Origin: a virus
Length of the DNA stretch: 64,000 bases
IMG/VR virus record: IMGVR_UViG_2895319678_000007
Reading direction: 5' to 3' (one strand)
The notes beneath the pieces were generated by a model. The model was not told where the DNA came from and did not search any database. It worked only from the letters and a program-made list of their open reading frames with translations. The position numbers and the translations under genes are program-made. This document shows positions 1 through 64,000 of this stretch, in pieces (within the stretch, counting starts at the first letter, position 1; every line of letters starts with the position of its first letter).

Positions 1-1
1 C

Positions 2-1120
2 ATGGGCGTTCAGGGATGCCTTGTCCATAGTTATGCAACGCGATCTGGTGTCGGAAAAACAACGTCCGCACGTCTGGCGATATCGATTTGGGGTCGTCCC
101 CAAGTCGATGGCGGCAGTGGCATTGAAGGTCTGACACGTGATACCGCAGTTGCCCTGTATCGACGACTCGGCGAATTAAACGCCATCGCCATGTGCATTG
201 ACGAAATCACGGAACGTAAGGGCAAAGAACTCACGGATTTTGTCTATTCCATCACACAAGGACGCGACAAGGACAGAGGGTTACCGAATACGAATCGTTT
301 GCAGGAGAATAATGGTTCCTGGACAATGGCGGTTTTATCAACAGGAAACTTATCACTGACACAACAACTGGTAAACATGAACGCACTGTCTGAGGCGCTT
401 AACGCGCGTGTCATTGAACTGGACATGAGCAATCTACCAAGCCTGTGGGGACGCAACAACGAGAACAAAGAATTCGTTGAACAAACGTTTATGTTAGCCC
501 GTACCCTTCATGCAGGGGCCGCAGGGCGATTCTGGTTACGAAACCTCATGCGGAATATGGATTTGGTGAAAAAACTCTGTGAGGACGTAAGTCGGGAATG
601 TCAGGAGTTCTTTGATTTTACACAAAAAGAACGTTACTGGACATGGACAGTCTCACTGGGGATCGCCGGATTAATTATCGGTAAAGAGCTGGGTATATGG
701 GATTTTGATGTAGGGCGGGTGATGACCGCAGTCAAAGCCCAGTTAGAGCGGATACGAGTCAACGTCGAGCAAGATAAAATTACACCGGCAAGTATCTTTG
801 AGCACTTTATTTCGGCCACCTTTGAGAACCGGCTGGAAATCCGGGCAGCAAACACCCCGATCCTGTCGAACCAGCTCCCCTCGAAAGAACTCGGTTTACG
901 TCAGGAAAATTACAGCCATAAATTATTTATTAATAAAGGTTTCGCACGGCGTTGGTGTGAAAGTAATAACTATCCTTTTGACCTGTTTAAAGAGCACATG
1001 AAGATACTGCGTGCACGTGATACCCGTAAACACATGCTGGAAGGCGTTACCAGTATTCCGTCAAAATCAAAAAGGCCCAATGTTTGGGAACTTGATCTGA
1101 GAGGAGAAACCCATGACTAA
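2..1120 (+). CDS. C-terminal part of phage primase-helicase (DUF927/Cch-like NTPase), 5'-truncated by the window edge
   Basis: Walker A GVGKTT, Walker B AMCIDE, ITQGRDK motif; follows the phage replication genes if the element is circular. Confidence 0.8.
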   Translation: MGVQGCLVHSYATRSGVGKTTSARLAISIWGRPQVDGGSGIEGLTRDTAVALYRRLGELNAIAMCIDEITERKGKELTDFVYSITQGRDKDRGLPNTNRLQENNGSWTMAVLSTGNLSLTQQLVNMNALSEALNARVIELDMSNLPSLWGRNNENKEFVEQTFMLARTLHAGAAGRFWLRNLMRNMDLVKKLCEDVSRECQEFFDFTQKERYWTWTVSLGIAGLIIGKELGIWDFDVGRVMTAVKAQLERIRVNVEQDKITPASIFEHFISATFENRLEIRAANTPILSNQLPSKELGLRQENYSHKLFINKGFARRWCESNNYPFDLFKEHMKILRARDTRKHMLEGVTSIPSKSKRPNVWELDLRGETHD

Positions 1121-1661
1121 ACCCTCGACACGAAAAAAATCGGTGATCCCGTCTGCCGATACCTTGCAGGAGATCCCCATTGAGCCGAAACAAAGCAAAG
1201 CGCCCCGGAATAAACAACCGTATGTTTCACCGGATACGTTGCAGAAGTCCGCACAATTAGAAACACAGGCAGCTCTCTTACGTTCTGCCACGGAAGACGT
1301 TGCGGTTGCGGTAAACCATCCGGCACCACCCGTACCAGAAGCATTGATAAAACCGTCGGTGACAGCGGCACCCATCGTTCAATCTGAACCCGCGTTTGAT
1401 ACCCAGCTTATGTCACAACTCGTGGCGGCGTTAGCGCAACAGCAGCCATTAAAGACACCGCGTCTTGTGACCTCTGGCGTCGTGAACTATATGCACGTAC
1501 TGAAAGATATTGATGCAGTTGAGTTTGATCAAAAACTGGATGATCTCCATGCCATGTTACAGGCTCGTGCGAGTGCCCGGAGTGAAAATGCCAAACGCCT
1601 GCAAAATATGACACTGGCTATGCATATTTATCAGGAATTTACGGAACTCTGGCCCCGTTAG
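1113..1661 (+). CDS. Hypothetical phage protein with basic, Pro-rich N-terminus
   Basis: 182-aa ORF overlapping the primase stop, SD GGAG upstream. Confidence 0.65.
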   Translation: MTKPSTRKKSVIPSADTLQEIPIEPKQSKAPRNKQPYVSPDTLQKSAQLETQAALLRSATEDVAVAVNHPAPPVPEALIKPSVTAAPIVQSEPAFDTQLMSQLVAALAQQQPLKTPRLVTSGVVNYMHVLKDIDAVEFDQKLDDLHAMLQARASARSENAKRLQNMTLAMHIYQEFTELWPR

Positions 1662-1730
1662 TACGGATACCTTCATGCCACTTCTGACCACCAATGCTGA
1701 GGAGTGGCCCATTAAAAAGGAAAAATCACG

Positions 1731-2294
1731 ATGAGTGTTGTGCTCTACGATGCCCAAGAAAATTGTTTGTATGCGGATTCCATTTGTGTCGATAACTATC
1801 ATCGCATGACGGTTCAAAAAGTGTTTACTTACCACCTGGATCGTACAAATGATGATGAACGCGGATTAGCGGGTTTTGTTGGTGACCCCTCAATAGGTTA
1901 TGCGCTTATTCATGCCTATCGGTGCGGCGGGATGAATTTCTGCGAACAAACCCGCACAGAATTGCTGACGCATTTCCGAGATTCTGAGGAAGGGGATACC
2001 GGAAATATATTGATTATCCCTGAAAAACAGCCGTATATGTGGGTAACGTCGGGACTTTCTGCCCCCTTTTTCCCCGTACCAAAACAACGGATAGTGATTG
2101 GTGATCCACAAATAACCTCACGGGTATACAGCAATCTTGATCATGGTATGTTGCCAAAAGAGGCCATAGAAGATGCCTGTTGTGTCAGTAAAAAATTTGA
2201 TGCGGTGCATTTGGTTTCAGAGCCGGTTATCCATATTTCGATCTCATCACCGAATACAGAAATGCTTATCAATTTAAATGATGTTGTTAGATAA
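1731..2294 (+). CDS. Ntn-hydrolase / HslV-proteasome-beta-like protein
   Basis: N-terminal S-V-V-L...ADS...QKV...LAGFVG pattern parallels HslV T-T-I...GDG...KKV...IAGFAG. Confidence 0.55.
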   Translation: MSVVLYDAQENCLYADSICVDNYHRMTVQKVFTYHLDRTNDDERGLAGFVGDPSIGYALIHAYRCGGMNFCEQTRTELLTHFRDSEEGDTGNILIIPEKQPYMWVTSGLSAPFFPVPKQRIVIGDPQITSRVYSNLDHGMLPKEAIEDACCVSKKFDAVHLVSEPVIHISISSPNTEMLINLNDVVR

Positions 2295-2446
2295 ATATGC
2301 TTTTTATATAAATAAAACAGCGTTAAAAACAATTGATTTCACTAAACAAAAGATAAATATTCTGAATCATTTCCTTTCTAATCCTCTGAACACACTATAG
2401 TTAGCATAGACACCTTACTTGTTGCCAGATAAAAAAGGATAATATT

Positions 2447-2881
2447 TTGAAATATAAAATTATTATGACTCGTTCTCTTAGTACACTTGTTCTTATTTTT
2501 GTCAGTATGGCAACTTATGTGAGCGTATCCTATGCAGAAACATTCAATAAGGCACAAACAATTCAGAAAGCATTGAAAGAAACGCAAGAGAAAGTTATGG
2601 AACTCAATACGAATCTACCAAAAAGGATTAATGAATATGTGATACTGGAAAAAGTGGAAGCAGATAATATAGGACTGGTTTATATCTTAACAGTATTAAT
2701 GCCTATCACGAAAGAAATAAAAAATGAAATTAATGCCGCTATGCTTAGTACGATTAAGTCCTCCTGGTGCAAAGAAAGCTGGTTTAATAATTCGCTTTAT
2801 TCACCAATGATTTCTTTTTTTTACAAGGGGTCTGGGAACACACAAGCCATCGTTATGGTGAACAAATATGATTGTAAATAA
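2447..2881 (+). CDS. Secreted/periplasmic protein (moron)
   Basis: AT-rich ORF, hydrophobic N-terminus ending in SYA (signal peptidase I-like), two Cys; start may be ATG 2465. Confidence 0.65.
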   Translation: MKYKIIMTRSLSTLVLIFVSMATYVSVSYAETFNKAQTIQKALKETQEKVMELNTNLPKRINEYVILEKVEADNIGLVYILTVLMPITKEIKNEINAAMLSTIKSSWCKESWFNNSLYSPMISFFYKGSGNTQAIVMVNKYDCK

Positions 2882-2913
2882 GCTATTCCGTTCCTAAACT
2901 GAAGGTAGAGTAC

Positions 2914-3093
2914 ATGAACGACGAATTTTTCGAATTATTAGGTTTTTTGGTTATGGGACTGGCTTTATTGGGGTGGCTAACCTCGATAATATCAGATGCT
3001 TATCATAAACTAATTTGGTGGGTTATCGTTGATATTACTACGTTTCCTTTGGGGGTACTGAGAGGGTTCGGAGTGTGGTTTGGTTTTATTTGA
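2914..3093 (+). CDS. 59-aa two-TM membrane protein (not in ORF track)
   Basis: Hand translation MNDEFFELLGFLVMGLALLGWLTSIISDAYHKLIWWVIVDITTFPLGVLRGFGVWFGFI*, SD GAAGG upstream. Confidence 0.7.
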   Translation: MNDEFFELLGFLVMGLALLGWLTSIISDAYHKLIWWVIVDITTFPLGVLRGFGVWFGFI

Positions 3094-3117
3094 GTAAAAG
3101 TCTTCTGATAGGATGAT

Positions 3118-3236
3118 CCCCCCTCCCTGCTAAGCCATGAGCGAAGCGAACCTTCTGCACGGAACGCGTTCGTACTCGACAGCATAATGTCTTTGATGAG
3201 ATTTAGTCGCGTTGGTTTTAAAATTGATGCGTTGTA
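3118..3236. repeat. Copy 1 of a ~118-bp imperfect direct repeat (ssi/primosome-site-like)
   Basis: CCCCCTCCCTGCTAAGCC(A/G)TGAGCG(A/G)AGCGAAC...TGTCTTTGATGAGAT aligns with 7555-7673 at roughly 80% identity. Confidence 0.85.
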
Positions 3237-3425
3237 CACTCAACAATATGAAATATATTATTTATTTTAACGTTATGGAACTTTTGGATGCATCGGGCGA
3301 AATACCCCTTAATCAAAATTTTCAAAATAAAAAATAATACACTGGCAAGTCTATTTCAATTTTGACTTATATGTTAAGTTAACCACCTCTTATTAAATCA
3401 TTAAAATAACTAGGATGGTGATTTT

Positions 3426-3905
3426 ATGTCATATATGATTTATCTATCGTTAAACGGTAAAAAACAAGGTCTGATATCTTCTGGATGCTCAACTCTCGAT
3501 TCCATCGGAAATCGATATCAAAAAGGACATGAGGATCAAATACAGGTACTTAGCCTAAATCATACTATTACACGAGAACAAAATGTCAGCCATCAACCTA
3601 TACAGTTTATTAAACCCGTAGATAAGTCATCACCACTATTGGCAATGGCTATAGACTCCAACGAATCGCTAGACGGTAAATTTATTTTTTACAGAACTTC
3701 TCAGTCTGGGCAATTAGAGTTGTTTTATGAGATTAAAATAACTGACGCTACTATCACTGATGTTTCTTGTGTATACCCTCACTCTATCAATAACTTCGAT
3801 GCCATCCCACATGAAAGGGTTTTCCTAAATTACAAATCCATCGCATGGAATCATATAACCGCTGGTACATCAGCATATAGCATATGGGAAGATAGAAATT
3901 ATTAA
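3426..3905 (+). CDS. hcp: Orphan T6SS tube protein Hcp (TssD)
   Basis: IYLSLNGKKQGLISSGC, HEDQIQVL, KPVDKSSPLL, Y.IKITDATI, E...LNYKSIAWNH motifs; 159 aa. Confidence 0.93.
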   Translation: MSYMIYLSLNGKKQGLISSGCSTLDSIGNRYQKGHEDQIQVLSLNHTITREQNVSHQPIQFIKPVDKSSPLLAMAIDSNESLDGKFIFYRTSQSGQLELFYEIKITDATITDVSCVYPHSINNFDAIPHERVFLNYKSIAWNHITAGTSAYSIWEDRNY

Positions 3906-3910
3906 TAGAG

Positions 3911-3935
3911 TAAGCATAGCATTTTGCTATGCTTA
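3911..3935. terminator. Bidirectional hairpin between convergent hcp and DUF1240 gene
   Basis: TAAGCATAGC-ATTTT-GCTATGCTTA. Confidence 0.65.
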
Positions 3936-4367
3936 TTTACATAACGATATGTTTTTCACATACTTATTAGTTTCCATCCATGATGTTTTATCACATAAGA
4001 AATAATTTTCACTTTTCAATTTAAATTCAACATAAAAAGAAAAAACCAAAGTAAAAACAAAACCAATTACAACCATAAAGGTAAATAATCCGCCCAATTT
4101 ATTACTCGAATTAACCTTTTTTTTATTAATTAACGCTATATTTTTTTTACTTAAAATAGACTTAAAAAGAAGTAAAGATATATACATACATAGTGGACTA
4201 AACCAAATAAACCAAGCGCTTCTTATTGAGAATGTAATAATATCACTTCCAGTTAAAAGACCTACATAATCAATTATAGAGGCTAAAGCCCCCAATATAG
4301 ATGCACCCATAAATATGAGTGCCGAAACAGAAATCTTCACTTTCGAAGGAGAATTTATATTATCCAC
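3933..4367 (-). CDS. DUF1240-family membrane immunity protein (Tmi-like), cognate copy
   Basis: Three hydrophobic segments, C-terminal FKLKSENYFLC...NKYVKNISLCK; overlaps the effector stop. Confidence 0.8.
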   Translation of the reverse strand: MDNINSPSKVKISVSALIFMGASILGALASIIDYVGLLTGSDIITFSIRSAWFIWFSPLCMYISLLLFKSILSKKNIALINKKKVNSSNKLGGLFTFMVVIGFVFTLVFSFYVEFKLKSENYFLCDKTSWMETNKYVKNISLCK

Positions 4368-5253
4368 GTAGAGATCTCCCCCACATATTGAAAAATTGAT
4401 CGGGATGATAAGGTGTAGGAGGCTTCGCTGTTCTTTTTTCTTTCAATTTTTTAATTATAGATTCACTGATTTTTAATTCATTATCTAACTCCATTAATCC
4501 CCAAACGACAATAGCTCCAACTACAAAAACACCAAACGCTATAGCAGTAGCACTCAAAGCTGTGGTAATAACGAGCGAAGTTGCTCCTGTAATTGCCAAC
4601 CTAGCTATTGTGGTTCCTATAATCAACTTTGCCATATCCATTGATAAATTAACAAAAAAATCTGTTAATTCATATTCATCCTTAAGTAATAGTTCTACTG
4701 CTCTATATGCAGCGGAGAATACAATACAAAATTTAACACCTGAAACAAGACTACTTTCCATAGCGACAGAACCTACACCAACCTCCATTATTTTTTTATT
4801 TTTTATAAGATATCTTGTTGAATTTAAATATTTTCTTACCCCAGGAGTGTCTGTTAATTTTATATACCTCACTCCATTTTTTCCTAAATATTCTATAGCC
4901 TTTACGCCTTTACCTTTTAATTCATTTACTATATGAGTCATTATACCAATATCTATAGGTTTAAAATTTGATGCTACTTTTAAAACTCCTGGAATATCTC
5001 TAATGTTCCCTGCAAAATTTGAAAGGACATCAGTGGTTGGATAAACATTATCCCGAATAGATTTCATATTACCTTCTAACTCTTTCAAAAAAAGTATAGC
5101 TTCATCTTGATCTAATATAGCGTGGTAATCTATGTTTTCATTTAATTGTTTTTTTAGGTCTTTATAATTAATGTGATCCATTTGCTTTTTAAAATTCGCT
5201 TCATAGTTGAAATCATCTTCAACCCATGTTCTTAATCTTGGATCATATTTCAT
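4360..5253 (-). CDS. Tme-like membrane-disrupting T6SS effector
   Basis: YIKLT.TPGVRKYLNSTRY motif, long C-terminal hydrophobic helices, immediately upstream of DUF1240 and beside hcp. Confidence 0.7.
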   Translation of the reverse strand: MKYDPRLRTWVEDDFNYEANFKKQMDHINYKDLKKQLNENIDYHAILDQDEAILFLKELEGNMKSIRDNVYPTTDVLSNFAGNIRDIPGVLKVASNFKPIDIGIMTHIVNELKGKGVKAIEYLGKNGVRYIKLTDTPGVRKYLNSTRYLIKNKKIMEVGVGSVAMESSLVSGVKFCIVFSAAYRAVELLLKDEYELTDFFVNLSMDMAKLIIGTTIARLAITGATSLVITTALSATAIAFGVFVVGAIVVWGLMELDNELKISESIIKKLKEKRTAKPPTPYHPDQFFNMWGRSLRG

Positions 5254-5269
5254 TTTATAACTCCTTTTT

Positions 5270-5378
5270 ATTATTTATATCATTTTAATTACATTTATAT
5301 TTTATCGGATTCAGATATTTTTTCTTTAGTTTTTCTGCATTATTGAGAACTTTATCCATTTTACTTTCCAGTGCCTTT
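5270..5378. repeat. Duplicated upstream segment, copy 1 (copy 2 at ~6040-6143)
   Basis: TTTTAATTACATTTATATTTTATCGGATT...GCATTATTGAGAACTTTATCCATT..ACTTTC.AGTGCCTTTA in both copies. Confidence 0.85.
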
Positions 5379-5560
5379 AGAGTTATTTTATGAAGTTAAA
5401 ATAACCGATGATACTATCACTGATGTTTCTTATGTATATCCTCACTCTATCAATAACTTCGATGCCATCCCACATGAAAGGTAAATTACAAAGCCATCGC
5501 ATGGAATCATATAACAGCAGGCACATCAGCCTATAGCATATGGGAAGATAGAGTATTGTA
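5376..5560 (+). pseudogene. hcp: 3' remnant of a second hcp with a frameshifting deletion
   Basis: Near-identical to 3715-3900 (CTCACTCTATCAATAACTTCGATGCCATCCCACATGAAAGG); lacks the 5' half and several nt after GAAAGG. Confidence 0.88.
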
Positions 5561-5591
5561 AAAATATAAACTAAGCATATATTACATATGC

Positions 5592-6020
5592 TTAGTTACA
5601 TTCATCCATATTCTTGACATATTTATTAGGTGCAATTAAAGATGTTCTGCTACATTTAACGTATCCAGATTTCTTTAATTTATGATCAACATATATAGAT
5701 ACAGGAAAACTAGATACAAAAGATAAAGCAAAAATAAGTATGCAAAAATTCAAAAACAAACCACTAAAAGGAGATGGTTTATTAACTAATAGATTTTTTA
5801 TTGCTGATATAAACATATAATAGACTATTGGTAGCCCGAAACATGCAAAAAAAACCCTCCAAGAAAAATATATTTTACTATTCATTTTAATTAATGATAA
5901 AAAATCAACCCAAGAAAAATATAAATATAGTGTTGTGATAAACAAGAAAAAAACTGACATCACAATACAGAAAATTCTATTAAATATACTTATGTGGATT
6001 TTTTTATCTTTATTATTCAT
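5592..6020 (-). CDS. Orphan DUF1240-family immunity protein
   Basis: Same architecture as 3933-4367; ends KLKKSGYVKC...NKYVKNMDECN; no effector upstream. Confidence 0.8.
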   Translation of the reverse strand: MNNKDKKIHISIFNRIFCIVMSVFFLFITTLYLYFSWVDFLSLIKMNSKIYFSWRVFFACFGLPIVYYMFISAIKNLLVNKPSPFSGLFLNFCILIFALSFVSSFPVSIYVDHKLKKSGYVKCSRTSLIAPNKYVKNMDECN

Positions 6021-6348
6021 ATCTTACCTTTAATTCCTTTTTATTATTTTAATTACATTTATATTTTATCGGATTTAGCTATTTTTTCTTTAGTTTTTCT
6101 GCATTATTGAGAACTTTATCCATTATACTTTCTAGTGCCTTTAAACAAATTCCACGATAAACAGTGTATAGCGCGGGAGTACACTCTATAGCTATAGCAA
6201 GTCCTGTTCAAAAAACAGGCTTAATGTACAATAATTTTCGATATCCAAACTGACCTTATAGTCAATATCAATAGTTAGTCTAACCAAATTGACCAGACCA
6301 ATGAAAGTAGTATACTTAAAAGTGTGAATTCATAAGAGAGGTCATTCT

Positions 6349-6594
6349 ATGGAAAAGATTAATATATATGATGCGAAAACTAACTTGTCCAGAATTGTTC
6401 AGGAAGTCGCTCGCACGGGTGAACCCGTGATGATTGCCAAGAATGGTCATACCCTGGTTAAAATCATTGCATACAGAGAAGATAAACCGAAGCGTAAACT
6501 GGGATTCCTCAAAGGTAAAGGTATCATTCCCGCCAATTTTGACGATATGAATGCCCCCGAACTTGTTGATATGTTTGAAGGAAAAGACTCTTAA
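6349..6594 (+). CDS. vapB: Phd/YefM-family antitoxin
   Basis: NIYDAKTNLSRIVQEV..GEPVMIAKNG; stop overlaps the toxin start. Confidence 0.88.
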   Translation: MEKINIYDAKTNLSRIVQEVARTGEPVMIAKNGHTLVKIIAYREDKPKRKLGFLKGKGIIPANFDDMNAPELVDMFEGKDS

Positions 6595-6995
6595 TGGATT
6601 TGCTGTTAGATACCAATATTTTGCTGTTTATGGTATATGAACCGGAAAAATTGCAAAGCGATATTGTTGATATTCTTGAAGATACAGACAAAACGCTTTG
6701 CTTTAGTGCGGCGTCTATATGGGAAGTCGTCATTAAAAGCAATCTGAACAAAGCTGATTTTTCCGTCGATCCCGAACAGTTCCGGGACGGACTGTTTGAG
6801 GCTGGTTTGATTGAAATTCCTATAAAAAGCGCGCATGTGCTTGTTGTGAACGATTTACCTGAAAAACTACATAAAGACCCGTTTGATCGGTTAATTGTCG
6901 CCCAGGCTAAGTATATCAAAATTCCACTGATCACAAGTGATAGAAAGCTGATAGATCTTGTTAGTGATTACATAACCGTGATCCCTAACAAATAG
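6594..6995 (+). CDS. vapC: PIN-domain toxin VapC
   Basis: LLLDTNILL, SAASIWE, HKDPFDRLIVAQA, LITSD. Confidence 0.92.
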   Translation: MDLLLDTNILLFMVYEPEKLQSDIVDILEDTDKTLCFSAASIWEVVIKSNLNKADFSVDPEQFRDGLFEAGLIEIPIKSAHVLVVNDLPEKLHKDPFDRLIVAQAKYIKIPLITSDRKLIDLVSDYITVIPNK

Positions 6996-7002
6996 TCAAA
7001 AT

Positions 7003-7040
7003 GGGGTTCGCTTGGAAAACGGAAAATATCCCACGCTAAA
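7003..7040 (+). mobile_element. Solo 38-bp Tn3-family (Tn21-like) terminal inverted repeat
   Basis: GGGGTTCGCTTGGAAAACGGAAAATATCCCACGCTAAA compared with Tn21-type GGGG...GAAAACGGAAAATAAAGCACGCTAAG; no partner or tnpA seen. Confidence 0.75.
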
Positions 7041-7111
7041 TGATTTAATTCTGCACAGTGAACTTTCCGAGGGAAAGGGCGAAAATCCCCTTTATAGAAG
7101 TAATAAATAGC

Positions 7112-7417
7112 TTAAAAAAAATAGATGCCTGAATATATTGCACACATACTCCCAATCATTGAGAATGGTTGAATCCGTATGACTCCAGTAAGGAAAATCC
7201 CAACGCTACCAACCAACACCGCTGAGCTTTTTCTATCAAAATGTCCAAAATGTCCAAAATGTCCAAAATGTCCAAAATGTCCAAAATGTCCAAAATGTCC
7301 AAAGTGGCCAATCGCTAATCCAATTAAAAAGTAAGGTAAGTATCCGGAAATAAAAAATAACACGGCAGAAATTAATCCAAATTTGAAATCATCCATTAAA
7401 TTATTACTCTTTGACAT
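7112..7417 (-). CDS. Small membrane protein with a (His-Phe-Gly)n loop
   Basis: Strong SD GGAGG; hydrophobic segments flank eight HF(G/D) units. Confidence 0.7.
   Translation of the reverse strand: MSKSNNLMDDFKFGLISAVLFFISGYLPYFLIGLAIGHFGHFGHFGHFGHFGHFGHFGHFDRKSSAVLVGSVGIFLTGVIRIQPFSMIGSMCAIYSGIYFF
7238..7309. repeat. 9-bp tandem repeat AAAATGTCC x7 plus one degenerate copy
   Basis: Counted directly; in frame within 7112-7417. Confidence 0.97.
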
Positions 7418-7554
7418 TATTTATCTACCTCCAGTGATCACTATGATGACATCGCGTTGAGAAAATCTTTCTATTATAAAATAGCGTATAAATTTAAACG
7501 AAAAATAAATTATTTAACAATAAGTTATGAAATATCATTGGGCGCAATATCCAG

Positions 7555-7673
7555 CCCCCTCCCTGCTAAGCCGTGAGCGGAGCGAACTTTTCTGCACGGA
7601 ACATGCTTGTACTCGATAGCATAGTGTCTTTGATGAGATCTGACCGCGCGGGTTTTGAGATTGAAGTGCTGTA
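7555..7673. repeat. Copy 2 of the ~118-bp repeat, next to the plasmid origin
   Basis: Contains GTGAGCG; aligns with 3118-3236. Confidence 0.85.
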
Positions 7674-7699
7674 AGGTTTTATTGTCTTCTGATTTTTTC

Positions 7700-8116
7700 T
7701 GAGCGGCGCGGCGTTAGCCGCTGCAAGCGAAGTCCTTTCTTTTTTATTGATGTTTTCCTGAATTTCTATTGTCACTGTTTTTCCTTTGAACAAAGTGAAA
7801 AGGACTAGCATATAGCGTTGGGGCCTTTCTTAGAGGCCCAACGCAATGCCATCCCTTTTTTTAAAAGGCTTTTTGTTCAGAAATAAGTTTCGAAATTAAC
7901 TGTATTTACGGATAACTATTCGAAATTAAATGGTGCTTTATTATCCAATCCGCACGTTTTAAGGCAGGAACTCCTTTTTTAGCAGAAAAAATGACATAAC
8001 CAATGGGAACGCGCCTATGTAAAACGAACAAAAAATGCGCTAATTCCAGGGTGAGAGCAACAGGAAAACCGCGCATGGGCACGGTTTCATTTGATAAAGC
8101 GATGACGCCAATCAGG
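7700..8116 (-). other. Probable CIS/ori region downstream of repA
   Basis: Non-coding; hairpin at 7815-7844, TTCGAAATTAA twice, AT-rich; expected position for the IncFII/I/L/M replicon family. Confidence 0.55.
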
Positions 8117-9202
8117 TTACGTGACTACGACCCCTTCCTGCTCCAGCAAGAGTCGGTAAAACTGTTCTGAGTTTTCCGTGATATGGGGGTGCTGGGCTTT
8201 TACTTTAGTCCGAGCAAGGTAACTCGCCACGGTTGTTGTTGTGCGTTCCCACTGGACAAATAAGTCCCAGTAAGGCCGCGTGGATTTCTTTTTCCCGCGC
8301 AGGCGTGATACAGCCTGCTGCGTCTTCTCCAGTTCCGCTTCCAGATTTTCTGCACCCTGCTTATCCAGCACGTCAATCTGGTCTTTGATATCGTTAATCG
8401 CTTTCTCTTTTTGTTCCTGTAAATCAGGTGCGACAACGGAACGTTTGATATTCTTCAACAGTTTACGCAGGCCATGTTTATTCTGGATATCAATGCCCAT
8501 CCTTTCCATGCGTAACAAATGGCGCTGATATTTCTTATCCAGATTTTCTAACTGACCACTCTTAATCGCCCAATTTTGAAAGTCGATCAGGCTTTGCCGG
8601 ATTTCCTGATGCGGAATCCCTTTGGAGATAAAAAAGTCCGGTGTCAGCCAAATACGTACCGGTTTATTCTGCCCCGTGTCACTGTCTTTATCTCTGTGCA
8701 CCACCAGATGTTTCATTTGCTCAAAGACGGATAAGGCATGTAACGCCGTATCATAGGCTTTACGCCCATTCTCGTATTGATGCAGCACCCCCATTGCTTT
8801 CGCAATAAATTCAAAAGGCACCATCACTTCAAACAGATAATCATGGCTGGGGAAAAAATCCGCATGAGCCACCAATGCCAGCGCGAGTGATGTCATGGCC
8901 TCACGGCTTTCAGACCGGGCACGCACACGCATTGGCTTGCGCGTAAAATGGGTATTATTACGCTCTGAATAGGGAACATAGCCCTGTTGACGCAGGGCAA
9001 TTAAATCCCTGTCGAGCCACCAGTTGTGAACTTTCAGGGTACGCGAAAGACGCGCAGGCGTCCCTCTCGGAACCGGAATATCCTGATTCGGTGTATTGCG
9101 CCGATGGATTTTAGACTGCCCTTTTCGCAGGGCATTGGACTCGCCACGCCGGGTACGAACAAGGTTATCAGAAGCTGATGGGGTGTGTTGAACTTTATAC
9201 AC
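8117..9202 (-). CDS. repA: Plasmid replication initiator, IncFII-RepA superfamily (IncL/M-I-B/K-like control)
   Basis: RSESREA..LALAL, FIAKAMG, DTGQNKPVRIWLTPDFF; true start likely GTG 9202, overlapping the leader stop, with SD AGGGG. Confidence 0.88.
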   Translation of the reverse strand: MYKVQHTPSASDNLVRTRRGESNALRKGQSKIHRRNTPNQDIPVPRGTPARLSRTLKVHNWWLDRDLIALRQQGYVPYSERNNTHFTRKPMRVRARSESREAMTSLALALVAHADFFPSHDYLFEVMVPFEFIAKAMGVLHQYENGRKAYDTALHALSVFEQMKHLVVHRDKDSDTGQNKPVRIWLTPDFFISKGIPHQEIRQSLIDFQNWAIKSGQLENLDKKYQRHLLRMERMGIDIQNKHGLRKLLKNIKRSVVAPDLQEQKEKAINDIKDQIDVLDKQGAENLEAELEKTQQAVSRLRGKKKSTRPYWDLFVQWERTTTTVASYLARTKVKAQHPHITENSEQFYRLLLEQEGVVVT

Positions 9203-9251
9203 AACCCCTGCACTTATGGCGGGGATCAAAAAGTTGCAATAGAAGTCTCAT
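9195..9251 (-). CDS. repB: 18-aa rep leader peptide MRLLLQLFDPRHKCRGCV
   Basis: Hand translated; SD GGAG upstream; its TAA overlaps the repA GTG. Confidence 0.8.
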   Translation of the reverse strand: MRLLLQLFDPRHKCRGCV

Positions 9252-9262
9252 CGTTCTATACT
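9234..9262 (+). promoter_or_regulatory. Sigma70 promoter of the antisense copy-control RNA
   Basis: TTGCAA-17 bp-TATACT. Confidence 0.8.
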
Positions 9263-9267
9263 CCTAA

Positions 9268-9356
9268 GCAGAAACCAAATGATTTCTGCTCCATGATACC
9301 CCGTAACTCTGAAACCGTCCGCCAAGATAAGTCCAGATTATGGGGTTTCTGCTTTT
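9268..9356 (+). ncRNA. Antisense replication-control RNA (Inc/RNAI-like)
   Basis: Stem ACCCCGTAACTCTG/CAGATTATGGGGT with a CCGCCAA loop (target loop UUGGCG) followed by a U-tract; complementary CCGCCA at 9217-9222 of the mRNA can form the pseudoknot. Confidence 0.8.
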
Positions 9357-9510
9357 TATCAGTCAGATAATTTCACACACTACTGACTGGGTTTAGTCAC
9401 CTTTCGGCGTGACTGACCAGAAATTTTGATTCAAAACCATACATTAACTGCCATTAACTTTAGCACTCTAACGCATAAGGATCAATTTATCCTCATCAGG
9501 CGTGCCCATT

Positions 9511-10098
9511 TTATACACTTTGTGACTGCTCTGCGCCATCACGGGTTTTAAACTCTCTCAGTACCCGATAGATAGTAGCAACCCCGAAGTCAAATTCCTT
9601 TGCGATTTCACTGATTGTCGCTCCAGCCTGACGGCGTGCATAAATGTCGTTTCGTATAGTATCATTTAATTTTGCGGGACGCCCAAATTTAACCCCGTTT
9701 TCTTGCGCTTTGGCTATCCCTTCAGCCTGACGTTCGCTGCGTAAATCATTTTCGAATTCGGCAATAGACGCTAACATATTGAACATCAAACGCCCTGTCG
9801 AAGTTCGGGTATCAATATTCTGATCCAGCACAACGAGATTAATATCTTCTTGTTGAAAGCGAGTAGCAATTTGTGACAGGTGCGTCACAGAACGGGCGAG
9901 ACGGTCTAGTTTAGTCACAATCAACGTATCCCCCTCACGTAAATAATTCATACATGCGTGGAACTGTGGACGCTGTGCGGTACGACCACTACGTTTCTCC
10001 TGATAAATTCGTTTGCAGTCAGCCTGCCTTAATTTATCAAGTTGTATATCTAAACTTTGACCTGTTGAACTGACTCGTGCATACCCGATCTTTGCCAT
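9511..10098 (-). CDS. Serine resolvase with C-terminal HTH
   Basis: IGYARVSS..Q, GDTLIVTKLDRLARS, TSTGRLMFNMLASIAEFE. Confidence 0.95.
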   Translation of the reverse strand: MAKIGYARVSSTGQSLDIQLDKLRQADCKRIYQEKRSGRTAQRPQFHACMNYLREGDTLIVTKLDRLARSVTHLSQIATRFQQEDINLVVLDQNIDTRTSTGRLMFNMLASIAEFENDLRSERQAEGIAKAQENGVKFGRPAKLNDTIRNDIYARRQAGATISEIAKEFDFGVATIYRVLREFKTRDGAEQSQSV

Positions 10099-10104
10099 AA
10101 TTAA

Positions 10105-10210
10105 TCATCGCTCTAAAGACATTTGATTACTTATGATAGTCTTTTTGCGACCATACTTCACGGGATATTAAAAGTATTTGGTACTTTTTAATAGATTGTT
10201 GAACATCAAA
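10105..10210. promoter_or_regulatory. Probable res site / resolvase promoter
   Basis: AAAGAC...GTCTTT inverted repeat immediately upstream of the resolvase. Confidence 0.4.
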
Positions 10211-10781
10211 TAATACATTAAAAACCCGTACCTTCATCACAGTGGATTAAGGAAAACCACAGAAACAGCGTGTGTTACAGCGGATAAAAAACGTGGAGTA
10301 CCGTTGATTATCTCCGGAATTTTAATTTACGATTTTCCCTGGTTAAGAAAAATCTTAATATTTGAAAACAAACGAGACAATATTATGATAGCCACAGGAA
10401 TATCTTTTCCCGTATATGCATTAATGTTAAGTATTATTATTCTGACTAACAGAGTAGAAACTACTCTTAATAAAAATAAAGATATACAATTGTGATAAAG
10501 TTATTATTTTTTATACGTCCTATGTTCTTAAAAGATTATATTGTTTAAACGTATTGTGATGAAAATTTACGCTAATCAATACAGAGAAGAAAATTGAAGG
10601 CAATAACCACTATCGCGGAAAAGAGGCGCATATAACACTTTATAGTTAAATAAAAATTTGGACAGGTGAAATATTAGATAATAAAGTTCACGATGCCCAA
10701 AAAAGTTATTTAATCAGAAAAATATTTTTTATATTAAAAAAATACAGCACATCAATTTGTATTTGCATTTATGTCTATCTT

Positions 10782-11465
10782 TCAAACAGTGTAAGACACT
10801 GATCCTTTGAAAAAACTTTCGGGAATATAGTTAGCTATGTTATTTTCATAACAATATTCAACTAAATCTCGCTTACGTTTACCACCTATTTTTTGATAGA
10901 TATGTTGGAGATTATTCTCAACGGTTCGTTGAGATAAAAATAAGCGTTCAGCAATCTCCTTAGTTAAAAACCCTTGCAGAATATAAAACACGATTTCCCA
11001 TTCTCTTTTACTGAAAAAGTCAGATGGTTGCGTAAACACTAACGATGTTGGCACATTGATTTTGGTTAGTCTTTCGAGTGTTATTGTATCTACTGGTCTT
11101 CCATGAAAGATGGTGCCGTGACATACCCCGTTTTCATCGAGTATGGGGTACTTATCACAATACCACGGTTGAAGATAAGTCATTTTTTGAAAAGGATGTA
11201 TTTCAATTGAAGTTACCCTATCTAATATTGCTTCAACCCTCCTGTCCTGTCTTTGGAATTCTTCCTGAAAATTTGCTGTACATGATGGAATTTCACCATC
11301 AAAACGCCCTTCTATATTATACCCTTTAGGTAGGCAAAGCATCTCATTATGTTTTTCATTGGCATAGATAAATCGTGAATTGTTATCTTTTGCTCCCCAC
11401 GGATCATTACTGTTTTCCCAAAACCTAATTAACGGCTTAATTAAATCTTCTACTGACCTATTCAT
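10782..11465 (-). CDS. PAS-domain LuxR-family transcriptional regulator (LuxR solo)
   Basis: N-terminal PAS (PWGAKDNNSRFIYAN), C-terminal SKREWEIV..ILQG...KEIAERLFLSQRTVENNLQHIYQK. Confidence 0.9.
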   Translation of the reverse strand: MNRSVEDLIKPLIRFWENSNDPWGAKDNNSRFIYANEKHNEMLCLPKGYNIEGRFDGEIPSCTANFQEEFQRQDRRVEAILDRVTSIEIHPFQKMTYLQPWYCDKYPILDENGVCHGTIFHGRPVDTITLERLTKINVPTSLVFTQPSDFFSKREWEIVFYILQGFLTKEIAERLFLSQRTVENNLQHIYQKIGGKRKRDLVEYCYENNIANYIPESFFKGSVSYTV

Positions 11466-11709
11466 ATTTTACCTTTTGAATGTTTTCTTGATTAAAAATT
11501 CATTCTTATGCTGATAATTTAAATGAGAAACAATATTAGCCCTATTTGTATTTCTACATTATCAGATTAAAAGTTTAATTGAAAACCTTCAATACTAAAA
11601 TAAATAATTGGCAAAGGATTCCTTATGTGATTTTTTAATCTGAACAGGGTGCTATTTTTGATAGATCACTATTCGATTATACGATTAAGGAAAAAAAATA
11701 TAATGAATG

Positions 11710-11883
11710 TCAATTAAGGGCATAATGAAGACTGCCAATAATCATCGCGCCCCACAAGATGCCTCGCCAAAAGGCACAACACGGACAGGTATAGGCAGAA
11801 CCGACAAAGAACGAATAGACATATCCGAGCGGGGAATACCATCCACATAGAATACGTTTCAGTAAAGGGATTTTAGTGTTCAT
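11710..11883 (-). CDS. 57-aa Cys-rich membrane peptide, last gene of the late operon (not in ORF track)
   Basis: Hand translation MNTKIPLLKRILCGWYSPLGYVYSFFVGSAYTCPCCAFWRGILWGAMIIGSLHYALN*; overlaps the stop of the giant gene. Confidence 0.65.
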   Translation of the reverse strand: MNTKIPLLKRILCGWYSPLGYVYSFFVGSAYTCPCCAFWRGILWGAMIIGSLHYALN

Positions 11884-14800
11884 TAACAATGTCCTGTAAT
11901 TGAATCAGCGCATTACCATAAATAAGACTGCTCTGGTCGTAATACTGACGCATCAGTTCCTGATAATGGGCAATTGCTACTTCATCGCCGTCATAAAAGG
12001 CTTTGTCCAATGCCCCATTAAGTTGTGATAGTGTCATTCCCTCAATGTGTAGATTACGCATGGCCTTTGCCCGTTGGTTTTCAATCTTAGCAACCGGATC
12101 GTTTTTCATCAGCACATTATACGAGCCATCATCACTCAGATTATTAAGACGGCCAGATGCACTAGCCTGAGTAATAAGTTCGCGGTATTTTTGTGTGACC
12201 GCATAGTCATTCGTTTTGTAGCGATAGGCACTCGTCGCTGTTTGCAGAATGGCATTATCGCCCCAACCAACGGGTTTAAGGGGTGGCGTCGTGGTATTGC
12301 GTACCATGTTATAAACGCCACTGAATAACGAGGAGAGCAACGCATCCGTTCTGGCCGGGGAAATATCAACCATGCCATTCGATTTTTCATAGAAGAAACG
12401 CGTCATATCTTTAAGGAACTCTGGCGTTGTCGTCTTACCCCGTTCTACGTTCGCCGGATTGGTGATTTGTTTGCCCGCCCAGTCTACGGGATATTTATTA
12501 TCCACTTCTTGCCCGAACTCGTTCGTTCCCATGCCTATCGTGATCAACGGCTGTGCTGCGGTGGGTATCATCATACGCGTGACAGTGTAACTGTCCATAT
12601 CACCGGCAGGTTGAACGGGCATAAAGGTTTCCGCTGCTGAACGGATGATCGAGCCGGTGGCTTCTCCCATGTCTATTTTGCCATGACCCAGCAAGATGAG
12701 GTTTTGCATCGCAATCATAAAGGGACGCACTTCATAGGGCATTTCTCCGCAGACATCACCGAAACAAATCGATTTCTTGCGCGATGGACTACGGGCAAAT
12801 TTTGACCCTCCATCCGTATCTTCATCATCAGGATCATCCAGCGCCGACTGTGTGGCCGCCGCCGCCAGAATGCTCAGTCCCATCAGTCCGAAACGGCCCG
12901 CTTGTGTGGACATGATACTGGCGACTAAGGGCAACGATTGCATTCCCGCATTCCAGAAAGCAAAAAATGCCGGTAAGACTTTACCTGAACCGTGTCGGGT
13001 AAAGTTACCCGCCAGCTCACGTGAACCTTTGGCCGCTTGTGTAATCAAGCCCTGATTATTTGCCGCCCACGCATCCAGCTCTTTTTGTGTCATATTCCGA
13101 AGGTCACGGCCTGACCTGTCTTCTAAGAAATTCAAAAAAGCGGAATAACGGAAAACTTCATCACTGGCATGAACCGCACGAACAAAACGGTGATGCATAT
13201 TTAAGGCGGCACTGCCTAATCCCTTCATACCTTGTTGTTGGATAATATCGATGGGGCCAGTCGCTGTTCCCGCATTTAAACGCCGACTGACTGCATCCAA
13301 ACCATAATACGCCCCCGCATTATTTCCCCCTCCTGCCTTTGCAAAGAGTTTTCGCATCGGGTTATCCGTTTTCATGGATGCCTGATCCCGTACAATTTCC
13401 GGTAGCAGACGCACAACATCGACAAGTGATCGCGTGGCAAGCCTGAAATGGTCATTGGCGGACATATTCCGGTCAAATGCCCCGGAGAAATTCAGTAAGG
13501 TTAGAACCGTGTTCCAGACCGGCACTTTTAATAAAAACGACGGACTGTAGGTGGTCATATTGGAGGCCATATAACCTGTCGTGGTACGCAGCATGGTCAG
13601 TAAAGGCATCATTTCGGGTTTCTGGATAGCCCGCAGCAAGTCTTTGCCAAAGCGTGTTTGGGTATCGACGACAATTTTGGCTTTCTTGTCACCTAAAAAT
13701 ACCCACACGCCATTTTTATCATTCCATTTCTGGTTTGCCACTGCAATCACATTGCCTGCATCATCCCGCTCCAGCTTGTGTGTTTCCAGTTTAAACAGAT
13801 CAGCCATCCCGATACTGTTCACCATTTCGTAGAGTGCCCGCAACGCATTATTACGGGCAACGTTGGCATAACGGGTTTGCATTTGATACAGCATATTCGC
13901 CACCGGATCGGCGGCTTTGGTATAACGCCCCTGAAAGGTTTTATGGATTGACGGGCGCTTTTCTCCGGTAGATAACAGGGGAACGTAATGATAAGCCTGT
14001 TTCATGCGGTAATAACTTTCCGTAGAAATTAAGCCGGATTTACGTTCCTCATCCAATAACATCTGATTGATATCCCGCATGGGTTTAAGGATAGATTCGA
14101 TTTGGGCTTGTTTCTCTTCCGGCACTGTAGACAAAAATTCATAAGCACCCTCAAGTCCTGAGTGCACTTTTCCTTTATTGTCTGTCCAGTGAAATGCCGT
14201 GGGGTTTTCATGAATGCGGGTTGGCACCCCCATTAAGACCATTTCCTTTTTTATCTGATCCATTTCGATGGCCCGTTGCGCATAAGCATAATCATGGAAA
14301 ACGTTATACGGAATACCAATCGCGTGCAAGCCATCAATGATACCTTGTTCAACCCGATTCAAGTCCGCGCCCGGACGGCCCGTCACGGCACGCGCACCCG
14401 CCATTCCTTCCGTCAGTTTTTCATACAAATTAAGCGGCTTTCCATCGGTTCCCCGATAACCGAGTCGGTCAGCAATGCGGTCTATGGCTTTCGCCGGACT
14501 GAACACATCCACGTTGGTTGCCCAAAAATAACTCCACAGACTGGATAACCGGGTAGTGACTTCTTTGGCAACTGCCTGGGCCACTGCATTGCGTTTGCCG
14601 ATAGAATCCAGCACCTTATTGTTCATATCAACAAATGCCTGACCATAAAGATCCGCCTGACGAATTTCACCCACAAGTGGCGCAGTTGGATTTTCACTGA
14701 CATCCCCCACACGGGCACCATAATTATCTGCTGCCCATTCTGATGCTTCGTTCGCCGTATCAACGATATGTTCATGAAACGGCATATCTTCACCATCAAT

Positions 14801-17800
14801 CGTGACCTTATAGCGGCCACTGGGTAACATATCGATACGTCCTATGGTTTGCCAGTCACCTGAATTTTCGAGCGGTATTCGCAAAATCCCGGAGTGAAAA
14901 TTCTTACTGCTTGCAATACCGAAATTCTTAAATTCGCCGGTAAGTTGCCCTGATACCGGCATAATATCCGCCCCCACAATCAAACGAGTGAGGCCAATAA
15001 TATCGGACAAGTTATCGAATTCTTTGGGTTTGAGGTTCAAGAAACGGCGCACGGCATCAACCAATGAACCAAACGCTCTGCGAAATTTCGGCATCGCGTG
15101 GGTAGCCAGTGGGTTAGTGCGCAAATAAGCCTGTAGTTGCGGGTTGGAAAAGGCTTCGGAAATAAATTCATCAATGGATCGCTGTGCATATTGCAAGCCA
15201 TCGGGTAAATTCCGTTTCTTCGCAAACTCACTGTACATCATGATGAGATTCGAACGCGCTTTCGCTTGATCCGCACTGAGTTCGAGTAAGCGCGTTTCAT
15301 CATTTAAGACCTGATAAAGTGCATGGTGAGTGGCCTCGTGAACCAGATAATAAGGTTGGTCTGCAACCTGATCCCGAATATAGATGGTGGCATTAACAGG
15401 ATCGTAAGTGGCATTCACTTCCGCATTACGGACAACGATAGGTTCTGCCGTCAGCTCAATATTAACCGGATACGTTTTGCGTGCGGCTTTCAGCATGTTA
15501 ATTAATTGCTGGACAATCGGACTGGTATGTCCGTCGATTTTAACCGCTTCCAGTGCGCCGAGAATATCGCCCATTTTCAGTCGAGTCAGCATGTCAATAT
15601 TCGGCTGACTTAAGTATGACCCGACTTTAATCTCCCCCGCTGGTAACGATCTCCCCAATGCTTCGGCTTTGAGTACCTTTTCAGCAAGCCGCATTCCGGC
15701 CCGATAGGCTTTCGGGTGCACCGTTTCATAAGCTGCCAAAATATCATTGAGTATTGCCCGGTTGCGATACAGTATTCCTGACGTCATACCCTCGGCTTTT
15801 GCCTTTCGTTCGGCCAACAGAGCTACCATACCGGTAGCATCATTCACACTCGGCAACGCCAGTCGTGTATCACGGTCATTGACCAATGCCCCCACATTTA
15901 ACGGATCACGTGCATTCGGTTCCTTACGCAAGGTTTCTGCAAAGAGCTGTGCGCGTTGGGATAAAGCGGTAGTCGCGGTATGCGTTGCATCAGAACGCGT
16001 CTGTGCGATTAAGGGATTTTGCCTGCGTTCCTGACGCATGAGATTATTGGCAGCGGCGGTTGATTGCTCGTCGGCGAGACTACGCAGGGTTTTCCGCTTG
16101 CGTTGATTTAGCTGTCTTTTCTCTGTCTGCGCAAGGCTTTCATCCGTATTAATAAATGCGTCTTCTTCACGTTGCAGACGTCCTTCTGTTCGTCGCAGAT
16201 GATTGAAACTGTGACTTTCACGTGGCCCTAAATTTTCCGGCACGCGCATCGCGTCCAGATGGGCCAATACTTCATCTTGCCTGTCCCGTAAACTCCGTTC
16301 CTCCTGTAACTGCGCAGCACGTGCTGTCCGACTGGCTTCCTTCAAACGTTGTTCATAGGCGGGTAAAAAACGCGCCAACTCCAACGAGGGACTTTTTTTC
16401 TCCCCTGTCGCTTTCTCATAGGCTTGTGCCAGATATTCATTGGCGTTTGTCCGCAACTGGGTGACCCGTTTTTGTGCTTTGATGGTATTGACGGTTTCAG
16501 GCATTACGGCAATCTGCTGGTCAATGGCATCCGCAAGAAGAGTCTGCTCTGCTGCCAGACGAGCCAGTTTATCACTGTCTGCTTTTGCCAGTTCCGAGGC
16601 CGTTACTTTTTGCCGTGCGATAGTCGCCAGTTCAATATCACGAAGCACGTTGTCTTGTATCTGTGCCTGTTCCTGACGTAAATGATCAGCCAGTCCCAGT
16701 GCGGGATCATCCACAGGCATCACCGCAAGCATTTTCTGTAATGCCGTATTGGCTGCAATGCGTTCAGTACGAATTTGCGCTAATTTATCATCCCATTCTT
16801 TGATGCGTTCCACGTCCTGCTCAGTACGTAAGCGCTCCAATAACGCTTCTTCCGACGCGCGTTTAATGCGGTCTGTCTGCTCTAAGTGATACAGGGTATT
16901 CGCCCGTTCTTCGGGAGTACGGTTCTTTAGCCAGTCAATAAAGCTGCCATCATATTCTGCCCTGGTTAGTGGTGTCGTCCGCTGTCCTTTATCTTCCAAT
17001 AACAAGGGAGGCGGCATTAACTCCGTCGTGGACGCCGTTTCATTTTGACGCTTGTACAATGGATCATTATCGACAGCAAAAATTTTATGATAGCGTTCCA
17101 GATAGGCGGGGTGCATATCCAATGGCTTATTGCCGAATTCTTTCTGCAGGATGACTGCATCATCATCGGCAGTCGGCCCATACTGTTCTCTCTCCGCAAT
17201 CGGATTGTTGTCTATCAAGTGACGATAGCGTTCTTCCAGGCTCGCGCGTTCCGTGGCCTGCTGTTCTTTCTTCACTTTACGAAACAGACGTGCACCGGTG
17301 GCATCCATTGCCGCAAGACGGGCCTGTAGATTCTCTTCCAGCGAGGCATTCAATGCCCGTTCCTGCTGTGCAATCTCTTTTCTTCCCGCTTCATCGGCTA
17401 ACGGCCACGCTTCGGCCAGTTGGGTTTTCGATTCGGTCGCATTATTAAAGACTGTATCATCCCGTGCGATACGAGCCAGATTTGCATTTTGTTCACGGGC
17501 ATGGAGTGCACCGGGAATCCCCCCCGTAAAAGGTGCATAGACCCCCGCAGAGGCCATTGCCTGGGTGACTTTTCCCCAGTCCACCCGATTGGCATCAAAC
17601 TGTCCGTTTTTATCGAACCCCATTGTGAGCGCAGCATCTAAACCTGACGACGGCATATTACTGGCTGCATCAACCGCTGCTGATCCAAAATAGGATTTTA
17701 AGATGCCTTTCGCCCCGTTGAGATCGGCAGCTTTCCCAAATCGTAAGAGTAAATTTTCCGGGTTAATACCGTAGGTATAACCAAACTTGGATAACGCGGC

Positions 17801-18790
17801 ATCCACCAAACCTTTGCCAAAGACGGCGGCACGTTGTTCCCCGGAGAGTTTATAATCGCTCTTCTCCCCCGTATTTTGTGCGGTATGGCCTGTACCTAAA
17901 GAAGCATCTGCTGCCACCTGTGAACGTAACAGCGTTTTGGCACGCTGCTTTGCCGTCTGTTCAATAACTTCCTTTCCTAACAGTTTCGCGCCGCCTTTGG
18001 CACCGGCTCGTAATAGAAAACCACCGCCTAATGAGGGTAGAACCAGAATAGCTGCATCTTCCACCAATCCCGTCGGATTGCTTGCCATATGGGCTACCGC
18101 TTCCGCGTAACGACTTTGTTCAAGCAGTTCATCACGTCGTTTCACATAATTTCGGCGTGAGGGCGTTTCCGTCTTTTCACGCGTCTCTTTGTCAAACTCA
18201 TGCACACTTTTCGCTATCTGTGATGATGTGGTTGACGGCACAAGGACGTTTAATAATCCCGCACCGGCATCGACTGTTCCCGTAATCGCCTGTGCCGCCG
18301 TGGAACCTATCCCCTGCCAGAACCCTGATGGTAGTTCGCTGTTTTTGATCTTATCGTTACTAACGGTAAAAAGTGCCCCGTTAATTCTACTGGCCGGTTG
18401 CGCGAGCTGTGCTTCGGTAAATTTTCCAGGGAAACGTTCATTCACGTCCTTATAAAGACTGTTTAACATTTCACGTTGTGTTTCCTGAGATTTATCACCA
18501 AAGTTTTTTGCCCGTAAGTAGCCGGTCACATTAACGAAGTTATCTGTCGGAAAAAGGTTCGGATCGTTCGCATAATTCGGCTTTGGCACAGAACTCTTCG
18601 GCGTGTTGCCGAGACCCTCTTTTTGCGCCAGAAGTGTCGCTATCAGCGCATTATTTTCTTCACTCAACTGTCGCGCCAATGGATTGGTTATTGTTTGCGG
18701 CGACGGCGTTGCCAGAACATTTCGCTTGATAAGGCCAATATCCCCACTGTCATTGACTAAAGGCACTTTTAATGGATTTATTGCCATCAC
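11873..18790 (-). CDS. Large internal virion/ejection polyvalent protein with zincin metallopeptidase and LPD38-like C-terminus
   Basis: 2305 aa; HEATHH (HExxH) at ~15321-15346; ELAGNFTRHG...FFAFWNAGMQ motif; terminal gene of the podophage ejection cluster. Confidence 0.78.
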   Translation of the reverse strand: MMAINPLKVPLVNDSGDIGLIKRNVLATPSPQTITNPLARQLSEENNALIATLLAQKEGLGNTPKSSVPKPNYANDPNLFPTDNFVNVTGYLRAKNFGDKSQETQREMLNSLYKDVNERFPGKFTEAQLAQPASRINGALFTVSNDKIKNSELPSGFWQGIGSTAAQAITGTVDAGAGLLNVLVPSTTSSQIAKSVHEFDKETREKTETPSRRNYVKRRDELLEQSRYAEAVAHMASNPTGLVEDAAILVLPSLGGGFLLRAGAKGGAKLLGKEVIEQTAKQRAKTLLRSQVAADASLGTGHTAQNTGEKSDYKLSGEQRAAVFGKGLVDAALSKFGYTYGINPENLLLRFGKAADLNGAKGILKSYFGSAAVDAASNMPSSGLDAALTMGFDKNGQFDANRVDWGKVTQAMASAGVYAPFTGGIPGALHAREQNANLARIARDDTVFNNATESKTQLAEAWPLADEAGRKEIAQQERALNASLEENLQARLAAMDATGARLFRKVKKEQQATERASLEERYRHLIDNNPIAEREQYGPTADDDAVILQKEFGNKPLDMHPAYLERYHKIFAVDNDPLYKRQNETASTTELMPPPLLLEDKGQRTTPLTRAEYDGSFIDWLKNRTPEERANTLYHLEQTDRIKRASEEALLERLRTEQDVERIKEWDDKLAQIRTERIAANTALQKMLAVMPVDDPALGLADHLRQEQAQIQDNVLRDIELATIARQKVTASELAKADSDKLARLAAEQTLLADAIDQQIAVMPETVNTIKAQKRVTQLRTNANEYLAQAYEKATGEKKSPSLELARFLPAYEQRLKEASRTARAAQLQEERSLRDRQDEVLAHLDAMRVPENLGPRESHSFNHLRRTEGRLQREEDAFINTDESLAQTEKRQLNQRKRKTLRSLADEQSTAAANNLMRQERRQNPLIAQTRSDATHTATTALSQRAQLFAETLRKEPNARDPLNVGALVNDRDTRLALPSVNDATGMVALLAERKAKAEGMTSGILYRNRAILNDILAAYETVHPKAYRAGMRLAEKVLKAEALGRSLPAGEIKVGSYLSQPNIDMLTRLKMGDILGALEAVKIDGHTSPIVQQLINMLKAARKTYPVNIELTAEPIVVRNAEVNATYDPVNATIYIRDQVADQPYYLVHEATHHALYQVLNDETRLLELSADQAKARSNLIMMYSEFAKKRNLPDGLQYAQRSIDEFISEAFSNPQLQAYLRTNPLATHAMPKFRRAFGSLVDAVRRFLNLKPKEFDNLSDIIGLTRLIVGADIMPVSGQLTGEFKNFGIASSKNFHSGILRIPLENSGDWQTIGRIDMLPSGRYKVTIDGEDMPFHEHIVDTANEASEWAADNYGARVGDVSENPTAPLVGEIRQADLYGQAFVDMNNKVLDSIGKRNAVAQAVAKEVTTRLSSLWSYFWATNVDVFSPAKAIDRIADRLGYRGTDGKPLNLYEKLTEGMAGARAVTGRPGADLNRVEQGIIDGLHAIGIPYNVFHDYAYAQRAIEMDQIKKEMVLMGVPTRIHENPTAFHWTDNKGKVHSGLEGAYEFLSTVPEEKQAQIESILKPMRDINQMLLDEERKSGLISTESYYRMKQAYHYVPLLSTGEKRPSIHKTFQGRYTKAADPVANMLYQMQTRYANVARNNALRALYEMVNSIGMADLFKLETHKLERDDAGNVIAVANQKWNDKNGVWVFLGDKKAKIVVDTQTRFGKDLLRAIQKPEMMPLLTMLRTTTGYMASNMTTYSPSFLLKVPVWNTVLTLLNFSGAFDRNMSANDHFRLATRSLVDVVRLLPEIVRDQASMKTDNPMRKLFAKAGGGNNAGAYYGLDAVSRRLNAGTATGPIDIIQQQGMKGLGSAALNMHHRFVRAVHASDEVFRYSAFLNFLEDRSGRDLRNMTQKELDAWAANNQGLITQAAKGSRELAGNFTRHGSGKVLPAFFAFWNAGMQSLPLVASIMSTQAGRFGLMGLSILAAAATQSALDDPDDEDTDGGSKFARSPSRKKSICFGDVCGEMPYEVRPFMIAMQNLILLGHGKIDMGEATGSIIRSAAETFMPVQPAGDMDSYTVTRMMIPTAAQPLITIGMGTNEFGQEVDNKYPVDWAGKQITNPANVERGKTTTPEFLKDMTRFFYEKSNGMVDISPARTDALLSSLFSGVYNMVRNTTTPPLKPVGWGDNAILQTATSAYRYKTNDYAVTQKYRELITQASASGRLNNLSDDGSYNVLMKNDPVAKIENQRAKAMRNLHIEGMTLSQLNGALDKAFYDGDEVAIAHYQELMRQYYDQSSLIYGNALIQLQDIVNEH

Positions 18791-19641
18791 GTTACCCCTT
18801 GTAATAAGCGATCAATATCTGCTGCTGTCGCGGGACGCGTACCAAAAAGTCCCGCTAAGGGCACCGGTGGTTGTCCATTATCATAGTCAGAATGGTTAAC
18901 ATTCGGTACAGCCGGTGTCATACCCTTTGGGTTCCCGTCGGACAGCATAAATGGCGATGTGTCTTTGGGTAATTCATACCCGACACCGAGCATTTTTGAC
19001 ATATCGCCCAAACCAGAAAGCTCTAAATCTAACCCGCTTTGCGCGGTCGTCGGTTGGGCCGTTGATAAACCATACTGTTGCAATGTTCGCGTGATCGCCG
19101 GGGAATAGTTCGCCAGCCCCAAATTCGGGTTTGTTGGCATTCCCATAAACTGCCGAACTCTTGCCACATAATTTCGCGTGATTTGGGGCAGACTGGCAAA
19201 TGAGCGTTGACCACTCATCAATTGTCTGAGACGCCCATCCCCGGCATTGTAACCCACCGGGATTAAGTCCCACGGGACTCCACGACGACGTGCATCCTGT
19301 ATGTACGCCGCTATCCCATTAATCGATTGTTGCGCATCGAGGGGATCTTGAACGTGATATTCTTGACGGTAGGCGGGCGTCAGTTGTGCAATGCCCAGCT
19401 CTCCGGCGGCGCCCGGCGTGTTTAACCCCTTCGCTAATCCCCACTTCGACTCAACGCCCAACATACTCTGAATTAAATTTTTAGCATCACCTTCGGGTTC
19501 CAGACCATACTGCTGTACCGCCTGTTTAACATAAGGTGCATAATGTTCCATACGTGAAACGTATTGTGGATTGTCTTTCCAGTACCCGTCTGTAAACGCC
19601 ATCGCTGTCCCCTTAACCGAGTCCCACCTTATTGGGATCAT
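18787..19641 (-). CDS. Virion-associated lytic transglycosylase (SLT domain) ejection protein
   Basis: MLGVES, GIAQLTP, GYNAGDG motifs; low-complexity tail. Confidence 0.88.
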   Translation of the reverse strand: MIPIRWDSVKGTAMAFTDGYWKDNPQYVSRMEHYAPYVKQAVQQYGLEPEGDAKNLIQSMLGVESKWGLAKGLNTPGAAGELGIAQLTPAYRQEYHVQDPLDAQQSINGIAAYIQDARRRGVPWDLIPVGYNAGDGRLRQLMSGQRSFASLPQITRNYVARVRQFMGMPTNPNLGLANYSPAITRTLQQYGLSTAQPTTAQSGLDLELSGLGDMSKMLGVGYELPKDTSPFMLSDGNPKGMTPAVPNVNHSDYDNGQPPVPLAGLFGTRPATAADIDRLLQGVT

Positions 19642-21007
19642 TACCGCCCAGCCCGTATTCGTTCTGCAATTTTTCTAAAATTTGTTGTTGCATCTCAGAA
19701 GGGACTTGCTCAAAAGGCACCTGTGGCAATTTGATGGACTGTGACTTTCCGCCATGATTTAACTCCAGTTGTGCTTTATTAATCTCCATTAGCATTTTCA
19801 TTATTTTGAGGTGGTACAAAGGGTCGTTTGCCAGCGCAGGATTTCCTGCCGCTTTCGCCCTCAACGCCTCTAACGCCGCCATCTGCTGGGCGTAAGTCAT
19901 ATCCTGCTTATAGGCCGCGTCTGCGCCAATACCGGTTGCCGTCAGCATCGGCGGCATATTGGCTGATATTCTTGCCGCAACCACCGAACCATTGGGTAAT
20001 CGGATAAGGGTGTGCCCCTCCGTGCCCGATCCATACGCTTGCGGCGTGGTAGACAGTAAACCCCGGTTGACATTGCCCGCATCAGAATCCAGGTAGAGCT
20101 GTCCGTTAATCTGATTATTACCCAACACACTGGCTTTCATCGTCGGATCAGCTAACACGCGGTCAAACACGCCATACGCATTTTTCGATGCCTCCGTTGC
20201 CGCCAAATTTGCATCTGCCCGCGCCAGATACGGATTTTGCGTCTTTCGTAATGTGTCACCATATTGCTGCTGCCAGTAAGGGGATTCCTGCATTCCTCTG
20301 GCTTTTAGCAAATCTTCTTGCTTAACCAATTGTGTGGGTGTGGTTCCCATCAGATGGGCATAACTTTCTAAGCCGCCAATACTGTTCTGAGGCACCCCAT
20401 AAATGCCGTTCGCCGTCATATAAACAGGGTGGCCACCATAATTTGTCGTTGGGTTATAAGCCACGTCTGTCAGCGCACGGACGCCTAATGCGCGAGCCAT
20501 ATGATCCGCACTCGGCTGATAGGCTGGTGTTGTCGTTTCCTGTTGAGGTAATGGTGTATTAATCCCCGGATTGGTGGTTTCTTTTGGCGGTAATGGCGTA
20601 TTAATCCCCGGATATTCCCGTTGCGGCATAATGCGGGAAGATGCTTGTGGGGCTTGCCGTGTAACGGCGGACGATACGGAAGGAATCCCGTGCTCCTGAA
20701 TTATGGGGTCTAACAACCGGCTCAATGCTTGCGCATCCGCAGACGAAGGAGGATTGACCGCAGTATCGGTAAACCCATGACGCTGCAACGCATTACCCAA
20801 CGCGGTTAAACCTTGTCCAAAAAGACTGTCTTTAAACGGCTTATGATTATCGGGAAGCTGGGACTGCCCGACCGCATACTGCGCATAACCTTTATTTTCG
20901 TAATAAGGTCTTTTTGGGTCATAGACAAATCCGAGTGCCTTTGCTTGATCAAACAGGTCTTTATCATCAGGGCTAATATAAGGCGCAATGGGTGTTGTGT
21001 TTGCCAT
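19613..21007 (-). CDS. Putative ejection (internal virion) protein
   Basis: Ala/Gly/Gln-rich; internal PGINTPLP duplication; position in cluster. Confidence 0.6.
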   Translation of the reverse strand: MANTTPIAPYISPDDKDLFDQAKALGFVYDPKRPYYENKGYAQYAVGQSQLPDNHKPFKDSLFGQGLTALGNALQRHGFTDTAVNPPSSADAQALSRLLDPIIQEHGIPSVSSAVTRQAPQASSRIMPQREYPGINTPLPPKETTNPGINTPLPQQETTTPAYQPSADHMARALGVRALTDVAYNPTTNYGGHPVYMTANGIYGVPQNSIGGLESYAHLMGTTPTQLVKQEDLLKARGMQESPYWQQQYGDTLRKTQNPYLARADANLAATEASKNAYGVFDRVLADPTMKASVLGNNQINGQLYLDSDAGNVNRGLLSTTPQAYGSGTEGHTLIRLPNGSVVAARISANMPPMLTATGIGADAAYKQDMTYAQQMAALEALRAKAAGNPALANDPLYHLKIMKMLMEINKAQLELNHGGKSQSIKLPQVPFEQVPSEMQQQILEKLQNEYGLGGNDPNKVGLG

Positions 21008-21015
21008 ATATCCCC

Positions 21016-21522
21016 CTACCGTAATGGCTTATTACCAACATATGGCTGGAATGGATGCGGCATCCCCCCTGATGGCTCCTGATACGTGCCGAGCAAACCG
21101 GGAATTGCGCTTCCGTAAGCGGGGGCATTATTTTGATTTGCCGGTTGTCGCATTTGTAAGCCCATTGGTTGATCTGATTGCGTGAGTTGCCTGTGCAATT
21201 CCAGATATTGCCGTTGCAGTTCGGGGTCACTCCACGGCCCAGGGTCTGCCGACATACCATCTCGGTCAATTAACGTACTGAGTCCGCTTAAGTAACGCCC
21301 TTGCTGAAATTTATTTCCCGCGTAATCCGCTTCAAAACCCGCTTCCTGACTACGCAACCGCATGGGATCAAGATACACATTATTCTGATAACGGCGAAAA
21401 CCGTCAGCGAGGTTAAGCCCCACCCCTAATGCATTCGCAAGTCCCGCCCCCATCCCCAAAGAACCATAACCACCCAGCGAACCGCCCCAACTGTCGCCTC
21501 TTGGTACGAATCCGTAAACCAT
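21016..21522 (-). CDS. Putative ejection protein (Gly-rich N-terminus)
   Basis: GGSLGGYGSLGMGAGLANALG; position in cluster. Confidence 0.55.
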   Translation of the reverse strand: MVYGFVPRGDSWGGSLGGYGSLGMGAGLANALGVGLNLADGFRRYQNNVYLDPMRLRSQEAGFEADYAGNKFQQGRYLSGLSTLIDRDGMSADPGPWSDPELQRQYLELHRQLTQSDQPMGLQMRQPANQNNAPAYGSAIPGLLGTYQEPSGGMPHPFQPYVGNKPLR

Positions 21523-21523
21523 G

Positions 21524-21760
21524 TTAACCCCCTAATATTTGTGCAACGCCATCAAACTGATCGCTCTGGAATGCGGTTGATGTCGTATCATCGAGTACCC
21601 CGTCTTTCACTGTCTTCTGCATGGTCTGTATCAACGCATCAGCGGGCGACGTTTCTTCCGCGTCGGACTTAGGATGCTGCGATAAATACGCACTCATACG
21701 TGGGCTACGGGTATACGTTACGGTAGGAAGTTCTCCAAAATGCCGGTGCATTTTTTTCAT
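21524..21760 (-). CDS. Hypothetical virion-cluster protein
   Basis: 78 aa, coupled to both neighbours. Confidence 0.55.
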   Translation of the reverse strand: MKKMHRHFGELPTVTYTRSPRMSAYLSQHPKSDAEETSPADALIQTMQKTVKDGVLDDTTSTAFQSDQFDGVAQILGG

Positions 21761-22596
21761 ACGGCGTCCTCTTTCATTGATAGGGATTCTCCCCCATCAT
21801 CACAGGCAGATGTACCACAAAAGCCAAAGAGCATCGGTAAAACGACAGAGAGTGCCGCTGCTAACATTTGCATATCACCCATATCCGCTTTTGCCGTAGC
21901 CCGTAAGGATTGTGCAAGAAAACCATAGTTCTGGCCCGCGCCCGCTAAATAGTCCGCAGAAAGTTGTTTGCGATTCATGACATCCCGTTCAAAAAGCGTT
22001 GTCGTGCGCTCCAGTACTTCAAAGGTTCGATCAAAGGCTTTCGTCCGTTCTTCTTCAAATGCCTGTGTCGTTGCCAGTGTCGTCGCTATGATTTCGGCAC
22101 GCTTAATACCTGCCCAAACATCACAGTTCAGACCGTAGTGATAACGATCCGCCGTTTGCTGGGCCTCCATATACGCTTTATTCGCCAATATTTTTGCATT
22201 GGCTCGCGCACGGCGCAGGATACCTTCGTAATCTGCTTTATACCCACATAACGCAAAGGCACATAACGCGTCATGTAACTTATCGTCACACGGGCGCAAT
22301 TTATCCGCCCAGGTATTCAGGTCATAGCCTTTATCGCGGAAAAATTTCGTTAAATCTTCCCAATTATTTTCTGCATCTTTTGCTTTGCTAATCAGATCTT
22401 TGTTCGTTAACATCCCCGTCAACGTACCCACGAGCGAACCTATTGCCATCCACTTTCCATCATCGCGGCGGGGAGGACGAGGAACCTGAATAATCGTATT
22501 GGTGGAGTTAGCTGTATTATTTGTACCGTCTACCGTATTTTTATCTACCGTAACCTGCTGTACAGATTCGGCTTGCTTGCCCGGATCGGTTGCCAT
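21757..22596 (-). CDS. Putative ejection/internal virion protein
   Basis: Helical, with N- and C-terminal hydrophobic segments; SD GGAGG. Confidence 0.6.
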   Translation of the reverse strand: MATDPGKQAESVQQVTVDKNTVDGTNNTANSTNTIIQVPRPPRRDDGKWMAIGSLVGTLTGMLTNKDLISKAKDAENNWEDLTKFFRDKGYDLNTWADKLRPCDDKLHDALCAFALCGYKADYEGILRRARANAKILANKAYMEAQQTADRYHYGLNCDVWAGIKRAEIIATTLATTQAFEEERTKAFDRTFEVLERTTTLFERDVMNRKQLSADYLAGAGQNYGFLAQSLRATAKADMGDMQMLAAALSVVLPMLFGFCGTSACDDGGESLSMKEDAV

Positions 22597-22604
22597 AACA
22601 CCTC

Positions 22605-24428
22605 CTAAAGTTCGGTCATGTTTGCCGCTAACGCCAGTTCAGATACAACCGCTGTTGATTTCACTTCAATCTGCCAACGACGTACTAAACCCTGTCCATT
22701 AACCCTAAAGGGTTTATCGCTCCAAACAGGGCGATCTATCCTTATCCGTTCATTTCCCATCAGAGTTAACGCCACTTTAGGGGCAACAATATACGGGAGT
22801 GCGATAGAGGCATCAGGATACTTCTGCAAGAATTCACCCGTATCGGCAGGTGTCAACAAACGTCTATATTGCCGCCAAACCAATGACACCCAATCTCTAT
22901 AATCAGAAGGGACATCTTCGGCGTCACTATGAACGACACCAACGCCGATGGATTCCGGATTTGTCGCGGAAAAAAGGGCTGATTTCCAGGTAGCCTGCAT
23001 CGCATAATCATTTTGTTCCCAGCCAAACACCATCGAACCGAATGCCACCGCCATACTGGTTTCATCACCAAAGTATAAGGCGTGTGTCCGATGGCTAAGA
23101 TACACTAAATCAGTTTCGGCATACGCCTGATCATTCGTTCGCAGGGGAAACATAATCGACAGACTCTGTGCGTTATCCGTGAACGCAAAAATACGTTGGT
23201 CATAAAAACCCAGAACATAATGCTGGGGTGCCATTTTGAGCCACCATTCTTTATCCATCCAGTTTGCTGTTAACAAACCCACACCCGCACCGGTGACAAC
23301 TGCTATTCCCTCTTCACTACAATAATAGACAGACTCCCCTATACACATTACCCCTTTCACACTCAGACAAGGCATTCGCCGATTAATACGAGTGATGGTC
23401 AATTTATCGGGTAATTCCCCGGTAATCACAAAAGGTACGCCTTTGGTCAATACCACTGCCTGATACGCGCCGGTCTTTGTTCGGAAAGAAACAATACGAA
23501 CAATCTCATCATCCACAACCAACGTATTGGCTTCGGGAAACGCATGAGGTTGTTTGTGTGCGGAAACATAAATATGACATCCAGACCAAACCAGAATCGC
23601 CCCATAGCCAATATTGGCGACACCTTCCGCACAGGGCACCGGATACCAGGTCTGTGTCATCAATGGATTGCCACCGGCAAACAGACCGGGACAAAAAACA
23701 AACGCCAGTTTTGTTGCTGCTTGTTCACCTACCTGTGCCATTTCGGCGTCTTTATCGCCCACCAAAAGCATATACCAACGGATAGTTGCCGCATTAACGG
23801 GCGCTTTTTCTGTTGGCACCAACATGACCGACTCCGTATAAGGAACGAGGATCGGTTCCGAATAATCACTTGGCCCTGATTCTTCTTGGCAATCGGTCAC
23901 CCAGGTATAACAAAAGGTCAGTACCAGCGGGGGCAGTTCCTGATTTGGACAATCCTGTTCCGTCGGCAAACTTTTTTGCCAACAATCATCAGGAATAGGG
24001 ATATCATCCGGACATTTCTGCCCGGTCACTTTCACATCCGGTGCCTTAATTGGACGTGGTATCCCTAATGCCACCGGCCCTTCTTTATCGGTTATCCATG
24101 CATAGCCGCTTCGCCACACCTGATTGTCGCTGACAAAAAGAAATGATTGCGGCCCCGCGATATGAATGGGATCTTCGGCAATGGGGGTTACGTGTTCGAA
24201 ACCGAGCCATGCTCCCCCAATTTTATAGAGTGCTTTTACCTCACCACTCATCGGTTTTCCGTTGATATCTACCGCATTGTACAGGGGACGTGGGGCACGT
24301 AAGGGCACAATTCCCCCCGAATGAAGTAAGCAATTTTCAGCAAAAGCGGCAAAACCCGCACCCAGTTTATCTGATCGGATTTTAGGAATGACGCCCTGAA
24401 ACTTATTAATTTTCATGGGGGCCTCCAC
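22605..24428 (-). CDS. Podophage tail nozzle/stabilisation protein (T7 gp12 / P22 gp10-like)
   Basis: FQGVIP...FAENCLLHSGGIVP start, HAFPE, beta-rich 607 aa, ATWKS near the C-terminus. Confidence 0.7.
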   Translation of the reverse strand: MEAPMKINKFQGVIPKIRSDKLGAGFAAFAENCLLHSGGIVPLRAPRPLYNAVDINGKPMSGEVKALYKIGGAWLGFEHVTPIAEDPIHIAGPQSFLFVSDNQVWRSGYAWITDKEGPVALGIPRPIKAPDVKVTGQKCPDDIPIPDDCWQKSLPTEQDCPNQELPPLVLTFCYTWVTDCQEESGPSDYSEPILVPYTESVMLVPTEKAPVNAATIRWYMLLVGDKDAEMAQVGEQAATKLAFVFCPGLFAGGNPLMTQTWYPVPCAEGVANIGYGAILVWSGCHIYVSAHKQPHAFPEANTLVVDDEIVRIVSFRTKTGAYQAVVLTKGVPFVITGELPDKLTITRINRRMPCLSVKGVMCIGESVYYCSEEGIAVVTGAGVGLLTANWMDKEWWLKMAPQHYVLGFYDQRIFAFTDNAQSLSIMFPLRTNDQAYAETDLVYLSHRTHALYFGDETSMAVAFGSMVFGWEQNDYAMQATWKSALFSATNPESIGVGVVHSDAEDVPSDYRDWVSLVWRQYRRLLTPADTGEFLQKYPDASIALPYIVAPKVALTLMGNERIRIDRPVWSDKPFRVNGQGLVRRWQIEVKSTAVVSELALAANMTEL

Positions 24429-24852
24429 AGGGCTTACTGACTAATTCTTTGATACCCGCACAATCAATAGACACCGTGTCTGTTTCACAATCATAAACTA
24501 ACGGATGCGCATAGTTCGGGCGCGACTCCCGTGCAATCGCCCGAATGGCATCGACGGAACAGGCGGTATAAACAATTCGGCTTCCTACCGGAAAACACCC
24601 CTGACGATTTTGAAAACGGGATATGGTCAACGTATCACCGTTTCGGCCTGTCACAATCACTTCCTCACACCCCGGATCACACGGTGGACTCATCAAGGCA
24701 TGAAACATCTGGCCTGCCTGCATTTCAGGAAAGTGTCGTCCTTGTCCGCTACGGAGTTTGACGTTTCCTGACTGACAAAAGGATTCACTCAACGTCCCAC
24801 TTCCTAACAGATCACATGGGAGCGCCAGATACTTATTCGGACATGACGGCAT
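24406..24852 (-). CDS. Tail-associated protein, paralog 1 (E.V.VT.R.GDTLT..R domain)
   Basis: EEVIVTGRNGDTLTISR...FPVGSRI. Confidence 0.65.
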   Translation of the reverse strand: MPSCPNKYLALPCDLLGSGTLSESFCQSGNVKLRSGQGRHFPEMQAGQMFHALMSPPCDPGCEEVIVTGRNGDTLTISRFQNRQGCFPVGSRIVYTACSVDAIRAIARESRPNYAHPLVYDCETDTVSIDCAGIKELVSKPCGGPHEN

Positions 24853-24860
24853 CGCAACTC

Positions 24861-25190
24861 CTAATTGGTTTGCTGTTTCAATACTTCAAGAATCCCCGTT
24901 TCTGTCCAGACAAACGTAATGCAGTCCCCGGCACAATAAGGGAGTTTCCCTCCCTCAATACCCCGTTCAACCACAATAGTATCCGGATACGGTTTCTCAT
25001 CGTAATTCGTCGTATGGTGATATTTTACGACTTCCGCGCGTCCTGGGCCTTTCAGTATCAAATACGTATAATTGCCGACACCCACGGCATCAAGCTCACG
25101 TGCGCGTCCATTAGCGATACTCAGGGTGTTTTCTGACGCCGTAATATAATGATCGAGGGTGCCCGAAAACGTCACGATTGCCCTGTACAT
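24861..25190 (-). CDS. Tail-associated protein, paralog 2
   Basis: AEVVKY...DTIVVERGIEG...CAGDCI. Confidence 0.6.
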   Translation of the reverse strand: MYRAIVTFSGTLDHYITASENTLSIANGRARELDAVGVGNYTYLILKGPGRAEVVKYHHTTNYDEKPYPDTIVVERGIEGGKLPYCAGDCITFVWTETGILEVLKQQTN

Positions 25191-25624
25191 GGCTTCGCCT
25201 CTCCATCAATATGGGTGATATGGCCTGCTGCATCTAGCGTAATAATGGTGTCACAAGACAACGCATAACAGCCCGGTGTTATACACCCTCCCATCCCTTT
25301 ATCGGTGCACTGTGCGATCATTTCGCAAAGCTGGGCCGGATTCCAGTCAAAATAAAGACAGGTGCCTGCGGGCCATGATTGTGCTGTTGTACTGTCTGTG
25401 CCTCGTTCTACATGCAATTTATTACCTGACGCCCCATTCACCAAAACGACTTCACGCTTACTGCCGACACCCTTCATGGTCAAATAATAATGGGTGCCCG
25501 CTGCCGGGGTCATGGCACCGGCTAATCCCAACGCTACCATGAGAAACTGATCTGTAGGCCCAATATTCATGGACAGGGTGGTACTTAGGGCATACTTCGT
25601 TTTATCGATCATGGCAATCTCCAC
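25172..25624 (-). CDS. Tail-associated protein, paralog 3
   Basis: REVVLVNGASGNKLHVERGTDSTTAQSWPAGTCL. Confidence 0.65.
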   Translation of the reverse strand: MEIAMIDKTKYALSTTLSMNIGPTDQFLMVALGLAGAMTPAAGTHYYLTMKGVGSKREVVLVNGASGNKLHVERGTDSTTAQSWPAGTCLYFDWNPAQLCEMIAQCTDKGMGGCITPGCYALSCDTIITLDAAGHITHIDGEAKPCTGQS

Positions 25625-26210
25625 AGGCGATAATCGGCGTAGTATCTTCGGGCCATACTTCTAAATCCGGCACACAACACTGCGTTTCATATTGGTTACA
25701 CTCACTGGTGCATTCCTGCATCACCGCCGTTGTCGCATTTACATTGGCCGTCATAAAGGGTTTATAAAAATAAAGCCGTTTATTGACTGCTATATGATTC
25801 ACAATCAATTCACTTTCGTAATATCCCGGTGGCGCTTTGAGAAACAGATCGGGCCACCGGAAACGGACTTCGCCTTTCGGTGTCACCGAAATAGCACACA
25901 TCGCCCATTGCCACTGGCAATGATTTATTCGTCGCAAACGCATAATCATCGACTGACGTACCCAAACATCATTACGTTCCTGCGTATAAAAACGAAAATC
26001 AAAGAGTCGTTCTATTTCCCCTTGTTGAATACGTATCGCCTGACGCGCGCTGAACGTATAGCAGGGTTCCGGTCTACACATTTGTTCCGGACAGACTGGC
26101 CCTGTCGATTCACAGCCCGGATCATAAACAGGTAAGACACAGGGGTCACAGTCGATACCACACGCACTGTCCAAATGTGTTCCTGTCTGGTTAATCGTGT
26201 ACGATTTCAT
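25602..26210 (-). CDS. Very Cys-rich structural-cluster protein
   Basis: 15 Cys in 202 aa, clustered at both termini. Confidence 0.6.
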   Translation of the reverse strand: MKSYTINQTGTHLDSACGIDCDPCVLPVYDPGCESTGPVCPEQMCRPEPCYTFSARQAIRIQQGEIERLFDFRFYTQERNDVWVRQSMIMRLRRINHCQWQWAMCAISVTPKGEVRFRWPDLFLKAPPGYYESELIVNHIAVNKRLYFYKPFMTANVNATTAVMQECTSECNQYETQCCVPDLEVWPEDTTPIIACGDCHDR

Positions 26211-26806
26211 AGTAATCTCCTGGCGGACGCTCTGGTATGACGACGTACTCTCCCTGAGTGCATTTTGGGTCGGGAATTAGAAAAGTTCATGATCCGGGAC
26301 GCCTTCGTATCCGCAATCGCATCATGGAACTGACGGGCGGCCAACTGTGCCACGTCGTAATCAACCATTTGAGAACCATACATACTGTGTAAGTATTGTC
26401 TGGCACCATCCAGTATCGGCATCCGAAAACGTGTTAAAAATTCTTCCGGGATCTGGCAATTATCAATACCGGTTATCGCCCAGGCATAATGCACGGAAAC
26501 ACAGGCACCTTCATGATAATCATCAAATAACCGCACTACCTGATACTGGCCGTCACGTGTCCACTGTGTCGTTGATTCGCCATTAACGGAAACGTTAATA
26601 ATACTACTGATAAGTTGATATGCGGGCACATCCAGCCAGTACTCACACACCCCTGTCTGATAAGGTATCTGTAACGTATCCGTAAAAATTTCCGTTTCGA
26701 GCATGAATGTTTTCATGGCTTCCACTAACGCCAGTTGCGCTTGTGCTGGGCCGACACTTCGACACATCAACTGCAACGGTGCCACTAAATCATTGACGAC
26801 TGCCAT
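26207..26806 (-). CDS. Head-tail adaptor-like protein
   Basis: Helical A...F...T.I pattern, basic C-terminus; position after capsid genes. Confidence 0.6.
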   Translation of the reverse strand: MAVVNDLVAPLQLMCRSVGPAQAQLALVEAMKTFMLETEIFTDTLQIPYQTGVCEYWLDVPAYQLISSIINVSVNGESTTQWTRDGQYQVVRLFDDYHEGACVSVHYAWAITGIDNCQIPEEFLTRFRMPILDGARQYLHSMYGSQMVDYDVAQLAARQFHDAIADTKASRIMNFSNSRPKMHSGRVRRHTRASARRLL

Positions 26807-27395
26807 TGGTCACCCCCAATAATAAGAGCGCATTCTGCCAGTGTACGTGTCCTTTTTCCGTATAGACTGTGGACGTTTTATCGTAAGAATACGCATAAAA
26901 CATCATAATCTCTTCCAGTGCGGGAAGCAGATCATCGGTCAATGGGACATTTTCATCTTTGGTCACGGTTGGGATCTGGATACACAATCCCCGCACTTTA
27001 TAATGTTCATGTGGATTGACTGGATAGGCTTCATATTCGCCCTCGGCACGATTCACTAAATATAGTGGGCCGCCCTCTCCATTGCATAAATCCATATCCC
27101 ATGCGGAGGGTGTTTCTTCCAGCGATGCCAGATACCGGATACGTCGTCCTGCACGGTTCGTGAGTGTATAGGGGGGCACGAAAGCCGTACATGACGTGTG
27201 CAACAGGCCATCGGGCGGCAAATCATACATGACCATTTCACCAAACTGCCGTGGATGATAACGCCCGATAACCCGCAGGCCGTAATTAACAGCAATAAGC
27301 AGATCCACCTCCTGCCAATGCGTGTAAGCATATCCCGGCTCTTGGTCTTCAAGGCGACGGGATACACGTTCAATCACGCTATTCGTTGTCGCCAT
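26790..27395 (-). CDS. Head-tail adaptor (DUF6682-like)
   Basis: VIERVSRRLED...HW...DLLIAVNYG..HP motif. Confidence 0.62.
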   Translation of the reverse strand: MATTNSVIERVSRRLEDQEPGYAYTHWQEVDLLIAVNYGLRVIGRYHPRQFGEMVMYDLPPDGLLHTSCTAFVPPYTLTNRAGRRIRYLASLEETPSAWDMDLCNGEGGPLYLVNRAEGEYEAYPVNPHEHYKVRGLCIQIPTVTKDENVPLTDDLLPALEEIMMFYAYSYDKTSTVYTEKGHVHWQNALLLLGVTNGSRQ

Positions 27396-27409
27396 AATCC
27401 CTCCGAAAA

Positions 27410-28051
27410 CTAAAAAACGTCTTTTGACATGTCGTTAAGATCTTGTATTACAACCGCATCATTTCCCATGCGCGTTTCATCATAGAATGCCGACACGACT
27501 TCGTTTCCGTTTCTAAATCCATGCGTTGGCATTATCGGTTCAACGAACAATCTTGCGCCCTGTACGGTTTCATGGAATCGTCGCTGCCGTATTTTCTCTT
27601 GATTAATCCGTAATGCTTCCTGTAAATCATCATGCGTATAGATATAGGAAATATCCGGGACACTGGCTAAAACCACTCGGTCAATCGGGCTTTCTGCATC
27701 AAAAGGCATAATATGACCATATGCATCAATGATAGCTAACGGTGTTGCCCCTGGCGATACGGGAGGCTTCATGCGTTCACGAAGTGCCGTCACGTTTTCA
27801 TCATATCCACGTACCTGTAATAATTGATTCGGGTTATGACGTGGCTGTAATGCCGTGCCCCCTCGTTGAAAATGAACGCGCTTACGCGGGGCTTTGGATT
27901 CTACAAGCGTATTATGAGAGTTTACAGAAGACGCAACTTCCAATTCCTCAGTCGCTTTTTGCTGCCGCGTTTGGGGTGTTTCATAGGCTAAAGCCGTCGA
28001 TGCATTACCGGCGGTCTGTCGCCGGGTACGGCGTGTGACTTTTTCTGCCAT
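27410..28051 (-). CDS. Hypothetical protein downstream of the capsid genes
   Basis: 213-aa ORF with SD GGAG. Confidence 0.6.
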   Translation of the reverse strand: MAEKVTRRTRRQTAGNASTALAYETPQTRQQKATEELEVASSVNSHNTLVESKAPRKRVHFQRGGTALQPRHNPNQLLQVRGYDENVTALRERMKPPVSPGATPLAIIDAYGHIMPFDAESPIDRVVLASVPDISYIYTHDDLQEALRINQEKIRQRRFHETVQGARLFVEPIMPTHGFRNGNEVVSAFYDETRMGNDAVVIQDLNDMSKDVF

Positions 28052-28065
28052 GCTCCTCTCCTAAA

Positions 28066-28092
28066 ATAAAGGGGCGTATTATTTTCCCCTCA
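28066..28092 (-). terminator. Intrinsic terminator after the capsid/decoration genes
   Basis: AGGGG-AAAATAATACG-CCCCT followed by TTATTTT on the minus strand. Confidence 0.6.
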
Positions 28093-28101
28093 TGCTACAC
28101 C

Positions 28102-29001
28102 TTAATTCAGTGGCTGACACTCTGGGTCAGGGAAGACTGTTTCACACGGTGCGGGTGCACAGTTACACGGATGTTCATCAAAAAACTCCGTAATATCCGC
28201 ATAAATTCCCACACACGCATCAAACGGTAAGGCTTCTTTCGTTGTCTTATCTTTTCCCGCTGTAAAGGTATTGACCAGATAACCGTTGGTGGTCGTCAGT
28301 ACGGGCACCGGTAAACCACTTCCTGTGCCGTCTGCCGAAGCGCCGCGTGGAATCTGTATCGTCACCGTTTGTGACGGCACCGTAACCGTTCCCGTAACCC
28401 CGGTGCCATCGGTTGTCTTAAAATCACTTACCGTAATCGTCTGTGCTGGAATAACCACATCGACGGGTGTCGTGTTGCCTGTATCTTGTTTTTCCAACTT
28501 CTCATTCGGTAATTTCGTTCGTGGCTCAGGCAATGTACTGGTGGTTGGCACGTACCCCAGGTAAAAGCCGGGTTTCCCTAAATCAACCACTAACTGTTTA
28601 CCGCCGCCATCCACCACAGGGAGTTTATCCGCACCGGTGACTTTTCCTGTTTTCGCATCATACACAGACAGCTCGACAAACGGTGTCAGGGTGCCCGCGC
28701 CTACGCGCTTGACGTGATAGACTATGGCATTAATTAACCAGCCTGTTCCTAATAGGTGCGTGGCAATTTCTGCCCCATCGGGCATTTTAAAGTCCGTTTT
28801 CTCACTCAATCCCGGTACTTCATAGGCACCCGTATAGGCAAAGTCTTGGGTATCAATATGGTTTTCTAGCTGATGATTTCGTTTTTTCTGATGCCCTGCC
28901 GGTTGAACGGGCAGAACATCATTGAAGGCTGAAAACAGCGTATCATCAATCCGGCGAAGTACGTTGCCCCCGTCGAATAAGCCAAAGCGTTTCGCTGACA
29001 T
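28102..29001 (-). CDS. Probable capsid decoration/minor head protein
   Basis: Directly follows the MCP; beta-rich with a Thr/Val-rich insertion and Cys-rich C-terminus. Confidence 0.55.
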   Translation of the reverse strand: MSAKRFGLFDGGNVLRRIDDTLFSAFNDVLPVQPAGHQKKRNHQLENHIDTQDFAYTGAYEVPGLSEKTDFKMPDGAEIATHLLGTGWLINAIVYHVKRVGAGTLTPFVELSVYDAKTGKVTGADKLPVVDGGGKQLVVDLGKPGFYLGYVPTTSTLPEPRTKLPNEKLEKQDTGNTTPVDVVIPAQTITVSDFKTTDGTGVTGTVTVPSQTVTIQIPRGASADGTGSGLPVPVLTTTNGYLVNTFTAGKDKTTKEALPFDACVGIYADITEFFDEHPCNCAPAPCETVFPDPECQPLN

Positions 29002-29010
29002 TTTTCCTCC

Positions 29011-29976
29011 TTATTTCTTCAGGGTAATGTACATGACGGCCATCGCTTCAGGGCGCATGAGTTTAAACCCATAAACCTGTAGCCCCTGCCAATAGGTCGC
29101 AAAATCCGTGGCATCCGAATCTATCACACGGTTGTAATTGATTTGCGTGATCATCAAGATGGCATCTTTACGGCCAAACAGGACGGTATAACACCGATCT
29201 CCGGTTTCAGGATCAATATAAGTCGGGGATTCATGCGTAAACACAAAGGTAAATCCCACCATATCCGGCCAAACTTCGCCGTTCATTAAGACAATCGATT
29301 TCGCCTGACCGGATTTTGACGCATCGTACAAAACAGAATTCGCTTGATACATCAACGGCTGTAGCGCATACGGTGTGACAATAATAAAAGGGCCACTCAC
29401 ACCCTGCTCTGCCAGTACCGCACGCCCATTGGCAAGCTGCTCACCGATATTCGTAGCGGATACCGTGATCGGATGGCCGAGCGTCCCTAAGTTATACTGT
29501 CCCGTCCGTTTGCCTGCGCATTGTCCCTTATTAAACGGTGAAACCTGCCAAGGCGTCTGAATAAGAATTTCGCGGGATATCGACAAGTCCATTTTGTTCG
29601 CAGCGTCGTCTTTCCAGGAATTCACCCAGGTATTAATATTCTCGATTTGTCGCGTATCAATGTAATTGACTTTCAATGACCAGTATTTCGCCCGGTCAAT
29701 CGTCATACGGAAGATATCCGTTGCTAACTTACTGTGTGTTAACGGCTGATTCTTCTGATAATCGAAGATTTCCGCCTCCGGCTCACGGCGTAAAATGACT
29801 TCATTACCCGTGGTACTAATTTCTTTCGGAATATCCGCCGCCTGACTTGTCGTGATTTGTGCGGTTATGCCTTTCATCTTAAATCGTGCAATCAGCGCTT
29901 TTCCGATAATCGGATTCGTCAGGAAACTGTAATTCGGATACCCTGACGCGGCTGGCACTACACCCATCTGTCGCAT
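29011..29976 (-). CDS. Major capsid protein (HK97 fold, P22-coat-like podophage family)
   Basis: ASGYPNYS, GNEVILRREP..IFDYQK, MTIDRAKYW, YWQGLQVYGFKLMRPEA. Confidence 0.82.
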   Translation of the reverse strand: MRQMGVVPAASGYPNYSFLTNPIIGKALIARFKMKGITAQITTSQAADIPKEISTTGNEVILRREPEAEIFDYQKNQPLTHSKLATDIFRMTIDRAKYWSLKVNYIDTRQIENINTWVNSWKDDAANKMDLSISREILIQTPWQVSPFNKGQCAGKRTGQYNLGTLGHPITVSATNIGEQLANGRAVLAEQGVSGPFIIVTPYALQPLMYQANSVLYDASKSGQAKSIVLMNGEVWPDMVGFTFVFTHESPTYIDPETGDRCYTVLFGRKDAILMITQINYNRVIDSDATDFATYWQGLQVYGFKLMRPEAMAVMYITLKK

Positions 29977-30003
29977 ATGAACTCCTCAATTTATGCTATG
30001 CCA

Positions 30004-31098
30004 TTAATCAACAACACGCCCTTGCAACATTGCCAACTGGAACTGATCTTCTATCTTCTGATAGCGTTCTGCGTCCATTTGTCCCGACATAAATGCTGCG
30101 TAAGCCTTATCGTATTCGCGCTGACTCAACACCTGTTTGCGTTGAACAGGCGGTGTATTCCCCAGCGCCGTGCCCTGATAATTGACCGGCTGATGGAGTT
30201 GTCCCTGACTGCCCTGATTTAGACCACTGCGAAAGGTCTGTAATAAACTGATCAACCGTTGTGCATCACCCTGTTTCCAAGCCATATCCACGAGTTTTCC
30301 GTATGAATATCCTCCGGCGGCTTCCGAATTGCGAAATGTCGTAAATGCCGGATGTGCTGTTAAGGTTTCGACATCGGGCACCTGAGAACGGATGATAATG
30401 TTCATTTCCTGCTCCGGTGTCATACCTTGCGAAGCTGGCGTATTCTGTGATGCTTTCAGTTGATTAAGTTCACCTTGTAACCGAAATTGTTCCTGTGCAA
30501 TACGTTGTAGATTCGGAGCCATACTCTTAAGTATCTTTTGTGTCTGCTCGGCGGCTTGTTTCCGAATATATTGCGCAGAGTCACCGTAGATTTTTTCTTC
30601 CTCGGCTGAGATCTTAATATCATCAAGATTGACCTGGGGTATCAGCGACTGCAAAAATTGCTCTTGCTCTTTCTGTTGTTGTTCGGCCAGTTGTTGCTGT
30701 CTGATCTGTAAATCCTGTTGTTGTTGGTGTTGCAAACGCTGGTTCTCTAACTGGAGCCGTTGTGCTTCAAAAAGCTGTTGCTGCTGTTGATTGTGTTGCA
30801 TCTGGGTCAGCAACGCACTCAAATTCGGATCGGTTATCACTCCTGATGTATTGGCTTGCCCTGCGGGGGGTGTACCTGCTGTGGAGGACAGCCCTTTAAT
30901 ATTGCCCTGATCATCAAAAAGACTGATAACATCATAGTCGTTCTGGCCTTGTGCATTCCGTGGCTCTTGCGGCTGTCCCTGAAAACCGTTTTGTGCGGGC
31001 TGCGCTGTTGAGGGCGTCCATGTTGCTGTATTGTTCTGTGTCGCAGGAGGCTGTTCCCATACCGGCTGATTCGTATCATCGTTAAATAAACCTGGCAT
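30004..31098 (-). CDS. Capsid scaffolding protein
   Basis: Gln-rich coiled coil immediately upstream of the MCP; C-terminal MLQGRVVD. Confidence 0.65.
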   Translation of the reverse strand: MPGLFNDDTNQPVWEQPPATQNNTATWTPSTAQPAQNGFQGQPQEPRNAQGQNDYDVISLFDDQGNIKGLSSTAGTPPAGQANTSGVITDPNLSALLTQMQHNQQQQQLFEAQRLQLENQRLQHQQQQDLQIRQQQLAEQQQKEQEQFLQSLIPQVNLDDIKISAEEEKIYGDSAQYIRKQAAEQTQKILKSMAPNLQRIAQEQFRLQGELNQLKASQNTPASQGMTPEQEMNIIIRSQVPDVETLTAHPAFTTFRNSEAAGGYSYGKLVDMAWKQGDAQRLISLLQTFRSGLNQGSQGQLHQPVNYQGTALGNTPPVQRKQVLSQREYDKAYAAFMSGQMDAERYQKIEDQFQLAMLQGRVVD

Positions 31099-31107
31099 AA
31101 TGGCACC

Positions 31108-31293
31108 TTATTCGTTCAAATCGTTTAATATCTCTTTCAGGACAGCAACACGTCCCCGGTTAAAATCGTTCGCATCCGTATTTTCATACGCTTCACGGGC
31201 ATCCGCTAATGCCTGTTGCAGACATTTTATGAACTGCTGAAAACCGCGATGCTGTTTTAAAACGCTTATCGGTACGTCACGATTATCGATCAT
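31108..31293 (-). CDS. Small helical protein (Bbp19-like), paralog
   Basis: LADAREAYE...A..FNRGRVAVLKEIL. Confidence 0.65.
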   Translation of the reverse strand: MIDNRDVPISVLKQHRGFQQFIKCLQQALADAREAYENTDANDFNRGRVAVLKEILNDLNE

Positions 31294-31610
31294 ATTGTCC
31301 CTCTCACGGTCACGAGATAATCCACCACAAGCAGATTTAAATCCACATCCTGCTGTTGATCTAAGGCAAACGCATATGTCCCCGGTAACGTACTGACAAA
31401 TTGCGGGCTACTTGCTGATATTTTAACCTGTTTATCGTCAACATTAAATGGTTGATAATCAACGTCTTTGACCGTATCACTCTTTTTGGGGGCATAGTAG
31501 ACCAGATAACCGTATTTAGGATTGCTGGCCTGTGCCACGCTGGCAATCAATGTCTGTGGTTTATCATTCTCACCAATGGTGAGGACTTTTGCATAGCAAC
31601 CTTTTGCCAT
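31290..31610 (-). CDS. Hypothetical beta-rich virion-cluster protein
   Basis: 106 aa, coupled to both neighbours. Confidence 0.6.
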   Translation of the reverse strand: MAKGCYAKVLTIGENDKPQTLIASVAQASNPKYGYLVYYAPKKSDTVKDVDYQPFNVDDKQVKISASSPQFVSTLPGTYAFALDQQQDVDLNLLVVDYLVTVRGTI

Positions 31611-31816
31611 TACAATTTCTCCATTGGTGTTATAAATAGAACTCTCAATACTGTTTTATAGGCTTGTAATAATCGCCTACGTTCTTCCGTTGCCGGATGG
31701 GTTTCATACTGTTCACGGGCCTGTGCCAATTGGGCTTCTAAAAACCAGCGGATATGTCGCCCAATCACATGATTACGTAACCTGTTAATTCCTCGATACT
31801 GTTCATCCGTAATCAT
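31610..31816 (-). CDS. Small helical protein (Bbp19-like), paralog
   Basis: LAQAREQYE...A..RRRLLQAYKTVL aligns with 31108-31293. Confidence 0.65.
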   Translation of the reverse strand: MITDEQYRGINRLRNHVIGRHIRWFLEAQLAQAREQYETHPATEERRRLLQAYKTVLRVLFITPMEKL

Positions 31817-32001
31817 AGTGCCTCCTGTGAAATTGCGCGATACACGATTAGGGATTCCCGATGTTCTTCGGGCAGTTTTCCTTGCTGTTCTAACTCGGCA
31901 TAATTTTCCGGTATTTCTAAACGCTCCCGCAGTAACTCATAAATCGCTTCGGCTTCGGGCATACTGCGAAAGGTGGCAATAGCTTCCTGTAATTCCTTCA
32001 T
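31813..32001 (-). CDS. Small helical protein, possible third paralog
   Basis: 62 aa, ATGA overlaps with neighbours. Confidence 0.55.
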   Translation of the reverse strand: MKELQEAIATFRSMPEAEAIYELLRERLEIPENYAELEQQGKLPEEHRESLIVYRAISQEAL

Positions 32002-33998
32002 GGTTTCCCCAAAATAACGTTAGAAATCAGGTTTCTCGGTTTACCTTCACTATCGAATACAATCCCCGTTACAAGTCCGTCTAGCTTTAAAGCGGCTGCC
32101 ATATTCTGGTCTATATATTCATAACCGGGTAAATCACCATAATTATCAGTATAATTGGTGACTGAAAGCTGAGACATGCCGGAACTTTCCCCGATTAAAT
32201 CGCCCGGAAATTTTGTTTCATGTGGATTTTGAGACAAATTGGCATAAGAACAGGCAACGAAGGTCTGTTGTGCCCCTTCAAGTACGGAATTTTTTCCAGT
32301 GATACCCCACCAGGTTTCTGTCTTACCCTCAGAAGGATTCTTCTGAGCAGCAGCAGGAGCATGTTTGTTTTGAAAGATACAGCCATAATAGATCACTTTT
32401 CCATCACTCATACCGTACACCCCGTAGGTATCCCACCGTACCCAGTCGGCGGTATACTCTTTCGGTGCGCCAGAGGTGCCCGGCTCATTCACCGCCTCAC
32501 ACATAAACTGTAATCCGGTACACACTAATTGTCCGCCGCCTTGTGGTGAACAACTGTATATGTCGTAAACCTGTATAGAGGGTGTGTAATATGCCAGGTA
32601 ATATATTTTTGGCCGAGTAAAACCACTGTGTGCCCACCAATTGTATGAGGGTCTTTCCGGTGTCAATTTAGGCACTTTATCACCGTCAATTAAGGGATCA
32701 CCATAGGCTTGAATATTTCTTTGTGCCCCATTGGTCACAGCAAAACCAGGCCAGATATATTCGCCACCACAACGTAAAAAAATAGTATTACTTTGATCTG
32801 CCGGAATACGCTTAAGTGCCTCTTGTAATGTTTTCAATGGTTGCTTTGGGTCGTTCCCTGCATGGGTATCATCCCCGGCTACAGAGTCGACAAATAATTT
32901 CGAGACATCTTTAGTGGCCTCTACGCCATAATACAATCCGTTGTTGCGGATCGTCAGTAAATTACCGCCATCGGCTGAAAGTTTAACCCCTAATGGATCA
33001 GCAGCTATACCCGAACCAGTCAAAGAATTATTGACACTGACTTTAATTTTATTGTTCAGGCTATTAATCAGTGTCGTCATGACATTCTGATTGGCAACAA
33101 ACGCGTTAATCACCTTTTGCAAATCCAGATCCAAACAATGGCCTTCCGTCCCATCCCCCGTGATAAAACCCGTATTTGCAACACACACTTTGACTTTATT
33201 GACTAAGGCTTTTTTTATCTCATCCATCGATAAGGTTATGGCATCGCACTGGTTATCAATCTTGATATGCAACCCGGTATCGTCCATTGTGATGGAATCA
33301 ATCACTTTCCAGCAGACACGCGTGAAGTCGATATTCAAAGGCACATCGTCACCGTTTCCGGTCAGTGGGCTATCCCGGTCAATCTTAACGCGTCGTAAAG
33401 CGGCTGCCAGTACTTTAATCACCTTACCATTGCCTAAGACTAATTCGATATCCCCGTTCGTATCAATATTGCCACTGGTTACCGTTGCATCATTCAGTAA
33501 TTGACCTAAATCCGTAGTGACTTTACTGCCATCACCTAACGTCAGTTCAAGGTGATTATCTTTCGTTAAAACCGCACTTTTGAGCGTTTTACCAGCAATG
33601 GCCTCTGTCACCGCTTTTGTGAAATCCGCCGTTAGCTGTGTACCGTCTTTCAGGGTCAGCGTTACCGTCATGCCCATCGTCGTTACACTTTGTGGCACGA
33701 TTGACGCGAGATTCACTCCGTGAGTTGTCCCCCTCTGATCTACTAACGTGATACGTTCGCCGTCAAACGAGAAAGCCACAATCCCCGGAATAGCAATATC
33801 GCCGTTATGAATGGCATCTTGCGCCAATTTATTCAGTTGATCACATTTTATGACGTGGGTTGCGGGCGCGAGGACATTTCCCTGACAATCCAATAGGCCC
33901 GCTTGTATTTCATTACAGATTATCTTCTGATTAATCACCGACTGAATATAATTACTGACCTGCTCAAGCGTTAATATAGGGGAACAACAATTAGACAT
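31998..33998 (-). CDS. Tailspike/tail fibre with LELTLGDG-type repeats and a beta-helix-like C-terminal domain
   Basis: LFVDSVAGDDTHAGND.KQPLKTLQEAL motif; start corrected to ATG 33998 (SD AGGAG). Confidence 0.72.
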   Translation of the reverse strand: MSNCCSPILTLEQVSNYIQSVINQKIICNEIQAGLLDCQGNVLAPATHVIKCDQLNKLAQDAIHNGDIAIPGIVAFSFDGERITLVDQRGTTHGVNLASIVPQSVTTMGMTVTLTLKDGTQLTADFTKAVTEAIAGKTLKSAVLTKDNHLELTLGDGSKVTTDLGQLLNDATVTSGNIDTNGDIELVLGNGKVIKVLAAALRRVKIDRDSPLTGNGDDVPLNIDFTRVCWKVIDSITMDDTGLHIKIDNQCDAITLSMDEIKKALVNKVKVCVANTGFITGDGTEGHCLDLDLQKVINAFVANQNVMTTLINSLNNKIKVSVNNSLTGSGIAADPLGVKLSADGGNLLTIRNNGLYYGVEATKDVSKLFVDSVAGDDTHAGNDPKQPLKTLQEALKRIPADQSNTIFLRCGGEYIWPGFAVTNGAQRNIQAYGDPLIDGDKVPKLTPERPSYNWWAHSGFTRPKIYYLAYYTPSIQVYDIYSCSPQGGGQLVCTGLQFMCEAVNEPGTSGAPKEYTADWVRWDTYGVYGMSDGKVIYYGCIFQNKHAPAAAQKNPSEGKTETWWGITGKNSVLEGAQQTFVACSYANLSQNPHETKFPGDLIGESSGMSQLSVTNYTDNYGDLPGYEYIDQNMAAALKLDGLVTGIVFDSEGKPRNLISNVILGKP

Positions 33999-34008
33999 TT
34001 TTCTTCTC

Positions 34009-34521
34009 CTAACACTTCGCGTTGTTATACAACATCGCCCAGACATGTTCCGTCGTTACCGGTTCTATTACGACGGTAACATGGCCTGCCGGTGTTTTTT
34101 CAATATGAAAGCCACACGGATCTGCGCCGTAAGCGATGCCAACCGGAATATCAATGATATATTCGCCCGGTGGCAGCATCATGCCACTGCCACGCCAATG
34201 TTCCAGAATGGCGTTATAATCTGTCTCACACCCTATCTGACAGGCCAGTACTCTCTGCACACGTAGCATGATTGCTGATTCGCAAAATGGTACATCCTCA
34301 CAAATCAGATGAACCTGAATCATCGTATTGGTAATAAAACGGTATTGCGATAATCCATTCGGTTTATCATCCGTATCACTCGGTGTCCCGGAATACTTCA
34401 TGTTTCTAAGCTGAGTGACCGGACAGCAGACGTTTTTATTCTTTGCAGGCGGTTCGCAAACTTCGGGTTCAAAAAATGTGGTGATTGAAAAATCAAAGTA
34501 CTGGCATTTTACCTGCGCCAT
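34009..34521 (-). CDS. Cys-rich hypothetical protein
   Basis: 170 aa, 9 Cys, directly after the portal. Confidence 0.6.
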   Translation of the reverse strand: MAQVKCQYFDFSITTFFEPEVCEPPAKNKNVCCPVTQLRNMKYSGTPSDTDDKPNGLSQYRFITNTMIQVHLICEDVPFCESAIMLRVQRVLACQIGCETDYNAILEHWRGSGMMLPPGEYIIDIPVGIAYGADPCGFHIEKTPAGHVTVVIEPVTTEHVWAMLYNNAKC

Positions 34522-34522
34522 A

Positions 34523-36532
34523 CTATCTCCCCAAAGAATGATTCATCTGGTTAATCGTTTGGATCGCCTGCGCACTCCGCCCATCCAGCGGTTGTGTATA
34601 ATCACTGTTATTCATCGCGGGTGCCCCCTCGATTGTCCCACTTTGCCCCGCGCCCACATTGTCCGCCATGCCTGTCAGTGACGCGATAATACCCTGATCC
34701 TGATTCATGGCATCCTGTAGTGCGATATTGGGTAATCCTTTTGTATCAACGCCCATCTGTGATAGAAGCTGCTCCAGAATACGCATAACAAATGCCGGAG
34801 GCACTTCAAATCCTTTGGCAAACGGTGCAAGAGACTGCAACACCCAAGTCAGATTCCCTTGTTGTTTTTCTTTTTCTTGCATTCCACGAACACCACTGGC
34901 CCGGACATTCACATCCCCTTTCAGCGAAGGGTTCGGATTAAACTGTAATTCTATGTCCACAAAGCGTTGTATGATGGGTTCAATCACATGATTTTCTGCA
35001 TACAGTAAGGGTTGCTTAATCGCCTTACTCGCCTGATTTAACATCATAGAGACGCCCCCCGATGTTCGGCCAAGCGTAGCCGCACCTTCTGTTTGTCCGA
35101 ACGCCAACCGGGGTATCCCGATTAATTCGTAAGCAGACGCATGGGCTTTATCAAAAATACTCCACAGCTCTCCGGCAAGACTGGGAATAGTATAAAACCG
35201 GTAAGCCGGTGCATTCTGGCTGAACGGATCTTGTTTAACCGGCGTAATCTTACGGGGATAAATTTCAGTCGGGTCACCTTCCCCTTTCACACGAGCCGTA
35301 TCCACTTCACCTAATGGGCCAGCAGAAAAATCCATATTGTTCACGAGTGCGCGCCCCGCCGTCGTACATTGGATTTGAACATCTTCAATCGTTTCCGGAA
35401 TGCTGCTTCCCCACAGTTCGCCCGGTAAATGGTAAAAGGCCGCTGTATAAAATGGCCGACGCCCCAGTGGATCAGGGTTCAGAACACATTTAATAATTGT
35501 ACCGGCCAACACCCATATTTCAGATTCATAAAGTCGGTATTCATTACTGATATCAACCCCGTACTCTTTTAATTTTGCACCCTGTATTCGGCCATAATGG
35601 ATCAAGACATCATAGATACCTATCCACGATAAGTCAGAGACACTGGCAATGCCGGAATCACCCAATGCATCCGGCTCTATTTCGCTACCGGTGGCTTCAT
35701 AAGGTAAAATGTACTTTTCATGATCCTGCAAGACATAAAATATCGATTCGGCATCAAAACCCACGGTGCCTGACATATCGAGAAGTTCACTCGACGTGAG
35801 TCGCTGACGTTCGATAACATATTCACAGGACTGTACATCTTTGGCATTCGGGGAGGGGAAAATATTAAAGGGCGAAATATTATAGACGCGATGAACCATC
35901 TTATCCTGATAGACCATTGCCATACCGTCCCATTCTTTCATCTTCCGGGTTTCATAAACGGGGCCTTTCAGAATGGCTAACGGATACGCAACATAGTTAT
36001 ACAGCCATTGACTGAATTCTGTTTTGAAATTTGCCATTTTCAGCTTTTGTAAAACAACCGGATACAAATTATCTGCCGCTGTCTTCGCTGCCTCGTTATA
36101 AAACGTCAGCGCCGTTTGCGTCATATTCTTTAACAGGTTCGAGAATAACGATTCATCGCCTCCCGTCATTTCAATGATACGTTGGATATTGGTTTCAATG
36201 GCACTCATTAATTCATCCTGTACAGGCGCAGGTAACTGAGCAACAGGATCGGTTTCTAAAACAAAAGGCTGTTCAAGAATAGGGTCAAGGACTTCTTCAA
36301 TCTGTGCATGGACATTTCGGGTGATCGGGCCGGTAATATTCATGGCAACTTCAATCTCATCATCGTCTGGATCTACCGGCACCGAGTCAATCTGTCCTTT
36401 CATCAGGTCAAGGCTACGCTGACAGCGGCGATGTGCATCACTGTTTGACGATGCTGCTTGCGTATAACGTGCAACAATCAAATTTCCCAGTGTCGCATTC
36501 ATCTTTTCCTTACTGCGTGACAGCTTCGCCAT
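34523..36532 (-). CDS. Portal protein
   Basis: 669 aa after terL; RVYNISPFNIFPSPNA, LNPDPLGRRPFY, GRTSGGVSMMLNQASK. Confidence 0.85.
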   Translation of the reverse strand: MAKLSRSKEKMNATLGNLIVARYTQAASSNSDAHRRCQRSLDLMKGQIDSVPVDPDDDEIEVAMNITGPITRNVHAQIEEVLDPILEQPFVLETDPVAQLPAPVQDELMSAIETNIQRIIEMTGGDESLFSNLLKNMTQTALTFYNEAAKTAADNLYPVVLQKLKMANFKTEFSQWLYNYVAYPLAILKGPVYETRKMKEWDGMAMVYQDKMVHRVYNISPFNIFPSPNAKDVQSCEYVIERQRLTSSELLDMSGTVGFDAESIFYVLQDHEKYILPYEATGSEIEPDALGDSGIASVSDLSWIGIYDVLIHYGRIQGAKLKEYGVDISNEYRLYESEIWVLAGTIIKCVLNPDPLGRRPFYTAAFYHLPGELWGSSIPETIEDVQIQCTTAGRALVNNMDFSAGPLGEVDTARVKGEGDPTEIYPRKITPVKQDPFSQNAPAYRFYTIPSLAGELWSIFDKAHASAYELIGIPRLAFGQTEGAATLGRTSGGVSMMLNQASKAIKQPLLYAENHVIEPIIQRFVDIELQFNPNPSLKGDVNVRASGVRGMQEKEKQQGNLTWVLQSLAPFAKGFEVPPAFVMRILEQLLSQMGVDTKGLPNIALQDAMNQDQGIIASLTGMADNVGAGQSGTIEGAPAMNNSDYTQPLDGRSAQAIQTINQMNHSLGR

Positions 36533-36537
36533 CGTAT

Positions 36538-36606
36538 TTACACCCTGTATTTTTTGCTACGGGCAGGACAACCCGTTTTACGATTACCACAACGCGCGTA
36601 ATACAT
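36538..36606 (-). CDS. 22-aa basic peptide MYYARCGNRKTGCPARSKKYRV (not in ORF track)
   Basis: Strong SD GGAGG; fills the gap between the 105-aa gene and the portal. Confidence 0.55.
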   Translation of the reverse strand: MYYARCGNRKTGCPARSKKYRV

Positions 36607-36614
36607 ATAACCTC

Positions 36615-36932
36615 CTATCTTAAACGTGATGTTAAGTGTGGTGCAGTGACTAAGATAAAGTTATAAACAACTGCCATATCGGGTTCTTTCGTCGCAAGGA
36701 AATAACTCTTCACAATGTCCGATGCCGATCCAAACAGTAATGTCCATACGGTTGCCATCTGCGTTTCTATCGGAATTAACGTCTGACAAAGCGTCGTAAC
36801 GGCTTCGGGCAGTTCTGTCCCATTCGTCGGACTGCCCTCAATAGTATCGCATATTTGCAGTAAGTCATTAACATTTGATTGAATTCTGTTCAGAAGAACA
36901 CGTGTTCCATCAATATCTAACCCCTTAATCAT
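36615..36932 (-). CDS. Hypothetical protein
   Basis: 105 aa, overlaps the terL stop. Confidence 0.6.
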   Translation of the reverse strand: MIKGLDIDGTRVLLNRIQSNVNDLLQICDTIEGSPTNGTELPEAVTTLCQTLIPIETQMATVWTLLFGSASDIVKSYFLATKEPDMAVVYNFILVTAPHLTSRLR

Positions 36933-38455
36933 ACTCTTTTCCTCCGGACAAAATGATACCGGGTGCGTGGTTTTACCCGTTCATCGGGGGCATTGTCGCT
37001 GCGACTGTTCACCACATCATAACCCAAACATAAGTACTGTAATGCGTCCATCAGATCCGACACCCAACCAATATGGGATTTTGTCGGCGTCTCCATGACG
37101 GTATCCGTCTTACCTTTGATATTTTCATAAATATATTTATCATCGATGGCTTTAATGGTCATGACACAGTTGTCACATATTTGCAGCATAGGTACTCCCT
37201 CGCTGTCTAATGTTCGGAGACGACGACTGACCGCTTCAATACGCGGCTCCAGTTTATTTCGGGTATCCCACGGTACGGAGATGGGAATTTTTCGCTGTCG
37301 CAATACACCAAAAGGAGACAGCTCTACGGCTTGTCCTTTATCGGCCCCCGCCGGATCACCCCACGCGCCCGCAATAACATTACGCGTATACTTCTGCATG
37401 AGAACCGGACGACAATAACCGTCAAACAAGGTGGAGACGGCCATCGCCTCCCCCATCACTTCATCCGTGATCACAATACGCCCTGTCTTCGTCCCAATGC
37501 CTATCAGCATGACGGGGGTTCGTCCGAAGTCAAAAGCAAGATAAACCGGGGCACCATCAGGAATACGAACACTATTGCGGGGAATAACATGAAGCGGAAC
37601 ACGAAACTCCGGGAACACCACCTTGCCTGTTTTCAGGGGGGAAAACATTCCTTCAACATAAGCCCGGATATAGTCATCGGAATTTCCCAGCATCTTATAA
37701 TAATAATTATAGCCGTCAGCCAGATTATGAATGTTTTCGGCTTTTGGATTGGGTATCCATTCTCCGCCGGGATCTTTCGGCCGTAACAAGGCAGGCGGTT
37801 GTTTGAATAATTCAAAATACGGGCGACCAATTTCGCGTTCGATTTTTTCCCAGATAGGCTTTTTCTGTAATGACCAGGTATAAAGCCAATGGCTTTCTTT
37901 GGGGCCGTTGGTGGTAAATAACATACCTGTCCAGGTAGGAGTGCCCCGCACCGCTGACGGATAACGCCCGATACGTGTTGAAATCACTTCGACAATTTCT
38001 TCAGGTATCTCTGAGGCTTCATCAATCATCACCCCCGTCATTTCGGCACCCAGCGCGTCCCCTAATGCCGCTTCACTGTCCATTGCGGCAAATTGCCATT
38101 CACTGTGAATGCGCGTTCCATCCGGTAAATCCATCTGCCACGTCGCCAGAATATTGGGGCTTTCCACCACATGGCTGTAATTCATAAGGCCACCCATTGC
38201 CAGTTTGAACGTTTCTAATGTGTTACGTTTTAACTGCTTGTTGGTATTTCGAATGACGACCCAACGGGTATAACGCGTGCGGTCTGCGTTGGCCGGAGAC
38301 TGAATGAGAGAACGGATGATCAAATCTTTAAATGCCTTCGTCGTTTTTGCCGATCCCGCTGGCCCAATGACGCCCCGGATATAAGCATTACTTCGGTGCA
38401 TCTGTAATAGCGTTTGATGTTTATCAAAACTTAAATCTACTTCGAGACGCGCCAT
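36929..38455 (-). CDS. terL: Terminase large subunit
   Basis: Walker A GPAGSAKT, Walker B VMIDEASE, RNase H motifs AFDFGRTP and DLMDALQY. Confidence 0.93.
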   Translation of the reverse strand: MARLEVDLSFDKHQTLLQMHRSNAYIRGVIGPAGSAKTTKAFKDLIIRSLIQSPANADRTRYTRWVVIRNTNKQLKRNTLETFKLAMGGLMNYSHVVESPNILATWQMDLPDGTRIHSEWQFAAMDSEAALGDALGAEMTGVMIDEASEIPEEIVEVISTRIGRYPSAVRGTPTWTGMLFTTNGPKESHWLYTWSLQKKPIWEKIEREIGRPYFELFKQPPALLRPKDPGGEWIPNPKAENIHNLADGYNYYYKMLGNSDDYIRAYVEGMFSPLKTGKVVFPEFRVPLHVIPRNSVRIPDGAPVYLAFDFGRTPVMLIGIGTKTGRIVITDEVMGEAMAVSTLFDGYCRPVLMQKYTRNVIAGAWGDPAGADKGQAVELSPFGVLRQRKIPISVPWDTRNKLEPRIEAVSRRLRTLDSEGVPMLQICDNCVMTIKAIDDKYIYENIKGKTDTVMETPTKSHIGWVSDLMDALQYLCLGYDVVNSRSDNAPDERVKPRTRYHFVRRKRV

Positions 38456-39150
38456 TAATCCGCCTCCATATCAATCACAATCTCCTGTTCCGATACGGCT
38501 TTTAACTTCGGTGAAAAGGGACTCTGGTCACCAAAATTAAACACGATATTCGCCGCCGAGCCGGGATTTATCATATCGCTTTTCTCATTACGCGGTATGG
38601 CATCAGCCACCTGTGCCATTGCAGTAAAGGCGCGTACACGATCTGAATCTTTTGTATTCTTATTCATCACTAAATCGTGGATGGCATCAAGTTGTGCATC
38701 CACCATTAACTTCGCCCTGGCACGTAACATCCCGTTCACGTCTTTTTCCATGTCTTTTCGGAACGTTTTGACCAATAAAGCAAAATCGTCTTCTTTCAGT
38801 TTTAAAAGCACATCATCATCCGACAGACTATATGCTTTACAAATAAGACTAATTTTATTATCACCAAAGTAGGCAATATCTCGCGCCAATGTCACGTCTG
38901 TCGCCAACATCGTCTGCAATTCACTGCGCAATCGATCATGGATCACCTGGCTTGACCGTTCACTATCCGGAAATGTACGCTCATCAGACCAGAGTTTTTC
39001 CGTGTCACTCCACGTTGTTTCTGCTAATTGACTAATTGCGGAAAGCGGATCATGCTGTTCTTCATCAAATAACGAAAAAGGAAAATCATCTGGCCCCAGC
39101 ATAAGATGTAATGGCTTATCACCGAACATACGCGATTCCTCAGAGGTCAT
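38455..39150 (-). CDS. terS: Probable terminase small subunit
   Basis: Directly upstream of terL; helical DSDRVRAFTAMAQVA...NIVFNFG. Confidence 0.7.
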   Translation of the reverse strand: MTSEESRMFGDKPLHLMLGPDDFPFSLFDEEQHDPLSAISQLAETTWSDTEKLWSDERTFPDSERSSQVIHDRLRSELQTMLATDVTLARDIAYFGDNKISLICKAYSLSDDDVLLKLKEDDFALLVKTFRKDMEKDVNGMLRARAKLMVDAQLDAIHDLVMNKNTKDSDRVRAFTAMAQVADAIPRNEKSDMINPGSAANIVFNFGDQSPFSPKLKAVSEQEIVIDMEAD

Positions 39151-39639
39151 ATGTCCTATCCTAATGGTACTATTATTAAATCAGCCCAAAATTTTCCCCG
39201 TTACACCCGATTTGGTAATGGCTGTATTTTCGCACCTGGCTGTTCCTTTTCAAATCCCTGTTATTTTGGTAAAGGCTGTCTCTTTCAAAAAGGGTGTGCA
39301 CTTAATTTTGTCCCTGATAATAAGCCTCATCCCCCTCATGAAACGGGTGAGGGCAATGTTTTTGCAGAAAATTGTACCCTTATGTATGTTATTGTGGGTA
39401 CGGCTAATGTAATACGCAATCCGGCCATGTATCAACCTGTCTCACAAGGTCTTGGCACCATCGTTGGTGATGGACATAATCACAATAATTCATGTCAAAT
39501 ATCCAGTACTATTACGTACACAAAAGGACAGGTTATTTCAGATTGCCGTGTAAGTCAGAATTGGAAAGACGCTTCACAACCCGATGGCTTTACTCACGAT
39601 ACCGCCAAAGTCAAAGATACCTCCTGGGGGATAACATGA
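39151..39639 (+). CDS. Hexapeptide-repeat (FGxxCx) left-handed beta-helix-like protein
   Basis: FGNGCI-FAPGCS-FSNPCY-FGKGCL-FQKGCA; SD GAGG; ATGA-coupled to the next ORF. Confidence 0.65.
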   Translation: MSYPNGTIIKSAQNFPRYTRFGNGCIFAPGCSFSNPCYFGKGCLFQKGCALNFVPDNKPHPPHETGEGNVFAENCTLMYVIVGTANVIRNPAMYQPVSQGLGTIVGDGHNHNNSCQISSTITYTKGQVISDCRVSQNWKDASQPDGFTHDTAKVKDTSWGIT

Positions 39640-39830
39640 ATCAATTAGACGACAACAGAATCCAATTAAAAGACAGCGAAGCCCTTTCTGTCCGCGTAAC
39701 AGATTGTGCTACCAATAAAAATCAAACGAATAATACACAATCTTATCAATCCGACTATGATGGTAAATCCTATAAACCACCGGTCACCTATCAGGGGCGC
39801 ACAAAAAATGATCCTATTTATTCGACGTAA
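39636..39830 (+). CDS. 64-aa hypothetical protein
   Basis: ATG overlaps the upstream TGA; converges on the fibre gene. Confidence 0.5.
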   Translation: MNQLDDNRIQLKDSEALSVRVTDCATNKNQTNNTQSYQSDYDGKSYKPPVTYQGRTKNDPIYST

Positions 39831-41775
39831 GAGTCAACATATTTGCGTTCGACAACAACTGAATCACCTGATTTAAGGTCTTTATCACATCCCCCAGTGA
39901 TGCGTCTGCGGGAAGAAGTGAGACAATATTATCTTTATTATTTTTATACGCATCAGAAATAGTCGCCAAACTGTATAGATCCTGCGGTGGCAATGTATCT
40001 CCTAAAATCGTCGTATCAAGATAGAGCTTTACACGACCATCATGGGCAAAGCCTATTACGCCTCCTCTATACTCCCCCATTTTGTCCTGCGGATTGACTT
40101 TTTTAAAGCCAGAAAAAATAACATCAGGTTTACCTTCTGTGAAAACTTTATCTTCTTGATCCTTACTGAAAATATTATTCGAAGCCAGCCAATACGACCC
40201 TGCAATATCCTGTATATAAATTTGAGCCATATTACTGTTTAAAAGATCTGCCCACTGAGTGAAGTCAATACTAGCACTCATAAAATCTCTTACAACAACA
40301 CCGTTTGGTATGAGTGCGATTTGATACGAACCATTACCACTGACTATCACTCTTATTTTGGCAGAAGGATCAGAGGTTGGCCCATTTTTTATGGTATTCG
40401 GTGTCGGATTCGTTGTTGCATCGTAGTCACCTTCCCAAATAATGTAGGTCATTGGCCCCGACAACGTATTAAAATCCACCGGATTTTCTTTTGTTGAAGG
40501 TAATTCCTTTACATTCACCACTTTTTGTAACTGTTCCACATTCACCGCATCATAAGGCAATGTTCCTGCTGCGACATTGGTGAGTGTTCTCTGCAAATTT
40601 GCACCAACGTTGCCTATCGATACGGTATCCGGAGTGGTCACGCTACTTTGATATCCAATAGCGACACTTCCTTTCGCAGTCACTTGTGCTTCATTGCCGA
40701 CCGCTATCGCGTTTTCAAATGCACTGCTCTTTTTACCAATCGCAATTGCGCCTTTTTCTGTTGATTGTGCACTGAGTCCGATGGCAATAGTCTGATCGTA
40801 TATGGCCTGTGCACTTATACCAAGAGCAATAGCTTGCGCACCTGTTCCCGTTGCATTTACCCCTAGCGCGATCCCCCCATGAGGCGCAGTCGTATTAGCA
40901 CTCAGATCGCCCACCTCAGAATCCGCCGCAACAGACAAATAGCGAGCCACCTCTTTCGTAATCCCCACGACATACAATCCCTTTTCTGAATATGTCAGCC
41001 CGTTGGAAACGTCATTAGCAATGAATAAACTGACTTTGGTAGGATCATCGGGTTTTTGACTATCTGTCTTCACCTGAAACTGTGTGTAAAGAAAAGATTG
41101 CTTTGGCACATAAAGGCCATCATCTTCGCTAAATAGTACATTATCTTCTTTAGCACTAACGGAAGCCCCCTTTCCTGTTCCTCCTGCACTAAAGAGCCCA
41201 TCCTTTTCCAAAGTCAGTGCATTCCCTTTTTGATTGGACAGTTGAACGCCAATTGTCGTTGTTTTATGTGTTTCATCAACCGTGGTCTGCGTAGTGATAA
41301 TTGATGCATCTTTTGCGCTGATTTTATCCTCTATCGTAGGGCCTACCTTTCCTTTCATCGAATCTTCAAAGGCTTTTTCTGATGTATCGGCTCCGACAGG
41401 TTGTTTCGACTTCCAGAATTCATATGCCGATTCTCCAGTCTTCCCTTCCATATATTTCTCAAAGGCTTTTTCTGATGTATCGGCTCCGACAGGTTGTTTC
41501 GACTTCCAGAATTCATATGCCGATTCTCCAGTCTTCCCTTCCATGTATTTTTCAAAGGCTTTTTTCGATGTATCCGAACCCCGAGATTGCTGCTCTTTCC
41601 AGAATTCATACGCAGATTCTCCGGTCTTCCCTTCCATGTATTTTTCAAAGGCACACTCCGATGTATCCGAACCCGAAGGCTGGTGCTCTTTCCAAAATTC
41701 ATACGCAGATTCTCCGGGTTTACCACGGCGCATGGGACGATTACCTAATGTGCGATCATTTTCACAGCCGTTCAT
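39814..41775 (-). CDS. Virion fibre with 31-aa repeats, YadA-like head/neck and head-fibre-like C-terminus
   Basis: GESAYEFWK repeats; xAIAIG repeats; RTLTNVAAG...DAVNVEQL neck; DASLGDVIKTLNQVIQLL end; no beta-barrel anchor or signal peptide. Confidence 0.8.
   Translation of the reverse strand: MNGCENDRTLGNRPMRRGKPGESAYEFWKEHQPSGSDTSECAFEKYMEGKTGESAYEFWKEQQSRGSDTSKKAFEKYMEGKTGESAYEFWKSKQPVGADTSEKAFEKYMEGKTGESAYEFWKSKQPVGADTSEKAFEDSMKGKVGPTIEDKISAKDASIITTQTTVDETHKTTTIGVQLSNQKGNALTLEKDGLFSAGGTGKGASVSAKEDNVLFSEDDGLYVPKQSFLYTQFQVKTDSQKPDDPTKVSLFIANDVSNGLTYSEKGLYVVGITKEVARYLSVAADSEVGDLSANTTAPHGGIALGVNATGTGAQAIALGISAQAIYDQTIAIGLSAQSTEKGAIAIGKKSSAFENAIAVGNEAQVTAKGSVAIGYQSSVTTPDTVSIGNVGANLQRTLTNVAAGTLPYDAVNVEQLQKVVNVKELPSTKENPVDFNTLSGPMTYIIWEGDYDATTNPTPNTIKNGPTSDPSAKIRVIVSGNGSYQIALIPNGVVVRDFMSASIDFTQWADLLNSNMAQIYIQDIAGSYWLASNNIFSKDQEDKVFTEGKPDVIFSGFKKVNPQDKMGEYRGGVIGFAHDGRVKLYLDTTILGDTLPPQDLYSLATISDAYKNNKDNIVSLLPADASLGDVIKTLNQVIQLLSNANMLTLTSNK
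41353..41724. repeat. 93-bp tandem repeat x4 (coding)
   Basis: Encodes GK(T/P)GESAYEFWK...DTSE.AFEKYME. Confidence 0.93.
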
Positions 41776-41856
41776 TTTATCACCCTTAATAGACCAATTT
41801 TTTAACAGTATACCTCTTAACCAACAACTTTTAATGTTCTGTCTTTCTATATCAAT

Positions 41857-42042
41857 AAAGACTCAATAAATAACTTTGTATGACTCAATATGAGATTTTA
41901 TCGGTGCGCTTATTTGTGAACATACGAATATTTCTCAAATTGAGTCATTGAAAGACTCAATAAATATCTTTGTGTGTTCGATTTTGCACTTATGGATTTT
42001 GTACGCTATAATTTTAACTTTTGTATGACTCAAATTGAGAAA
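41857..42042. promoter_or_regulatory. parC-like centromere/operator repeats
   Basis: GACTCAA motif five times, in direct and inverted arrangement, immediately upstream of parM. Confidence 0.72.
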
Positions 42043-42060
42043 TTAAAAAGGGGTATTGAA

Positions 42061-43044
42061 ATGCATGTTGCTTGTGATGATGGCTCTACCGCCGTTAAAT
42101 TAGCCTGGTTTGAAGACGATAAATTAGAGACGTTTACGTCACTGCATTCTTTTCGTAAAGGATGGGCCGTCAATAGCGGAATAGGTAAACGACAACTATT
42201 TAATTTTGAAATTGCGAATACCAACTATACCTTTGGGTACGCTGATAGCCGCTCGTTAAGCAGTACCAATATTGAATACCAATACAATGATCTGAATCTG
42301 CTGGCGATACACCATGCATTACTAACCAGTGGCATTCCACTACAACCCGTTGATCTCACCGTCACACTGCCTATCAGTGAGTACTACAATGCAGACTGTC
42401 AGAAAAACACATTGAACATCGAACGTAAAATCGCCAATGTGCTTCGTCCGATTAAGCTGAATAACGGTGAATGCTTTCCTATCCGCAACGTTGACGTCAT
42501 GCCGGAATCACTGACTGCGATTTTTTCTGCGGTAGCGAAATATAATGTTGGCCCAATGGAAAAATCGCTGGTGATTGATTTAGGCGGTACAACTATAGAT
42601 AACGCCATTATTCTCGGACAGTTTGAAGAAATTACCAATATTCACGGCAATTCCAATATCGGTATGAATCTTGTCACAAAGCCTGTTATGTCCGCGTTAC
42701 AAATGGCAGATAGTAATATGAGTGAATATATGGTTGATGAAGTTATTCGCCAACACAATAACACCGATTTTTTAAAACAGGTTATCAATAACCATGCCAA
42801 AATTCCGTTCGTTTTAGATACCATGAAGCAAGCGATAGAACAGTTAAACAAACTTGTTATCAACGAATTATCCGATTTTCGTGATGTTAATCGTGTCTGG
42901 ATCGTGGGGGGAGCAGCGGAAGTGATTGAACCATCCATTCGGAAAAACTGGCCGATTCCAAAGGAAAAAATCATTGTCGTTCCTAATGCACAGACCGCAC
43001 AAGCCAGAGAAATTGCGATGTACATGAGACAAAAAGGATCATAA
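42061..43044 (+). CDS. stbA: Actin-like partition ATPase ParM/StbA
   Basis: VACDDGSTAVKLAW, VTLPISEY, VMPESL, IDLGGTTID, IVGGAA; start corrected to 42061. Confidence 0.95.
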   Translation: MHVACDDGSTAVKLAWFEDDKLETFTSLHSFRKGWAVNSGIGKRQLFNFEIANTNYTFGYADSRSLSSTNIEYQYNDLNLLAIHHALLTSGIPLQPVDLTVTLPISEYYNADCQKNTLNIERKIANVLRPIKLNNGECFPIRNVDVMPESLTAIFSAVAKYNVGPMEKSLVIDLGGTTIDNAIILGQFEEITNIHGNSNIGMNLVTKPVMSALQMADSNMSEYMVDEVIRQHNNTDFLKQVINNHAKIPFVLDTMKQAIEQLNKLVINELSDFRDVNRVWIVGGAAEVIEPSIRKNWPIPKEKIIVVPNAQTAQAREIAMYMRQKGS

Positions 43045-43048
43045 TGCT

Positions 43049-43435
43049 ATGACCACTCAAACACCCACACGACAAAAAGTTATCAGCTACTTGCAACTTG
43101 ACCATACGGCAGATCGTCATGCTAGTCAGGTGATGAGTTCTATCCCACAGCGGGAACGGGGAACATTTCAACGCAATGCGCTTATTTTAATGTCCGCGCT
43201 TCATCAAATTGACCCTCGCTTACCGATATTAATCACCACACTTTATGATGGCAAACTCACTCCAGAACAACTTTATACGTTGCTTTGTCAAACGACTGGC
43301 TGGAAACCGGATAATGCTCCGATCAATACAGTGACAAGCATGATACCTGAAACGGAGTCCACGTCAGCTTCTCCTGAAATAACGGAAACCGTTGAGACAT
43401 CCACCGTTTATAATAATCTGGCAGGAAAGTTCTAA
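43049..43435 (+). CDS. stbB: Partition adaptor ParR/StbB
   Basis: SYLQLD..ADR, RGTFQRNALI..ALHQIDPRLP. Confidence 0.9.
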   Translation: MTTQTPTRQKVISYLQLDHTADRHASQVMSSIPQRERGTFQRNALILMSALHQIDPRLPILITTLYDGKLTPEQLYTLLCQTTGWKPDNAPINTVTSMIPETESTSASPEITETVETSTVYNNLAGKF

Positions 43436-43442
43436 ATAAACG

Positions 43443-43470
43443 CCCCTGATAGTCGATTTGTTATCAGGGG
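43443..43470. terminator. Bidirectional hairpin terminator
   Basis: CCCCTGATA-N10-TATCAGGGG. Confidence 0.7.
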
Positions 43471-43501
43471 TAAAATCACCGGTGAGAAAAATAGTGACGT
43501 T

Positions 43502-44068
43502 TTATTTTTCTTCCGTCTGTTCATGGTTCCGGTGATTGATCGCCCGAAGATGATGTCGAAACGTTATGATCAGATACGCTTGTTGCGCTTGCTCCCCGAT
43601 ATGTTGGGGAATCTCTGTTCCCTCAAGAGCGCCCCCCGGTGCACAACAGGCATAGAACACGCTGACACCGAGTAATTTTCCTAACTCCGTGGCGGGTACG
43701 TTGATTCTTTGCCACTCATAAAAACTTTGATCACCCTCGTCATAAGGTATTTTACCTAATGCTTCAAGATAAATATCCTGCATTGTCATTTGGAATTCAC
43801 CGCGACAAAACTGAATAGATTGCTGTGTTTCATCTTTCTTCCCGATAACAACAATCTCTTTTTTACGGGCTTCAATAATCAGTTTTTCCCAGTCGTGATC
43901 TGTCAGGTGTTTCACCTCATCAAGTGGGTAAGACCGTTCCAGCCCCCGTGTTCCTCTATGCATTTCTATAGACAAAGGAATAGGCAAGTACTTTATTTTT
44001 GGCACTGAAGCCAATGCTTTTTCCATATCGTCCAGAATAGTTTCAATAGTATAGTGTCTCATTGACAT
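43502..44068 (-). CDS. Hypothetical protein
   Basis: 188-aa ORF with SD AAGGA. Confidence 0.6.
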   Translation of the reverse strand: MSMRHYTIETILDDMEKALASVPKIKYLPIPLSIEMHRGTRGLERSYPLDEVKHLTDHDWEKLIIEARKKEIVVIGKKDETQQSIQFCRGEFQMTMQDIYLEALGKIPYDEGDQSFYEWQRINVPATELGKLLGVSVFYACCAPGGALEGTEIPQHIGEQAQQAYLIITFRHHLRAINHRNHEQTEEK

Positions 44069-44440
44069 TCCTTAATACGTTTATCACTAACACAAGTATA
44101 ACAGTCTAAACGTTCATCGGAAATGTTCGTTTTTCATTATAAAAATAGGGGGAGGGGAGTGCTTTTGACATCGGGACATGTTGGTTGACATAGGGGGCAT
44201 CGGTATATTTAGAAAAACGATGAGGATCTTGTGAGGTTGCCCCACCGCGCGACGGGCGTACCGGCCACCGAATTTCCCATAAGGGGGGCTTCCCACGCGG
44301 CTAAAAGGTATTCTGGACGCCAGACAAAACGCGAAATAAGCCCTTGATATTATAGTTTAATATTATAATCACATGACAACATAACGCCGCGTGACAGCTT
44401 CTATTACCCTTATTTCACTCGAATGTTCCCTTTGCTATCA

Positions 44441-44470
44441 GACACAAAAAAACCCCGCATAGTGCGAGGC
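44441..44470 (-). terminator. Intrinsic terminator (twin copy at 44617-44645)
   Basis: GCCTCGCACTA(T)GCGGGG-polyT on the minus strand, present twice 176 bp apart. Confidence 0.8.
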
Positions 44471-44667
44471 TGATAATAACTGACGCATTTTTAATCTATC
44501 AAAAAGTATACTTTTTGAGATGCGCAAATTTACTCTATCAAAAGTCCTATTATATGTGATTTATCAAATAGCCTTAAAGATATTGATAGCATTGTGCCTT
44601 TTAACGCTGACTTATAGACACAAAAAAGCCCCGCTAGTGCGAGGCAGTTAATACCGTCTATTGATTA

Positions 44668-45321
44668 TTACTTAATGTCGTCAATTTCGGGGATCGGTTG
44701 CTCTTTCATTGCTTCCAGTTCTAGCAGTAAGGCCATGCGGTTAGTTTGATCAAGCTGCAAAAAGAGTGACTTTATCAATTTATATTGGCGGGCTTGAGGG
44801 AGCATCGTAAACCCCTCCGCAATATCACTCATCTTTGTTACGGCAAGAAACGATTTCGCTTTGATCTCGTCGTCGCGCGTATCCGTACCTTTACTACTAC
44901 TTTTCGCCGTATCATAGCGACTTTTCGCCGCATTAAATAATCGCCTTAGATTATTAAATACCACCTCTGCATTAACGCATTCGTCTGTATTGTTATCTAT
45001 CGCGGTTACTTTCAGCTCACCCCTATCAAACATATCCTTAATTTCTTGTTTAAAGAAGGGTAGAACCGTTTCTAAGACAGATCCTTTCTTCACAATTTGC
45101 GTGACATAAAAAATAAAAACTTCCGCTTTTAATTTATGGTCAGCTTTTGCAACGCGATAGACTTCATTAATTAACGTCTTACGCTCTGTAAGTCCAGTAA
45201 GTTTATACTGGTCATGTTTTTCTACTGTCTCTTTCGCTTTTTTCATCTCGGCAATCGCGGCGGCGGCAATCGTTGCCGTTGCTGCTGTTTTCTTTTGAGT
45301 CTTAACGGTATTGGTTAACAT
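44668..45321 (-). CDS. Hypothetical basic helical protein with its own sigma70 promoter
   Basis: SD AGAGG; TTGACA-17-TATATT at 45367-45395 on the minus strand. Confidence 0.65.
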   Translation of the reverse strand: MLTNTVKTQKKTAATATIAAAAIAEMKKAKETVEKHDQYKLTGLTERKTLINEVYRVAKADHKLKAEVFIFYVTQIVKKGSVLETVLPFFKQEIKDMFDRGELKVTAIDNNTDECVNAEVVFNNLRRLFNAAKSRYDTAKSSSKGTDTRDDEIKAKSFLAVTKMSDIAEGFTMLPQARQYKLIKSLFLQLDQTNRMALLLELEAMKEQPIPEIDDIK

Positions 45322-45699
45322 GATAAACCTCTTCTATAAGTGGCAATATTGCCTAGCATGTAATCAATATAGGTCATTTATTCGCCTATGTCAAACCTAA
45401 GATACTATTAAACAACATATAAACACTGTATATAAAAACACCATGCGACCAATAAGACAAGATAAAACGATCTCATTTTCTAAAAATTCAATTTCAAAAA
45501 CGCAATCATGTTCCTTTATTTTTTTAACCTCTTTTTCTTTTTTACGATCACATAGGTAAGGTGCCGTTATTGAGCGACAGAAAATGCGGGTATGTGATAC
45601 GCAATAAAATTGCATAATAATTCATTATTAATGAATAAGAAGTCACTAGTATTATTTTGAAATGCTACTACTCCACTTCAAATTTTTATCAAATCGCTG

Positions 45700-46450
45700 T
45701 ATAAATCGCGTGGGGCAACTATGTTCTATGACATAGAGCAGTTCCGTCTGTACGCAGAATCATGCTGTGCGCAGCCTGTAATGCGATTCTTTCTGTACGC
45801 GCCGAGGAGCACGCCGCTCTGTACAAGCCGGAAGCACGCTTAACATTTTATTAACATATTTTAACAATCGGTTAACAACTGGCTTTATTTATTTCTTTTA
45901 TTATCAAGTACTTAATCATACGACATAACAGGCGCACCGGATGCTGTTATGTCGCGTCGCCAGTAACTCATTGTTTTTAAAGGGTGCGCAGCAAATAAAA
46001 ACTGTGCTAACGTTTGCTATCTGTACTGGCGCACGGCATGTCACGTACTATCTCTGCCTGCGCTTTGTACAGAGCGATTTTTTCATATCAAAATCGTAAT
46101 ATAATTGGCATAGAGAAAGAAAAAAGATGTATATATATAATATCATTAATTAATTATAAATATATATATAAGTGTATCGTGTATTGATTTACCTAACGTG
46201 CTATTTTTTCCCTGTTTTTTGCAAAAAACATCTATGAAAAAATTGAAGTGTCAAAAATCATTTTTTCTGTTTTCCCCTTTTTTGCATTTCTATTTTTAAG
46301 GAGATCTTTTTTTCAATTTTTGGCAAGTGTCATGTAGTGTGCAGTTTTTCAATGCAATACATTGATTTTAAACAACAAAAAATGCTACCACTCTTAAAGA
46401 TGCGTCTTATAAGACATTGATTTAATTAAATATTTTTAGAAAGCGTTAGA
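45700..46450. other. Structured non-coding region (candidate lytic origin or packaging site) with IHF sites
   Basis: IHF consensus matches at 45902, 46355 and 46410; phased TTAACA x4; TCTGTAC x5; 11-bp inverted repeat; AT-only tract ~46128-46150. Confidence 0.55.
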
Positions 46451-46518
46451 GCAAAATCAAATAGTACGCTTTATTCTTTTATTTCATTTTTATGCAAAAC
46501 CAAAATAGAAACCTTTTT

Positions 46519-46549
46519 ATTTGACATACATTCATTGCTTGAAAAAATA
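46519..46549 (+). promoter_or_regulatory. Repeated early promoter motif ATTTGACATA-N11-TGAGAAAATA (copies also at 51788, 52414, 53745)
   Basis: Four aligned copies with identical spacing, each just upstream of an early gene. Confidence 0.8.
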
Positions 46550-46583
46550 GATTATTCCTATGCACTCTAAAAAGGTTAATTTC

Positions 46584-46904
46584 ATGAAATACAATGAACT
46601 CAATATACAACTTCCCGAATCATTGATCGGCGAATTAGATATATTCCTGCGGGAGAAGAATATCGACAAATCTCTATTTGTCCGTGAGGCCATTACACAT
46701 CATATGCTGTTATTAAAAGGTGCAGAGCCGACAACGTTTCCTACGCAATATGACGAGAGCATATCACGCAGAGACAGCATTATTCGAAGCCTCGTACTGG
46801 ATTATCAGGAATTGAGTCGCAGTATAAAAGCACTACGTTGGGATATAGAAGCGACAATAACGGGAATAAATCAAGATGGCGAATTACGAAAACTGATTGC
46901 ATAA
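46584..46904 (+). CDS. Ribbon-helix-helix (CopG/NikR-like) regulator
   Basis: LNIQLPESLIGELDIFLREKNIDKSLFVREAI. Confidence 0.75.
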   Translation: MKYNELNIQLPESLIGELDIFLREKNIDKSLFVREAITHHMLLLKGAEPTTFPTQYDESISRRDSIIRSLVLDYQELSRSIKALRWDIEATITGINQDGELRKLIA

Positions 46905-47280
46905 ATCATCAGGTTCAAGCGACGTTATAGTAAAAATAATTCACGTAATATCGGAGACACGCATGAAAAATGATACGCGTTCTGTGACATTTGATGTTAA
47001 TGATTTTGAAACCAGTGATTCATTTATAGTGAATGTGATATTTCCAAATCATGGTTATTGTACGGTGACGTATGACAACAATGATGTCATTACCGCACGC
47101 CAAATATTAGTAGACCATCCCACATTCAGATCCATTGCAATTTTGTGTGATGTAATTTGGCCGGAGGATATGGCCGGGCGACCAAAACAGGAAGAATTGG
47201 TTGTGACAAAATGGTCATTAGATTTTGAATTTATCAATGAACCCACAGTGGACGTTCTTTTTATTTCTTTACCCGATTAA
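46897..47280 (+). CDS. Hypothetical early protein (start possibly 46963)
   Basis: ORF in the operon with the RHH gene. Confidence 0.55.
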   Translation: MHKSSGSSDVIVKIIHVISETRMKNDTRSVTFDVNDFETSDSFIVNVIFPNHGYCTVTYDNNDVITARQILVDHPTFRSIAILCDVIWPEDMAGRPKQEELVVTKWSLDFEFINEPTVDVLFISLPD

Positions 47281-47295
47281 GCGGAGAATTTAAAA

Positions 47296-47652
47296 ATGAA
47301 TATAACAAAAGTGATTGAAAAGATGCTACCAGAATATGTTTTACTGGATTTATCGAAAGAGGGAACGTTGTCGAGAGTATATGTACTCGAGGGGGAATTT
47401 ATACCGGCAACTGATATACACCCGCCATGCATCGAAGTACGCTGTCGTGATGCACCGAGTGCAAGTTATTATCGTGGTAGTAGGGATACGCCGGATGCAG
47501 TATCGGATGCCGTGAAAAAATATTACGAGCAGGTAGGCATTAGGCATAATGAAACGGTGATCGAGCATATTGTGCTGGAGTGGCCTGAGACGATGAAGTT
47601 TACTGCGATCCTCCTTGTTGTTGAAGGGATCTTATCCGCGTTAAAGAAATGA
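47296..47652 (+). CDS. Hypothetical early protein
   Basis: 118 aa, SD GGAG. Confidence 0.6.
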   Translation: MNITKVIEKMLPEYVLLDLSKEGTLSRVYVLEGEFIPATDIHPPCIEVRCRDAPSASYYRGSRDTPDAVSDAVKKYYEQVGIRHNETVIEHIVLEWPETMKFTAILLVVEGILSALKK

Positions 47653-47697
47653 CTATCGCAGCAGTCTCAGTCATAGAGCACACTCCTTTACAAATTT

Positions 47698-48012
47698 CTA
47701 AATACCATCAAAGATAAAATCCATTGCTGCCTTAATTCTGTCACGGTACTGAGTTGCATCACAAAATTCCGCACCCAAAGCGCGAACAGGTACACTTGCC
47801 AATTCATGCGTCATGACCGCATATTCTTTGTCGTCTATCAGTCTGACAAGCGGGATCATTCGCTCCGGGCGAGCGTTATCGGGATATTTTTCAATAGGCA
47901 GCAATGGAATAACAATTCTTCGGTTTAATTGCCCAATAATGTCGCTGGTGACATCCAGTAACAGAGGATAAACAGAGGTTCTTCCAGTATTACAATAAAC
48001 GGTGAATTGCAT
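47698..48012 (-). CDS. ccdB: Gyrase poison CcdB
   Basis: MQFTVY..YPLLLDVTSDII..LNRRIVIPL...MTHELASVP...DFIFDGI. Confidence 0.93.
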   Translation of the reverse strand: MQFTVYCNTGRTSVYPLLLDVTSDIIGQLNRRIVIPLLPIEKYPDNARPERMIPLVRLIDDKEYAVMTHELASVPVRALGAEFCDATQYRDRIKAAMDFIFDGI

Positions 48013-48014
48013 AA

Positions 48015-48251
48015 TTAAAATGTCCTGTATTCATCACTGAAACAGCCGTGTTCATCATGAAAACGGTTTAATGCTTCCAGAGCTTCTGCGTTTTCTTCCT
48101 GCCATTTCTTCGCCTCATAATGACGTAATTCTGCATCCAGAGCAGCGGAAAAGGTTGCGCTGAAATTGATGCCTGCCTCACGTGCCCGACTCAGTAAACC
48201 TCTTTCTATGGTCATTGTGACACTTTGGGTATTTCTTTGTTTTACTGTCAT
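48015..48251 (-). CDS. ccdA: Antitoxin CcdA
   Basis: KWQEENAEALEALNRF.DEHGCFSDEYRTF. Confidence 0.93.
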   Translation of the reverse strand: MTVKQRNTQSVTMTIERGLLSRAREAGINFSATFSAALDAELRHYEAKKWQEENAEALEALNRFHDEHGCFSDEYRTF

Positions 48252-48402
48252 GATTGATTTCCTCCATTAACATATCGTGCAGATTACACGTAAATATACA
48301 CAAACACAATCACAGTGCTTTTTTATTCTTTTTATTGTGCGAGCTACAATTAGTTGCAATACTTAATGTTGTAACTTGCACAGCAACTTTTCGAGGTAAC
48401 TT

Positions 48403-48843
48403 ATGACAACAGAAACGATAGATCATTCTACCCTCTACCGCTTGGTTGACGCGGGTGTGGTGCGTGATGCACAGGTTGTGAGTACACTTGATGGCTGGAT
48501 AGTGACCGTAAAGTATGGCATCGCAGAGTGTGCGCTAGCCGCCCAGCGCAGTGGTCAGGTACGTCTGTTTAAAAAATTGGAAACGCTGGTGAATTATCTG
48601 CAAAGCATCGGGATTGCCCAGTTTAATGTTGACGCCTCCAACTACAGCGCAGAACACCAGAGCAAGAATGCGCGTCCCGATAGAGCCGTCGCGTTAAAAC
48701 GTGCACATGAAGCGGCTGCCTATGACGAGTGGTTCAAGGCACAGGTGCAAGCGTCCATTGACGATCCGCGTCCTGCGATAGCCCACGAGGATGCTAAACG
48801 TCATTTTGCGTCCAAAAAAGACAGTCTACGTAAGGGATTATAA
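48403..48843 (+). CDS. Antitoxin with a PaaA2-like C-terminus and an extra N-terminal domain
   Basis: AYDEWFKAQVQASIDDPRPAIAHED resembles PaaA2 SYNEWLRAKV..SLADPRPAIPHDE. Confidence 0.78.
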   Translation: MTTETIDHSTLYRLVDAGVVRDAQVVSTLDGWIVTVKYGIAECALAAQRSGQVRLFKKLETLVNYLQSIGIAQFNVDASNYSAEHQSKNARPDRAVALKRAHEAAAYDEWFKAQVQASIDDPRPAIAHEDAKRHFASKKDSLRKGL

Positions 48844-49124
48844 TGCGCCTTGAGTGGAAACCTATGGCTTTGGCGGACAGGGAGCAGATCATGGATTATA
48901 TCGCTCAGGATAATCCACAGGCCGCGATTGTGCTTGATGATGAGTTTGAAGCATCGGCAGAGCGGGCTTGTCTGCAACCTGAGATGTACAAGCGTGGCAG
49001 GCTGAAAGGGACGCGGGAGATCGTGGTCAGACCGCACTATATACTCATATACCGTGTTGAACGGGATATCCTGATGGTTTTACGTATTCTTCATGCTGCG
49101 CAACAATGGCCGCCAACGGAATAA
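48843..49124 (+). CDS. parE: RelE/ParE-family toxin (ParE2-like)
   Basis: LEW...ALADREQIMDYIAQDNPQAA...GTREIVV.PHYILIYRV...ILH. Confidence 0.82.
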   Translation: MRLEWKPMALADREQIMDYIAQDNPQAAIVLDDEFEASAERACLQPEMYKRGRLKGTREIVVRPHYILIYRVERDILMVLRILHAAQQWPPTE

Positions 49125-49195
49125 CAGAATTTCTGACGGTTTAGGCATAGAATTCTACAACAGTGATAAGACATAAGTGTCTAGAAGGGGGACAA

Positions 49196-50323
49196 ATGTC
49201 ACAAGGGGCAAGATTCGTCGAGAACAGTTATTTAAAAGAACCCACAGAAGAGATGCACCCGAAGCTAAAAGAAACACTGTGGTTTTATATAAAGGGCAGT
49301 CTGGCGCACACACGGGAGCTATTACGTTTAGCACCGAGTAATGCTGCGTGTCCACGAGCGTCCGATGTGCGCGGATGGATGGAAATACTGGATCTGAATA
49401 CGGTGGGTATTGCGCGTTTATTAGGGGTACAGCGGACAAGCGTTGCGACGAACTACCTGAAACCGGATTTGGAGAAGCAGGTGGGTATGACGGCACCGCG
49501 TTTACTGCGGGCGGGGTTGCTAACGGGGTATTTTAAACACCATCCCGATGCGCCTCAGTATTATGCGGCGATGGGCTTACTGGATGAGATGGTTAAAAAG
49601 GGTGAGCTGGACAAGATATGGTATACCATTGTGAACGCGAAGAAACATGGTGCCAAACCCGAAGTGATTGATCAGCTCCGAGAGGCCGCCATTGCGACAA
49701 TGTGTCCGCAATATCCCATGAGTTTATCAGATCCCGGTAATGTAGCGGGGTCGGACGATAAAAGTGCGGCTAGAAAAGTGCGGCCAACGCGGGAAGTGTA
49801 TCGGATGGAAGCCGCTGATAAACGCCGTTTGAACAAGGATTACTCACGACATGTGATTGTCGATGAGGATTTTACCGGCGCGACATTAGACGGCATGTAC
49901 AATGAAACGGTGTTCGTGAATTGTATCTTTAATCAAACCAAGTTGGTGGGGCAATTCTATGATGCCGAGTTTTACCAGTGTCAGGGGACACAAATCTTAC
50001 TCAATGGCTTCTTTGACCGCGCACAATTCTACGAAGCACGCTTTGATGTGATCGAGCTGAAAGGGTCATTCACATTCAGTCGTCTGATCTCCTCCTTTTT
50101 TGGTAATCCCGATGGCATTGAGGCAAAACCGGAACAATTTGAGGGTGCAGAGGGTATTCTTTCCTATATCGATGTCCGGTTGCCCGAACCCCGCACGATA
50201 GATGGCCGCGAAACGCTATCAAAATGGATACAAATTTTCCCGGCGGCAAAAGCATGGTCACGCACGACTCAGCCCGGAACCCCGATGGGTGACGTCTTAC
50301 ATGACGCATATTTTTCTGTATGA
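49196..50323 (+). CDS. XRE-type HTH fused to pentapeptide repeats
   Basis: WMEILDLNTVGIARLLGVQRTSV (HTH); FTGATLDG..FVNCIFNQTKL..FYDAEFYQC..FDRAQFYEARF (repeats). Confidence 0.65.
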   Translation: MSQGARFVENSYLKEPTEEMHPKLKETLWFYIKGSLAHTRELLRLAPSNAACPRASDVRGWMEILDLNTVGIARLLGVQRTSVATNYLKPDLEKQVGMTAPRLLRAGLLTGYFKHHPDAPQYYAAMGLLDEMVKKGELDKIWYTIVNAKKHGAKPEVIDQLREAAIATMCPQYPMSLSDPGNVAGSDDKSAARKVRPTREVYRMEAADKRRLNKDYSRHVIVDEDFTGATLDGMYNETVFVNCIFNQTKLVGQFYDAEFYQCQGTQILLNGFFDRAQFYEARFDVIELKGSFTFSRLISSFFGNPDGIEAKPEQFEGAEGILSYIDVRLPEPRTIDGRETLSKWIQIFPAAKAWSRTTQPGTPMGDVLHDAYFSV

Positions 50324-50404
50324 TTGAAAGAATTCGCGCTGTGTAGCTATTAGCTACACAACCTGTTATACTCTTTGTATATCTATTAGCTATACAGGTG
50401 ATGT

Positions 50405-50677
50405 ATGAAAACACAACCGAAAGAAACGCCAATTAATATCCGGGCAAAAGCCTTTCAACGGGATCTGATTGACCACGCAGCCAGTCTGAATTCAAAGACG
50501 CGGACTGATTTTATCTTGGATGCCGCTTGTCGCGCAGCCGAAGAGTCCATCCTTGAGCAACGTCATTTTTTCGTTGACGAGGAAAAATATCAAGCGTTCA
50601 TGCAGATGCTGGAGAAACCCCTTTCTGAAAATGAAGGCTTTAAAAAACTGATGGAGTATAAAGCACCGTGGGAATAA
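50405..50677 (+). CDS. DUF1778 RHH antitoxin (TacA/AtaR-like)
   Basis: INIRA...RDLIDHAA...KTRTDFILDAACRAAE; operator palindrome TGTGTAGCTATTAGCTACACA at 50340. Confidence 0.9.
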   Translation: MKTQPKETPINIRAKAFQRDLIDHAASLNSKTRTDFILDAACRAAEESILEQRHFFVDEEKYQAFMQMLEKPLSENEGFKKLMEYKAPWE

Positions 50678-51150
50678 GCGCACCGGAATTACTCACGGCT
50701 GACCACAATCTCAGTGATTTTTATTGTCAGCACGAAACATTAAATGAATGGCTTGCACGCCGGGCTTTAAAGAATAATAAGCTCGGTGCAAGCCGTACCT
50801 TTGTTATTTGTAAAAAGGGGACAAAAGACGTTATCGGTTATTATTGCCTGAGCGCAGGATCAATTCATCATATTGATGCAATCCCCGCGCTTAAACGTAA
50901 TATGCCGAATCCTATTCCCGTTATTCTTCTCGGCCGCTTGGCTGTCGATATAAAATATCAGGGGCAAAAACTGGGCGCATTGCTGCTACAGGATGCCTGT
51001 AAGCGTGTCGCCAGTACTGCGGAACAAATTGGTATCTCAGCGATAATTGTCCATGCTCTTGATGAGAATGCCCGCATGTTTTATTCCCGTCTTGGTTTTA
51101 CCCAATCACCGCTAGAACCCTATACATTGATGCTGCCATTAGGTAGATAA
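50668..51150 (+). CDS. GNAT acetyltransferase toxin (TacT/AtaT-like)
   Basis: PVILLGRLAVD..YQGQKLGALLL.DA, VHALDENARMFY..LGF. Confidence 0.92.
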   Translation: MGISAPELLTADHNLSDFYCQHETLNEWLARRALKNNKLGASRTFVICKKGTKDVIGYYCLSAGSIHHIDAIPALKRNMPNPIPVILLGRLAVDIKYQGQKLGALLLQDACKRVASTAEQIGISAIIVHALDENARMFYSRLGFTQSPLEPYTLMLPLGR

Positions 51151-51326
51151 AAATAACCAATATTATTCGGGATAAAATAATATAACCTCTCTTTCCATCG
51201 CTTTAATGTAAACTTAAAATATAAAGTTGAAGTTTTAATGTTATTTAATATTCATCGAAATATAAAAAAGAGTTTTAAATGGCTTGGATTTATCATTAGT
51301 TCTGTCGATAGAGAATTAATTGTGGA

Positions 51327-51740
51327 ATGAGTATGAAAAAGTTTATCCTGTTAACATTATTATGTTTTCCCGGCATAGCCCTCTCTGCCACTAAAACACC
51401 CTCTCAAAAAGCGTTAGATTATTGTGCAACCGTTGATTCCTGGGCGGCACAAAAAGTCATTGATGCCGAATTGCGAAAAGGGAAAGAATTGGATCGTGAG
51501 AAAGCTACCGCTTCTTTGATTAATAGAACGAAATTAGTCAGTGGAAAGAATGCGATCCAACTCGGTGAATGGGGACAATTGTACACGCAGACAATTGAAG
51601 TCTCTGTTCCCTACATTGATAATCAAAAAAAGCCGATGCGATTGATTGTTTCGTCAATTATTTCTGCTGAAGAATGTTCCCTTACAGAGCCTGCTTATGT
51701 CGATATGACATTGGGTGATTATACTTCCCATCAAAAATGA
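51327..51740 (+). CDS. Exported two-Cys protein of unknown function
   Basis: Signal peptide MKKFILLTLLCFPGIALSA; C..SWAA and ECS motifs. Confidence 0.7.
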   Translation: MSMKKFILLTLLCFPGIALSATKTPSQKALDYCATVDSWAAQKVIDAELRKGKELDREKATASLINRTKLVSGKNAIQLGEWGQLYTQTIEVSVPYIDNQKKPMRLIVSSIISAEECSLTEPAYVDMTLGDYTSHQK

Positions 51741-51899
51741 ATAAATAGCCCATGTTAATTATCGCATGGGTTGTTTTCACCTCCCTCATTTGACATATAA
51801 ACCCTACCTGAGAAAATAACCTCATTAAATTAATTAAATAGCACTATTTTTAACGACAGCTATTTATCTTTAATCACACCCTTCATTGAGGAATTAATT

Positions 51900-52331
51900 A
51901 TGTCTTCAGAGAGAGAACCCATTACGAAAAAAGAAGTCAGCGACGCCAAAAGAATGCAGTTTTTGCCACATCACTTTGGGCGTTATTTTATGAACGCTGA
52001 GACATACCTTTATAACTGGATGGACAAATATGCTACGGATTATAATGGCGATTATTATTCATATTATGAATTGTCTAACGGTGGAATATTAATCTGTCCT
52101 GCTAAGCGTTATTCGTTATGGTCACCTAATGGTGAATCTTTTGACGATTTATCATCAGAACAAGTGGGTATTACAGTAACACTCTTTTTACTGAATCATT
52201 TCATGTTTAAAACCTATGAACAAGAACAGAGAATGGCGGAGGACTTTAGTCGTAAATACGAAGGATTACTCGATTACGGTGCAGGATTAGGACAAGAAAT
52301 CTGGACACCCATACGAGCCTTAATTGATTAA
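51900..52331 (+). CDS. ardB: Antirestriction protein (ArdB/KlcA family)
   Basis: RMQFLP.HFG, YNG.YY.YYELSNGG, GITVTLFLLNH, IRALID. Confidence 0.88.
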   Translation: MSSEREPITKKEVSDAKRMQFLPHHFGRYFMNAETYLYNWMDKYATDYNGDYYSYYELSNGGILICPAKRYSLWSPNGESFDDLSSEQVGITVTLFLLNHFMFKTYEQEQRMAEDFSRKYEGLLDYGAGLGQEIWTPIRALID

Positions 52332-52488
52332 TTTCCCTGCCTGACAACACTTCCCGGTTATGAAACCAAAATAGCATCTATGTCATTAAGTTCATGGAGG
52401 ATATTCCACGCTTATTTGACATAGGTGCATACAGGAAGAAAATAATATTCATCGAGAAAGAAATAGGATTTATATGTGAGGTATAAAT

Positions 52489-52998
52489 ATGACACCTTCT
52501 ATTTTTGTCACGACAAAAAAACGTTTCGAGCGCGATCCAGGTAACGGAGAGTGGTTCGATTTATTGGACTATTACGATGAAGAGGAATTTTTAGAGGACG
52601 TAAAGGCAACTTGTGGAAAGCTAGATGAGGACGATACTTATTTTTTTCCCGATTGGATAGACATTCCTAAAGAGGCACTGAACAAAGAAGGGCATGTGAA
52701 CTGGGAATATATCGACGTACTCTCTCAGTTAAATGATGATCGTCACAATGCCTATTATGCGTATTGTACGAATCTTCTTTATATTGTCGATAAAGCGACC
52801 TTTGAAAATGCCTATATTACCACTCTGGCTCAAGGGGAATCAGAGTCCGATTTTGTTATAGAGTATGAAGGTGATTTTTTAGATGATAAGGCGATCCCTG
52901 AGATATGCCGACTTTATTTTGATTGGGATGCCTATACACAGGATCGGTTTACTGATACCTATATATGTTATGAAAAACATATCTTTTATAACAGATAA
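52489..52998 (+). CDS. ardA: ArdA-like acidic DNA-mimic antirestriction protein
   Basis: Highly acidic; GEWFDL.DY.DEEEF, LYFDWDAYTQDRF. Confidence 0.8.
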   Translation: MTPSIFVTTKKRFERDPGNGEWFDLLDYYDEEEFLEDVKATCGKLDEDDTYFFPDWIDIPKEALNKEGHVNWEYIDVLSQLNDDRHNAYYAYCTNLLYIVDKATFENAYITTLAQGESESDFVIEYEGDFLDDKAIPEICRLYFDWDAYTQDRFTDTYICYEKHIFYNR

Positions 52999-53007
52999 TT
53001 CACGCAG

Positions 53008-53301
53008 ATGGATAACAGGAGAAAAACGATGGCAAAATTTATTACTTTGCCAGCCGGACAGGTGGTGAATCCGACAAATATTGTGTATATAACGAATGTC
53101 CTGAAAGTGCGGAAAGGCCCATCGAGTCATATTCTCGCAATGACTCCTGAAGAGATTGAGAATATACCAGAGCAGGCACTGTATGCGTTTCGCATAAACA
53201 TGATCGATTATCATATTTGGGTATTCGGACAGAATACGACATCTGAACAATCCGCTGAGAGCATTCGAAATAGTATTGTCTCGCAATTAACTACCGACTA
53301 G
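53008..53301 (+). CDS. Hypothetical early protein
   Basis: 97 aa in operon. Confidence 0.55.
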   Translation: MDNRRKTMAKFITLPAGQVVNPTNIVYITNVLKVRKGPSSHILAMTPEEIENIPEQALYAFRINMIDYHIWVFGQNTTSEQSAESIRNSIVSQLTTD

Positions 53302-53312
53302 GAATAATTCTT

Positions 53313-53663
53313 ATGCCAGAGCTTCAACTCGAAACGAGAACGTCTGCTGTTATTTCTACAGCACACTTATCACAGTCAGATATGGAATTACTCACACAGT
53401 ACACTGAGCGTTTCCACGATGAAGGGGATATGGTTGTACGTATGCCTGAGAAAGTAATACGTCTTTATAAGGAAGGTATCGAAATCTGTCTGGCAACAGA
53501 CGAACATTTAGAGTGTATGGAGGAGATAGCAAATACTCTTGACTTATCAGATGGTTTTCTCAATAATCTGCAACGAATAAAAGAGAATTACCCTGATCTT
53601 TATTCTATCGTTTTTGACCAAGATGCCTTCTTAGTTTCCGGTTTAATCGAATTTGATTGGTAG
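53313..53663 (+). CDS. Acidic protein with ISTAHL motif (DUF5983-like)
   Basis: AVISTAHLSQSD, IVFDQDA. Confidence 0.55.
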   Translation: MPELQLETRTSAVISTAHLSQSDMELLTQYTERFHDEGDMVVRMPEKVIRLYKEGIEICLATDEHLECMEEIANTLDLSDGFLNNLQRIKENYPDLYSIVFDQDAFLVSGLIEFDW

Positions 53664-53709
53664 TACAAAATATTGAATGATTAATTACTCATTCTTAATC
53701 AGACAGTTC

Positions 53710-53737
53710 GGCTCCATTATAATGGAGCTATTTTTTT
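53710..53737 (+). terminator. Intrinsic terminator directly before promoter copy D
   Basis: GCTCCAT-TATA-ATGGAGC followed by TATTTTTTT. Confidence 0.8.
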
Positions 53738-53802
53738 ATCTGTTATTTGACATACATACCGTACTTGAGAAAATAAAGATATATTTTCAAGAGGAGAAAG
53801 AT

Positions 53803-54444
53803 ATGTCAGGTAATTATCATGACTCAAGACCGCGTTGTCTTGTTTGTAAAGGGCACGGCTGTTTTATTTGCAATGAAACAGGTTTACTTTCTGAATTAAC
53901 TTACAATAACGAATCTGTCTCTGTACTCGCAAAGACCGTATTCAGCACGTCTGATGTGGATAGCTATATTCAGACTATCTGTAAAAAAATTAAGAAGGTT
54001 ATACAAAGTGGAATAAAAGTCTCATCTTTAGAAAAGTACCCCCTTGACGAATTTATGTGGCAATTAAAAAAAGAGATCAGAGCAGATATTAATGACAATA
54101 TACCCCATTCCGATATTGGGACATGGTGGCGGATAAATAAAGAGGTATTACCCGCAAAAGAAGCCATAGAGGAATGCTACCTTTTAATTGACCTGCGCAC
54201 AGCGTGTGATATGGGTGAAGTATGGTGTGAGGAACGTCGGATAATCCGAGATGATTACTTTGATGATTATTGTATCGAAGAGTTATATGAATTGGGATAC
54301 CTTTCCTATCGAAATGCAAATATTATAAAATCATCATGGTTAGAGCAATTCATTGACCGGGAAAAATTAAAGGATACGATACAATCCGATTACATTTCTA
54401 TTTCTTTATCAAACGGGGTGGAGTATTGGATTTATAATCAGTAG
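53803..54444 (+). CDS. Zn-finger plus ArdA-C-terminal-like acidic protein
   Basis: CLVCKGHGCFICNETG; IIRDDYFDDY.IE..FIDREKL..DY..NGVEYW; start corrected (SD GAGGAG). Confidence 0.55.
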   Translation: MSGNYHDSRPRCLVCKGHGCFICNETGLLSELTYNNESVSVLAKTVFSTSDVDSYIQTICKKIKKVIQSGIKVSSLEKYPLDEFMWQLKKEIRADINDNIPHSDIGTWWRINKEVLPAKEAIEECYLLIDLRTACDMGEVWCEERRIIRDDYFDDYCIEELYELGYLSYRNANIIKSSWLEQFIDREKLKDTIQSDYISISLSNGVEYWIYNQ

Positions 54445-54454
54445 GTATTTATAA

Positions 54455-54784
54455 ATGAAAATTAAACCCGAACATTATCAAGAATTAAAACGCCTATATA
54501 TTAAGACAATAAAAACCGTTTCTTTACCTCATGAAAAAAATTTATCCGACACGTATAATCGTTGTTTAGAATACATCGAGATATCTAATGAGCAACGTAA
54601 GAATCTTCGTTTACGCTGGCATTTTTATTTCATGGCAATCAATAGGAAAGGAATTTACTCTGACCACTATGAAAATGGACGCTGTGGATTTGGCGGGATA
54701 TTGCATTCTTATTTGAATGACGATCACATTGATACTGCCCTTAAAAAAATAGTAACGGAGCTGGATTTTTCACAGGGTGAATAA
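54455..54784 (+). CDS. Hypothetical early protein
   Basis: 109 aa; YLNDDHIDTALKKI. Confidence 0.6.
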   Translation: MKIKPEHYQELKRLYIKTIKTVSLPHEKNLSDTYNRCLEYIEISNEQRKNLRLRWHFYFMAINRKGIYSDHYENGRCGFGGILHSYLNDDHIDTALKKIVTELDFSQGE

Positions 54785-54968
54785 TGTTTTCCTATTCGTT
54801 TATTTTACATAGCAGCCATATTGAATAATCATAAAACAAGAACAGAATACGGGAAAACGCATAACCATTAAAACCTTTTCAGCAGTCACATAAAAGTATA
54901 TGGTTAATGGGCATTAAGACGTCCCGAACATATTCTATTTTGGTTAGCCTATGTAAAGGTGTATTGTT

Positions 54969-55580
54969 ATGCAACACGTATTAAAAGAAGCCTATACCAC
55001 ACAGGAAGAGGCACGTCATGTTGCACAAAGAATGGCAAGTGCAGCGGGCGTACCCATTTGGATTTATCATCGCAAGCATAAATGGTTTGTCAGTGGCGCA
55101 GTAAATTTGTACGGACACAGGCCAATCATTCCGTCAGTAAAAGAATTCCGGCGTAAGCATCCGATTTATACGTACTGGAAACGAACCGACATTCCTACAG
55201 TACATTATGTCAGTTTGTATGCAGGAAAGTATTATATGCTTGTGGACAACCTGATTACTGCCGTCCCGCTTTATACGCTAGTCTATTTATTATCACAAGG
55301 AAGCCTGTTAGTGATATCACGGACAGACGAGGATAATACGGCAAAAGAAGTAACGTATTATTTACGACGTTACCTGACAGATCAGGTTTTATACCGTTCT
55401 GTCGGTTTTCGTGTCTTTATCGTTCTTGCGGATAAAGATTGGGATATGCTGAAAACAAAGATGTATAACGCGGCGTTGATTTATGACGCGCTCTGGAAAC
55501 CACCAGTTGGTATAACGCAGGAGGAATCATGGCACGTACTCCCGAATCAAAAGTTAAGGAACAAGTCGATAGTTTACTAG
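54969..55580 (+). CDS. Hypothetical protein
   Basis: 203-aa ORF heading the replication operon. Confidence 0.6.
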   Translation: MQHVLKEAYTTQEEARHVAQRMASAAGVPIWIYHRKHKWFVSGAVNLYGHRPIIPSVKEFRRKHPIYTYWKRTDIPTVHYVSLYAGKYYMLVDNLITAVPLYTLVYLLSQGSLLVISRTDEDNTAKEVTYYLRRYLTDQVLYRSVGFRVFIVLADKDWDMLKTKMYNAALIYDALWKPPVGITQEESWHVLPNQKLRNKSIVY

Positions 55581-55915
55581 CGCATGTCGGTGCCTATGTT
55601 CTTACCCCCACGACAGGTGGCTTCGGGCGTAGTGGTCATGCTGACAAAATATGTTGTGTACCAGATAAACAGGGTGGACAGGGATCATTTTTGGCCGTTG
55701 AGGTCAAAGCGGGAAAAAATAAACCCACGGCACTTCAATGCAGACGCTTACTTTCCGCACTGAATGCCGGTGCCTATGCCGCCGTCGTGAATGAAACCAA
55801 TCTGTCTGTATTTCAAACCTGGTTAGATACTATTCATAACGGTACGCTTGACGGGCCACGATACCTGTTACCGAAAGGGATTACGCTGTCTGTTAATACA
55901 AAAGTCGGAAGATGA
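55529..55915 (+). CDS. VRR-NUC (PD-(D/E)XK) nuclease
   Basis: PESKVK, G.SGHAD, FLAVEVKAGKNKPTALQ. Confidence 0.9.
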   Translation: MARTPESKVKEQVDSLLAHVGAYVLTPTTGGFGRSGHADKICCVPDKQGGQGSFLAVEVKAGKNKPTALQCRRLLSALNAGAYAAVVNETNLSVFQTWLDTIHNGTLDGPRYLLPKGITLSVNTKVGR

Positions 55916-55964
55916 GATATAGCGTGTTAGGGATAGCCGCCATGAAATAAATCGAGGGGGTTTA

Positions 55965-56294
55965 ATGAAATACGTGCGTGTCACTCTTTCCTGCGAAGAA
56001 CAAGAATGGTCATATGATGCCGAGGAGGATTTGAATGAGGAACAACTCATTCGTTATATTACTGATTTACAGAAAAAAATAGAACACCATTATAAGCGTC
56101 CGCCCGCACATTACGATAAAGAAAAGCTACAAATGGCAGAGCATCATTTGCAATGTTTAAAAGAGCTTCATGACCGCCGTCAAGACACCGTAAGCCTCCC
56201 CTTTATGTCAAAGACCGGTGATTGGGTGTTGATGTTCTGCCTTATCGGGATGCTTTATCTGATTATCAGGCCACTACTGGGCATTGGAATATAA
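55965..56294 (+). CDS. Hypothetical protein with a C-terminal TM segment
   Basis: WVLMFCLIGMLYLII. Confidence 0.55.
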   Translation: MKYVRVTLSCEEQEWSYDAEEDLNEEQLIRYITDLQKKIEHHYKRPPAHYDKEKLQMAEHHLQCLKELHDRRQDTVSLPFMSKTGDWVLMFCLIGMLYLIIRPLLGIGI

Positions 56295-58386
56295 CATCAT
56301 GTTATACGCATACGATTATGGGATCAGGCAGCAGGGCATATTCAATGATAAGGAAAAGCAGCACGCCTGCAACAACTTAGCCAATGCGCTCGCGTCTGAT
56401 TTTGACCGTATTCCGAAAGTCTTTTTGGATTTTGAAACGTTTTATGATCCCGCCAATAAATACTCGTTATCCGCAAAAGGCATGACCTATGAAAAGTATG
56501 TTCGTGATCCCCGCTTTCAGGTCATACTGTGCTCCATTATCATTCCGGATACGGGCGAACGGTACTGGATACCCAATCATAAAGGTGCCGTGAGAAAAGA
56601 ACTGGAATCCCTCCAATTACATGACTGTAATGTCCTCGCACACAATACTCCCTTTGATGGTTTTATTCTGTCAGATTACTACGGTATCGAACCCCGTGAA
56701 TTTACCTGTACCCTGACGATGGCTCGGCCATTACACGGTGCAAAAGCAGCAAACAGTCTGGCCCGATTAGCCAAAGGGTATTCGTTGCCGGAGAAAAAAG
56801 ACGACGTTCACCATGTAATGGGAATGCGTCTGGAGCATTTCACCGCAGCGGGCTTGCAGCGGTACGGGGAGTATGGTCTACGAGATGTCGATATTTTACC
56901 GCCCCTCTACGGTTTGTTTCGGTGGCACTATTCTGAAATGGATATGGTCACGATGTCCGACACGATACGGGCGGGTTGTGTCTGTCAGTTTGATTTGGAT
57001 AAAGCATTATTACGTGAGTATATTCCGCGCCTGATACAGTTACAGGAAGATAAACTGGCAAAAATTTCGGCGGCTTTTTCACAAGATGTTGAGACGTTTC
57101 GTCAACGCTTATCGTCAAATCCCCAATTTGCTGAGGTACTGATGCAATTGGGTGTAGAAGTGCCGATGAAAGACAGTAAGACTGCCAAGAATCCGGACGG
57201 ATCACCCAAAAGGACGTATGCTTTTGCCAAAACGGATATGGGGTTTAAGGCACTGTTAACGTCAGGCGATCCCTTTCTGGAAGCAGTCTGTGAAGCACGC
57301 ATGGGCGAGAAGTCCACGATTGGCATTACACGGGCCAAAAATCTATTAGATATTGCGCATCGGGGTAAGATGCCGATCCCCCTGAAAGCCTTTGGTGCGA
57401 CGACGGGACGGTGGGTTGGCTATCAGGATATTAATGTCCAAAACTTTCCCAAACGTGGGGGTGATCTGACCTTGCGAAGATCTGTGCGGGCACCCAAAGG
57501 CTATTCGGTCGTGACCTGTGACTTAGCACAAATTGAAGCCCGACGTATGGCAGACCATGCAGGACAAAACGATTTGCTGCTACAGTTTGCCCGCAATGAA
57601 GATCCTTATTCTGACTTTGCCACGACATTGTACGGTTATGAAGTGTCAAAAACGAATGGGCGAAAAAAGGAACGTAACGTAGGTAAAGAGGGCATTCTGT
57701 CCCTGCAATATGGTTCGTGGTTTGAATCCTTCTATTTACGACTTCGCACGGCTTACGATCTGGATGTAACCAAAGAGTTCTGTCATGACGCTGTTTTACT
57801 GTATCGTGACCGTTATACAAATATCGTTCAGTTCTGGACAGAGTGCCAGAATGCCTTAGACGTCATGCTTTATGGCGGTTCCTATTCTTTTGGTTATGAA
57901 AATAACTATACCGCCATGAAAAACAGACTTATCTTGCCGGATGGTTGGGTATTACGTTATGACGATCTTCGCATCGCCGGTAAAGATGAACTGAACCGCG
58001 ACATTATTTTATATACCGATGCCGAGAAACGGGAAACCCGTAAAATTTATCGCGGCATCATTGCGAACAATGTCACACAAGGCAGCTCGACACGGATTTT
58101 GCAGGGGATGATGATGAACCTGCGAAATGACGGCCTTTTCTGGTGTTTAACCGTCCACGATGAATTAGCTTTTCTCGTGCCAAACGAAGACCTTTCTGAT
58201 TGTTGTGCACAAATCCAATACAGGATGAGAGAACGCCCCGATTGGGCACAACGGACACCAATAGATTGTGAGCTGACGGTTGGCCCCAATTATGGTGATC
58301 AATATGACGAAGATATCTGGATGGCGTCTGGCTTTAATCAGATTAATGCCGAAGCCCTTTTGAAAGAACGCAACCAAACGCAATAA
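56284..58386 (+). CDS. polA: Family A DNA polymerase with 3'-5' exonuclease
   Basis: LDFETFY, AHNTPFD, DLAQIEAR, RNVGKEGILSLQYG, LTVHDEL. Confidence 0.96.
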   Translation: MEYNIMLYAYDYGIRQQGIFNDKEKQHACNNLANALASDFDRIPKVFLDFETFYDPANKYSLSAKGMTYEKYVRDPRFQVILCSIIIPDTGERYWIPNHKGAVRKELESLQLHDCNVLAHNTPFDGFILSDYYGIEPREFTCTLTMARPLHGAKAANSLARLAKGYSLPEKKDDVHHVMGMRLEHFTAAGLQRYGEYGLRDVDILPPLYGLFRWHYSEMDMVTMSDTIRAGCVCQFDLDKALLREYIPRLIQLQEDKLAKISAAFSQDVETFRQRLSSNPQFAEVLMQLGVEVPMKDSKTAKNPDGSPKRTYAFAKTDMGFKALLTSGDPFLEAVCEARMGEKSTIGITRAKNLLDIAHRGKMPIPLKAFGATTGRWVGYQDINVQNFPKRGGDLTLRRSVRAPKGYSVVTCDLAQIEARRMADHAGQNDLLLQFARNEDPYSDFATTLYGYEVSKTNGRKKERNVGKEGILSLQYGSWFESFYLRLRTAYDLDVTKEFCHDAVLLYRDRYTNIVQFWTECQNALDVMLYGGSYSFGYENNYTAMKNRLILPDGWVLRYDDLRIAGKDELNRDIILYTDAEKRETRKIYRGIIANNVTQGSSTRILQGMMMNLRNDGLFWCLTVHDELAFLVPNEDLSDCCAQIQYRMRERPDWAQRTPIDCELTVGPNYGDQYDEDIWMASGFNQINAEALLKERNQTQ

Positions 58387-58394
58387 GGACAAAC

Positions 58395-59303
58395 ATGCAG
58401 CCCAAAATAAAACGCGATACCTTATTTCTCATTGCGGATGTAGAGACATTATCGAATCTGGCCGGGGATAAACCTTTAGTGTGGGAGGTGGGTCTGGCCT
58501 TAGTGCGGGGTGACGGCCTGATACTGGGATCGTGGGGGTCACTGGTCAATGTGCAGGATATGATGGCACGGGGGTTTAAACAGACACCCAGTACGCTGGG
58601 ATGGCTTATGAGCCAAGACACCGATGTTCGTGCCCGGTTTCAACTTGCGTGTGAATCTGACACACCAACACTCATTGATGTCATACACGAAATGACCGAC
58701 TGGATTAAAACCACCCTCAGTACGCAGATGAATAAGGGAGAAATTTTTTTTCCTGTTCGTAATCTGTACTTATTGGGCCGGGGTGCAGCGTTTGACTGTC
58801 CGATTATGGAAGTGCTATACCGTGAAGTGCATAGTGAACCTGCCCCCCTACCGTGGCTATTCTATAATGGCGCGTGTCTGCGTACTTTTGAAATGATTTT
58901 CCCGATACGCGCAGCTCACACCGGCACAGCACATTGGGCGGAACATGATGCCCTATGGGAAGCGCAATGTTTATCACAACAGCTCGCCGTGTACTGGCAG
59001 TTTGCGAGTCAGATTAATGCGGCGTGTTATCAGATGGACAAGCAGGCGACATCCTCTCTACACACAGAACTCACCCCATTAGGCAGTATTCTGACGAACG
59101 ATACCGACAATCCTCTCACGCTGTATGCGAAATCCGATAGAACTGACAGTACCTCTTTACCGGATACGTATCAATATACTGATGAACCCTGCTTACATCA
59201 AAACTGCCCGGATTGTCATGGCGTGTTTGCAAAATCCAACGGTGAACCGTGTGTGCACCTCATGAGCTGTCATTGTCCGCGCTGTAAAAAAGAGAGGATG
59301 TAA
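58395..59303 (+). CDS. DnaQ/DEDDh 3'-5' exonuclease (Rv2179c-like) with a C-terminal Cys/His cluster
   Basis: IADVETL, AAFDCPI, CLRTF, HWAEHDA; tail CLHQNCPDC...CVHLMSCHCPRC. Confidence 0.82.
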   Translation: MQPKIKRDTLFLIADVETLSNLAGDKPLVWEVGLALVRGDGLILGSWGSLVNVQDMMARGFKQTPSTLGWLMSQDTDVRARFQLACESDTPTLIDVIHEMTDWIKTTLSTQMNKGEIFFPVRNLYLLGRGAAFDCPIMEVLYREVHSEPAPLPWLFYNGACLRTFEMIFPIRAAHTGTAHWAEHDALWEAQCLSQQLAVYWQFASQINAACYQMDKQATSSLHTELTPLGSILTNDTDNPLTLYAKSDRTDSTSLPDTYQYTDEPCLHQNCPDCHGVFAKSNGEPCVHLMSCHCPRCKKERM

Positions 59304-59304
59304 A

Positions 59305-59547
59305 ATGGCACAAGTCATTATTACCGTGACCGATTTACCGAATGGTCAAATTGATATCCATTATAATTTTGGCGACGATTTTATTGGCCCCCAATCGGCT
59401 GCCGAGGCAGAAAAGCTAACGGATGCGCAACAGTTCAGTATTATCATCACGCAATTTATCACGGGATGGATGTTGGATTCGGAAGCCAGAAAACAGGCCG
59501 ATGACCAGCCACTGATACAGGTTCCCGGAGCGAAGACCGATGGGTAA
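59305..59547 (+). CDS. Hypothetical protein
   Basis: 80 aa, coupled to neighbours. Confidence 0.55.
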   Translation: MAQVIITVTDLPNGQIDIHYNFGDDFIGPQSAAEAEKLTDAQQFSIIITQFITGWMLDSEARKQADDQPLIQVPGAKTDG

Positions 59548-60367
59548 GATAATATTTTCAGAAAAAGAAAAAGACGACTTAATTGCACACCCACTGGATC
59601 ATGATGTTGAGTGGCCGAATAAAATCCATAAACCGGTTGGCGGCGGTAAACTGTTGTCGCTGGCCTTATCCTTTTCAAAACTGAGTCAGTATCAGCAATG
59701 CCCCAGGCGCTTTTATGAACAACACCTGACACATAATATTCCCTATACGGATACGCCAGCCACCTTGTGGGGCACACAGGTACACCAGGCACATGAAGAT
59801 TATGTGCTAAAAGGCCAACCCATGAATGCCGTCGTAAAGGAAAAAATCGGAACGGGTGTGGCTGATATGTTAAAGAAAAAATTTAATATCTTAGTGACTG
59901 AACAGCGTGTGGGTATTCCGCTTTTTGGTGAACAGGAATGGGCGATTAAAGCCAATGGTCAGGTTGCCAGTTGGTTTGATACATCCACCGTTTTTATGCG
60001 GGGAAAAACCGATTTAGGCATGGGGAGTCTCAAAAAAATTTACCTGTATGATTATAAAACAGGAAAAGATCGTTACCCGAAAACCGATCAGTTGGATTTA
60101 ATGAGTGTCATGGCAAAAGCGCAGCCGACAATGCAACGTTATACGCAATTTGATAGTGCCCTGATATTCTTAGAAGCAGGTAGTGTTAAAACGCATACGA
60201 CACATCTTCATGACGAAGGGCATGAGATACAAATGCGGAAATTTTTGCGGGAATCTTTACGTATTATTGATTCTTATGAACGGGATTATTGGCCTGAACA
60301 GACATCGCCGTTGTGTGCCTATTGCCCGGTGATGAGCTGTCCCTTTAATGCCACGGATCAGAAATGA
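59540..60367 (+). CDS. Cas4/AddB-like PD-(D/E)XK exonuclease
   Basis: SFSKLSQYQQCPRRF, GTQVH, RGKTDL..YDYKTGK, PLCAYCP...C. Confidence 0.9.
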   Translation: MGKIIFSEKEKDDLIAHPLDHDVEWPNKIHKPVGGGKLLSLALSFSKLSQYQQCPRRFYEQHLTHNIPYTDTPATLWGTQVHQAHEDYVLKGQPMNAVVKEKIGTGVADMLKKKFNILVTEQRVGIPLFGEQEWAIKANGQVASWFDTSTVFMRGKTDLGMGSLKKIYLYDYKTGKDRYPKTDQLDLMSVMAKAQPTMQRYTQFDSALIFLEAGSVKTHTTHLHDEGHEIQMRKFLRESLRIIDSYERDYWPEQTSPLCAYCPVMSCPFNATDQK

Positions 60368-60396
60368 CGACTGTTGACATATAAGCAGATATACTC

Positions 60397-60693
60397 ATGA
60401 CAATGAAAGAGAATCCGGATGTCACGTTTCTAACAATAAGGGGTGACGCCTTATTGGTATTAATTCGCAATTTATACGAGCGACGAAAAGAAGAACAGGC
60501 CATGCTGGAGACCATTCTGTCAATGATGGACGCATTGGATAGCAGTGTTCAGATTGCCGGAGAAGGTGCCACAAATGCGAATGCCAGATTGGTCAGCATC
60601 CTTAAACAGCTAAAACCCAAAGAAACCGCAGGGCTATCTGAAGAAGAGATAATGAAACTTGTCGGAGGACAATGGAATGAAACACATTCTTAA
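60397..60693 (+). CDS. Hypothetical protein
   Basis: 98-aa helical ORF. Confidence 0.55.
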   Translation: MTMKENPDVTFLTIRGDALLVLIRNLYERRKEEQAMLETILSMMDALDSSVQIAGEGATNANARLVSILKQLKPKETAGLSEEEIMKLVGGQWNETHS

Positions 60694-61249
60694 GGCGAAA
60701 GATTTGCGGGCATTAATGACCTATAATCCGGATACGGGTGGCCTTTTTTGGAAAGCACGGACACCGGAACTCTATCGGAAATACAGTCAGGCAAGTCAGG
60801 GAATGGCGGAACGTTCCTGTACCTGGTTTAACCAACGCTACGCGGGTGAACACGTGGGTATTACAATGAATGGCAATAACACGTATGTTCGGATCGCGAT
60901 TGGCAGTGGTGCAGGAAACATCCGAAAAAACATTCTGGATCTGATTTGGGTTGTCGTGACAGGCAAAGAACCCTATGGCCTTGTTCGGTTACTGGATACG
61001 AATTGTGCGCGTACCGTGGACAATATTGTGTGTCTTTCCCCGCATATCGCACAGCTCTTTCGTAATCCTCGTGCGGGTATTTACCGTAACCGTGAAGAAA
61101 AAACCTTTTACTGGCGCATTTATCAGGGAAAAAGTCTCGATCAGCAAGGGGGATTTAAAACTATTCAAGAAGCTCGCGTGGCTCGTGATAATAAACTCAA
61201 AGAATTAGGTTTATGGCAGGAAACATTATTAAATGACGTATATTCATAA
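60677..61249 (+). CDS. Degenerate HNH-AP2 homing-endonuclease-like protein
   Basis: LMTYNPDTG.LFW..WFNQRYAG N-terminus and GGFKTIQEARVAR AP2-like end; no HNH residues. Confidence 0.65.
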   Translation: MKHILKAKDLRALMTYNPDTGGLFWKARTPELYRKYSQASQGMAERSCTWFNQRYAGEHVGITMNGNNTYVRIAIGSGAGNIRKNILDLIWVVVTGKEPYGLVRLLDTNCARTVDNIVCLSPHIAQLFRNPRAGIYRNREEKTFYWRIYQGKSLDQQGGFKTIQEARVARDNKLKELGLWQETLLNDVYS

Positions 61250-61255
61250 GGCGCA

Positions 61256-62842
61256 ATGATGGCGACGTTGCAACTCTACCAGCAACGGGCGCTCGTCATT
61301 CAAGGAACAGAACAAGAGCTGGCACGGGCACGCGTGTTGAATCCGGGCGGACTGATTGACCTGGGCGACAATACGGTGGCCTATAAGTGGGACTATTATA
61401 ACGCGGCACTTCTGGCGGTTGCCGATTTACCCGCAGTGAGTCCGATTTATCGGGATTATCATTGGCCCGGCCCCAGTGATTTTCGTCCGTACCAGCACCA
61501 GATTATTTGTGCGGATTTTTTATGTCTCAGGAAAAAAGCCTATTGTTTTGCGGGGACGGGAACCGGTAAAACCGCTATTGGCCTATGGGCCGCGCATTAT
61601 CTGTATACCCTCGGCTTGGTCAAAAAGATCCTGATACTGTGTCCATCTTCCGTATTATTGGATGCGTGGCAGCCTACCGCCGCAAAATTGTTGTTTGGTG
61701 AGGCCGATTTTACGGTCATTGAGGGAACCGTAAAACAGAAACAAGAGCAGGTCGCCTCTGCTGCGCCGTTTCATATTACGAATTACGAAGCATTGAAAGG
61801 ACTTCATAAAAAATTTAGTCAAAATCATTATGACCTGATTATTCTGGATGAAAGTACGAAAATAAAGAACAGAGAAACCGATATATGGTCACTCGTTTAT
61901 CCCCTTGTGCGTAAGGCCACGTATGCATGGCAAATGACTGGGACGCCCACACCAATGGGGCCAAAAGATGCGTTCGGCCAGATTTGTATGTTTGATGGTT
62001 TTGGCAATACGGTGCCGAATATCTACTGGTGGGAAAATTTAACGACATGGAAGAAAAAAGACGCTTTCAAACGATTCCCCCTCAAGGGGTGGCAAGCTAC
62101 CGTCGCCAAGTACATGAAACCAGCGCTCCGCATTCGTACACGGGATTGTATCGATTTACCACCGATTGTGTATGAATCACGTTATTTGCCGTTAACAGCG
62201 GTACAGAAAGCAGCGATTCAAATGTTACGTACTCAGAAGATGGTTAATTTGGCGGGCGAAAATATCATGGGTGATAACCGGGCCATCTTATTGGATAAAG
62301 TTGTACAGATTTGCTGTGGTGCAGTCCTTTCTGAAAGTGGAGAAGTAGTCGAAATGAAGCCCACAAAGCGGTTGAATGAGTGTCTGGAAATTATTCACAG
62401 TGAAGAGGGGAAAGTACTTATTTTTGCCCCATTCCGTGCCGCCGTCGAAATGATTACCCGTTATCTACGTTCAAAAAATATCGCCGTGGGGGTTATACAT
62501 GGTGGCATCACGAGTAAGAAAGCACGTCAAAAAATCTTCGACAGTTTTCAAAATGACCTAAAGGGACAGATGCAAGTGATTGTGGGTGTGCCCTCGGCAT
62601 TTGCACACGGTGTCACGTTAACGGCAGCAAGTCATGCTATTTGGTACGCACCGTTTGCCAGTACCGAAGTGTATTTACAGGCAACAGCCCGCATGGAACG
62701 TAACGGACAAAAACACCATATGACAGTCACCGAAATGTGGGGCGATCAACGGGAAAAACAACTTTATGACATCATCGCAGGACGCGCCGAAGCGCAATTA
62801 ACTTTATTAGATATTTACAGGAGTCTCGCAAAAGACAACTAG
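61256..62842 (+). CDS. SNF2-family helicase
   Basis: AGTGTGKT, ILDEST, MTGTP, HGVTLTAA, QATARMERNGQ. Confidence 0.93.
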   Translation: MMATLQLYQQRALVIQGTEQELARARVLNPGGLIDLGDNTVAYKWDYYNAALLAVADLPAVSPIYRDYHWPGPSDFRPYQHQIICADFLCLRKKAYCFAGTGTGKTAIGLWAAHYLYTLGLVKKILILCPSSVLLDAWQPTAAKLLFGEADFTVIEGTVKQKQEQVASAAPFHITNYEALKGLHKKFSQNHYDLIILDESTKIKNRETDIWSLVYPLVRKATYAWQMTGTPTPMGPKDAFGQICMFDGFGNTVPNIYWWENLTTWKKKDAFKRFPLKGWQATVAKYMKPALRIRTRDCIDLPPIVYESRYLPLTAVQKAAIQMLRTQKMVNLAGENIMGDNRAILLDKVVQICCGAVLSESGEVVEMKPTKRLNECLEIIHSEEGKVLIFAPFRAAVEMITRYLRSKNIAVGVIHGGITSKKARQKIFDSFQNDLKGQMQVIVGVPSAFAHGVTLTAASHAIWYAPFASTEVYLQATARMERNGQKHHMTVTEMWGDQREKQLYDIIAGRAEAQLTLLDIYRSLAKDN

Positions 62843-62851
62843 GGGGCAATA

Positions 62852-63271
62852 ATGAGTGATCCTTTTATCGGTATCTCAACCGCGCAATTGGCCGCCGCGC
62901 ATATTCAATTGATGCAGCAGAAAGAAACGATTGAAGCTGTCCACAAGGCCGCAATGGAGGAAGAAACAAAAGGCATTGCGGATCAGTTACGCGTCCTGTA
63001 TTACGAAATACAAAAACGGATGCAACAAGAGAAAATTCATGCATTAGATACAAATGTCGGTAAGGTTCTCTTAAAAACAACTGTAGAATACAATGTGCAG
63101 GATTTGAATGCCTGGGGCGATTTTATTGTCACCAGTCAGGACTTATCTTTTTTCAGTAAGAGCATTTCAAAACCACGCGTGGAAGCGTACAGAAAACAAC
63201 ATGGTGATGCGTTGCCACCGGGATTAAAGGCATTTACACGACAACACATACAATTCAAACCCGTGAAATAA
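62852..63271 (+). CDS. Conserved phage replication-module protein preceding the SSB
   Basis: N-terminal coiled coil, T.VG.V, DW/F..FI, LPPGL motif. Confidence 0.6.
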   Translation: MSDPFIGISTAQLAAAHIQLMQQKETIEAVHKAAMEEETKGIADQLRVLYYEIQKRMQQEKIHALDTNVGKVLLKTTVEYNVQDLNAWGDFIVTSQDLSFFSKSISKPRVEAYRKQHGDALPPGLKAFTRQHIQFKPVK

Positions 63272-63281
63272 GGAATTCCTG

Positions 63282-64000
63282 ATGAATAATTCTATCGTGA
63301 CCTTTGATCATAATTTACCGGCGCATTTGCGCGATGAGCAGGACGGTCTGAGTGCTTACTGGGATGAGGTGGGTCTGTCCAGCTTTGCCCGTATCAAAAT
63401 GAAAGGAAACAGCTTACAGGCGTTTATTGGGCCGGAACTGGTTGCACAGTCACAACCGCTGCAACCTATGACCGTCGTCATGTTACGGCCATCAAAGGTC
63501 GGACGCACCTTTTATCATGGCATCTATGTTGAAGGCAGCAAAGAAGCCCCCGATTGTTATTCTAACGACAATATTACACCCGCTGCCGATGCAAAAGATA
63601 AGCAGTGTACCCGCTGTGATTTATGTCCACAGAATCTACCCGGTTCTGGCATCAATGGCGAATCACGGGCCTGTCGTTATCGACAATCTATTGCCGTCTG
63701 GACACCAGGAGAAGGTGACAGCACGTGGGATACCATTTTTCAGGTAAATTTATCGTCCACCGCTATCTTTGGCGATAAACCGAATCCAGATGGTTATATG
63801 GGACTGAATGCCCTGGTAAACTGGTTTAGGCGACAAAAATTAGACCCCTCGAAAGCCTGGATTCAGCTTGCTGTCGATCCTTACTCAGAACATAAACGTA
63901 TTGTGATGAAACCCGAAGGGTACATCAACGATCCCGAAGAGTATCAACAGGTACGAAAACTGATTGAATCTGACGAACTAGACCGTGTACTGCGATTGGG
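63282..64000 (+). CDS. Phage ssDNA-binding/annealing protein, 3'-truncated by the window edge (not in ORF track)
   Basis: Hand translation MNNSIVTF...FARIKMKG...RTFY.G.YVEG..APDCYSND...QCTRCDLCPQN..GSG....RACRY, open to the window end. Confidence 0.78.
   Translation, partial: MNNSIVTFDHNLPAHLRDEQDGLSAYWDEVGLSSFARIKMKGNSLQAFIGPELVAQSQPLQPMTVVMLRPSKVGRTFYHGIYVEGSKEAPDCYSNDNITPAADAKDKQCTRCDLCPQNLPGSGINGESRACRYRQSIAVWTPGEGDSTWDTIFQVNLSSTAIFGDKPNPDGYMGLNALVNWFRRQKLDPSKAWIQLAVDPYSEHKRIVMKPEGYINDPEEYQQVRKLIESDELDRVLRL

Follow-up and report, generated by a model that had tools for sequence, protein, structure and literature searches.

Virion and packaging genes

We analysed a window of 64,000 nucleotides, which makes up 64.0 kb of a 67.5-kb contig from a Xenorhabdus strain, together with related contigs from X. 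yunnanensis and X. bharatensis (66,914 and 67,300 bp), referred to here as the close relatives. Between 11.9 and 41.8 kb the minus strand of the window holds a block of virion and packaging genes, among them those for the large terminase (TerL), the portal, the major head protein, a nozzle homologue, an SLT protein and a protein of 2305 amino acids. The large terminase (36929-38455) matched PHROG 2 (1e-26), with its nearest TerL proteins coming from short-tailed phages, and the adjoining gene (38455-39150) is, judged by position, a probable small terminase. The portal (34523-36532) matched Pfam SU10_portal and PHROG 332 and 1216 and was ~26% identical to portals of HMO-2011-type, Aeromonas MQM1 and Vibrio CHOED short-tailed phages. 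For TerL and portal alike, the relatives were short-tailed phages throughout. The major head protein (29011-29976; PHROG 267, 6e-15) showed a dN/dS of 0.06-0.08. A 607-aa protein (22605-24428) is a probable tail nozzle protein; it matched PDB 8JOV chain A (E 9e-32), which is present in 6 copies of 577 aa, as well as PHROG 511 (2e-66), and tblastn found homologues in phage GP4, Serratia phage Parlo and 933W-type Stx phages. Two proteins of ~200 aa (26207-27395) fell into PHROG 437 and 399, both virion structural proteins, and are probable adaptor rings. For the 201-aa member of this pair (26790-27395) a weak match to PF24175 (SU10_adaptor) was seen in the relatives' orthologues only, and a PDB sequence search with the two candidates returned no match. 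The tail fibre (39814-41775), with Pfam YadA_head and YadA_stalk repeats also recognised by NCBIfam, was the most divergent virion gene (46-53% identity to the relatives).

At the end of the late operon, again on the minus strand, lie a virion-associated lytic transglycosylase (18787-19641; Pfam SLT, PHROG internal virion protein and endolysin families), the 2305-aa large polyvalent protein (11873-18790; Pfam LPD38, 5e-10; dN/dS 0.09) and a hydrophobic, Cys-rich peptide of 59 aa (11710-11889) that its sequence marks as a candidate holin, 84-89% conserved in the relatives at a dN/dS of 0.06-0.12. By analogy with phi24B gp47 (preprint 10.64898/2026.04.10.717836), the 2305-aa protein is probably a capsid-packaged ejection protein. 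No late-operon ORF matched a tape measure, tail tube or sheath family in PHROG or Pfam. Taken with the nozzle match and the SU10-type portal, this agrees with the podovirus-type virion module proposed in the preliminary description, and the block is complete and apparently of the GP4/phi24B short-tailed type.

Replication genes, plasmid functions and cargo

The phage replication genes, for which a PolA/SNF2/primase module had been proposed, are all on the plus strand and were recognised by Pfam. The window opens inside a DUF927 primase-helicase gene (2-1120; 2e-23), of which it holds the last 372 of 983 codons, the gene start lying 1.8 kb before the window; the protein is 92% identical in both close relatives. 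Towards the other end follow PolA (56284-58386), an exonuclease (58395-59303), a PD-(D/E)XK nuclease (59540-60367) and an SNF2 helicase (61256-62842). The final ORF, which begins at 63282, continues beyond the window and encodes a 581-aa protein, had been read as SSB. The expected primase was found at the start of the window, but an SSB signature was absent from the last ORF in both Pfam and PHROGs.

The plasmid functions comprise, besides the replicon treated below, a small serine recombinase (9511-10098, minus strand; Pfam Resolvase, 2e-43, and HTH_7), which probably serves multimer resolution and is 85-88% identical in the close relatives, and a partition system (41850-43435, plus strand) with Pfam StbA_N (6e-56) and ParM C-terminal domain matches and PHROG partition proteins, which bears out the proposed ParMR pair, with ParM and ParR at 41974-43435. 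It consists of a parC region (41850-42050) with at least five GACTCAAT repeats around TTGCAC-17-TATAAT, parM (ATG 42062 to 43044) and parR (43049-43435). By sequence, an actin-like ParM, a ParR adaptor and a repeated centromere are thus all present, as in type II ParMRC systems. Four toxin-antitoxin pairs were located where they had been expected, namely a Phd-like antitoxin with a VapC PIN toxin (6349-6995, plus), CcdAB (47698-48251, minus), PaaA2/ParE (48403-49124, plus) and TacA/TacT (50405-51150, plus), the last three supported by Pfam. These three form an addiction cluster (47698-51150) that also contains a 386-aa protein without assigned function (49163-50323, plus).

An AT-rich region (2447-7417; GC 29-36%) carries variable cargo with Pfam and NCBIfam matches that is mostly missing or different in the relatives. 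Besides the Phd-like/VapC pair it includes Hcp (3426-3905, plus), two DUF1240 proteins (3933-4367 and 5592-6020, minus) and a GHF-repeat membrane protein (7112-7417, minus). A PAS-LuxR transcription regulator (10782-11465, minus; Pfam PAS_4 and GerE, PHROG transcriptional regulator) and anti-restriction genes of the PF03230 family and ArdA (51900-52998, plus; Pfam) complete the set.

The replicon and its control region

The repA gene (8117-9202, minus strand, GTG start at 9202) encodes a plasmid replication initiator of 361 aa and, like the resolvase gene, lies at the place first assigned to it. Homologues were found in 409 plasmid records, mostly annotated 'Replication protein', and the 361-aa form as called is already on record. 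The window RepA had no match in Pfam or NCBIfam. PF02387 was without a match anywhere in this genome, and some members of the RepA family matched it weakly. Its homologues place RepA in a plasmid family that is frequent among Xenorhabdus, Yersinia and Serratia; the dN/dS of repA was 0.12. Downstream of repA, a mostly non-coding stretch (7566-8116, minus) that is conserved (~79% nucleotide identity to both relatives) and contains an AT-rich tract and a hairpin is a candidate vegetative origin (oriR), in which no DnaA box reached significance.

Upstream of repA the elements of an antisense-controlled replicon can be read from the sequence. An 18-codon leader ORF with a Shine-Dalgarno sequence (9195-9251, minus) ends in a TAA (9197-9195) that overlaps the repA GTG, and contains at 9217-9222 the distal pseudoknot partner CCGCCA. 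The rep mRNA would fold a target stem-loop (9299-9345, minus) with the loop UUGGCGG (9319-9325). Across nine family members the leader ATG, the Shine-Dalgarno sequence and GCCA were conserved, CUUGGCGG was invariant (9/9) with stem changes that preserve pairing, and RNAalifold paired UGGCGG with CCGCCA in 8-9 of the 9 sequences. On the opposite (plus) strand a predicted antisense RNA gene (9234-9360) has a promoter-like site TTGCAA-17-TATACT (9234-9262) and a probable start near 9269; its product of ~90 nt would form a large hairpin with a CGCCAA loop, followed by a U-rich tail. The predicted fold (-27 kcal/mol, z -3.9) was equalled in stability by 0 of 200 shuffled sequences. The Rfam models scored below their thresholds in the window, at 19.6 bits (threshold 45) for PK-repBA (RF01089) on the stem-loop and 25.4 bits (threshold 60) for the CopA-like match at 9270-9350. 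PK-repBA was found above threshold at the same place in a Yersinia ruckeri plasmid whose RepA is 49% identical (81 bits) and gave 118 bits in the genuine IncL/M plasmid pOXA-48. These features support a control region of the IncB/IncL/M design. An IncL/M identity of the RepA protein itself found no support on comparison with pOXA-48 RepA (BLASTP E 0.2, hhalign probability 0.2%). Of the IncL/M-like antisense replicon that had been proposed, the control region with leader, loop, pseudoknot partner and predicted antisense RNA is supported, but the RepA protein has no detectable similarity to that of pOXA-48.

Evidence for a circular element

The two ends of the contig are the two ends of a single 860-bp IS copy of the IS5 family, and each overlaps one end of an 862-bp contig (C117) by 99 nt. 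The IS is of a chromosomal type, present at 12 or more other sites in the same genome, and is flanked by a 3-bp target duplication (TTA), which indicates a simple insertion. It interrupts a 147-aa ORF lying immediately upstream of the primase gene, on which it could be polar, and is specific to the window strain. The sequences that flank the IS are adjacent in the two independent assemblies of X. yunnanensis and X. bharatensis. Since the flanks are contiguous in these two other species, the contig closes through this one IS copy into a circle of ~68.2 kb. The contigs of the close relatives are broken at other positions than the window contig; in one of them the two ends overlap by 111 nt, and joining them there restores an intact 468-aa fibre ORF. 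No chromosomal gene and no tyrosine integrase was found on the contig, in line with the integrase-less genome first described; 25 tyrosine integrase matches lie elsewhere in the same genome. At assembly level, the IS-closed circle, the contiguous relatives, the circular overlap and the missing tyrosine integrase point to an extrachromosomal, non-integrated state. We consider it likely that the window covers ~94% of a circular element of ~68.2 kb, at once a plasmid and the genome of a short-tailed phage, which is what the preliminary description had suggested in calling it a phage-plasmid and nearly the whole circle.

Selection on three diverged copies

In three Xenorhabdus species, purifying selection has maintained the virion genes, the phage replication genes and the plasmid backbone. 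Over 51 genes compared among the three elements the median dN/dS was 0.09-0.10 at a dS of ~0.6, and the virion and replication ORFs of the window element fell at 0.03-0.16 at the same dS. The window element has zero internal stops in any ORF; the X. bharatensis tblastn alignments of PolA and the resolvase contained one stop each. The low dN/dS together with the intact ORFs indicates long-term selection on the particle proteins. RepA and resolvase occupy the same position in all three elements (dS ~0.6-0.9), the order of plasmid and phage parts is identical in the three assemblies, and their RepAs group together as a single clade (100/100 support) within the Xenorhabdus plasmid RepAs. The view of a long-established hybrid is thereby upheld.

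Lysis genes and lysogeny switch

Neither holin, endolysin nor spanin was recognised in the window element, and a search for a lysis cassette came out negative for all three Xenorhabdus elements. At the site where these hold partition genes, two relatives at a greater distance encode a DUF2570 protein, a CHAP endolysin and Acb2, and we attribute the missing cassette to the occupation of this site by partition genes. At this locus the window element has ParMRC and both close relatives have ParA-type systems. The PHROG and Pfam searches identified no repressor or lysis-lysogeny switch. Lysis could be supplied by the 59-aa membrane peptide and the transglycosylase, both encoded where the late operon ends.

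Discussion

We propose that in the carried state the circle would replicate from the RepA replicon at a low, controlled copy number. The ~90-nt antisense RNA would bind the UUGGCG loop of the rep mRNA, which would keep the 18-codon leader from being translated and the loop-CCGCCA pseudoknot, needed for repA translation, from forming. The resolvase would separate dimers, ParMRC would segregate the copies, and the toxin-antitoxin pairs would kill cells that lose the element. Upon induction, the PolA/primase/helicase set would take over replication and the late operon would build short-tailed particles.

An alternative is a plasmid carrying a phage that can no longer lyse its host. Its lysis cassette would have been exchanged for partition genes, so that the lineage would now persist as a plasmid only, and its virion genes would either be kept for another use, with non-lytic or host-lysis-dependent release, or have lost their function just recently, through the IS in this strain. 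The three Xenorhabdus elements without a lysis cassette, the partition genes at the distant relatives' lysis locus, the IS upstream of the primase gene and the failure of PHROG and Pfam to find a repressor all fit such a defect. We nevertheless judge it unlikely, since the virion and replication ORFs are all intact and constrained to the degree given above, the conserved membrane peptide and the transglycosylase could provide lysis, and the IS is confined to this strain. A related and equally tentative scenario is that the Xenorhabdus lineage made a stably inherited plasmid out of an integrase-less, probably lytic short-tailed phage family by capturing a local plasmid replicon and putting partition cassettes in place of the lysis cassette at one locus, while the particle genes were kept under strong selection. 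Particles might in that case leave the cell with no lysis cassette from the phage itself, for example through lysis by the host or another prophage, or be of use to the host as a delivery device.

A virulent or pseudolysogenic phage that was co-assembled with its culture in a carrier state, with no heritable plasmid, is very improbable. In its favour, among the complete distant relatives in IMG/VR a tyrosine integrase is missing from 19 of 20, this RepA family and a resolvase from all 20, and many have terminal repeats like free phage genomes. Yet a RepA with copy control, a resolvase, partition genes with a centromere and four toxin-antitoxin pairs are found in this clade alone, isolate assemblies of three species contain the element, and a chromosomal IS has inserted into it. 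An integrated prophage, or a misassembly of plasmid and prophage, is hardly credible: although the contig ends in a multi-copy IS that the assembler was unable to close, the adjacent flanks in two independent assemblies, the target duplication, the plasmid-phage order repeated in three assemblies and a contig devoid of chromosomal genes and tyrosine integrase all speak against it.

Phage-plasmids are now regarded as major channels through which genes pass between phages and plasmids, yet nearly all that have been studied are long-tailed. Read as a phage-plasmid, the element contributes a lineage with a short tail, found in symbionts of insect-killing nematodes, with a replicon whose copy control is readable from the sequence and directly testable. 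Among the three diverged copies the virion, phage replication, RepA and resolvase genes are fixed, and partition type, toxin-antitoxin pairs and cargo such as Hcp are swapped. The relatives' lysis genes and the partition genes found here at one locus offer a concrete case of a phage possibly becoming a plasmid.

Comparison with known systems

A few phage-plasmids with short tails have been described, although they are rare (PMC7969092, PMC10983915). According to PMC7969092, Podoviridae make up few of the phage-plasmids, and only some Klebsiella IncFIB members of the F116 community are named there. P1, N15, SSU5 and D6, catalogued by Pfeifer et al. 2021 (PMC7969092), resemble the element in being integrase-less tailed-phage genomes kept as episomes, with plasmid replication, partition, multimer-resolution and addiction genes and variable cargo, but differ in being long-tailed and having other replicons. 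As regards membership in a described group, megablast with the 24-kb virion stretch (20000-44000) matched none of the phage and plasmid records at nucleotide level, and portal tblastn matched only four plasmids, none of the P1, N15 or SSU5 groups. The combination of a short-tailed phage with an antisense-controlled plasmid replicon was not found described among phage-plasmids. In crAss-like phages, the virion is likewise short-tailed. The prototypic crAssphage is reported in PMC10983915 as a linear phage-plasmid with a plasmid lifestyle; it differs from the element in its linear form, repL-type function, Bacteroidales host and unrelated virion and replication genes.

The replicon resembles those of IncB, the IncI complex and IncL/M (RF01089; e.g. 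pOXA-48) in its leader ORF coupled to repA, UUGGCG stem-loop, distal complementary hexamer for a pseudoknot and opposite-strand antisense RNA (predicted in the element). Unlike these, it has neither repC nor copB upstream, and the resolvase gene stands there instead. The virion has its counterparts in Ralstonia phage GP4 and Stx phage phi24B/933W, short-tailed phages with a T=9 capsid whose architecture is described in the preprint cited above, which also describes phi24B as lambdoid in genome organisation and lysogeny control. They share with the element a nozzle homologue, two proteins of adaptor size, a transglycosylase in the virion, a giant polyvalent protein with LPD38 and a genome near 60-68 kb, but identity is only 22-25%, the fibre type differs, and GP4, unlike the element, is not reported as a plasmid. 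The E. coli plasmid pSTEC648_2 (CP061838.1, 60.5 kb, circular) is without a homologue of the element's RepA or resolvase, carries instead genes for a ParB-family protein and a HigBA pair, shows a recognisable holin-lysozyme cassette following its giant gene, and encodes at the equivalent position a giant protein of 2318 aa with no detectable similarity to that of the element. Deposited as a closed plasmid, it nonetheless shares homologues of the portal, TerL, nozzle-like protein, ArdA, PolA, helicase and DUF927 primase at 22-30% identity.

Genomic location and circularity

The window corresponds to bases 2197-66196 of a 67,540-bp contig (C101) in a draft genome of 4.58 Mb and 302 contigs, and the GC content of this contig (44.1%) matches that of the genome (43.7%). 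The host genus can be assigned as Xenorhabdus: the closest relatives of the element sit in X. yunnanensis XENO-10 and X. bharatensis CS20, and the nearest protein on record comes from Xenorhabdus sp. KK7.4. At its first and last 99 nt C101 has the same sequence as the two ends of an 862-bp contig of this genome (C117). That contig is an IS5-family element of ~860 bp, with terminal inverted repeats GAGGCTATTCAG / CTGAATAGCCTC and a transposase encoded in two frames, and its ends recur at no fewer than 12 other contig ends. On C101 the IS is flanked by a TTA duplication. In both relatives these flanks are directly adjacent (G233:C22 24697-24699 in X. yunnanensis, G204:C23 61319-61321 in X. bharatensis) and form a single 147-aa ORF. 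Because of the end identity, the duplication and the contiguous flanks, one IS copy closes C101 into a circle of ~68.2 kb, as judged at the level of the assembly. The two sister contigs (66,914 and 67,300 bp) break at points different from those of C101, and the 66,914-bp contig has a 111-nt terminal overlap whose closing restores an intact 468-aa fibre ORF.

C101 extends beyond the window on both sides, by 2.1 kb ahead of base 1 and by 1.3 kb past base 64000. The preliminary description had taken the window for nearly the whole circle, lacking an integrase, and both points agree with what we found: the window holds 64.0 of ~68.2 kb, and tyrosine integrase was absent from C101 though the same genome has 25 matches elsewhere. 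The sole recombinase on C101 is a 195-aa resolvase. In the window strain the 147-aa ORF that immediately precedes the DUF927 primase gene is split by the IS, which may thereby lower primase expression.

Virion genes and lysis

The late region runs on the minus strand from 39150 down to 11710. It begins with a probable small terminase gene and TerL, followed by the portal (Pfam SU10_portal), a 682-aa protein without assignment and genes for a probable scaffold and the major head protein. Next come two ~200-aa proteins that are probable adaptors, a protein of 607 aa, the SLT transglycosylase, an LPD38-domain protein of 2305 aa and, last, a hydrophobic peptide of 59 aa. The fibre gene (39814-41775), with YadA-type repeats, lies upstream of the terminase genes. 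The 607-aa protein, a probable tail nozzle, matched chain A of PDB 8JOV (six copies, 577 aa) with an E value of 9e-32, and has homologues in Ralstonia phage GP4, Serratia phage Parlo and the 933W-type Stx phages. The portal, the major head protein, the protein of 682 aa and both adaptor-sized proteins had no match in a sequence search of the PDB. A preprint on phi24B describes a shared architecture of portal, two adaptor rings, hexameric nozzle and fibres, together with a 2811-aa LPD-domain protein that is packaged as an ejection protein (10.64898/2026.04.10.717836). Relatives of the portal and TerL, at 25-33% identity, were short-tailed phages without exception, and no ORF matched a tape measure, tube or sheath protein. 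The nozzle homologue, these relatives and the missing long-tail components bear out the proposed podovirus type.

No lysis cassette was found by a hydrophobicity and lipobox scan, and tblastn with the DUF2570, CHAP and Acb2 proteins of its relatives gave no homologue anywhere on the Xenorhabdus elements. In relatives from two public runs these three genes, for a DUF2570 protein, a CHAP endolysin and Acb2, occupy the locus between the 188-aa gene and the fibre gene (3685-4908 in the more distant relative L035). At the same locus the window element carries ParMRC (41776-44068), and both sister elements carry ParA with a small partner (G233:C22 1089-2050; G204:C23 35939-36887). It looks as if lysis genes had been replaced by partition genes at this one position. 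The 59-aa peptide (11710-11889, minus strand), last in the late operon, is Cys-rich, has two hydrophobic segments and is conserved with a dN/dS of 0.06-0.12. It is a candidate holin, and together with the transglycosylase the only candidate for lysis.

Early genes, partition and cargo

On the plus strand, the early and replication genes comprise two for anti-restriction, then those for PolA, an exonuclease, a PD-(D/E)XK nuclease and an SNF2 helicase, followed by a 581-aa protein and the DUF927 primase-helicase. The 581-aa protein at the end of the window had been called SSB, an identity we could not confirm since it grouped solely with uncharacterised viral clusters. No repressor was recognised on the element; a 217-aa candidate gave no informative match.

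The maintenance genes described earlier were all recovered. ParM (StbA_N, 6e-56) and ParR lie downstream of at least five centromere-like GACTCAAT repeats around a near-consensus promoter. The TA pairs number four: CcdAB, PaaA2/ParE, TacAT, and a VapC PIN toxin paired with a Phd-like antitoxin. CcdAB and TacAT are common to the window element and one relative only. Most of the AT-rich cargo (Hcp, DUF1240, VapBC) is strain-specific. At 3426-6020 it encodes Hcp and two membrane proteins of the DUF1240 family, with a GC content of 29-35%; X. bharatensis also has Hcp (84%) and X. yunnanensis does not. Both relatives lack the membrane protein of 101 aa encoded at 7112-7417 (minus strand), in which eight GHF repeats stand in tandem with a hydrophobic segment on either side.

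Replication control and the RepA family

The control features lie upstream of repA, which encodes 361 aa from a GTG at 9202, and are described along the minus strand. A bulged target stem-loop (9345-9299) carries UUGGCGG in its loop and is followed by a second small hairpin and then by a leader ORF of 18 codons with a Shine-Dalgarno sequence (9251-9195). The leader ends in a stop codon that overlaps the GTG of repA, and it contains CCGCCA (9222-9217), complementary to the loop. Across an alignment of nine RepA-family members CUUGGCGG is invariant, the leader ATG and GCCA are conserved and the small hairpin shows compensatory changes; RNAalifold, unprompted, paired UGGCGG with CCGCCA in 8-9 of the nine sequences. 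On the plus strand, a promoter-like TTGCAA-17-TATACT at 9234-9262 predicts a transcript start near 9269, where a sub-threshold CopA-like Rfam match begins. The predicted 95-nt antisense transcript folds into a 5' hairpin and a large hairpin with a CGCCAA loop, followed by a U-rich tail (-27 kcal/mol, z -3.9).

At the Rfam gathering threshold nothing was found window-wide. For calibration, PK-repBA (RF01089) scored 118 bits on the IncL/M plasmid pOXA-48, 81 on a plasmid of Y. ruckeri that has a RepA 49% identical to the window's, and 19.6 on the window itself. Given the stem-loop, the leader, the pseudoknot partner, the predicted antisense RNA and this calibration, the control design appears to be that of IncB, IncI and IncL/M plasmids. 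The IncL/M-like replicon of the preliminary description is therefore supported for the control design and not supported for the protein: neither BLASTP nor profile comparison detected similarity to pOXA-48 RepA. Separately, the Xenorhabdus sp. TH1 plasmid NZ_CP147736.1 has above-threshold Rfam matches to C4 antisense RNA, STAXI and EFASI at 2176-3229, just upstream of repB/repA.

The window RepA matched no Pfam or NCBIfam model, and some members of its family gave weak PF02387 matches. Full-length homologues occur in 409 plasmid records from Serratia, Providencia, Yersinia, Edwardsiella and Xenorhabdus, most of them under the label "Replication protein". The family is carried by ordinary plasmids, fimbrial or F-like conjugative: two homologues on ~60-kb contigs proved to lie on plasmids of these kinds. 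Among 36 Xenorhabdus species genomes the RepA family was found in 11, as against 3 for the phage portal. DnaA boxes were no commoner than chance and so did not mark an origin.

Age of the hybrid

All three Xenorhabdus elements align collinearly, with ~85% nucleotide identity, and RepA (80-82% aa identity) and the resolvase (85-88%) hold the same position in all of them. In the RepA tree their three proteins form one clade (100/100) nested inside the Xenorhabdus plasmid RepAs, which points to a local replicon captured once, before the elements diverged. This shared placement in diverged elements supports the long-established hybrid that had been proposed. Median dN/dS was 0.09-0.10 at a dS of ~0.6 (51 genes). 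Portal and TerL had values of 0.03, the nozzle and the 2305-aa protein 0.09, and RepA 0.12. ORFs of the window element contain no internal stops. In the X. bharatensis element the tblastn alignments of PolA and the resolvase include one stop each, either terminal or a real break.

Comparison with known phage-plasmids

The wider comparison covered 20 complete, more distant IMG/VR relatives with portals 29-48% identical. None of the 20 had the window RepA family or a resolvase, 19 lacked a tyrosine integrase and two had ParA. Four deposited circular plasmids of 54-87 kb also carry a related portal (25-28% identity): E. coli pSTEC648_2 (CP061838.1) and plasmids of Photobacterium damselae (NZ_CP090492.1), Endozoicomonas (NZ_CP103299.1) and Massilia (NZ_CP024609.1). 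pSTEC648_2 shares the portal and several replication genes with the window element, but is without its RepA. Life as an episome without an integrase may be widespread in this phage family.

Podoviridae are few among phage-plasmids, those named being some Klebsiella IncFIB members of the F116 community (Pfeifer et al., PMC7969092), and crAssphage has been proposed to be a linear phage-plasmid (PMC10983915). Neither Xenorhabdus nor the four portal-related plasmids are mentioned in the available portions of the text of two phage-plasmid catalogues. We found no close relative already classified, as no known phage-plasmid group matched the virion region at the nucleotide level or through the portal. 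What appears to be new here, from sequence comparison, is the combination of a virion of the GP4/phi24B type with a replicon under pseudoknot and antisense control.

Follow-up and report, generated by a model that had tools for sequence, protein, structure and literature searches.

The 64,000-nucleotide stretch of DNA analysed here (the window) comes from a Xenorhabdus phage-plasmid and carries, at 3426-5253, a genuine Hcp auxiliary T6SS module of the Tme/Tmi type. Both its parts and its logic are already known. Three defining features of such modules are present: an intact hcp gene outside the main T6SS cluster; a linked effector–immunity pair; and a host that encodes a T6SS. On balance it is probable that the locus is the trimmed remnant of a mini-plasmid co-integrate, bearing an Hcp-Tme/Tmi weapon delivered by the host T6SS, that was captured by the phage-plasmid.

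An earlier note on this DNA had proposed an intact Hcp convergent with an effector–immunity pair, and the genes agree (Table 1). In Pfam and NCBIfam profile searches, the full-length hcp product scores 83.9 bits with PF05638 and, across positions 1-156, 195 bits with TIGR03344, and its best relative of solved structure is P. aeruginosa Hcp3 (3HE1, E 3.8e-26). It is 88% identical to the Hcp of a 4.9-kb mini-plasmid, 91% identical to copies in chromosomal islets, and 38% identical to the Hcp of the host main cluster. On the plus strand, hcp faces tmi1 and tme, both on the minus strand, across a hairpin that is probably a bidirectional terminator of hcp and tmi1. All three genes of the unit drawn in that note are there, but its span was too narrow: the real unit is the insert at 3119-7673 (4,436 bp), which lies between two copies of a repeat, R, that are 82% alike.

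Table 1. Features of the insert and its carrier (positions in the window).
Feature	Coordinates	Strand	Basis
R, left copy, 118 bp; insert boundary	3119..3236	+	82% to right copy; origin-proximal element homology
hcp, intact orphan-type Hcp, 159 aa	3426..3905	+	PF05638, TIGR03344
Hairpin with 10-bp stem between convergent hcp and tmi1	3911..3935	.	Seen directly in sequence
tmi1, DUF1240 (Tmi) immunity protein, 144 aa	3933..4367	-	PF06836, hydropathy
tme, Tme-family membrane-disrupting effector, 297 aa, 33.5 kDa	4360..5253	-	Homology and motif
Scar U1, about 21 last codons and trailer of the gene after mobA; region upstream of tme	5263..5379	-	C289 match
hcp 3' remnant and trailer, pseudogene, from about codon 97, 7-nt gap	5377..5578	+	Repeats D3, D4; tblastn
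Terminator-like hairpin of second unit	5569..5597	.	Hairpin in sequence
tmi2, orphan DUF1240 gene, 142 aa	5592..6020	-	PF06836-type domain, without upstream tme
Scar U2, second mob-gene 3' end, joined directly to tmi2	6027..6143	-	Repeat D2, 91%
VapB/Phd-type antitoxin	6349..6594	+	PF02604
VapC PIN-domain toxin	6594..6995	+	PF01850
101-aa hydrophobic ORF with 9-nt tandem repeat	7112..7417	-	ORF and repeat listing
R, right copy; single-copy in empty sister element	7555..7673	+	Repeat search
Plasmid replication initiator	8117..9229	-	71% to Rep of Xenorhabdus plasmids AP028980.1, NZ_CP147736.1
Serine resolvase	9511..10098	-	PF00239
Portal/head-tail connector and large terminase, podovirus-type	34523..38455	-	phrog_332, phrog_2
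ParM/StbA partition ATPase	41974..43044	+	PF06406, phrog_691

The effector matches no Pfam or NCBIfam model, and no PAAR or VgrG domain was found in it. Nevertheless, homology to the tested protein Tme-AIEC (the PAAR-Tme of E. coli LF82; BLASTP E 3e-23, 32% over 133 aa) bears out the earlier suggestion of a Tme-like effector: D206, K209, and D257 align with D301, K304, and D347 of Tme-AIEC, so the protein is related to Tme. These residues are invariant across the family alignment, and a hydrophobic helix (hydropathy peak 232-250) lies between D206-x-x-K209 and D257. What defines the Tme family is a C-terminal domain that contains DxxK, a predicted membrane helix and, further on, an Asp, together with a downstream immunity gene of the DUF1240 type (Fridman et al. 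2020, PMC7046647); D301 of Tme-AIEC is required for toxicity (bioRxiv 10.64898/2026.10.08.757527). A Tme family profile built without E. coli or Vibrio proteins scores 170.8 bits on Tme-AIEC, at most 1.6 bits on shuffles, and 122 bits on a 304-aa hcp-linked E. coli protein, whose length and gene spacing equal those of entries in the published Tme table. (An AlphaFold2 model of the window Tme had low confidence, with pLDDT 58 and pTM 0.32; a Foldseek search found nothing at E <= 0.001, and the model was left out of the conclusions.)

The expected DUF1240 immunity partner adjoins the effector. Directly downstream of tme, with an 8-nt overlap, tmi1 encodes a protein with three hydrophobic segments and a PF06836 match (91.4 bits, E 6e-26); it is the predicted cognate Tmi of the window Tme, and is 71% identical to the mini-plasmid Tmi. 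Tmi proteins typically have 3-6 membrane segments, a range into which the three of tmi1 fall. The two genes almost certainly constitute a Tme/Tmi pair. Tmi2 is regarded as an orphan because it is 31% identical to Tmi1 and 65% identical to the Tmi of another Tme subtype, of which no member was found in the host genome. The other Tmi proteins of the host are 27-38% identical to Tmi1 and Tmi2.

How the module arrived can be read from the insert boundaries and scars. On Rep3 mini-plasmids, R is found shortly before the iterons and repB, and 33 of 34 nt of R are identical to mini-plasmid L056. A 66,792-bp sister element has a single R with nothing inserted, an empty site; a 66,914-bp sister has different cargo in that slot, including a lone Cse1/Cas8e-like gene; and the X. 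bharatensis sister holds a different tme-tmi-hcp set there, in the opposite orientation relative to R. Both module and insert have a GC content of about 31.5-31.6%, against 47.8% for the virion block. A 117-nt repeat, U, precedes both tme and tmi2, and is the in-frame C-terminus of a plasmid gene that follows mobA. (The label "mobB-like" for this gene reflects its position after mobA; Pfam gives no match.) U1 is 94% identical over 84 nt to C289, a plasmid contig of the same genome, the translation reading LKALESKMDKVLNNAEKLKKK in the window and LKALESKMDEALNNAEKLKKK-stop in C289. The effector gene formerly upstream of tmi2 appears to have been lost.

Two other readings of these repeats were dropped: U as a mere duplicated promoter, because it is in frame with the plasmid gene C-terminus (the scar may have been kept also as a promoter); and R as a Xer/dif site, since by eye each arm agrees at only about 6 of 11 positions and R sits beside Rep3 iterons. 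An ssi-like role for R is conceivable, as a guess. Predicted promoters were no more frequent than chance would give (25 found, 24.3 expected), and an Rfam search gave sub-threshold matches only, among them a weak CopA-like antisense RNA match at 9270-9350. Within the 101-aa ORF, the 9-nt tandem repeat at 7228-7317 (minus strand) codes for Gly-His-Phe repeats, with no family match. In the 66,914-bp sister, the Cse1/Cas8e-like gene encodes 428 aa (L007:11627-12913, minus strand), and a toxin-like ORF with a DUF3969 partner sits just left of the slot (L007:9573-10396, minus strand).

The replicon nearest to a donor is the circular contig MKGQ01000070.1 (4,879 bp, 99-nt terminal overlap), which carries R, Rep3 repB, hcp, tmi, tme, and ParDE. 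Window positions 3404-5364 are colinear with it (81.4% over 1,969 nt), and its Tme is the closest relative of the window Tme (80%) and its sister in a quick tree (SH-aLRT 97). Further circular mini-plasmids measure 5.2, 5.8, 8.0, and 11.1 kb, the last being in the host genome; the 8.0- and 11.1-kb ones also carry MobA/MobL. Mini-plasmid status is assigned here from terminal overlaps in draft assemblies.

A mini-plasmid origin of the insert is very likely, as judged from these sequences. The ancestral circle would have had the order R, repB, hcp, tmi, tme, mobB-like gene, mobA, and toxin–antitoxin (TA) genes, with hcp convergent to the genes from tmi to mobA. A single recombination at a shared R would have produced the direct repeat of R; later deletion of repB and the mob genes would account for the scars, and the second unit would have decayed to an orphan immunity gene. 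The observed order (R, hcp, tmi, tme, scar, and then TA and R) is that expected if a single crossover at R took place and repB and the mob genes were then lost. More than one exact donor or route would fit, because repB is gone, the X. bharatensis cassette is inverted, and the window Hcp is slightly nearer to the chromosomal islet copies (91%) than to that of the 4.9-kb plasmid (88%); nor does the Hcp tree resolve the donor. For the inverted cassette, either the donor had another orientation or an inversion took place.

The earlier impression that this module is surprising was overstated: its layout is common on Xenorhabdus, Photorhabdus, and Pectobacterium chromosomes and on mini-plasmids, and the host has two other pairs, on contigs C289 and C241. 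Of 36 Xenorhabdus genomes, 30 contain Tme homologues, mostly in the same convergent layout. The chromosomes of X. kozodoii, X. beddingii, X. khoisanae, Photorhabdus, and Pectobacterium have this layout too, at unrelated sites. A convergent hcp lies within 2.5 kb of tme in 29 of 43 islet-type Tme copies, which are related loci rather than independent ones. The U scar is retained in 27 of the 43, many of them chromosomal, and some retain repB or longer mob-gene fragments; mini-plasmids therefore probably seeded the chromosomal islets too. The islets share the gene layout, with 50-80% Tme identity and extra orphan DUF1240 genes, whereas the window module is extrachromosomal, on a phage-plasmid, with the full direct repeat from its capture still visible. 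Those of Pectobacterium have been noted before (bioRxiv 10.64898/2026.10.02.755747). The Pectobacterium homologue HER17_03600, 51% identical to the window Tme, is by its locus tag probably the predicted toxin upstream of the tuber-fitness DUF1240 genes.

The carrier is contig C101 (67,540 bp), which is circularly permuted relative to two 67-kb relatives in the draft assemblies and has, at both ends, IS sequence that splits one small gene; this draft-assembly evidence points to an extrachromosomal circle. The earlier designation as a phage-plasmid is upheld by plasmid Rep, ParM, and resolvase genes alongside terminase and portal genes, with virion production predicted from gene content. Virion genes comprise terminase, portal, structural proteins, and lytic internal proteins; a candidate major capsid gene (30004-31098) matches only unnamed viral clusters, the nearest phage terminases are 29-33% identical, and no integrase was identified on the carrier. 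Likewise, the claim that the element has no T6SS apparatus stands: among 18 T6SS query proteins, only the Hcp queries match C101.

Several observations concern the carrier group as such. Four podovirus-type Xenorhabdus phage-plasmids of about 67 kb share about 85% DNA identity over the virion block, and their terminases are about 30% identical to those of any isolated phage. Partition differs within the group (ParM in C101, ParA-type in X. bharatensis). The gene split by the IS, of about 120 aa and upstream of the primase gene (2-1120), is intact in a sister element; the insertion could affect the lytic cycle. A PAS4-LuxR regulator (10782-11465, minus strand) is conserved in sister elements, and a tail-fibre-like gene with YadA head and stalk repeats (39814-41775, minus strand) is variable among them.

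Cluster members assign the host to Xenorhabdus. Host contig C68 contains a full tssA-M cluster, and the host has two further TssC loci, many vgrG genes, and seven further orphan-type hcp matches. The description "apparatus-free phage-plasmid in a T6SS-positive host" therefore holds in these draft assemblies: C101 has plasmid and virion genes and, of T6SS components, only Hcp, and C68 has the cluster. On C241 the Tme gene is satellite-borne and has no adjacent hcp, so linkage to hcp is not obligatory. (Satellite-like elements C79 and C46, with hcp, and C241, without, have integrase, primase, capsid, and portal genes; their effector–immunity-like pairs sit between the primase and capsid genes, and in C79 the Hcp is extended at its C-terminus.)

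Published Tme proteins are toxic only when directed to the periplasm, where they insert into the inner membrane and dissipate its potential, an effect blocked by Tmi (PMC7046647; bioRxiv 10.64898/2026.10.08.757527). By analogy with the family, the window Tme would be harmless in the producer cytoplasm; in the periplasm of a neighbour it would insert into the inner membrane and collapse the membrane potential, and Tmi1 would neutralise it. Since the carrier has no apparatus, export would go through the host T6SS, and we regard delivery by that system as likely. Most plausibly, the linked Hcp would co-assemble into the host tube as the carrier of Tme, as the conserved linkage of tme to an intact hcp suggests. 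Co-assembly is assumed, given only 38% identity to the main-cluster Hcp, and a 33.5-kDa Tme is large for the Hcp lumen. We lean slightly toward a dependence of Tme delivery on the linked Hcp.

The linked Hcp may instead be dispensable, with Tme loaded by host VgrG/PAAR proteins or another host Hcp, and hcp staying beside it through common descent or because it anchors recombination. PAAR fusions exist among other Tme proteins, the satellite Tme on C241 does without hcp, the host offers seven further orphan-type hcp matches and many vgrG genes, and hcp 3' remnants recur in arrays. This alternative is nevertheless unlikely: the hcp gene is complete and strongly conserved (column identity averages 91%) while its partners diverge, and the linkage is kept in Xenorhabdus, Photorhabdus, and Pectobacterium, and is co-directional in E. 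coli. Somewhat less probable still is a mainly defensive cargo, in which two Tmi genes shield the host against the Tme proteins of other strains and the toxin is little used. An orphan tmi2 that is intact though its effector and hcp copy decayed would fit, as would the commonness of immunity arrays and the importance of the first DUF1240 gene of Pectobacterium clusters for tuber fitness. However, tme is full length with all motif residues present, and the Pectobacterium defect, seen in pooled mutants, is most readily put down to siblings actively attacking with the upstream toxin.

That the genes are a neutral passenger, leftovers of a decaying co-integrate held only by VapBC, is very improbable. 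One sister element lacks the module, another has unrelated cargo, and the insert has already shed repB, the mob genes, and the second unit; yet the deletions spared exactly hcp, tmi1, tme, and tmi2, and a second element independently bears a different hcp-tmi-tme set in the same slot. Hcp shares its fold with phage tail tubes, and membrane depolarisers are known in abortive infection, so Hcp might be conceived as part of the virion tube, or Tme/Tmi as acting in superinfection exclusion or abortive infection. Such a phage function is scarcely credible: the module lies outside the virion gene block, differs from it in GC content (31.5% against 47.8%), and is not carried by sister elements that share those virion genes. 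Among annotated phage isolates it has no match; the phage collection yielded no Tme match, and its four Hcp matches are not annotated isolates.

If the preferred reading of a captured, host-delivered weapon is right, carriers would kill non-immune competitors and element-free siblings, favouring the element in the population, and Tmi2 would protect against the Tme subtype of other strains. The earlier note had also called the module an addiction module. Only in one form is the idea consistent with the locus: contact-dependent surveillance of siblings would fit. Cell-autonomous post-segregational killing is unlikely, because published Tme proteins are non-toxic in the cytoplasm and act only from the periplasm. 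By its families, the conventional addiction pair of the insert is VapBC (6349-6995). Killing of cured siblings is plausible, provided that the host's other Tmi proteins give no cross-protection. Contact-dependent plasmid surveillance, in which cured siblings are killed on contact, is known for CDI (Ruhe et al. 2016, PMC4927057). The likeness lies in the proposed killing of siblings that lose the immunity gene; CDI loci, however, encode their own exporter, whereas the window module would rely on the host T6SS.

The Tme family has been published, as have Hcp auxiliary modules that are mobile and T6SS effector clusters borne by prophages. Like described members of the Tme/Tmi family, the window Tme has DxxK, a hydrophobic helix, and a later Asp in a C-terminal Tme domain, a T6SS-positive host, and a DUF1240 partner with three hydrophobic segments encoded directly downstream; it differs in having no PAAR fusion and in its phage-plasmid location. 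Where the E. coli members of 304 aa have hcp upstream in the same operon, the window has it downstream and convergent. In Vibrio parahaemolyticus, a plasmid-borne Hcp1b-DUF4225-Imm4225 module kills via the host T6SS (bioRxiv 10.1101/2022.08.02.502582, PMC9765294). The Vibrio modules likewise pair an orphan hcp with an effector–immunity pair beside mobility genes; their effector gene, however, follows hcp on the same strand, a defining arrangement from which the convergent window module and its relatives depart. The window toxin is moreover a Tme, and its vehicle a Rep3 mini-plasmid captured by a phage-plasmid. Prophage-borne clusters, such as the phiRSY1-like aux clusters of Ralstonia (PMC11481896) and V. 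cholerae Aux3 (PMC7721734), are similar in placing effector–immunity cargo without apparatus on a phage-type element. Those elements are chromosomally integrated, and in Ralstonia the clusters are built on vgrG, whereas the window cargo is hcp-based and sits on a carrier that has a plasmid Rep, ParM, and a resolvase and in which no integrase was identified.

In the searchable literature, which includes few subscription papers, no description was found of the mini-plasmids, of the 67-kb phage-plasmid group, or of a Tme module on a phage-plasmid. The locus adds a readable transfer path from mini-plasmid to phage-plasmid and chromosomes, for which the empty site serves as a control and a replicon close to the donor is available. 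The three-gene unit bears on how a PAAR-less Tme is loaded into the T6SS (is an orphan 159-aa Hcp its dedicated carrier?) and on whether T6SS effector–immunity pairs stabilise replicons by killing cured siblings, as CDI does. Xenorhabdus is an insect-killing bacterium, and the module is relevant to strain exclusion among Xenorhabdus symbionts in insect cadavers.

A broader reading is offered tentatively, as possible rather than probable: Rep3 mini-plasmids would be the "colicin plasmids" of the T6SS, carrying their own Hcp and a swappable effector pair, borrowing the host T6SS against cells that lack the plasmid, and seeding chromosomes and phage-plasmids through recombination at an element linked to the origin. 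If so, phage-plasmid virions would spread the weapon between strains. The hcp-linked slot also holds other effectors, such as DUF4225. Circular Rep3 Xenorhabdus mini-plasmids of 5-11 kb (C289, which is L074, and L118, L119, L127, and L106) carry hcp, an interchangeable effector–immunity pair, and TA genes. The completed plasmids NZ_FO818639.1 and AP028981.1 have hcp and a downstream gene, DUF4225 in NZ_FO818639.1. In the effector position of an 8-kb mini-plasmid (L106:1750-2511, minus strand) is a 253-aa protein with no Pfam match that is not Tme, a candidate for an undescribed Hcp-linked effector. Finally, Yersinia similis and Serratia fonticola have conjugative plasmids (L124, L125) in which hcp likewise comes directly after rep, which suggests that the position next to rep serves Hcp modules in general.

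Follow-up and report, generated by a model that had tools for sequence, protein, structure and literature searches.

The window, i.e. the whole stretch of 64,000 nucleotides analysed here (IMG/VR virus record IMGVR_UViG_2895319678_000007), belongs to a circular, ~67-kb short-tailed phage-plasmid of Xenorhabdus and not to a conjugative plasmid. An SU10-type portal is encoded on the element, its best matches being short-tailed phage portals at <30% identity. Replication and DNA genes (i.e. PolA, an exonuclease, a PD-(D/E)XK nuclease, an SNF2 helicase and a DUF927 primase-helicase) are carried together with plasmid-type genes (i.e. ParM/StbB, CcdAB, ParE, TacAT and a resolvase). Whereas a full virion module is present, genes for a relaxase or type IV secretion were not found. 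Comparisons were made with three sister elements, G401 to G403, of which G401 is from Xenorhabdus sp. KK7.4 and the other two are from X. bharatensis and X. yunnanensis. Terminal overlaps of 99 and 111 bp on two of the sister contigs indicated circular molecules and, with the partition, resolvase and toxin-antitoxin genes, bore out the plasmid state assumed in an earlier note on this DNA. The family consists of undescribed Xenorhabdus phage-plasmids about which little is known.

A motif reported in the earlier note as four copies with invariant spacing was recovered by an exact-pattern search (ATTTGACATA-N11-KRARAAAATA) at the same four positions, 46519, 51788, 52414 and 53745 (copies A to D), all on the plus strand and with no other match in the window. 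The specificity of this sequence was evident on several scales. No match to the exact pattern occurred elsewhere in the whole 4.58-Mb genome or in 100 dinucleotide-preserving shuffles, and 400 further genomes from the same family contained no match to a relaxed form. Scoring with a weight matrix gave 34.7–46.2 bits for the four sites as compared to 22.7 bits for the next best site in the genome, whilst a repeat search grouped the same four sites as one family. A chance or compositional repeat without function might be suspected, as the region is AT-rich (33–39% GC), AT-rich DNA readily yields promoter-like words, and a promoter scan returned 35 promoter-like sites in total versus 42 in shuffles, i.e. 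no excess. This explanation was refuted by the specificity searches and by retention of the sites at orthologous places in the sister elements although the flanks diverge, and its probability is negligible.

The four copies and a degenerate fifth member (E) are interspersed among genes read rightwards (coordinates are for the plus strand unless stated). Behind copy A is an RHH-like gene (46584..46904), the sequence pattern of which fits an RHH protein with a weak match to aCcr1 (RHH; E = 0.0046); among the compared elements, this gene is accessory to the present one only. Another gene, orf118 (47296..47652), is the first gene after promoter A in G401 and G402. An ardB/klcA-type antirestriction gene (51900..52331; PF03230, E = 1.2e-9, 38.7 bits versus a cut-off of 25) lies behind copy B. 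The unit behind copy C (52489..53663) consists of ardA (52489–52998; PF07275, 35.2 bits versus a cut-off of 27), orf97 (53008–53301) and a DUF5983 gene (53313–53663), all three of which are conserved in the relatives. These Pfam matches confirmed the names given earlier to ardB and ardA, and the proposal that the motif fronts a series of early and anti-restriction genes was supported. The unit behind copy D (53803..54784) comprises a Zn-finger ORF of 213 aa with a CxxCxGxG-type motif and orf109a, homologs of which are known only from these Xenorhabdus elements. The earlier label of ‘ArdA-like’ for the Zn-finger gene could not be upheld (BLASTP E = 2.2; no family match). Copy E precedes the start of a replication block (54969..58386) containing orf203, orf128, orf109b and a family-A DNA polymerase.

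The promoter scan read TTGACA-16-AAAAAT or TTGACA-16-GAAAAT at all four exact copies, with a TG in three, in agreement with the proposed sigma-70-type promoter with an extended -10. Placement was uniform, all copies being intergenic and co-oriented with genes whose SD-bearing start codons are 29–83 bp downstream. At the -35, the four copies and their 11 orthologous counterparts read TTGACA without exception (6/6 bases), and E reads TTTACA; the spacer is 16 bp in A to D and 17 bp in E. Variants of the -10 in A to D and their orthologues (i.e. AAAAAT, GAAAAT, GAGAAT and GAGCAT) retain an A at position 2 and a T at position 6. A TG one base before the -10 is seen in A, B and D, C being the exception, and when the four elements are pooled it occurs in 11 of 15 copies.

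Promoter A (46519..46549; TTGACA at 46521–46526, a 16-bp spacer, TGn and AAAAAT at 46543–46548) heads the rightward early region with a predicted transcript start near 46555, and is kept in G401, G402 and G403 as TTGACATAC...TTGGAAAAAT. Promoter B (51788..51818) reads TTGACA-16-TGaGAAAAT and is 83 bp upstream of the ardB start. Promoter C (52414..52444) reads TTGACA-16-GAAAAT, without the TG, and is 46 bp upstream of the ardA start; its -10 drifts to GAGAAT and GAGCAT in relatives. Promoter D (53745..53775; TTGACA-16-TGaGAAAAT), situated 29 bp before the Zn-finger gene, had the top matrix score of 46.2 bits. A degenerate fifth copy had been suspected near ~54802; promoter E (54804..54832; TTTACA-17-AATCAT), upstream of orf203...PolA, proved to be a real but weaker site that is conserved in all three relatives, where its -10 reads AATAAT and its spacer, TACACACCGTA, shares homology with the B and D spacers.

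Conservation of the copies was apparent from the sister elements, in which the four sites recur at orthologous places, apart from the absence of D from G402 together with its two genes. In the sister genomes (4.7–4.8 Mb), a looser form of the motif, TTGACATA-N14-RARMAT, had three to four matches on each element and no more than one outside it. Identity across the elements was 100% for the -35, 94% for the -10, 89% for the TGn, 85% for the spacer and 71–75% for the flanks, a footprint whose power is limited as it derives from only four closely related elements. Features common to the 15 orthologous and paralogous copies were restricted to TTGACA followed by TA, the TG and RARMAT; the additional ATT...A in the motif of this element is absent from copy A of the relatives. 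Of the 27 occurrences of TTGACA on the element, 10 continue with TA, as compared to 5.5% in the rest of the genome and, under a plain sigma-70 reading, this excess is explicable only through common descent. Spacers of B and D exhibited 72% identity, with the spacer of E homologous to both.

Two of the promoters are directly preceded by hairpins, as the earlier note had described. An intrinsic-terminator-like hairpin, tB (51744..51781; -17 kcal/mol, z = -4.6), ends the A unit directly before promoter B and has a stem that is retained in relatives despite base changes. An intrinsic terminator, tD (53710..53737), consisting of an 8-bp stem followed by U7 (-11.4 kcal/mol, z = -4.8), ends the ardA unit directly before promoter D and is conserved in relatives. 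No terminator hairpin was found upstream of C or E. The description of ardB, the ardA unit and the Zn-finger unit as separate promoter-gene-terminator units is therefore only partly true, holding at the borders before B and D but not between ardB and C or between the Zn-finger unit and E.

Differences in gene content between the elements were located close to these features. Block replacement in G402 has removed D along with both of its genes, with a left junction right after tD and a right junction just before E. Gene content also changes immediately 3' of promoter A and at the 5' border of tB. The repeated promoters, with or without terminators, could hence matter mainly as recombination linkers for swapping early-gene cassettes. 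The five homologous copies are packed into an 8.3-kb section of the element's most variable part, the genes between them differ among the four elements and break points adjoin promoter and terminator elements. A precedent is provided by the PeSLs of T4-type phages, in which strong sigma-70-like early promoters and stem-loops recombine within hyperplastic regions (Arbiol et al. 2010, PMC2839356; Comeau et al. 2014, PMC4122927). The present copies resemble PeSLs in combining a repeated, conserved sigma-70-like early promoter with a stem-loop terminator (here at B and D; not at A, C or E), in lying between small, variable and mostly unknown early genes of a hyperplastic region and in giving each cassette its own promoter, insulated from its neighbour. 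They differ in number (five versus dozens), in residing on a temperate-looking short-tailed phage-plasmid rather than a T4-like myovirus and in being associated with recognisable genes, i.e. ardA and ardB. Recombination of the PeSL type between copies was not observed here, since the junctions adjoin copies and none lies inside one; no hybrid promoter was seen. Moreover, the copies share only ~30 bp at 70–85% identity, which is short for homologous exchange, and borders at gene or regulatory boundaries are expected from selection alone. In a near-identical element from another sample (X1), a deletion from 52351 to 52886 (with 13 other letters between) eliminated promoter C together with part of ardA and was independent of the copies. 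A primary role as recombination linkers is consequently considered unlikely.

The reading preferred here is that copies A to E are probably a homologous family of host sigma-70 early promoters, which have been duplicated, and in two cases fused to terminators, within a gene-swapping early region. Promoter activity, early timing and strength are predicted from sequence. Under this interpretation, A would lead into a variable set of small genes and toxin-antitoxin pairs, B would drive ardB, C the ardA-orf97-DUF5983 genes, D the Zn-finger gene pair and E the replication genes, with rightward early transcription diverging from the leftward virion genes at ~45–46 kb. As these promoters would need host RNA polymerase alone, the antirestriction genes could be read immediately once double-stranded DNA is inside a cell. 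Fusion of B and D to the terminator of the preceding unit would produce insulated promoter-plus-gene cassettes. The copies presumably arose by duplication, as a resemblance persists between the B, D and E spacers, and the polymerase contacts, including the key A-11 and T-7 of the -10, would have been maintained by selection.

A conserved early-promoter family is the usual phage way to switch on the first genes and is an ordinary feature; as such a family is expected in a phage, its general interest is modest. In phage T7, the early promoters A1–A3 are clustered at one genome end before a single operon, in which gene 0.3 (Ocr) is first. Predicted strong host-polymerase promoters likewise head the early region here, with anti-restriction as a first product, but are spread with one per cassette, and the antirestriction proteins are of plasmid type (ArdA and ArdB/KlcA) and not Ocr. 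The analysis annotates an early transcription map for this Xenorhabdus phage-plasmid family (i.e. five promoters, two terminators and predicted transcript starts) in which plasmid-type ardA and ardB appear to be wired as phage early genes, each with its own predicted host-polymerase promoter.

As ardA and ardB are classic leading-region genes, and many plasmids have Frpo elements in front of genes of this type (PMC11541004), the motifs could alternatively be single-strand promoters of the Frpo/ssi type that work on the incoming single strand in the leading region of a conjugative element. The likeness lies in a promoter before ardA-type anti-defence genes acting at entry. In contrast to Frpo/ssi elements (PMC11541004), no long imperfect hairpin is present and the DNA would enter double-stranded. 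Single-stranded DNA folds of the four sites had z-scores of -1.0 to -2.7, in none of them was the -35 or -10 paired to a complementary hairpin arm, and the boxes are canonical in duplex form. Taken with a full virion module in place of conjugation genes, these results make single-strand promoters highly improbable.

Host sigma-70 promoters could additionally carry a common operator, in line with the model of the earlier note, such that one element-encoded repressor silences an anti-defence and early regulon in the plasmid state and the regulon fires on entry into a repressor-free cell. A plasmid-prophage must silence at least E, which precedes lytic replication genes and belongs to the same sequence family. 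Non-consensus bases have been kept (i.e. the G and A of GAAAAT, the TA after the -35 and TACAnACCnTAY in the spacers of B, D and E), and TTGACATA is enriched on the element. The -10 GAAAAT is non-consensus yet invariant in all B and D copies, which is not predicted by pure selection for strength and leaves room for a second reader or for selection of intermediate strength. Conservation beyond the hexamers had been taken to suggest a single regulator, a weak argument as the shared bases are essentially the contacts of RNA polymerase itself plus two bases; early-promoter families (e.g. of T4 and T5) are often conserved beyond the two hexamers. No dyad or direct repeat is common to A to D, nor are the A and C spacers related to the B and D spacers.

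Candidates for such a repressor fared poorly. The RHH protein (46584–46904), proposed earlier as the regulator, has no counterpart in G401 or G402 and survives in G403 only as an 18-residue remnant, whilst the promoters are kept in all three; the X1 element also diverges right around this gene. Searches against Pfam, PHROGs, NCBIfam and PADLOC recognised no CI-, Cro-, C1- or ArdK-like protein, although the lack of a match is not proof of absence. The conserved neighbour orf217 was predicted to be all-helical with no fold match, and the model of the HTH-pentapeptide protein (pLDDT of only 39) provided no usable structure. In phage P1, the C1 repressor acts through operators dispersed over the plasmid-prophage. 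The present element is similarly a phage-plasmid in which a single repressor would be required to keep scattered promoters in check during the plasmid state, but neither a C1-like protein nor an asymmetric 17-bp operator was found, and the copies share the promoter itself. The CUP elements of the IncN plasmids pKM101/R46 are repressed by ArdK (Delver & Belogurov 1997, cited and extended in PMC6289460), which binds CUP sequences before ardB, ardK and repA (PMC6289460). By description only, the two systems are alike in having a repeated, conserved upstream element with a promoter of antirestriction (including ardB) and establishment genes on a mobile element, an arrangement of the kind put forward in the earlier note; they differ in that the CUP repressor is known, with no such protein recognised here, and in being set in a conjugative leading region as opposed to a phage-plasmid. 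On balance, a shared repressor acting at all of these promoters is rather doubtful.

A leftward promoter of orf217 (45366..45394, minus strand; TTGACATAGG-17-TATATT) is a sequence relative of promoter C with a dyad in its spacer. An unlikely extension of the repressor model is that the five rightward promoters, and perhaps also the TTGACATAGG-type promoters at 44186 and 45394, carry operators of an unrecognised immunity repressor. If true, the phage-plasmids concerned would form a new short-tailed family without a CI-, Cro- or C1-like protein, in which one protein silences antirestriction and lytic replication together and releases them on entry, amounting to P1-like immunity with dispersed operators embedded in the core of the promoters. 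The promoters are small, defined pieces of DNA that could reveal how a phage-plasmid without a recognisable repressor quiets its lytic genes.

The exact pattern of the promoter motif had four matches in the window (46519, 51788, 52414 and 53745, i.e. copies A, B, C and D), and on the + strand only. No match was obtained in 100 dinucleotide-preserving shuffles, and no fifth match was present anywhere in the 4.58-Mb genome beyond these four sites, bearing out the claim of a four-copy motif made in an earlier note on this DNA. A relaxed form (i.e. ATTTGACATA-N13-ARAAAATA) was absent from 400 other genomes belonging to the same family. All copies were used to build a weight matrix, which was scanned over the whole genome and the elements of the relatives; the four sites scored 34.7-46.2 bits as compared to 22.7 for the runner-up site in the genome, and no further degenerate copies of at least 14 bits were detected on any of the four elements. 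The same four sites were independently recovered as one family (D2) by a repeat search. Single matches were found in each of 34 other viral contigs, as expected by chance when a pattern this long is run against so large a collection. A promoter scan of A-D identified TTGACA, a 16-bp spacer and a -10 of AAAAAT or GAAAAT, with a TG one base ahead of the -10 in A, B and D. This agrees with the previous reading of TTGACA-16-GAAAAT with an extended -10 TG in three copies, except that A has AAAAAT. All four sites are intergenic and are followed by start codons with ribosome-binding sites 29-83 bp downstream. The motif is thus real, highly specific and, as detailed below, conserved.

The contig carrying the motif (67,540 bp, nearly all of which lies in the window) has the same GC content as the genome. 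Virion genes include an SU10-type portal, whose best matches were short-tailed phage portals at <30% identity, and a virion-type giant protein of 2,305 aa. Plasmid functions are represented by ParM, StbB, CcdAB, PaaA2-ParE, TacA-GNAT and a resolvase, and replication functions by a family-A polymerase, an exonuclease, a PD-(D/E)XK nuclease, an SNF2 helicase and a DUF927 primase-helicase. The element is a phage-plasmid and not a conjugative plasmid, and neither relaxase nor secretion genes were found on it. A near-identity search of a plasmid database returned ccdAB alone (~76%). The leftward virion genes diverge from the rightward early and replication genes at ~45-46 kb, where GC drops to 28% and the cumulative GC skew reaches its minimum. 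Avoidance of 6-bp palindromes was similar in the early region (0.72-0.74 of expectation) and elsewhere (0.60-0.73), indicating no special purge of restriction sites there.

Three sister elements were available for comparison. The viral-contig scan yielded a 66.8-kb record with two motif matches, which a protein name assigns to Xenorhabdus sp. KK7.4, and a protein-based scan of species genomes yielded contigs of 67.3 and 66.9 kb from X. bharatensis and X. yunnanensis. Terminal overlaps of 99 and 111 bases in the contigs of two of these three relatives indicate that they are circles. Of 36 species genomes from the genus, 3 contained the element, and no additional relatives were obtained from the viral-contig scans or a 150-genome family sample. 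Promoter positions were identical across the relatives, the sole exception being D of X. bharatensis, which was lost together with its two genes. A looser pattern (i.e. TTGACATA-N14-RARMAT) was found at 3-4 sites on each element and at no more than one site in the other 4.7-4.8 Mb of the relatives' genomes. Pairwise identity between orthologous copies was 100% for the -35, 94% for the -10, 89% for the TGn and 85% for the spacer as compared to 71-75% for the flanks (30 bp upstream and 20 bp downstream), a profile that has the appearance of the footprint of a working promoter.

The degenerate fifth copy suggested to lie near ~54802 was located at 54804 (i.e. E), where TTTACA-17-AATCAT is conserved in all relatives, in which the -10 is better (AATAAT). 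The spacer of E (TACACACCGTA in the relatives) is homologous to those of B and D, which themselves share 72%; this kinship indicates that the promoter family arose by duplication. By sequence, B, D and E constitute one sub-type, and C is closer to the leftward promoter of orf217. The best reading of the motif is that host sigma-70 early promoters of a new Xenorhabdus phage-plasmid were multiplied by duplication. The annotation is sound, the feature is of an ordinary kind, and its interest is modest.

Promoter A is followed by a gene for an RHH-like protein (46584-46904, +), two small ORFs and a toxin-antitoxin pair block. Promoter B precedes an ArdB/KlcA-type gene (PF03230), promoter C the genes for ArdA (PF07275), orf97 and a DUF5983 protein, and promoter D the gene for a 213-aa protein with a CxxCxGxG zinc-finger motif and then orf109a; E precedes orf203, orf128, orf109b and the polymerase. 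The zinc-finger protein had been described as ArdA-like, and no likeness to ArdA was found; homologs of this protein and of orf203 were detected only in these Xenorhabdus elements. Both orf203 and orf128 are retained in all four elements. Terminator hairpins lie directly before B (tB, 51744-51781; -17 kcal/mol, z -4.6) and before D (tD, 53710-53737; -11.4 kcal/mol, z -4.8, followed by U7), as had been proposed. No hairpin precedes C or the 54804 site, so that the units are not all separate promoter-gene-terminator units as had also been proposed; the order is the A unit, tB, B-ardB, C-ardA-orf97-DUF5983, tD, D-zinc finger-orf109a and E-replication, and the array as a whole is not made up of fully closed units. 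An Rfam search over 43.4-56.4 kb gave nothing at or near gathering score.

Gene content between the promoters varies among the four elements. In X. bharatensis, two leftward genes replace D and its two genes, the left junction falling immediately behind the tD U-run and the right one just short of the -35 of E. The block concerned (~49,300-50,950 of X. bharatensis contig00023, corresponding to window 53740-54800) encodes proteins of 208 and 129 aa and contains a promoter-like site of another sequence, TTGACA-16-TATATT. At promoter A, elements with and without the RHH block begin to differ ~10 nt past the -10, and a break upstream of B falls at the 5' edge of tB. These junctions at promoter and terminator edges indicate that borders hug regulatory elements, as in the PeSL-bearing regions of T4-type phages, where promoter and stem-loop repeats lie between variable early genes (PMC2839356, PMC4122927). 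With their strong sigma-70-like early promoter and stem-loop repeated between variable early genes, PeSL cassettes are the closest analogue in form, and the two copies preceded by hairpins are best read as PeSL-like promoter-terminator joints. Any recombination between copies is hypothetical. A near-identical element (mostly 95-99% alike) was seen in other samples of the same study (runs X1 and X3; evidence from runs X1-X3 was taken from the covered parts of the stretch). In an X1 contig, 52351 is joined to 52886 with 13 other letters between (i.e. 534 nt replaced by 13 nt), a replacement in which promoter C is lost together with the 5' two-thirds of ardA and which did not use the promoter copies. 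Single-strand promoters of the Frpo type (PMC11541004) were also considered and excluded, as the required hairpins are not formed at these sites and the element is not conjugative.

Conservation beyond the sigma-70 hexamers had been taken as a sign that one element-encoded regulator, such as the RHH protein, acts on all copies. The closest analogue to this idea is the CUP/ArdK regulon of IncN plasmids, in which a repeated upstream element before ardB, ardK and repA is bound by ArdK (PMC6289460). The bases common to all 15 copies are TTGACA, the following TA and a -10 of purine-A-purine-M-A-T, with TG in 11 of the 15 and nothing else, amounting to RNA polymerase contacts plus two bases and weakening this argument for a regulator. 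In this element the motif is lengthened by an ATT ahead of the -35 and an A behind the -10, neither of which is kept in copy A of the relatives; no dyad or direct repeat common to A-D was found, and no LexA box (CTGT-N8-ACAG) matched in the window. A plain promoter reading leaves two features unexplained. The non-consensus GAAAAT is unchanged in all seven B and D copies, and of the 27 TTGACA sequences on the whole contig 10 continue with TA, versus 5.5% of the 1,719 found elsewhere in the genome; because the copies are kin, the nominal P of ~1e-6 exaggerates this enrichment. The density of TTGACATA on the element is seven times that of the rest of the genome; some TTGACA+TA sites are intragenic or not promoter-like (i.e. 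18996, 56211 and 60374).

The RHH gene has no homolog in two sister elements and an 18-residue remnant in the third, with promoter A intact in all. Contigs of the near-identical element from another sample switch to unlike sequence at both borders of the A-RHH-orf127-orf118 segment (46499 and 47700). A role as the common regulator is therefore excluded for the RHH protein; it may act on A in this one element. Pfam, PHROGs, NCBIfam and PADLOC revealed no CI-, Cro-, C1- or ArdK-like protein anywhere on the element, and a PDB sequence search of the ORFs of unknown function for regulators gave nothing usable. The second protein put forward, a conserved protein of 375 aa described earlier as HTH-pentapeptide (49196-50323, +; probably starting at a Met 11 codons into the listed ORF), gave a model too poor for a fold search (pLDDT 39), with some confidence only at residues about 220-290, which are beta-rich and solenoid-like. 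A 49%-identical homolog is present on 64 contigs of up to 63.8 kb. Another conserved gene, orf217 (44668-45321, -), is divergent from A and lies behind a near-perfect leftward promoter (45366-45394, -; TTGACA-17-TATATT, 11/12 bases). It has five homologs only, and the 32%-identical members on 62-65-kb contigs of public assemblies indicate similar-sized elements beyond these four. The orf217 model is all-helical (pLDDT 71) with no Foldseek match in PDB, and the ESM Atlas returned viral hypotheticals only. A single putative repressor encoded by the element and controlling all copies is possible and was considered unlikely; the named candidate fails.

Several local sequence features were observed beside individual promoters. 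The spacer of the orf217 promoter contains a dyad (ATAGG...CCTAT here; perfect 7-bp arms, ATAGGTT/AACCTAT, in relatives) that is likely to be an operator, and the closer homologs of orf217 share an invariant acidic C-terminal tail, PEIDDIK. The 15-mer ATTTTTATGCAAAAC (window 46460-46475), located 45-60 bp ahead of the promoter A -35, is unchanged across the four elements amid varying surroundings and could be a UP-like element or binding site. An inverted 12-bp copy of TGACATAGGTGC, which comprises the -35 of C plus following bases, occurs 33 bp upstream of C (52373-52384 and 52418-52429); the pair is conserved across the four elements, each time with one mismatch, and could act as a C-specific operator pair or as an RNA hairpin in read-through from B. 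The palindrome in the ardB leader (window 51819-51899) differs between elements; it is AAATAGCACTATTT here, and the three relatives share a perfect 10+1+10 version, ATCAAACGAT A ATCGTTTGAT.

Between orf188 and orf217, a GC-rich non-coding stretch of ~130 nt (window 44160-44330) lies downstream of a TTGACATAGG-type promoter-like site at 44186 (+); it had no Rfam match and is almost invariant in three elements. This stretch heads toward two tandem, similar minus-strand terminators (44451-44471 and 44628-44645) 175 bp apart, and the locus resembles that of a small structured RNA or of a convergent sense/antisense pair. Cargo unrelated to the promoters was also observed, i.e. an Hcp (type VI secretion) gene, close to which DUF1240 genes lie, and a PAS-LuxR (GerE) regulator (window 3426-3905 and 10782-11465).
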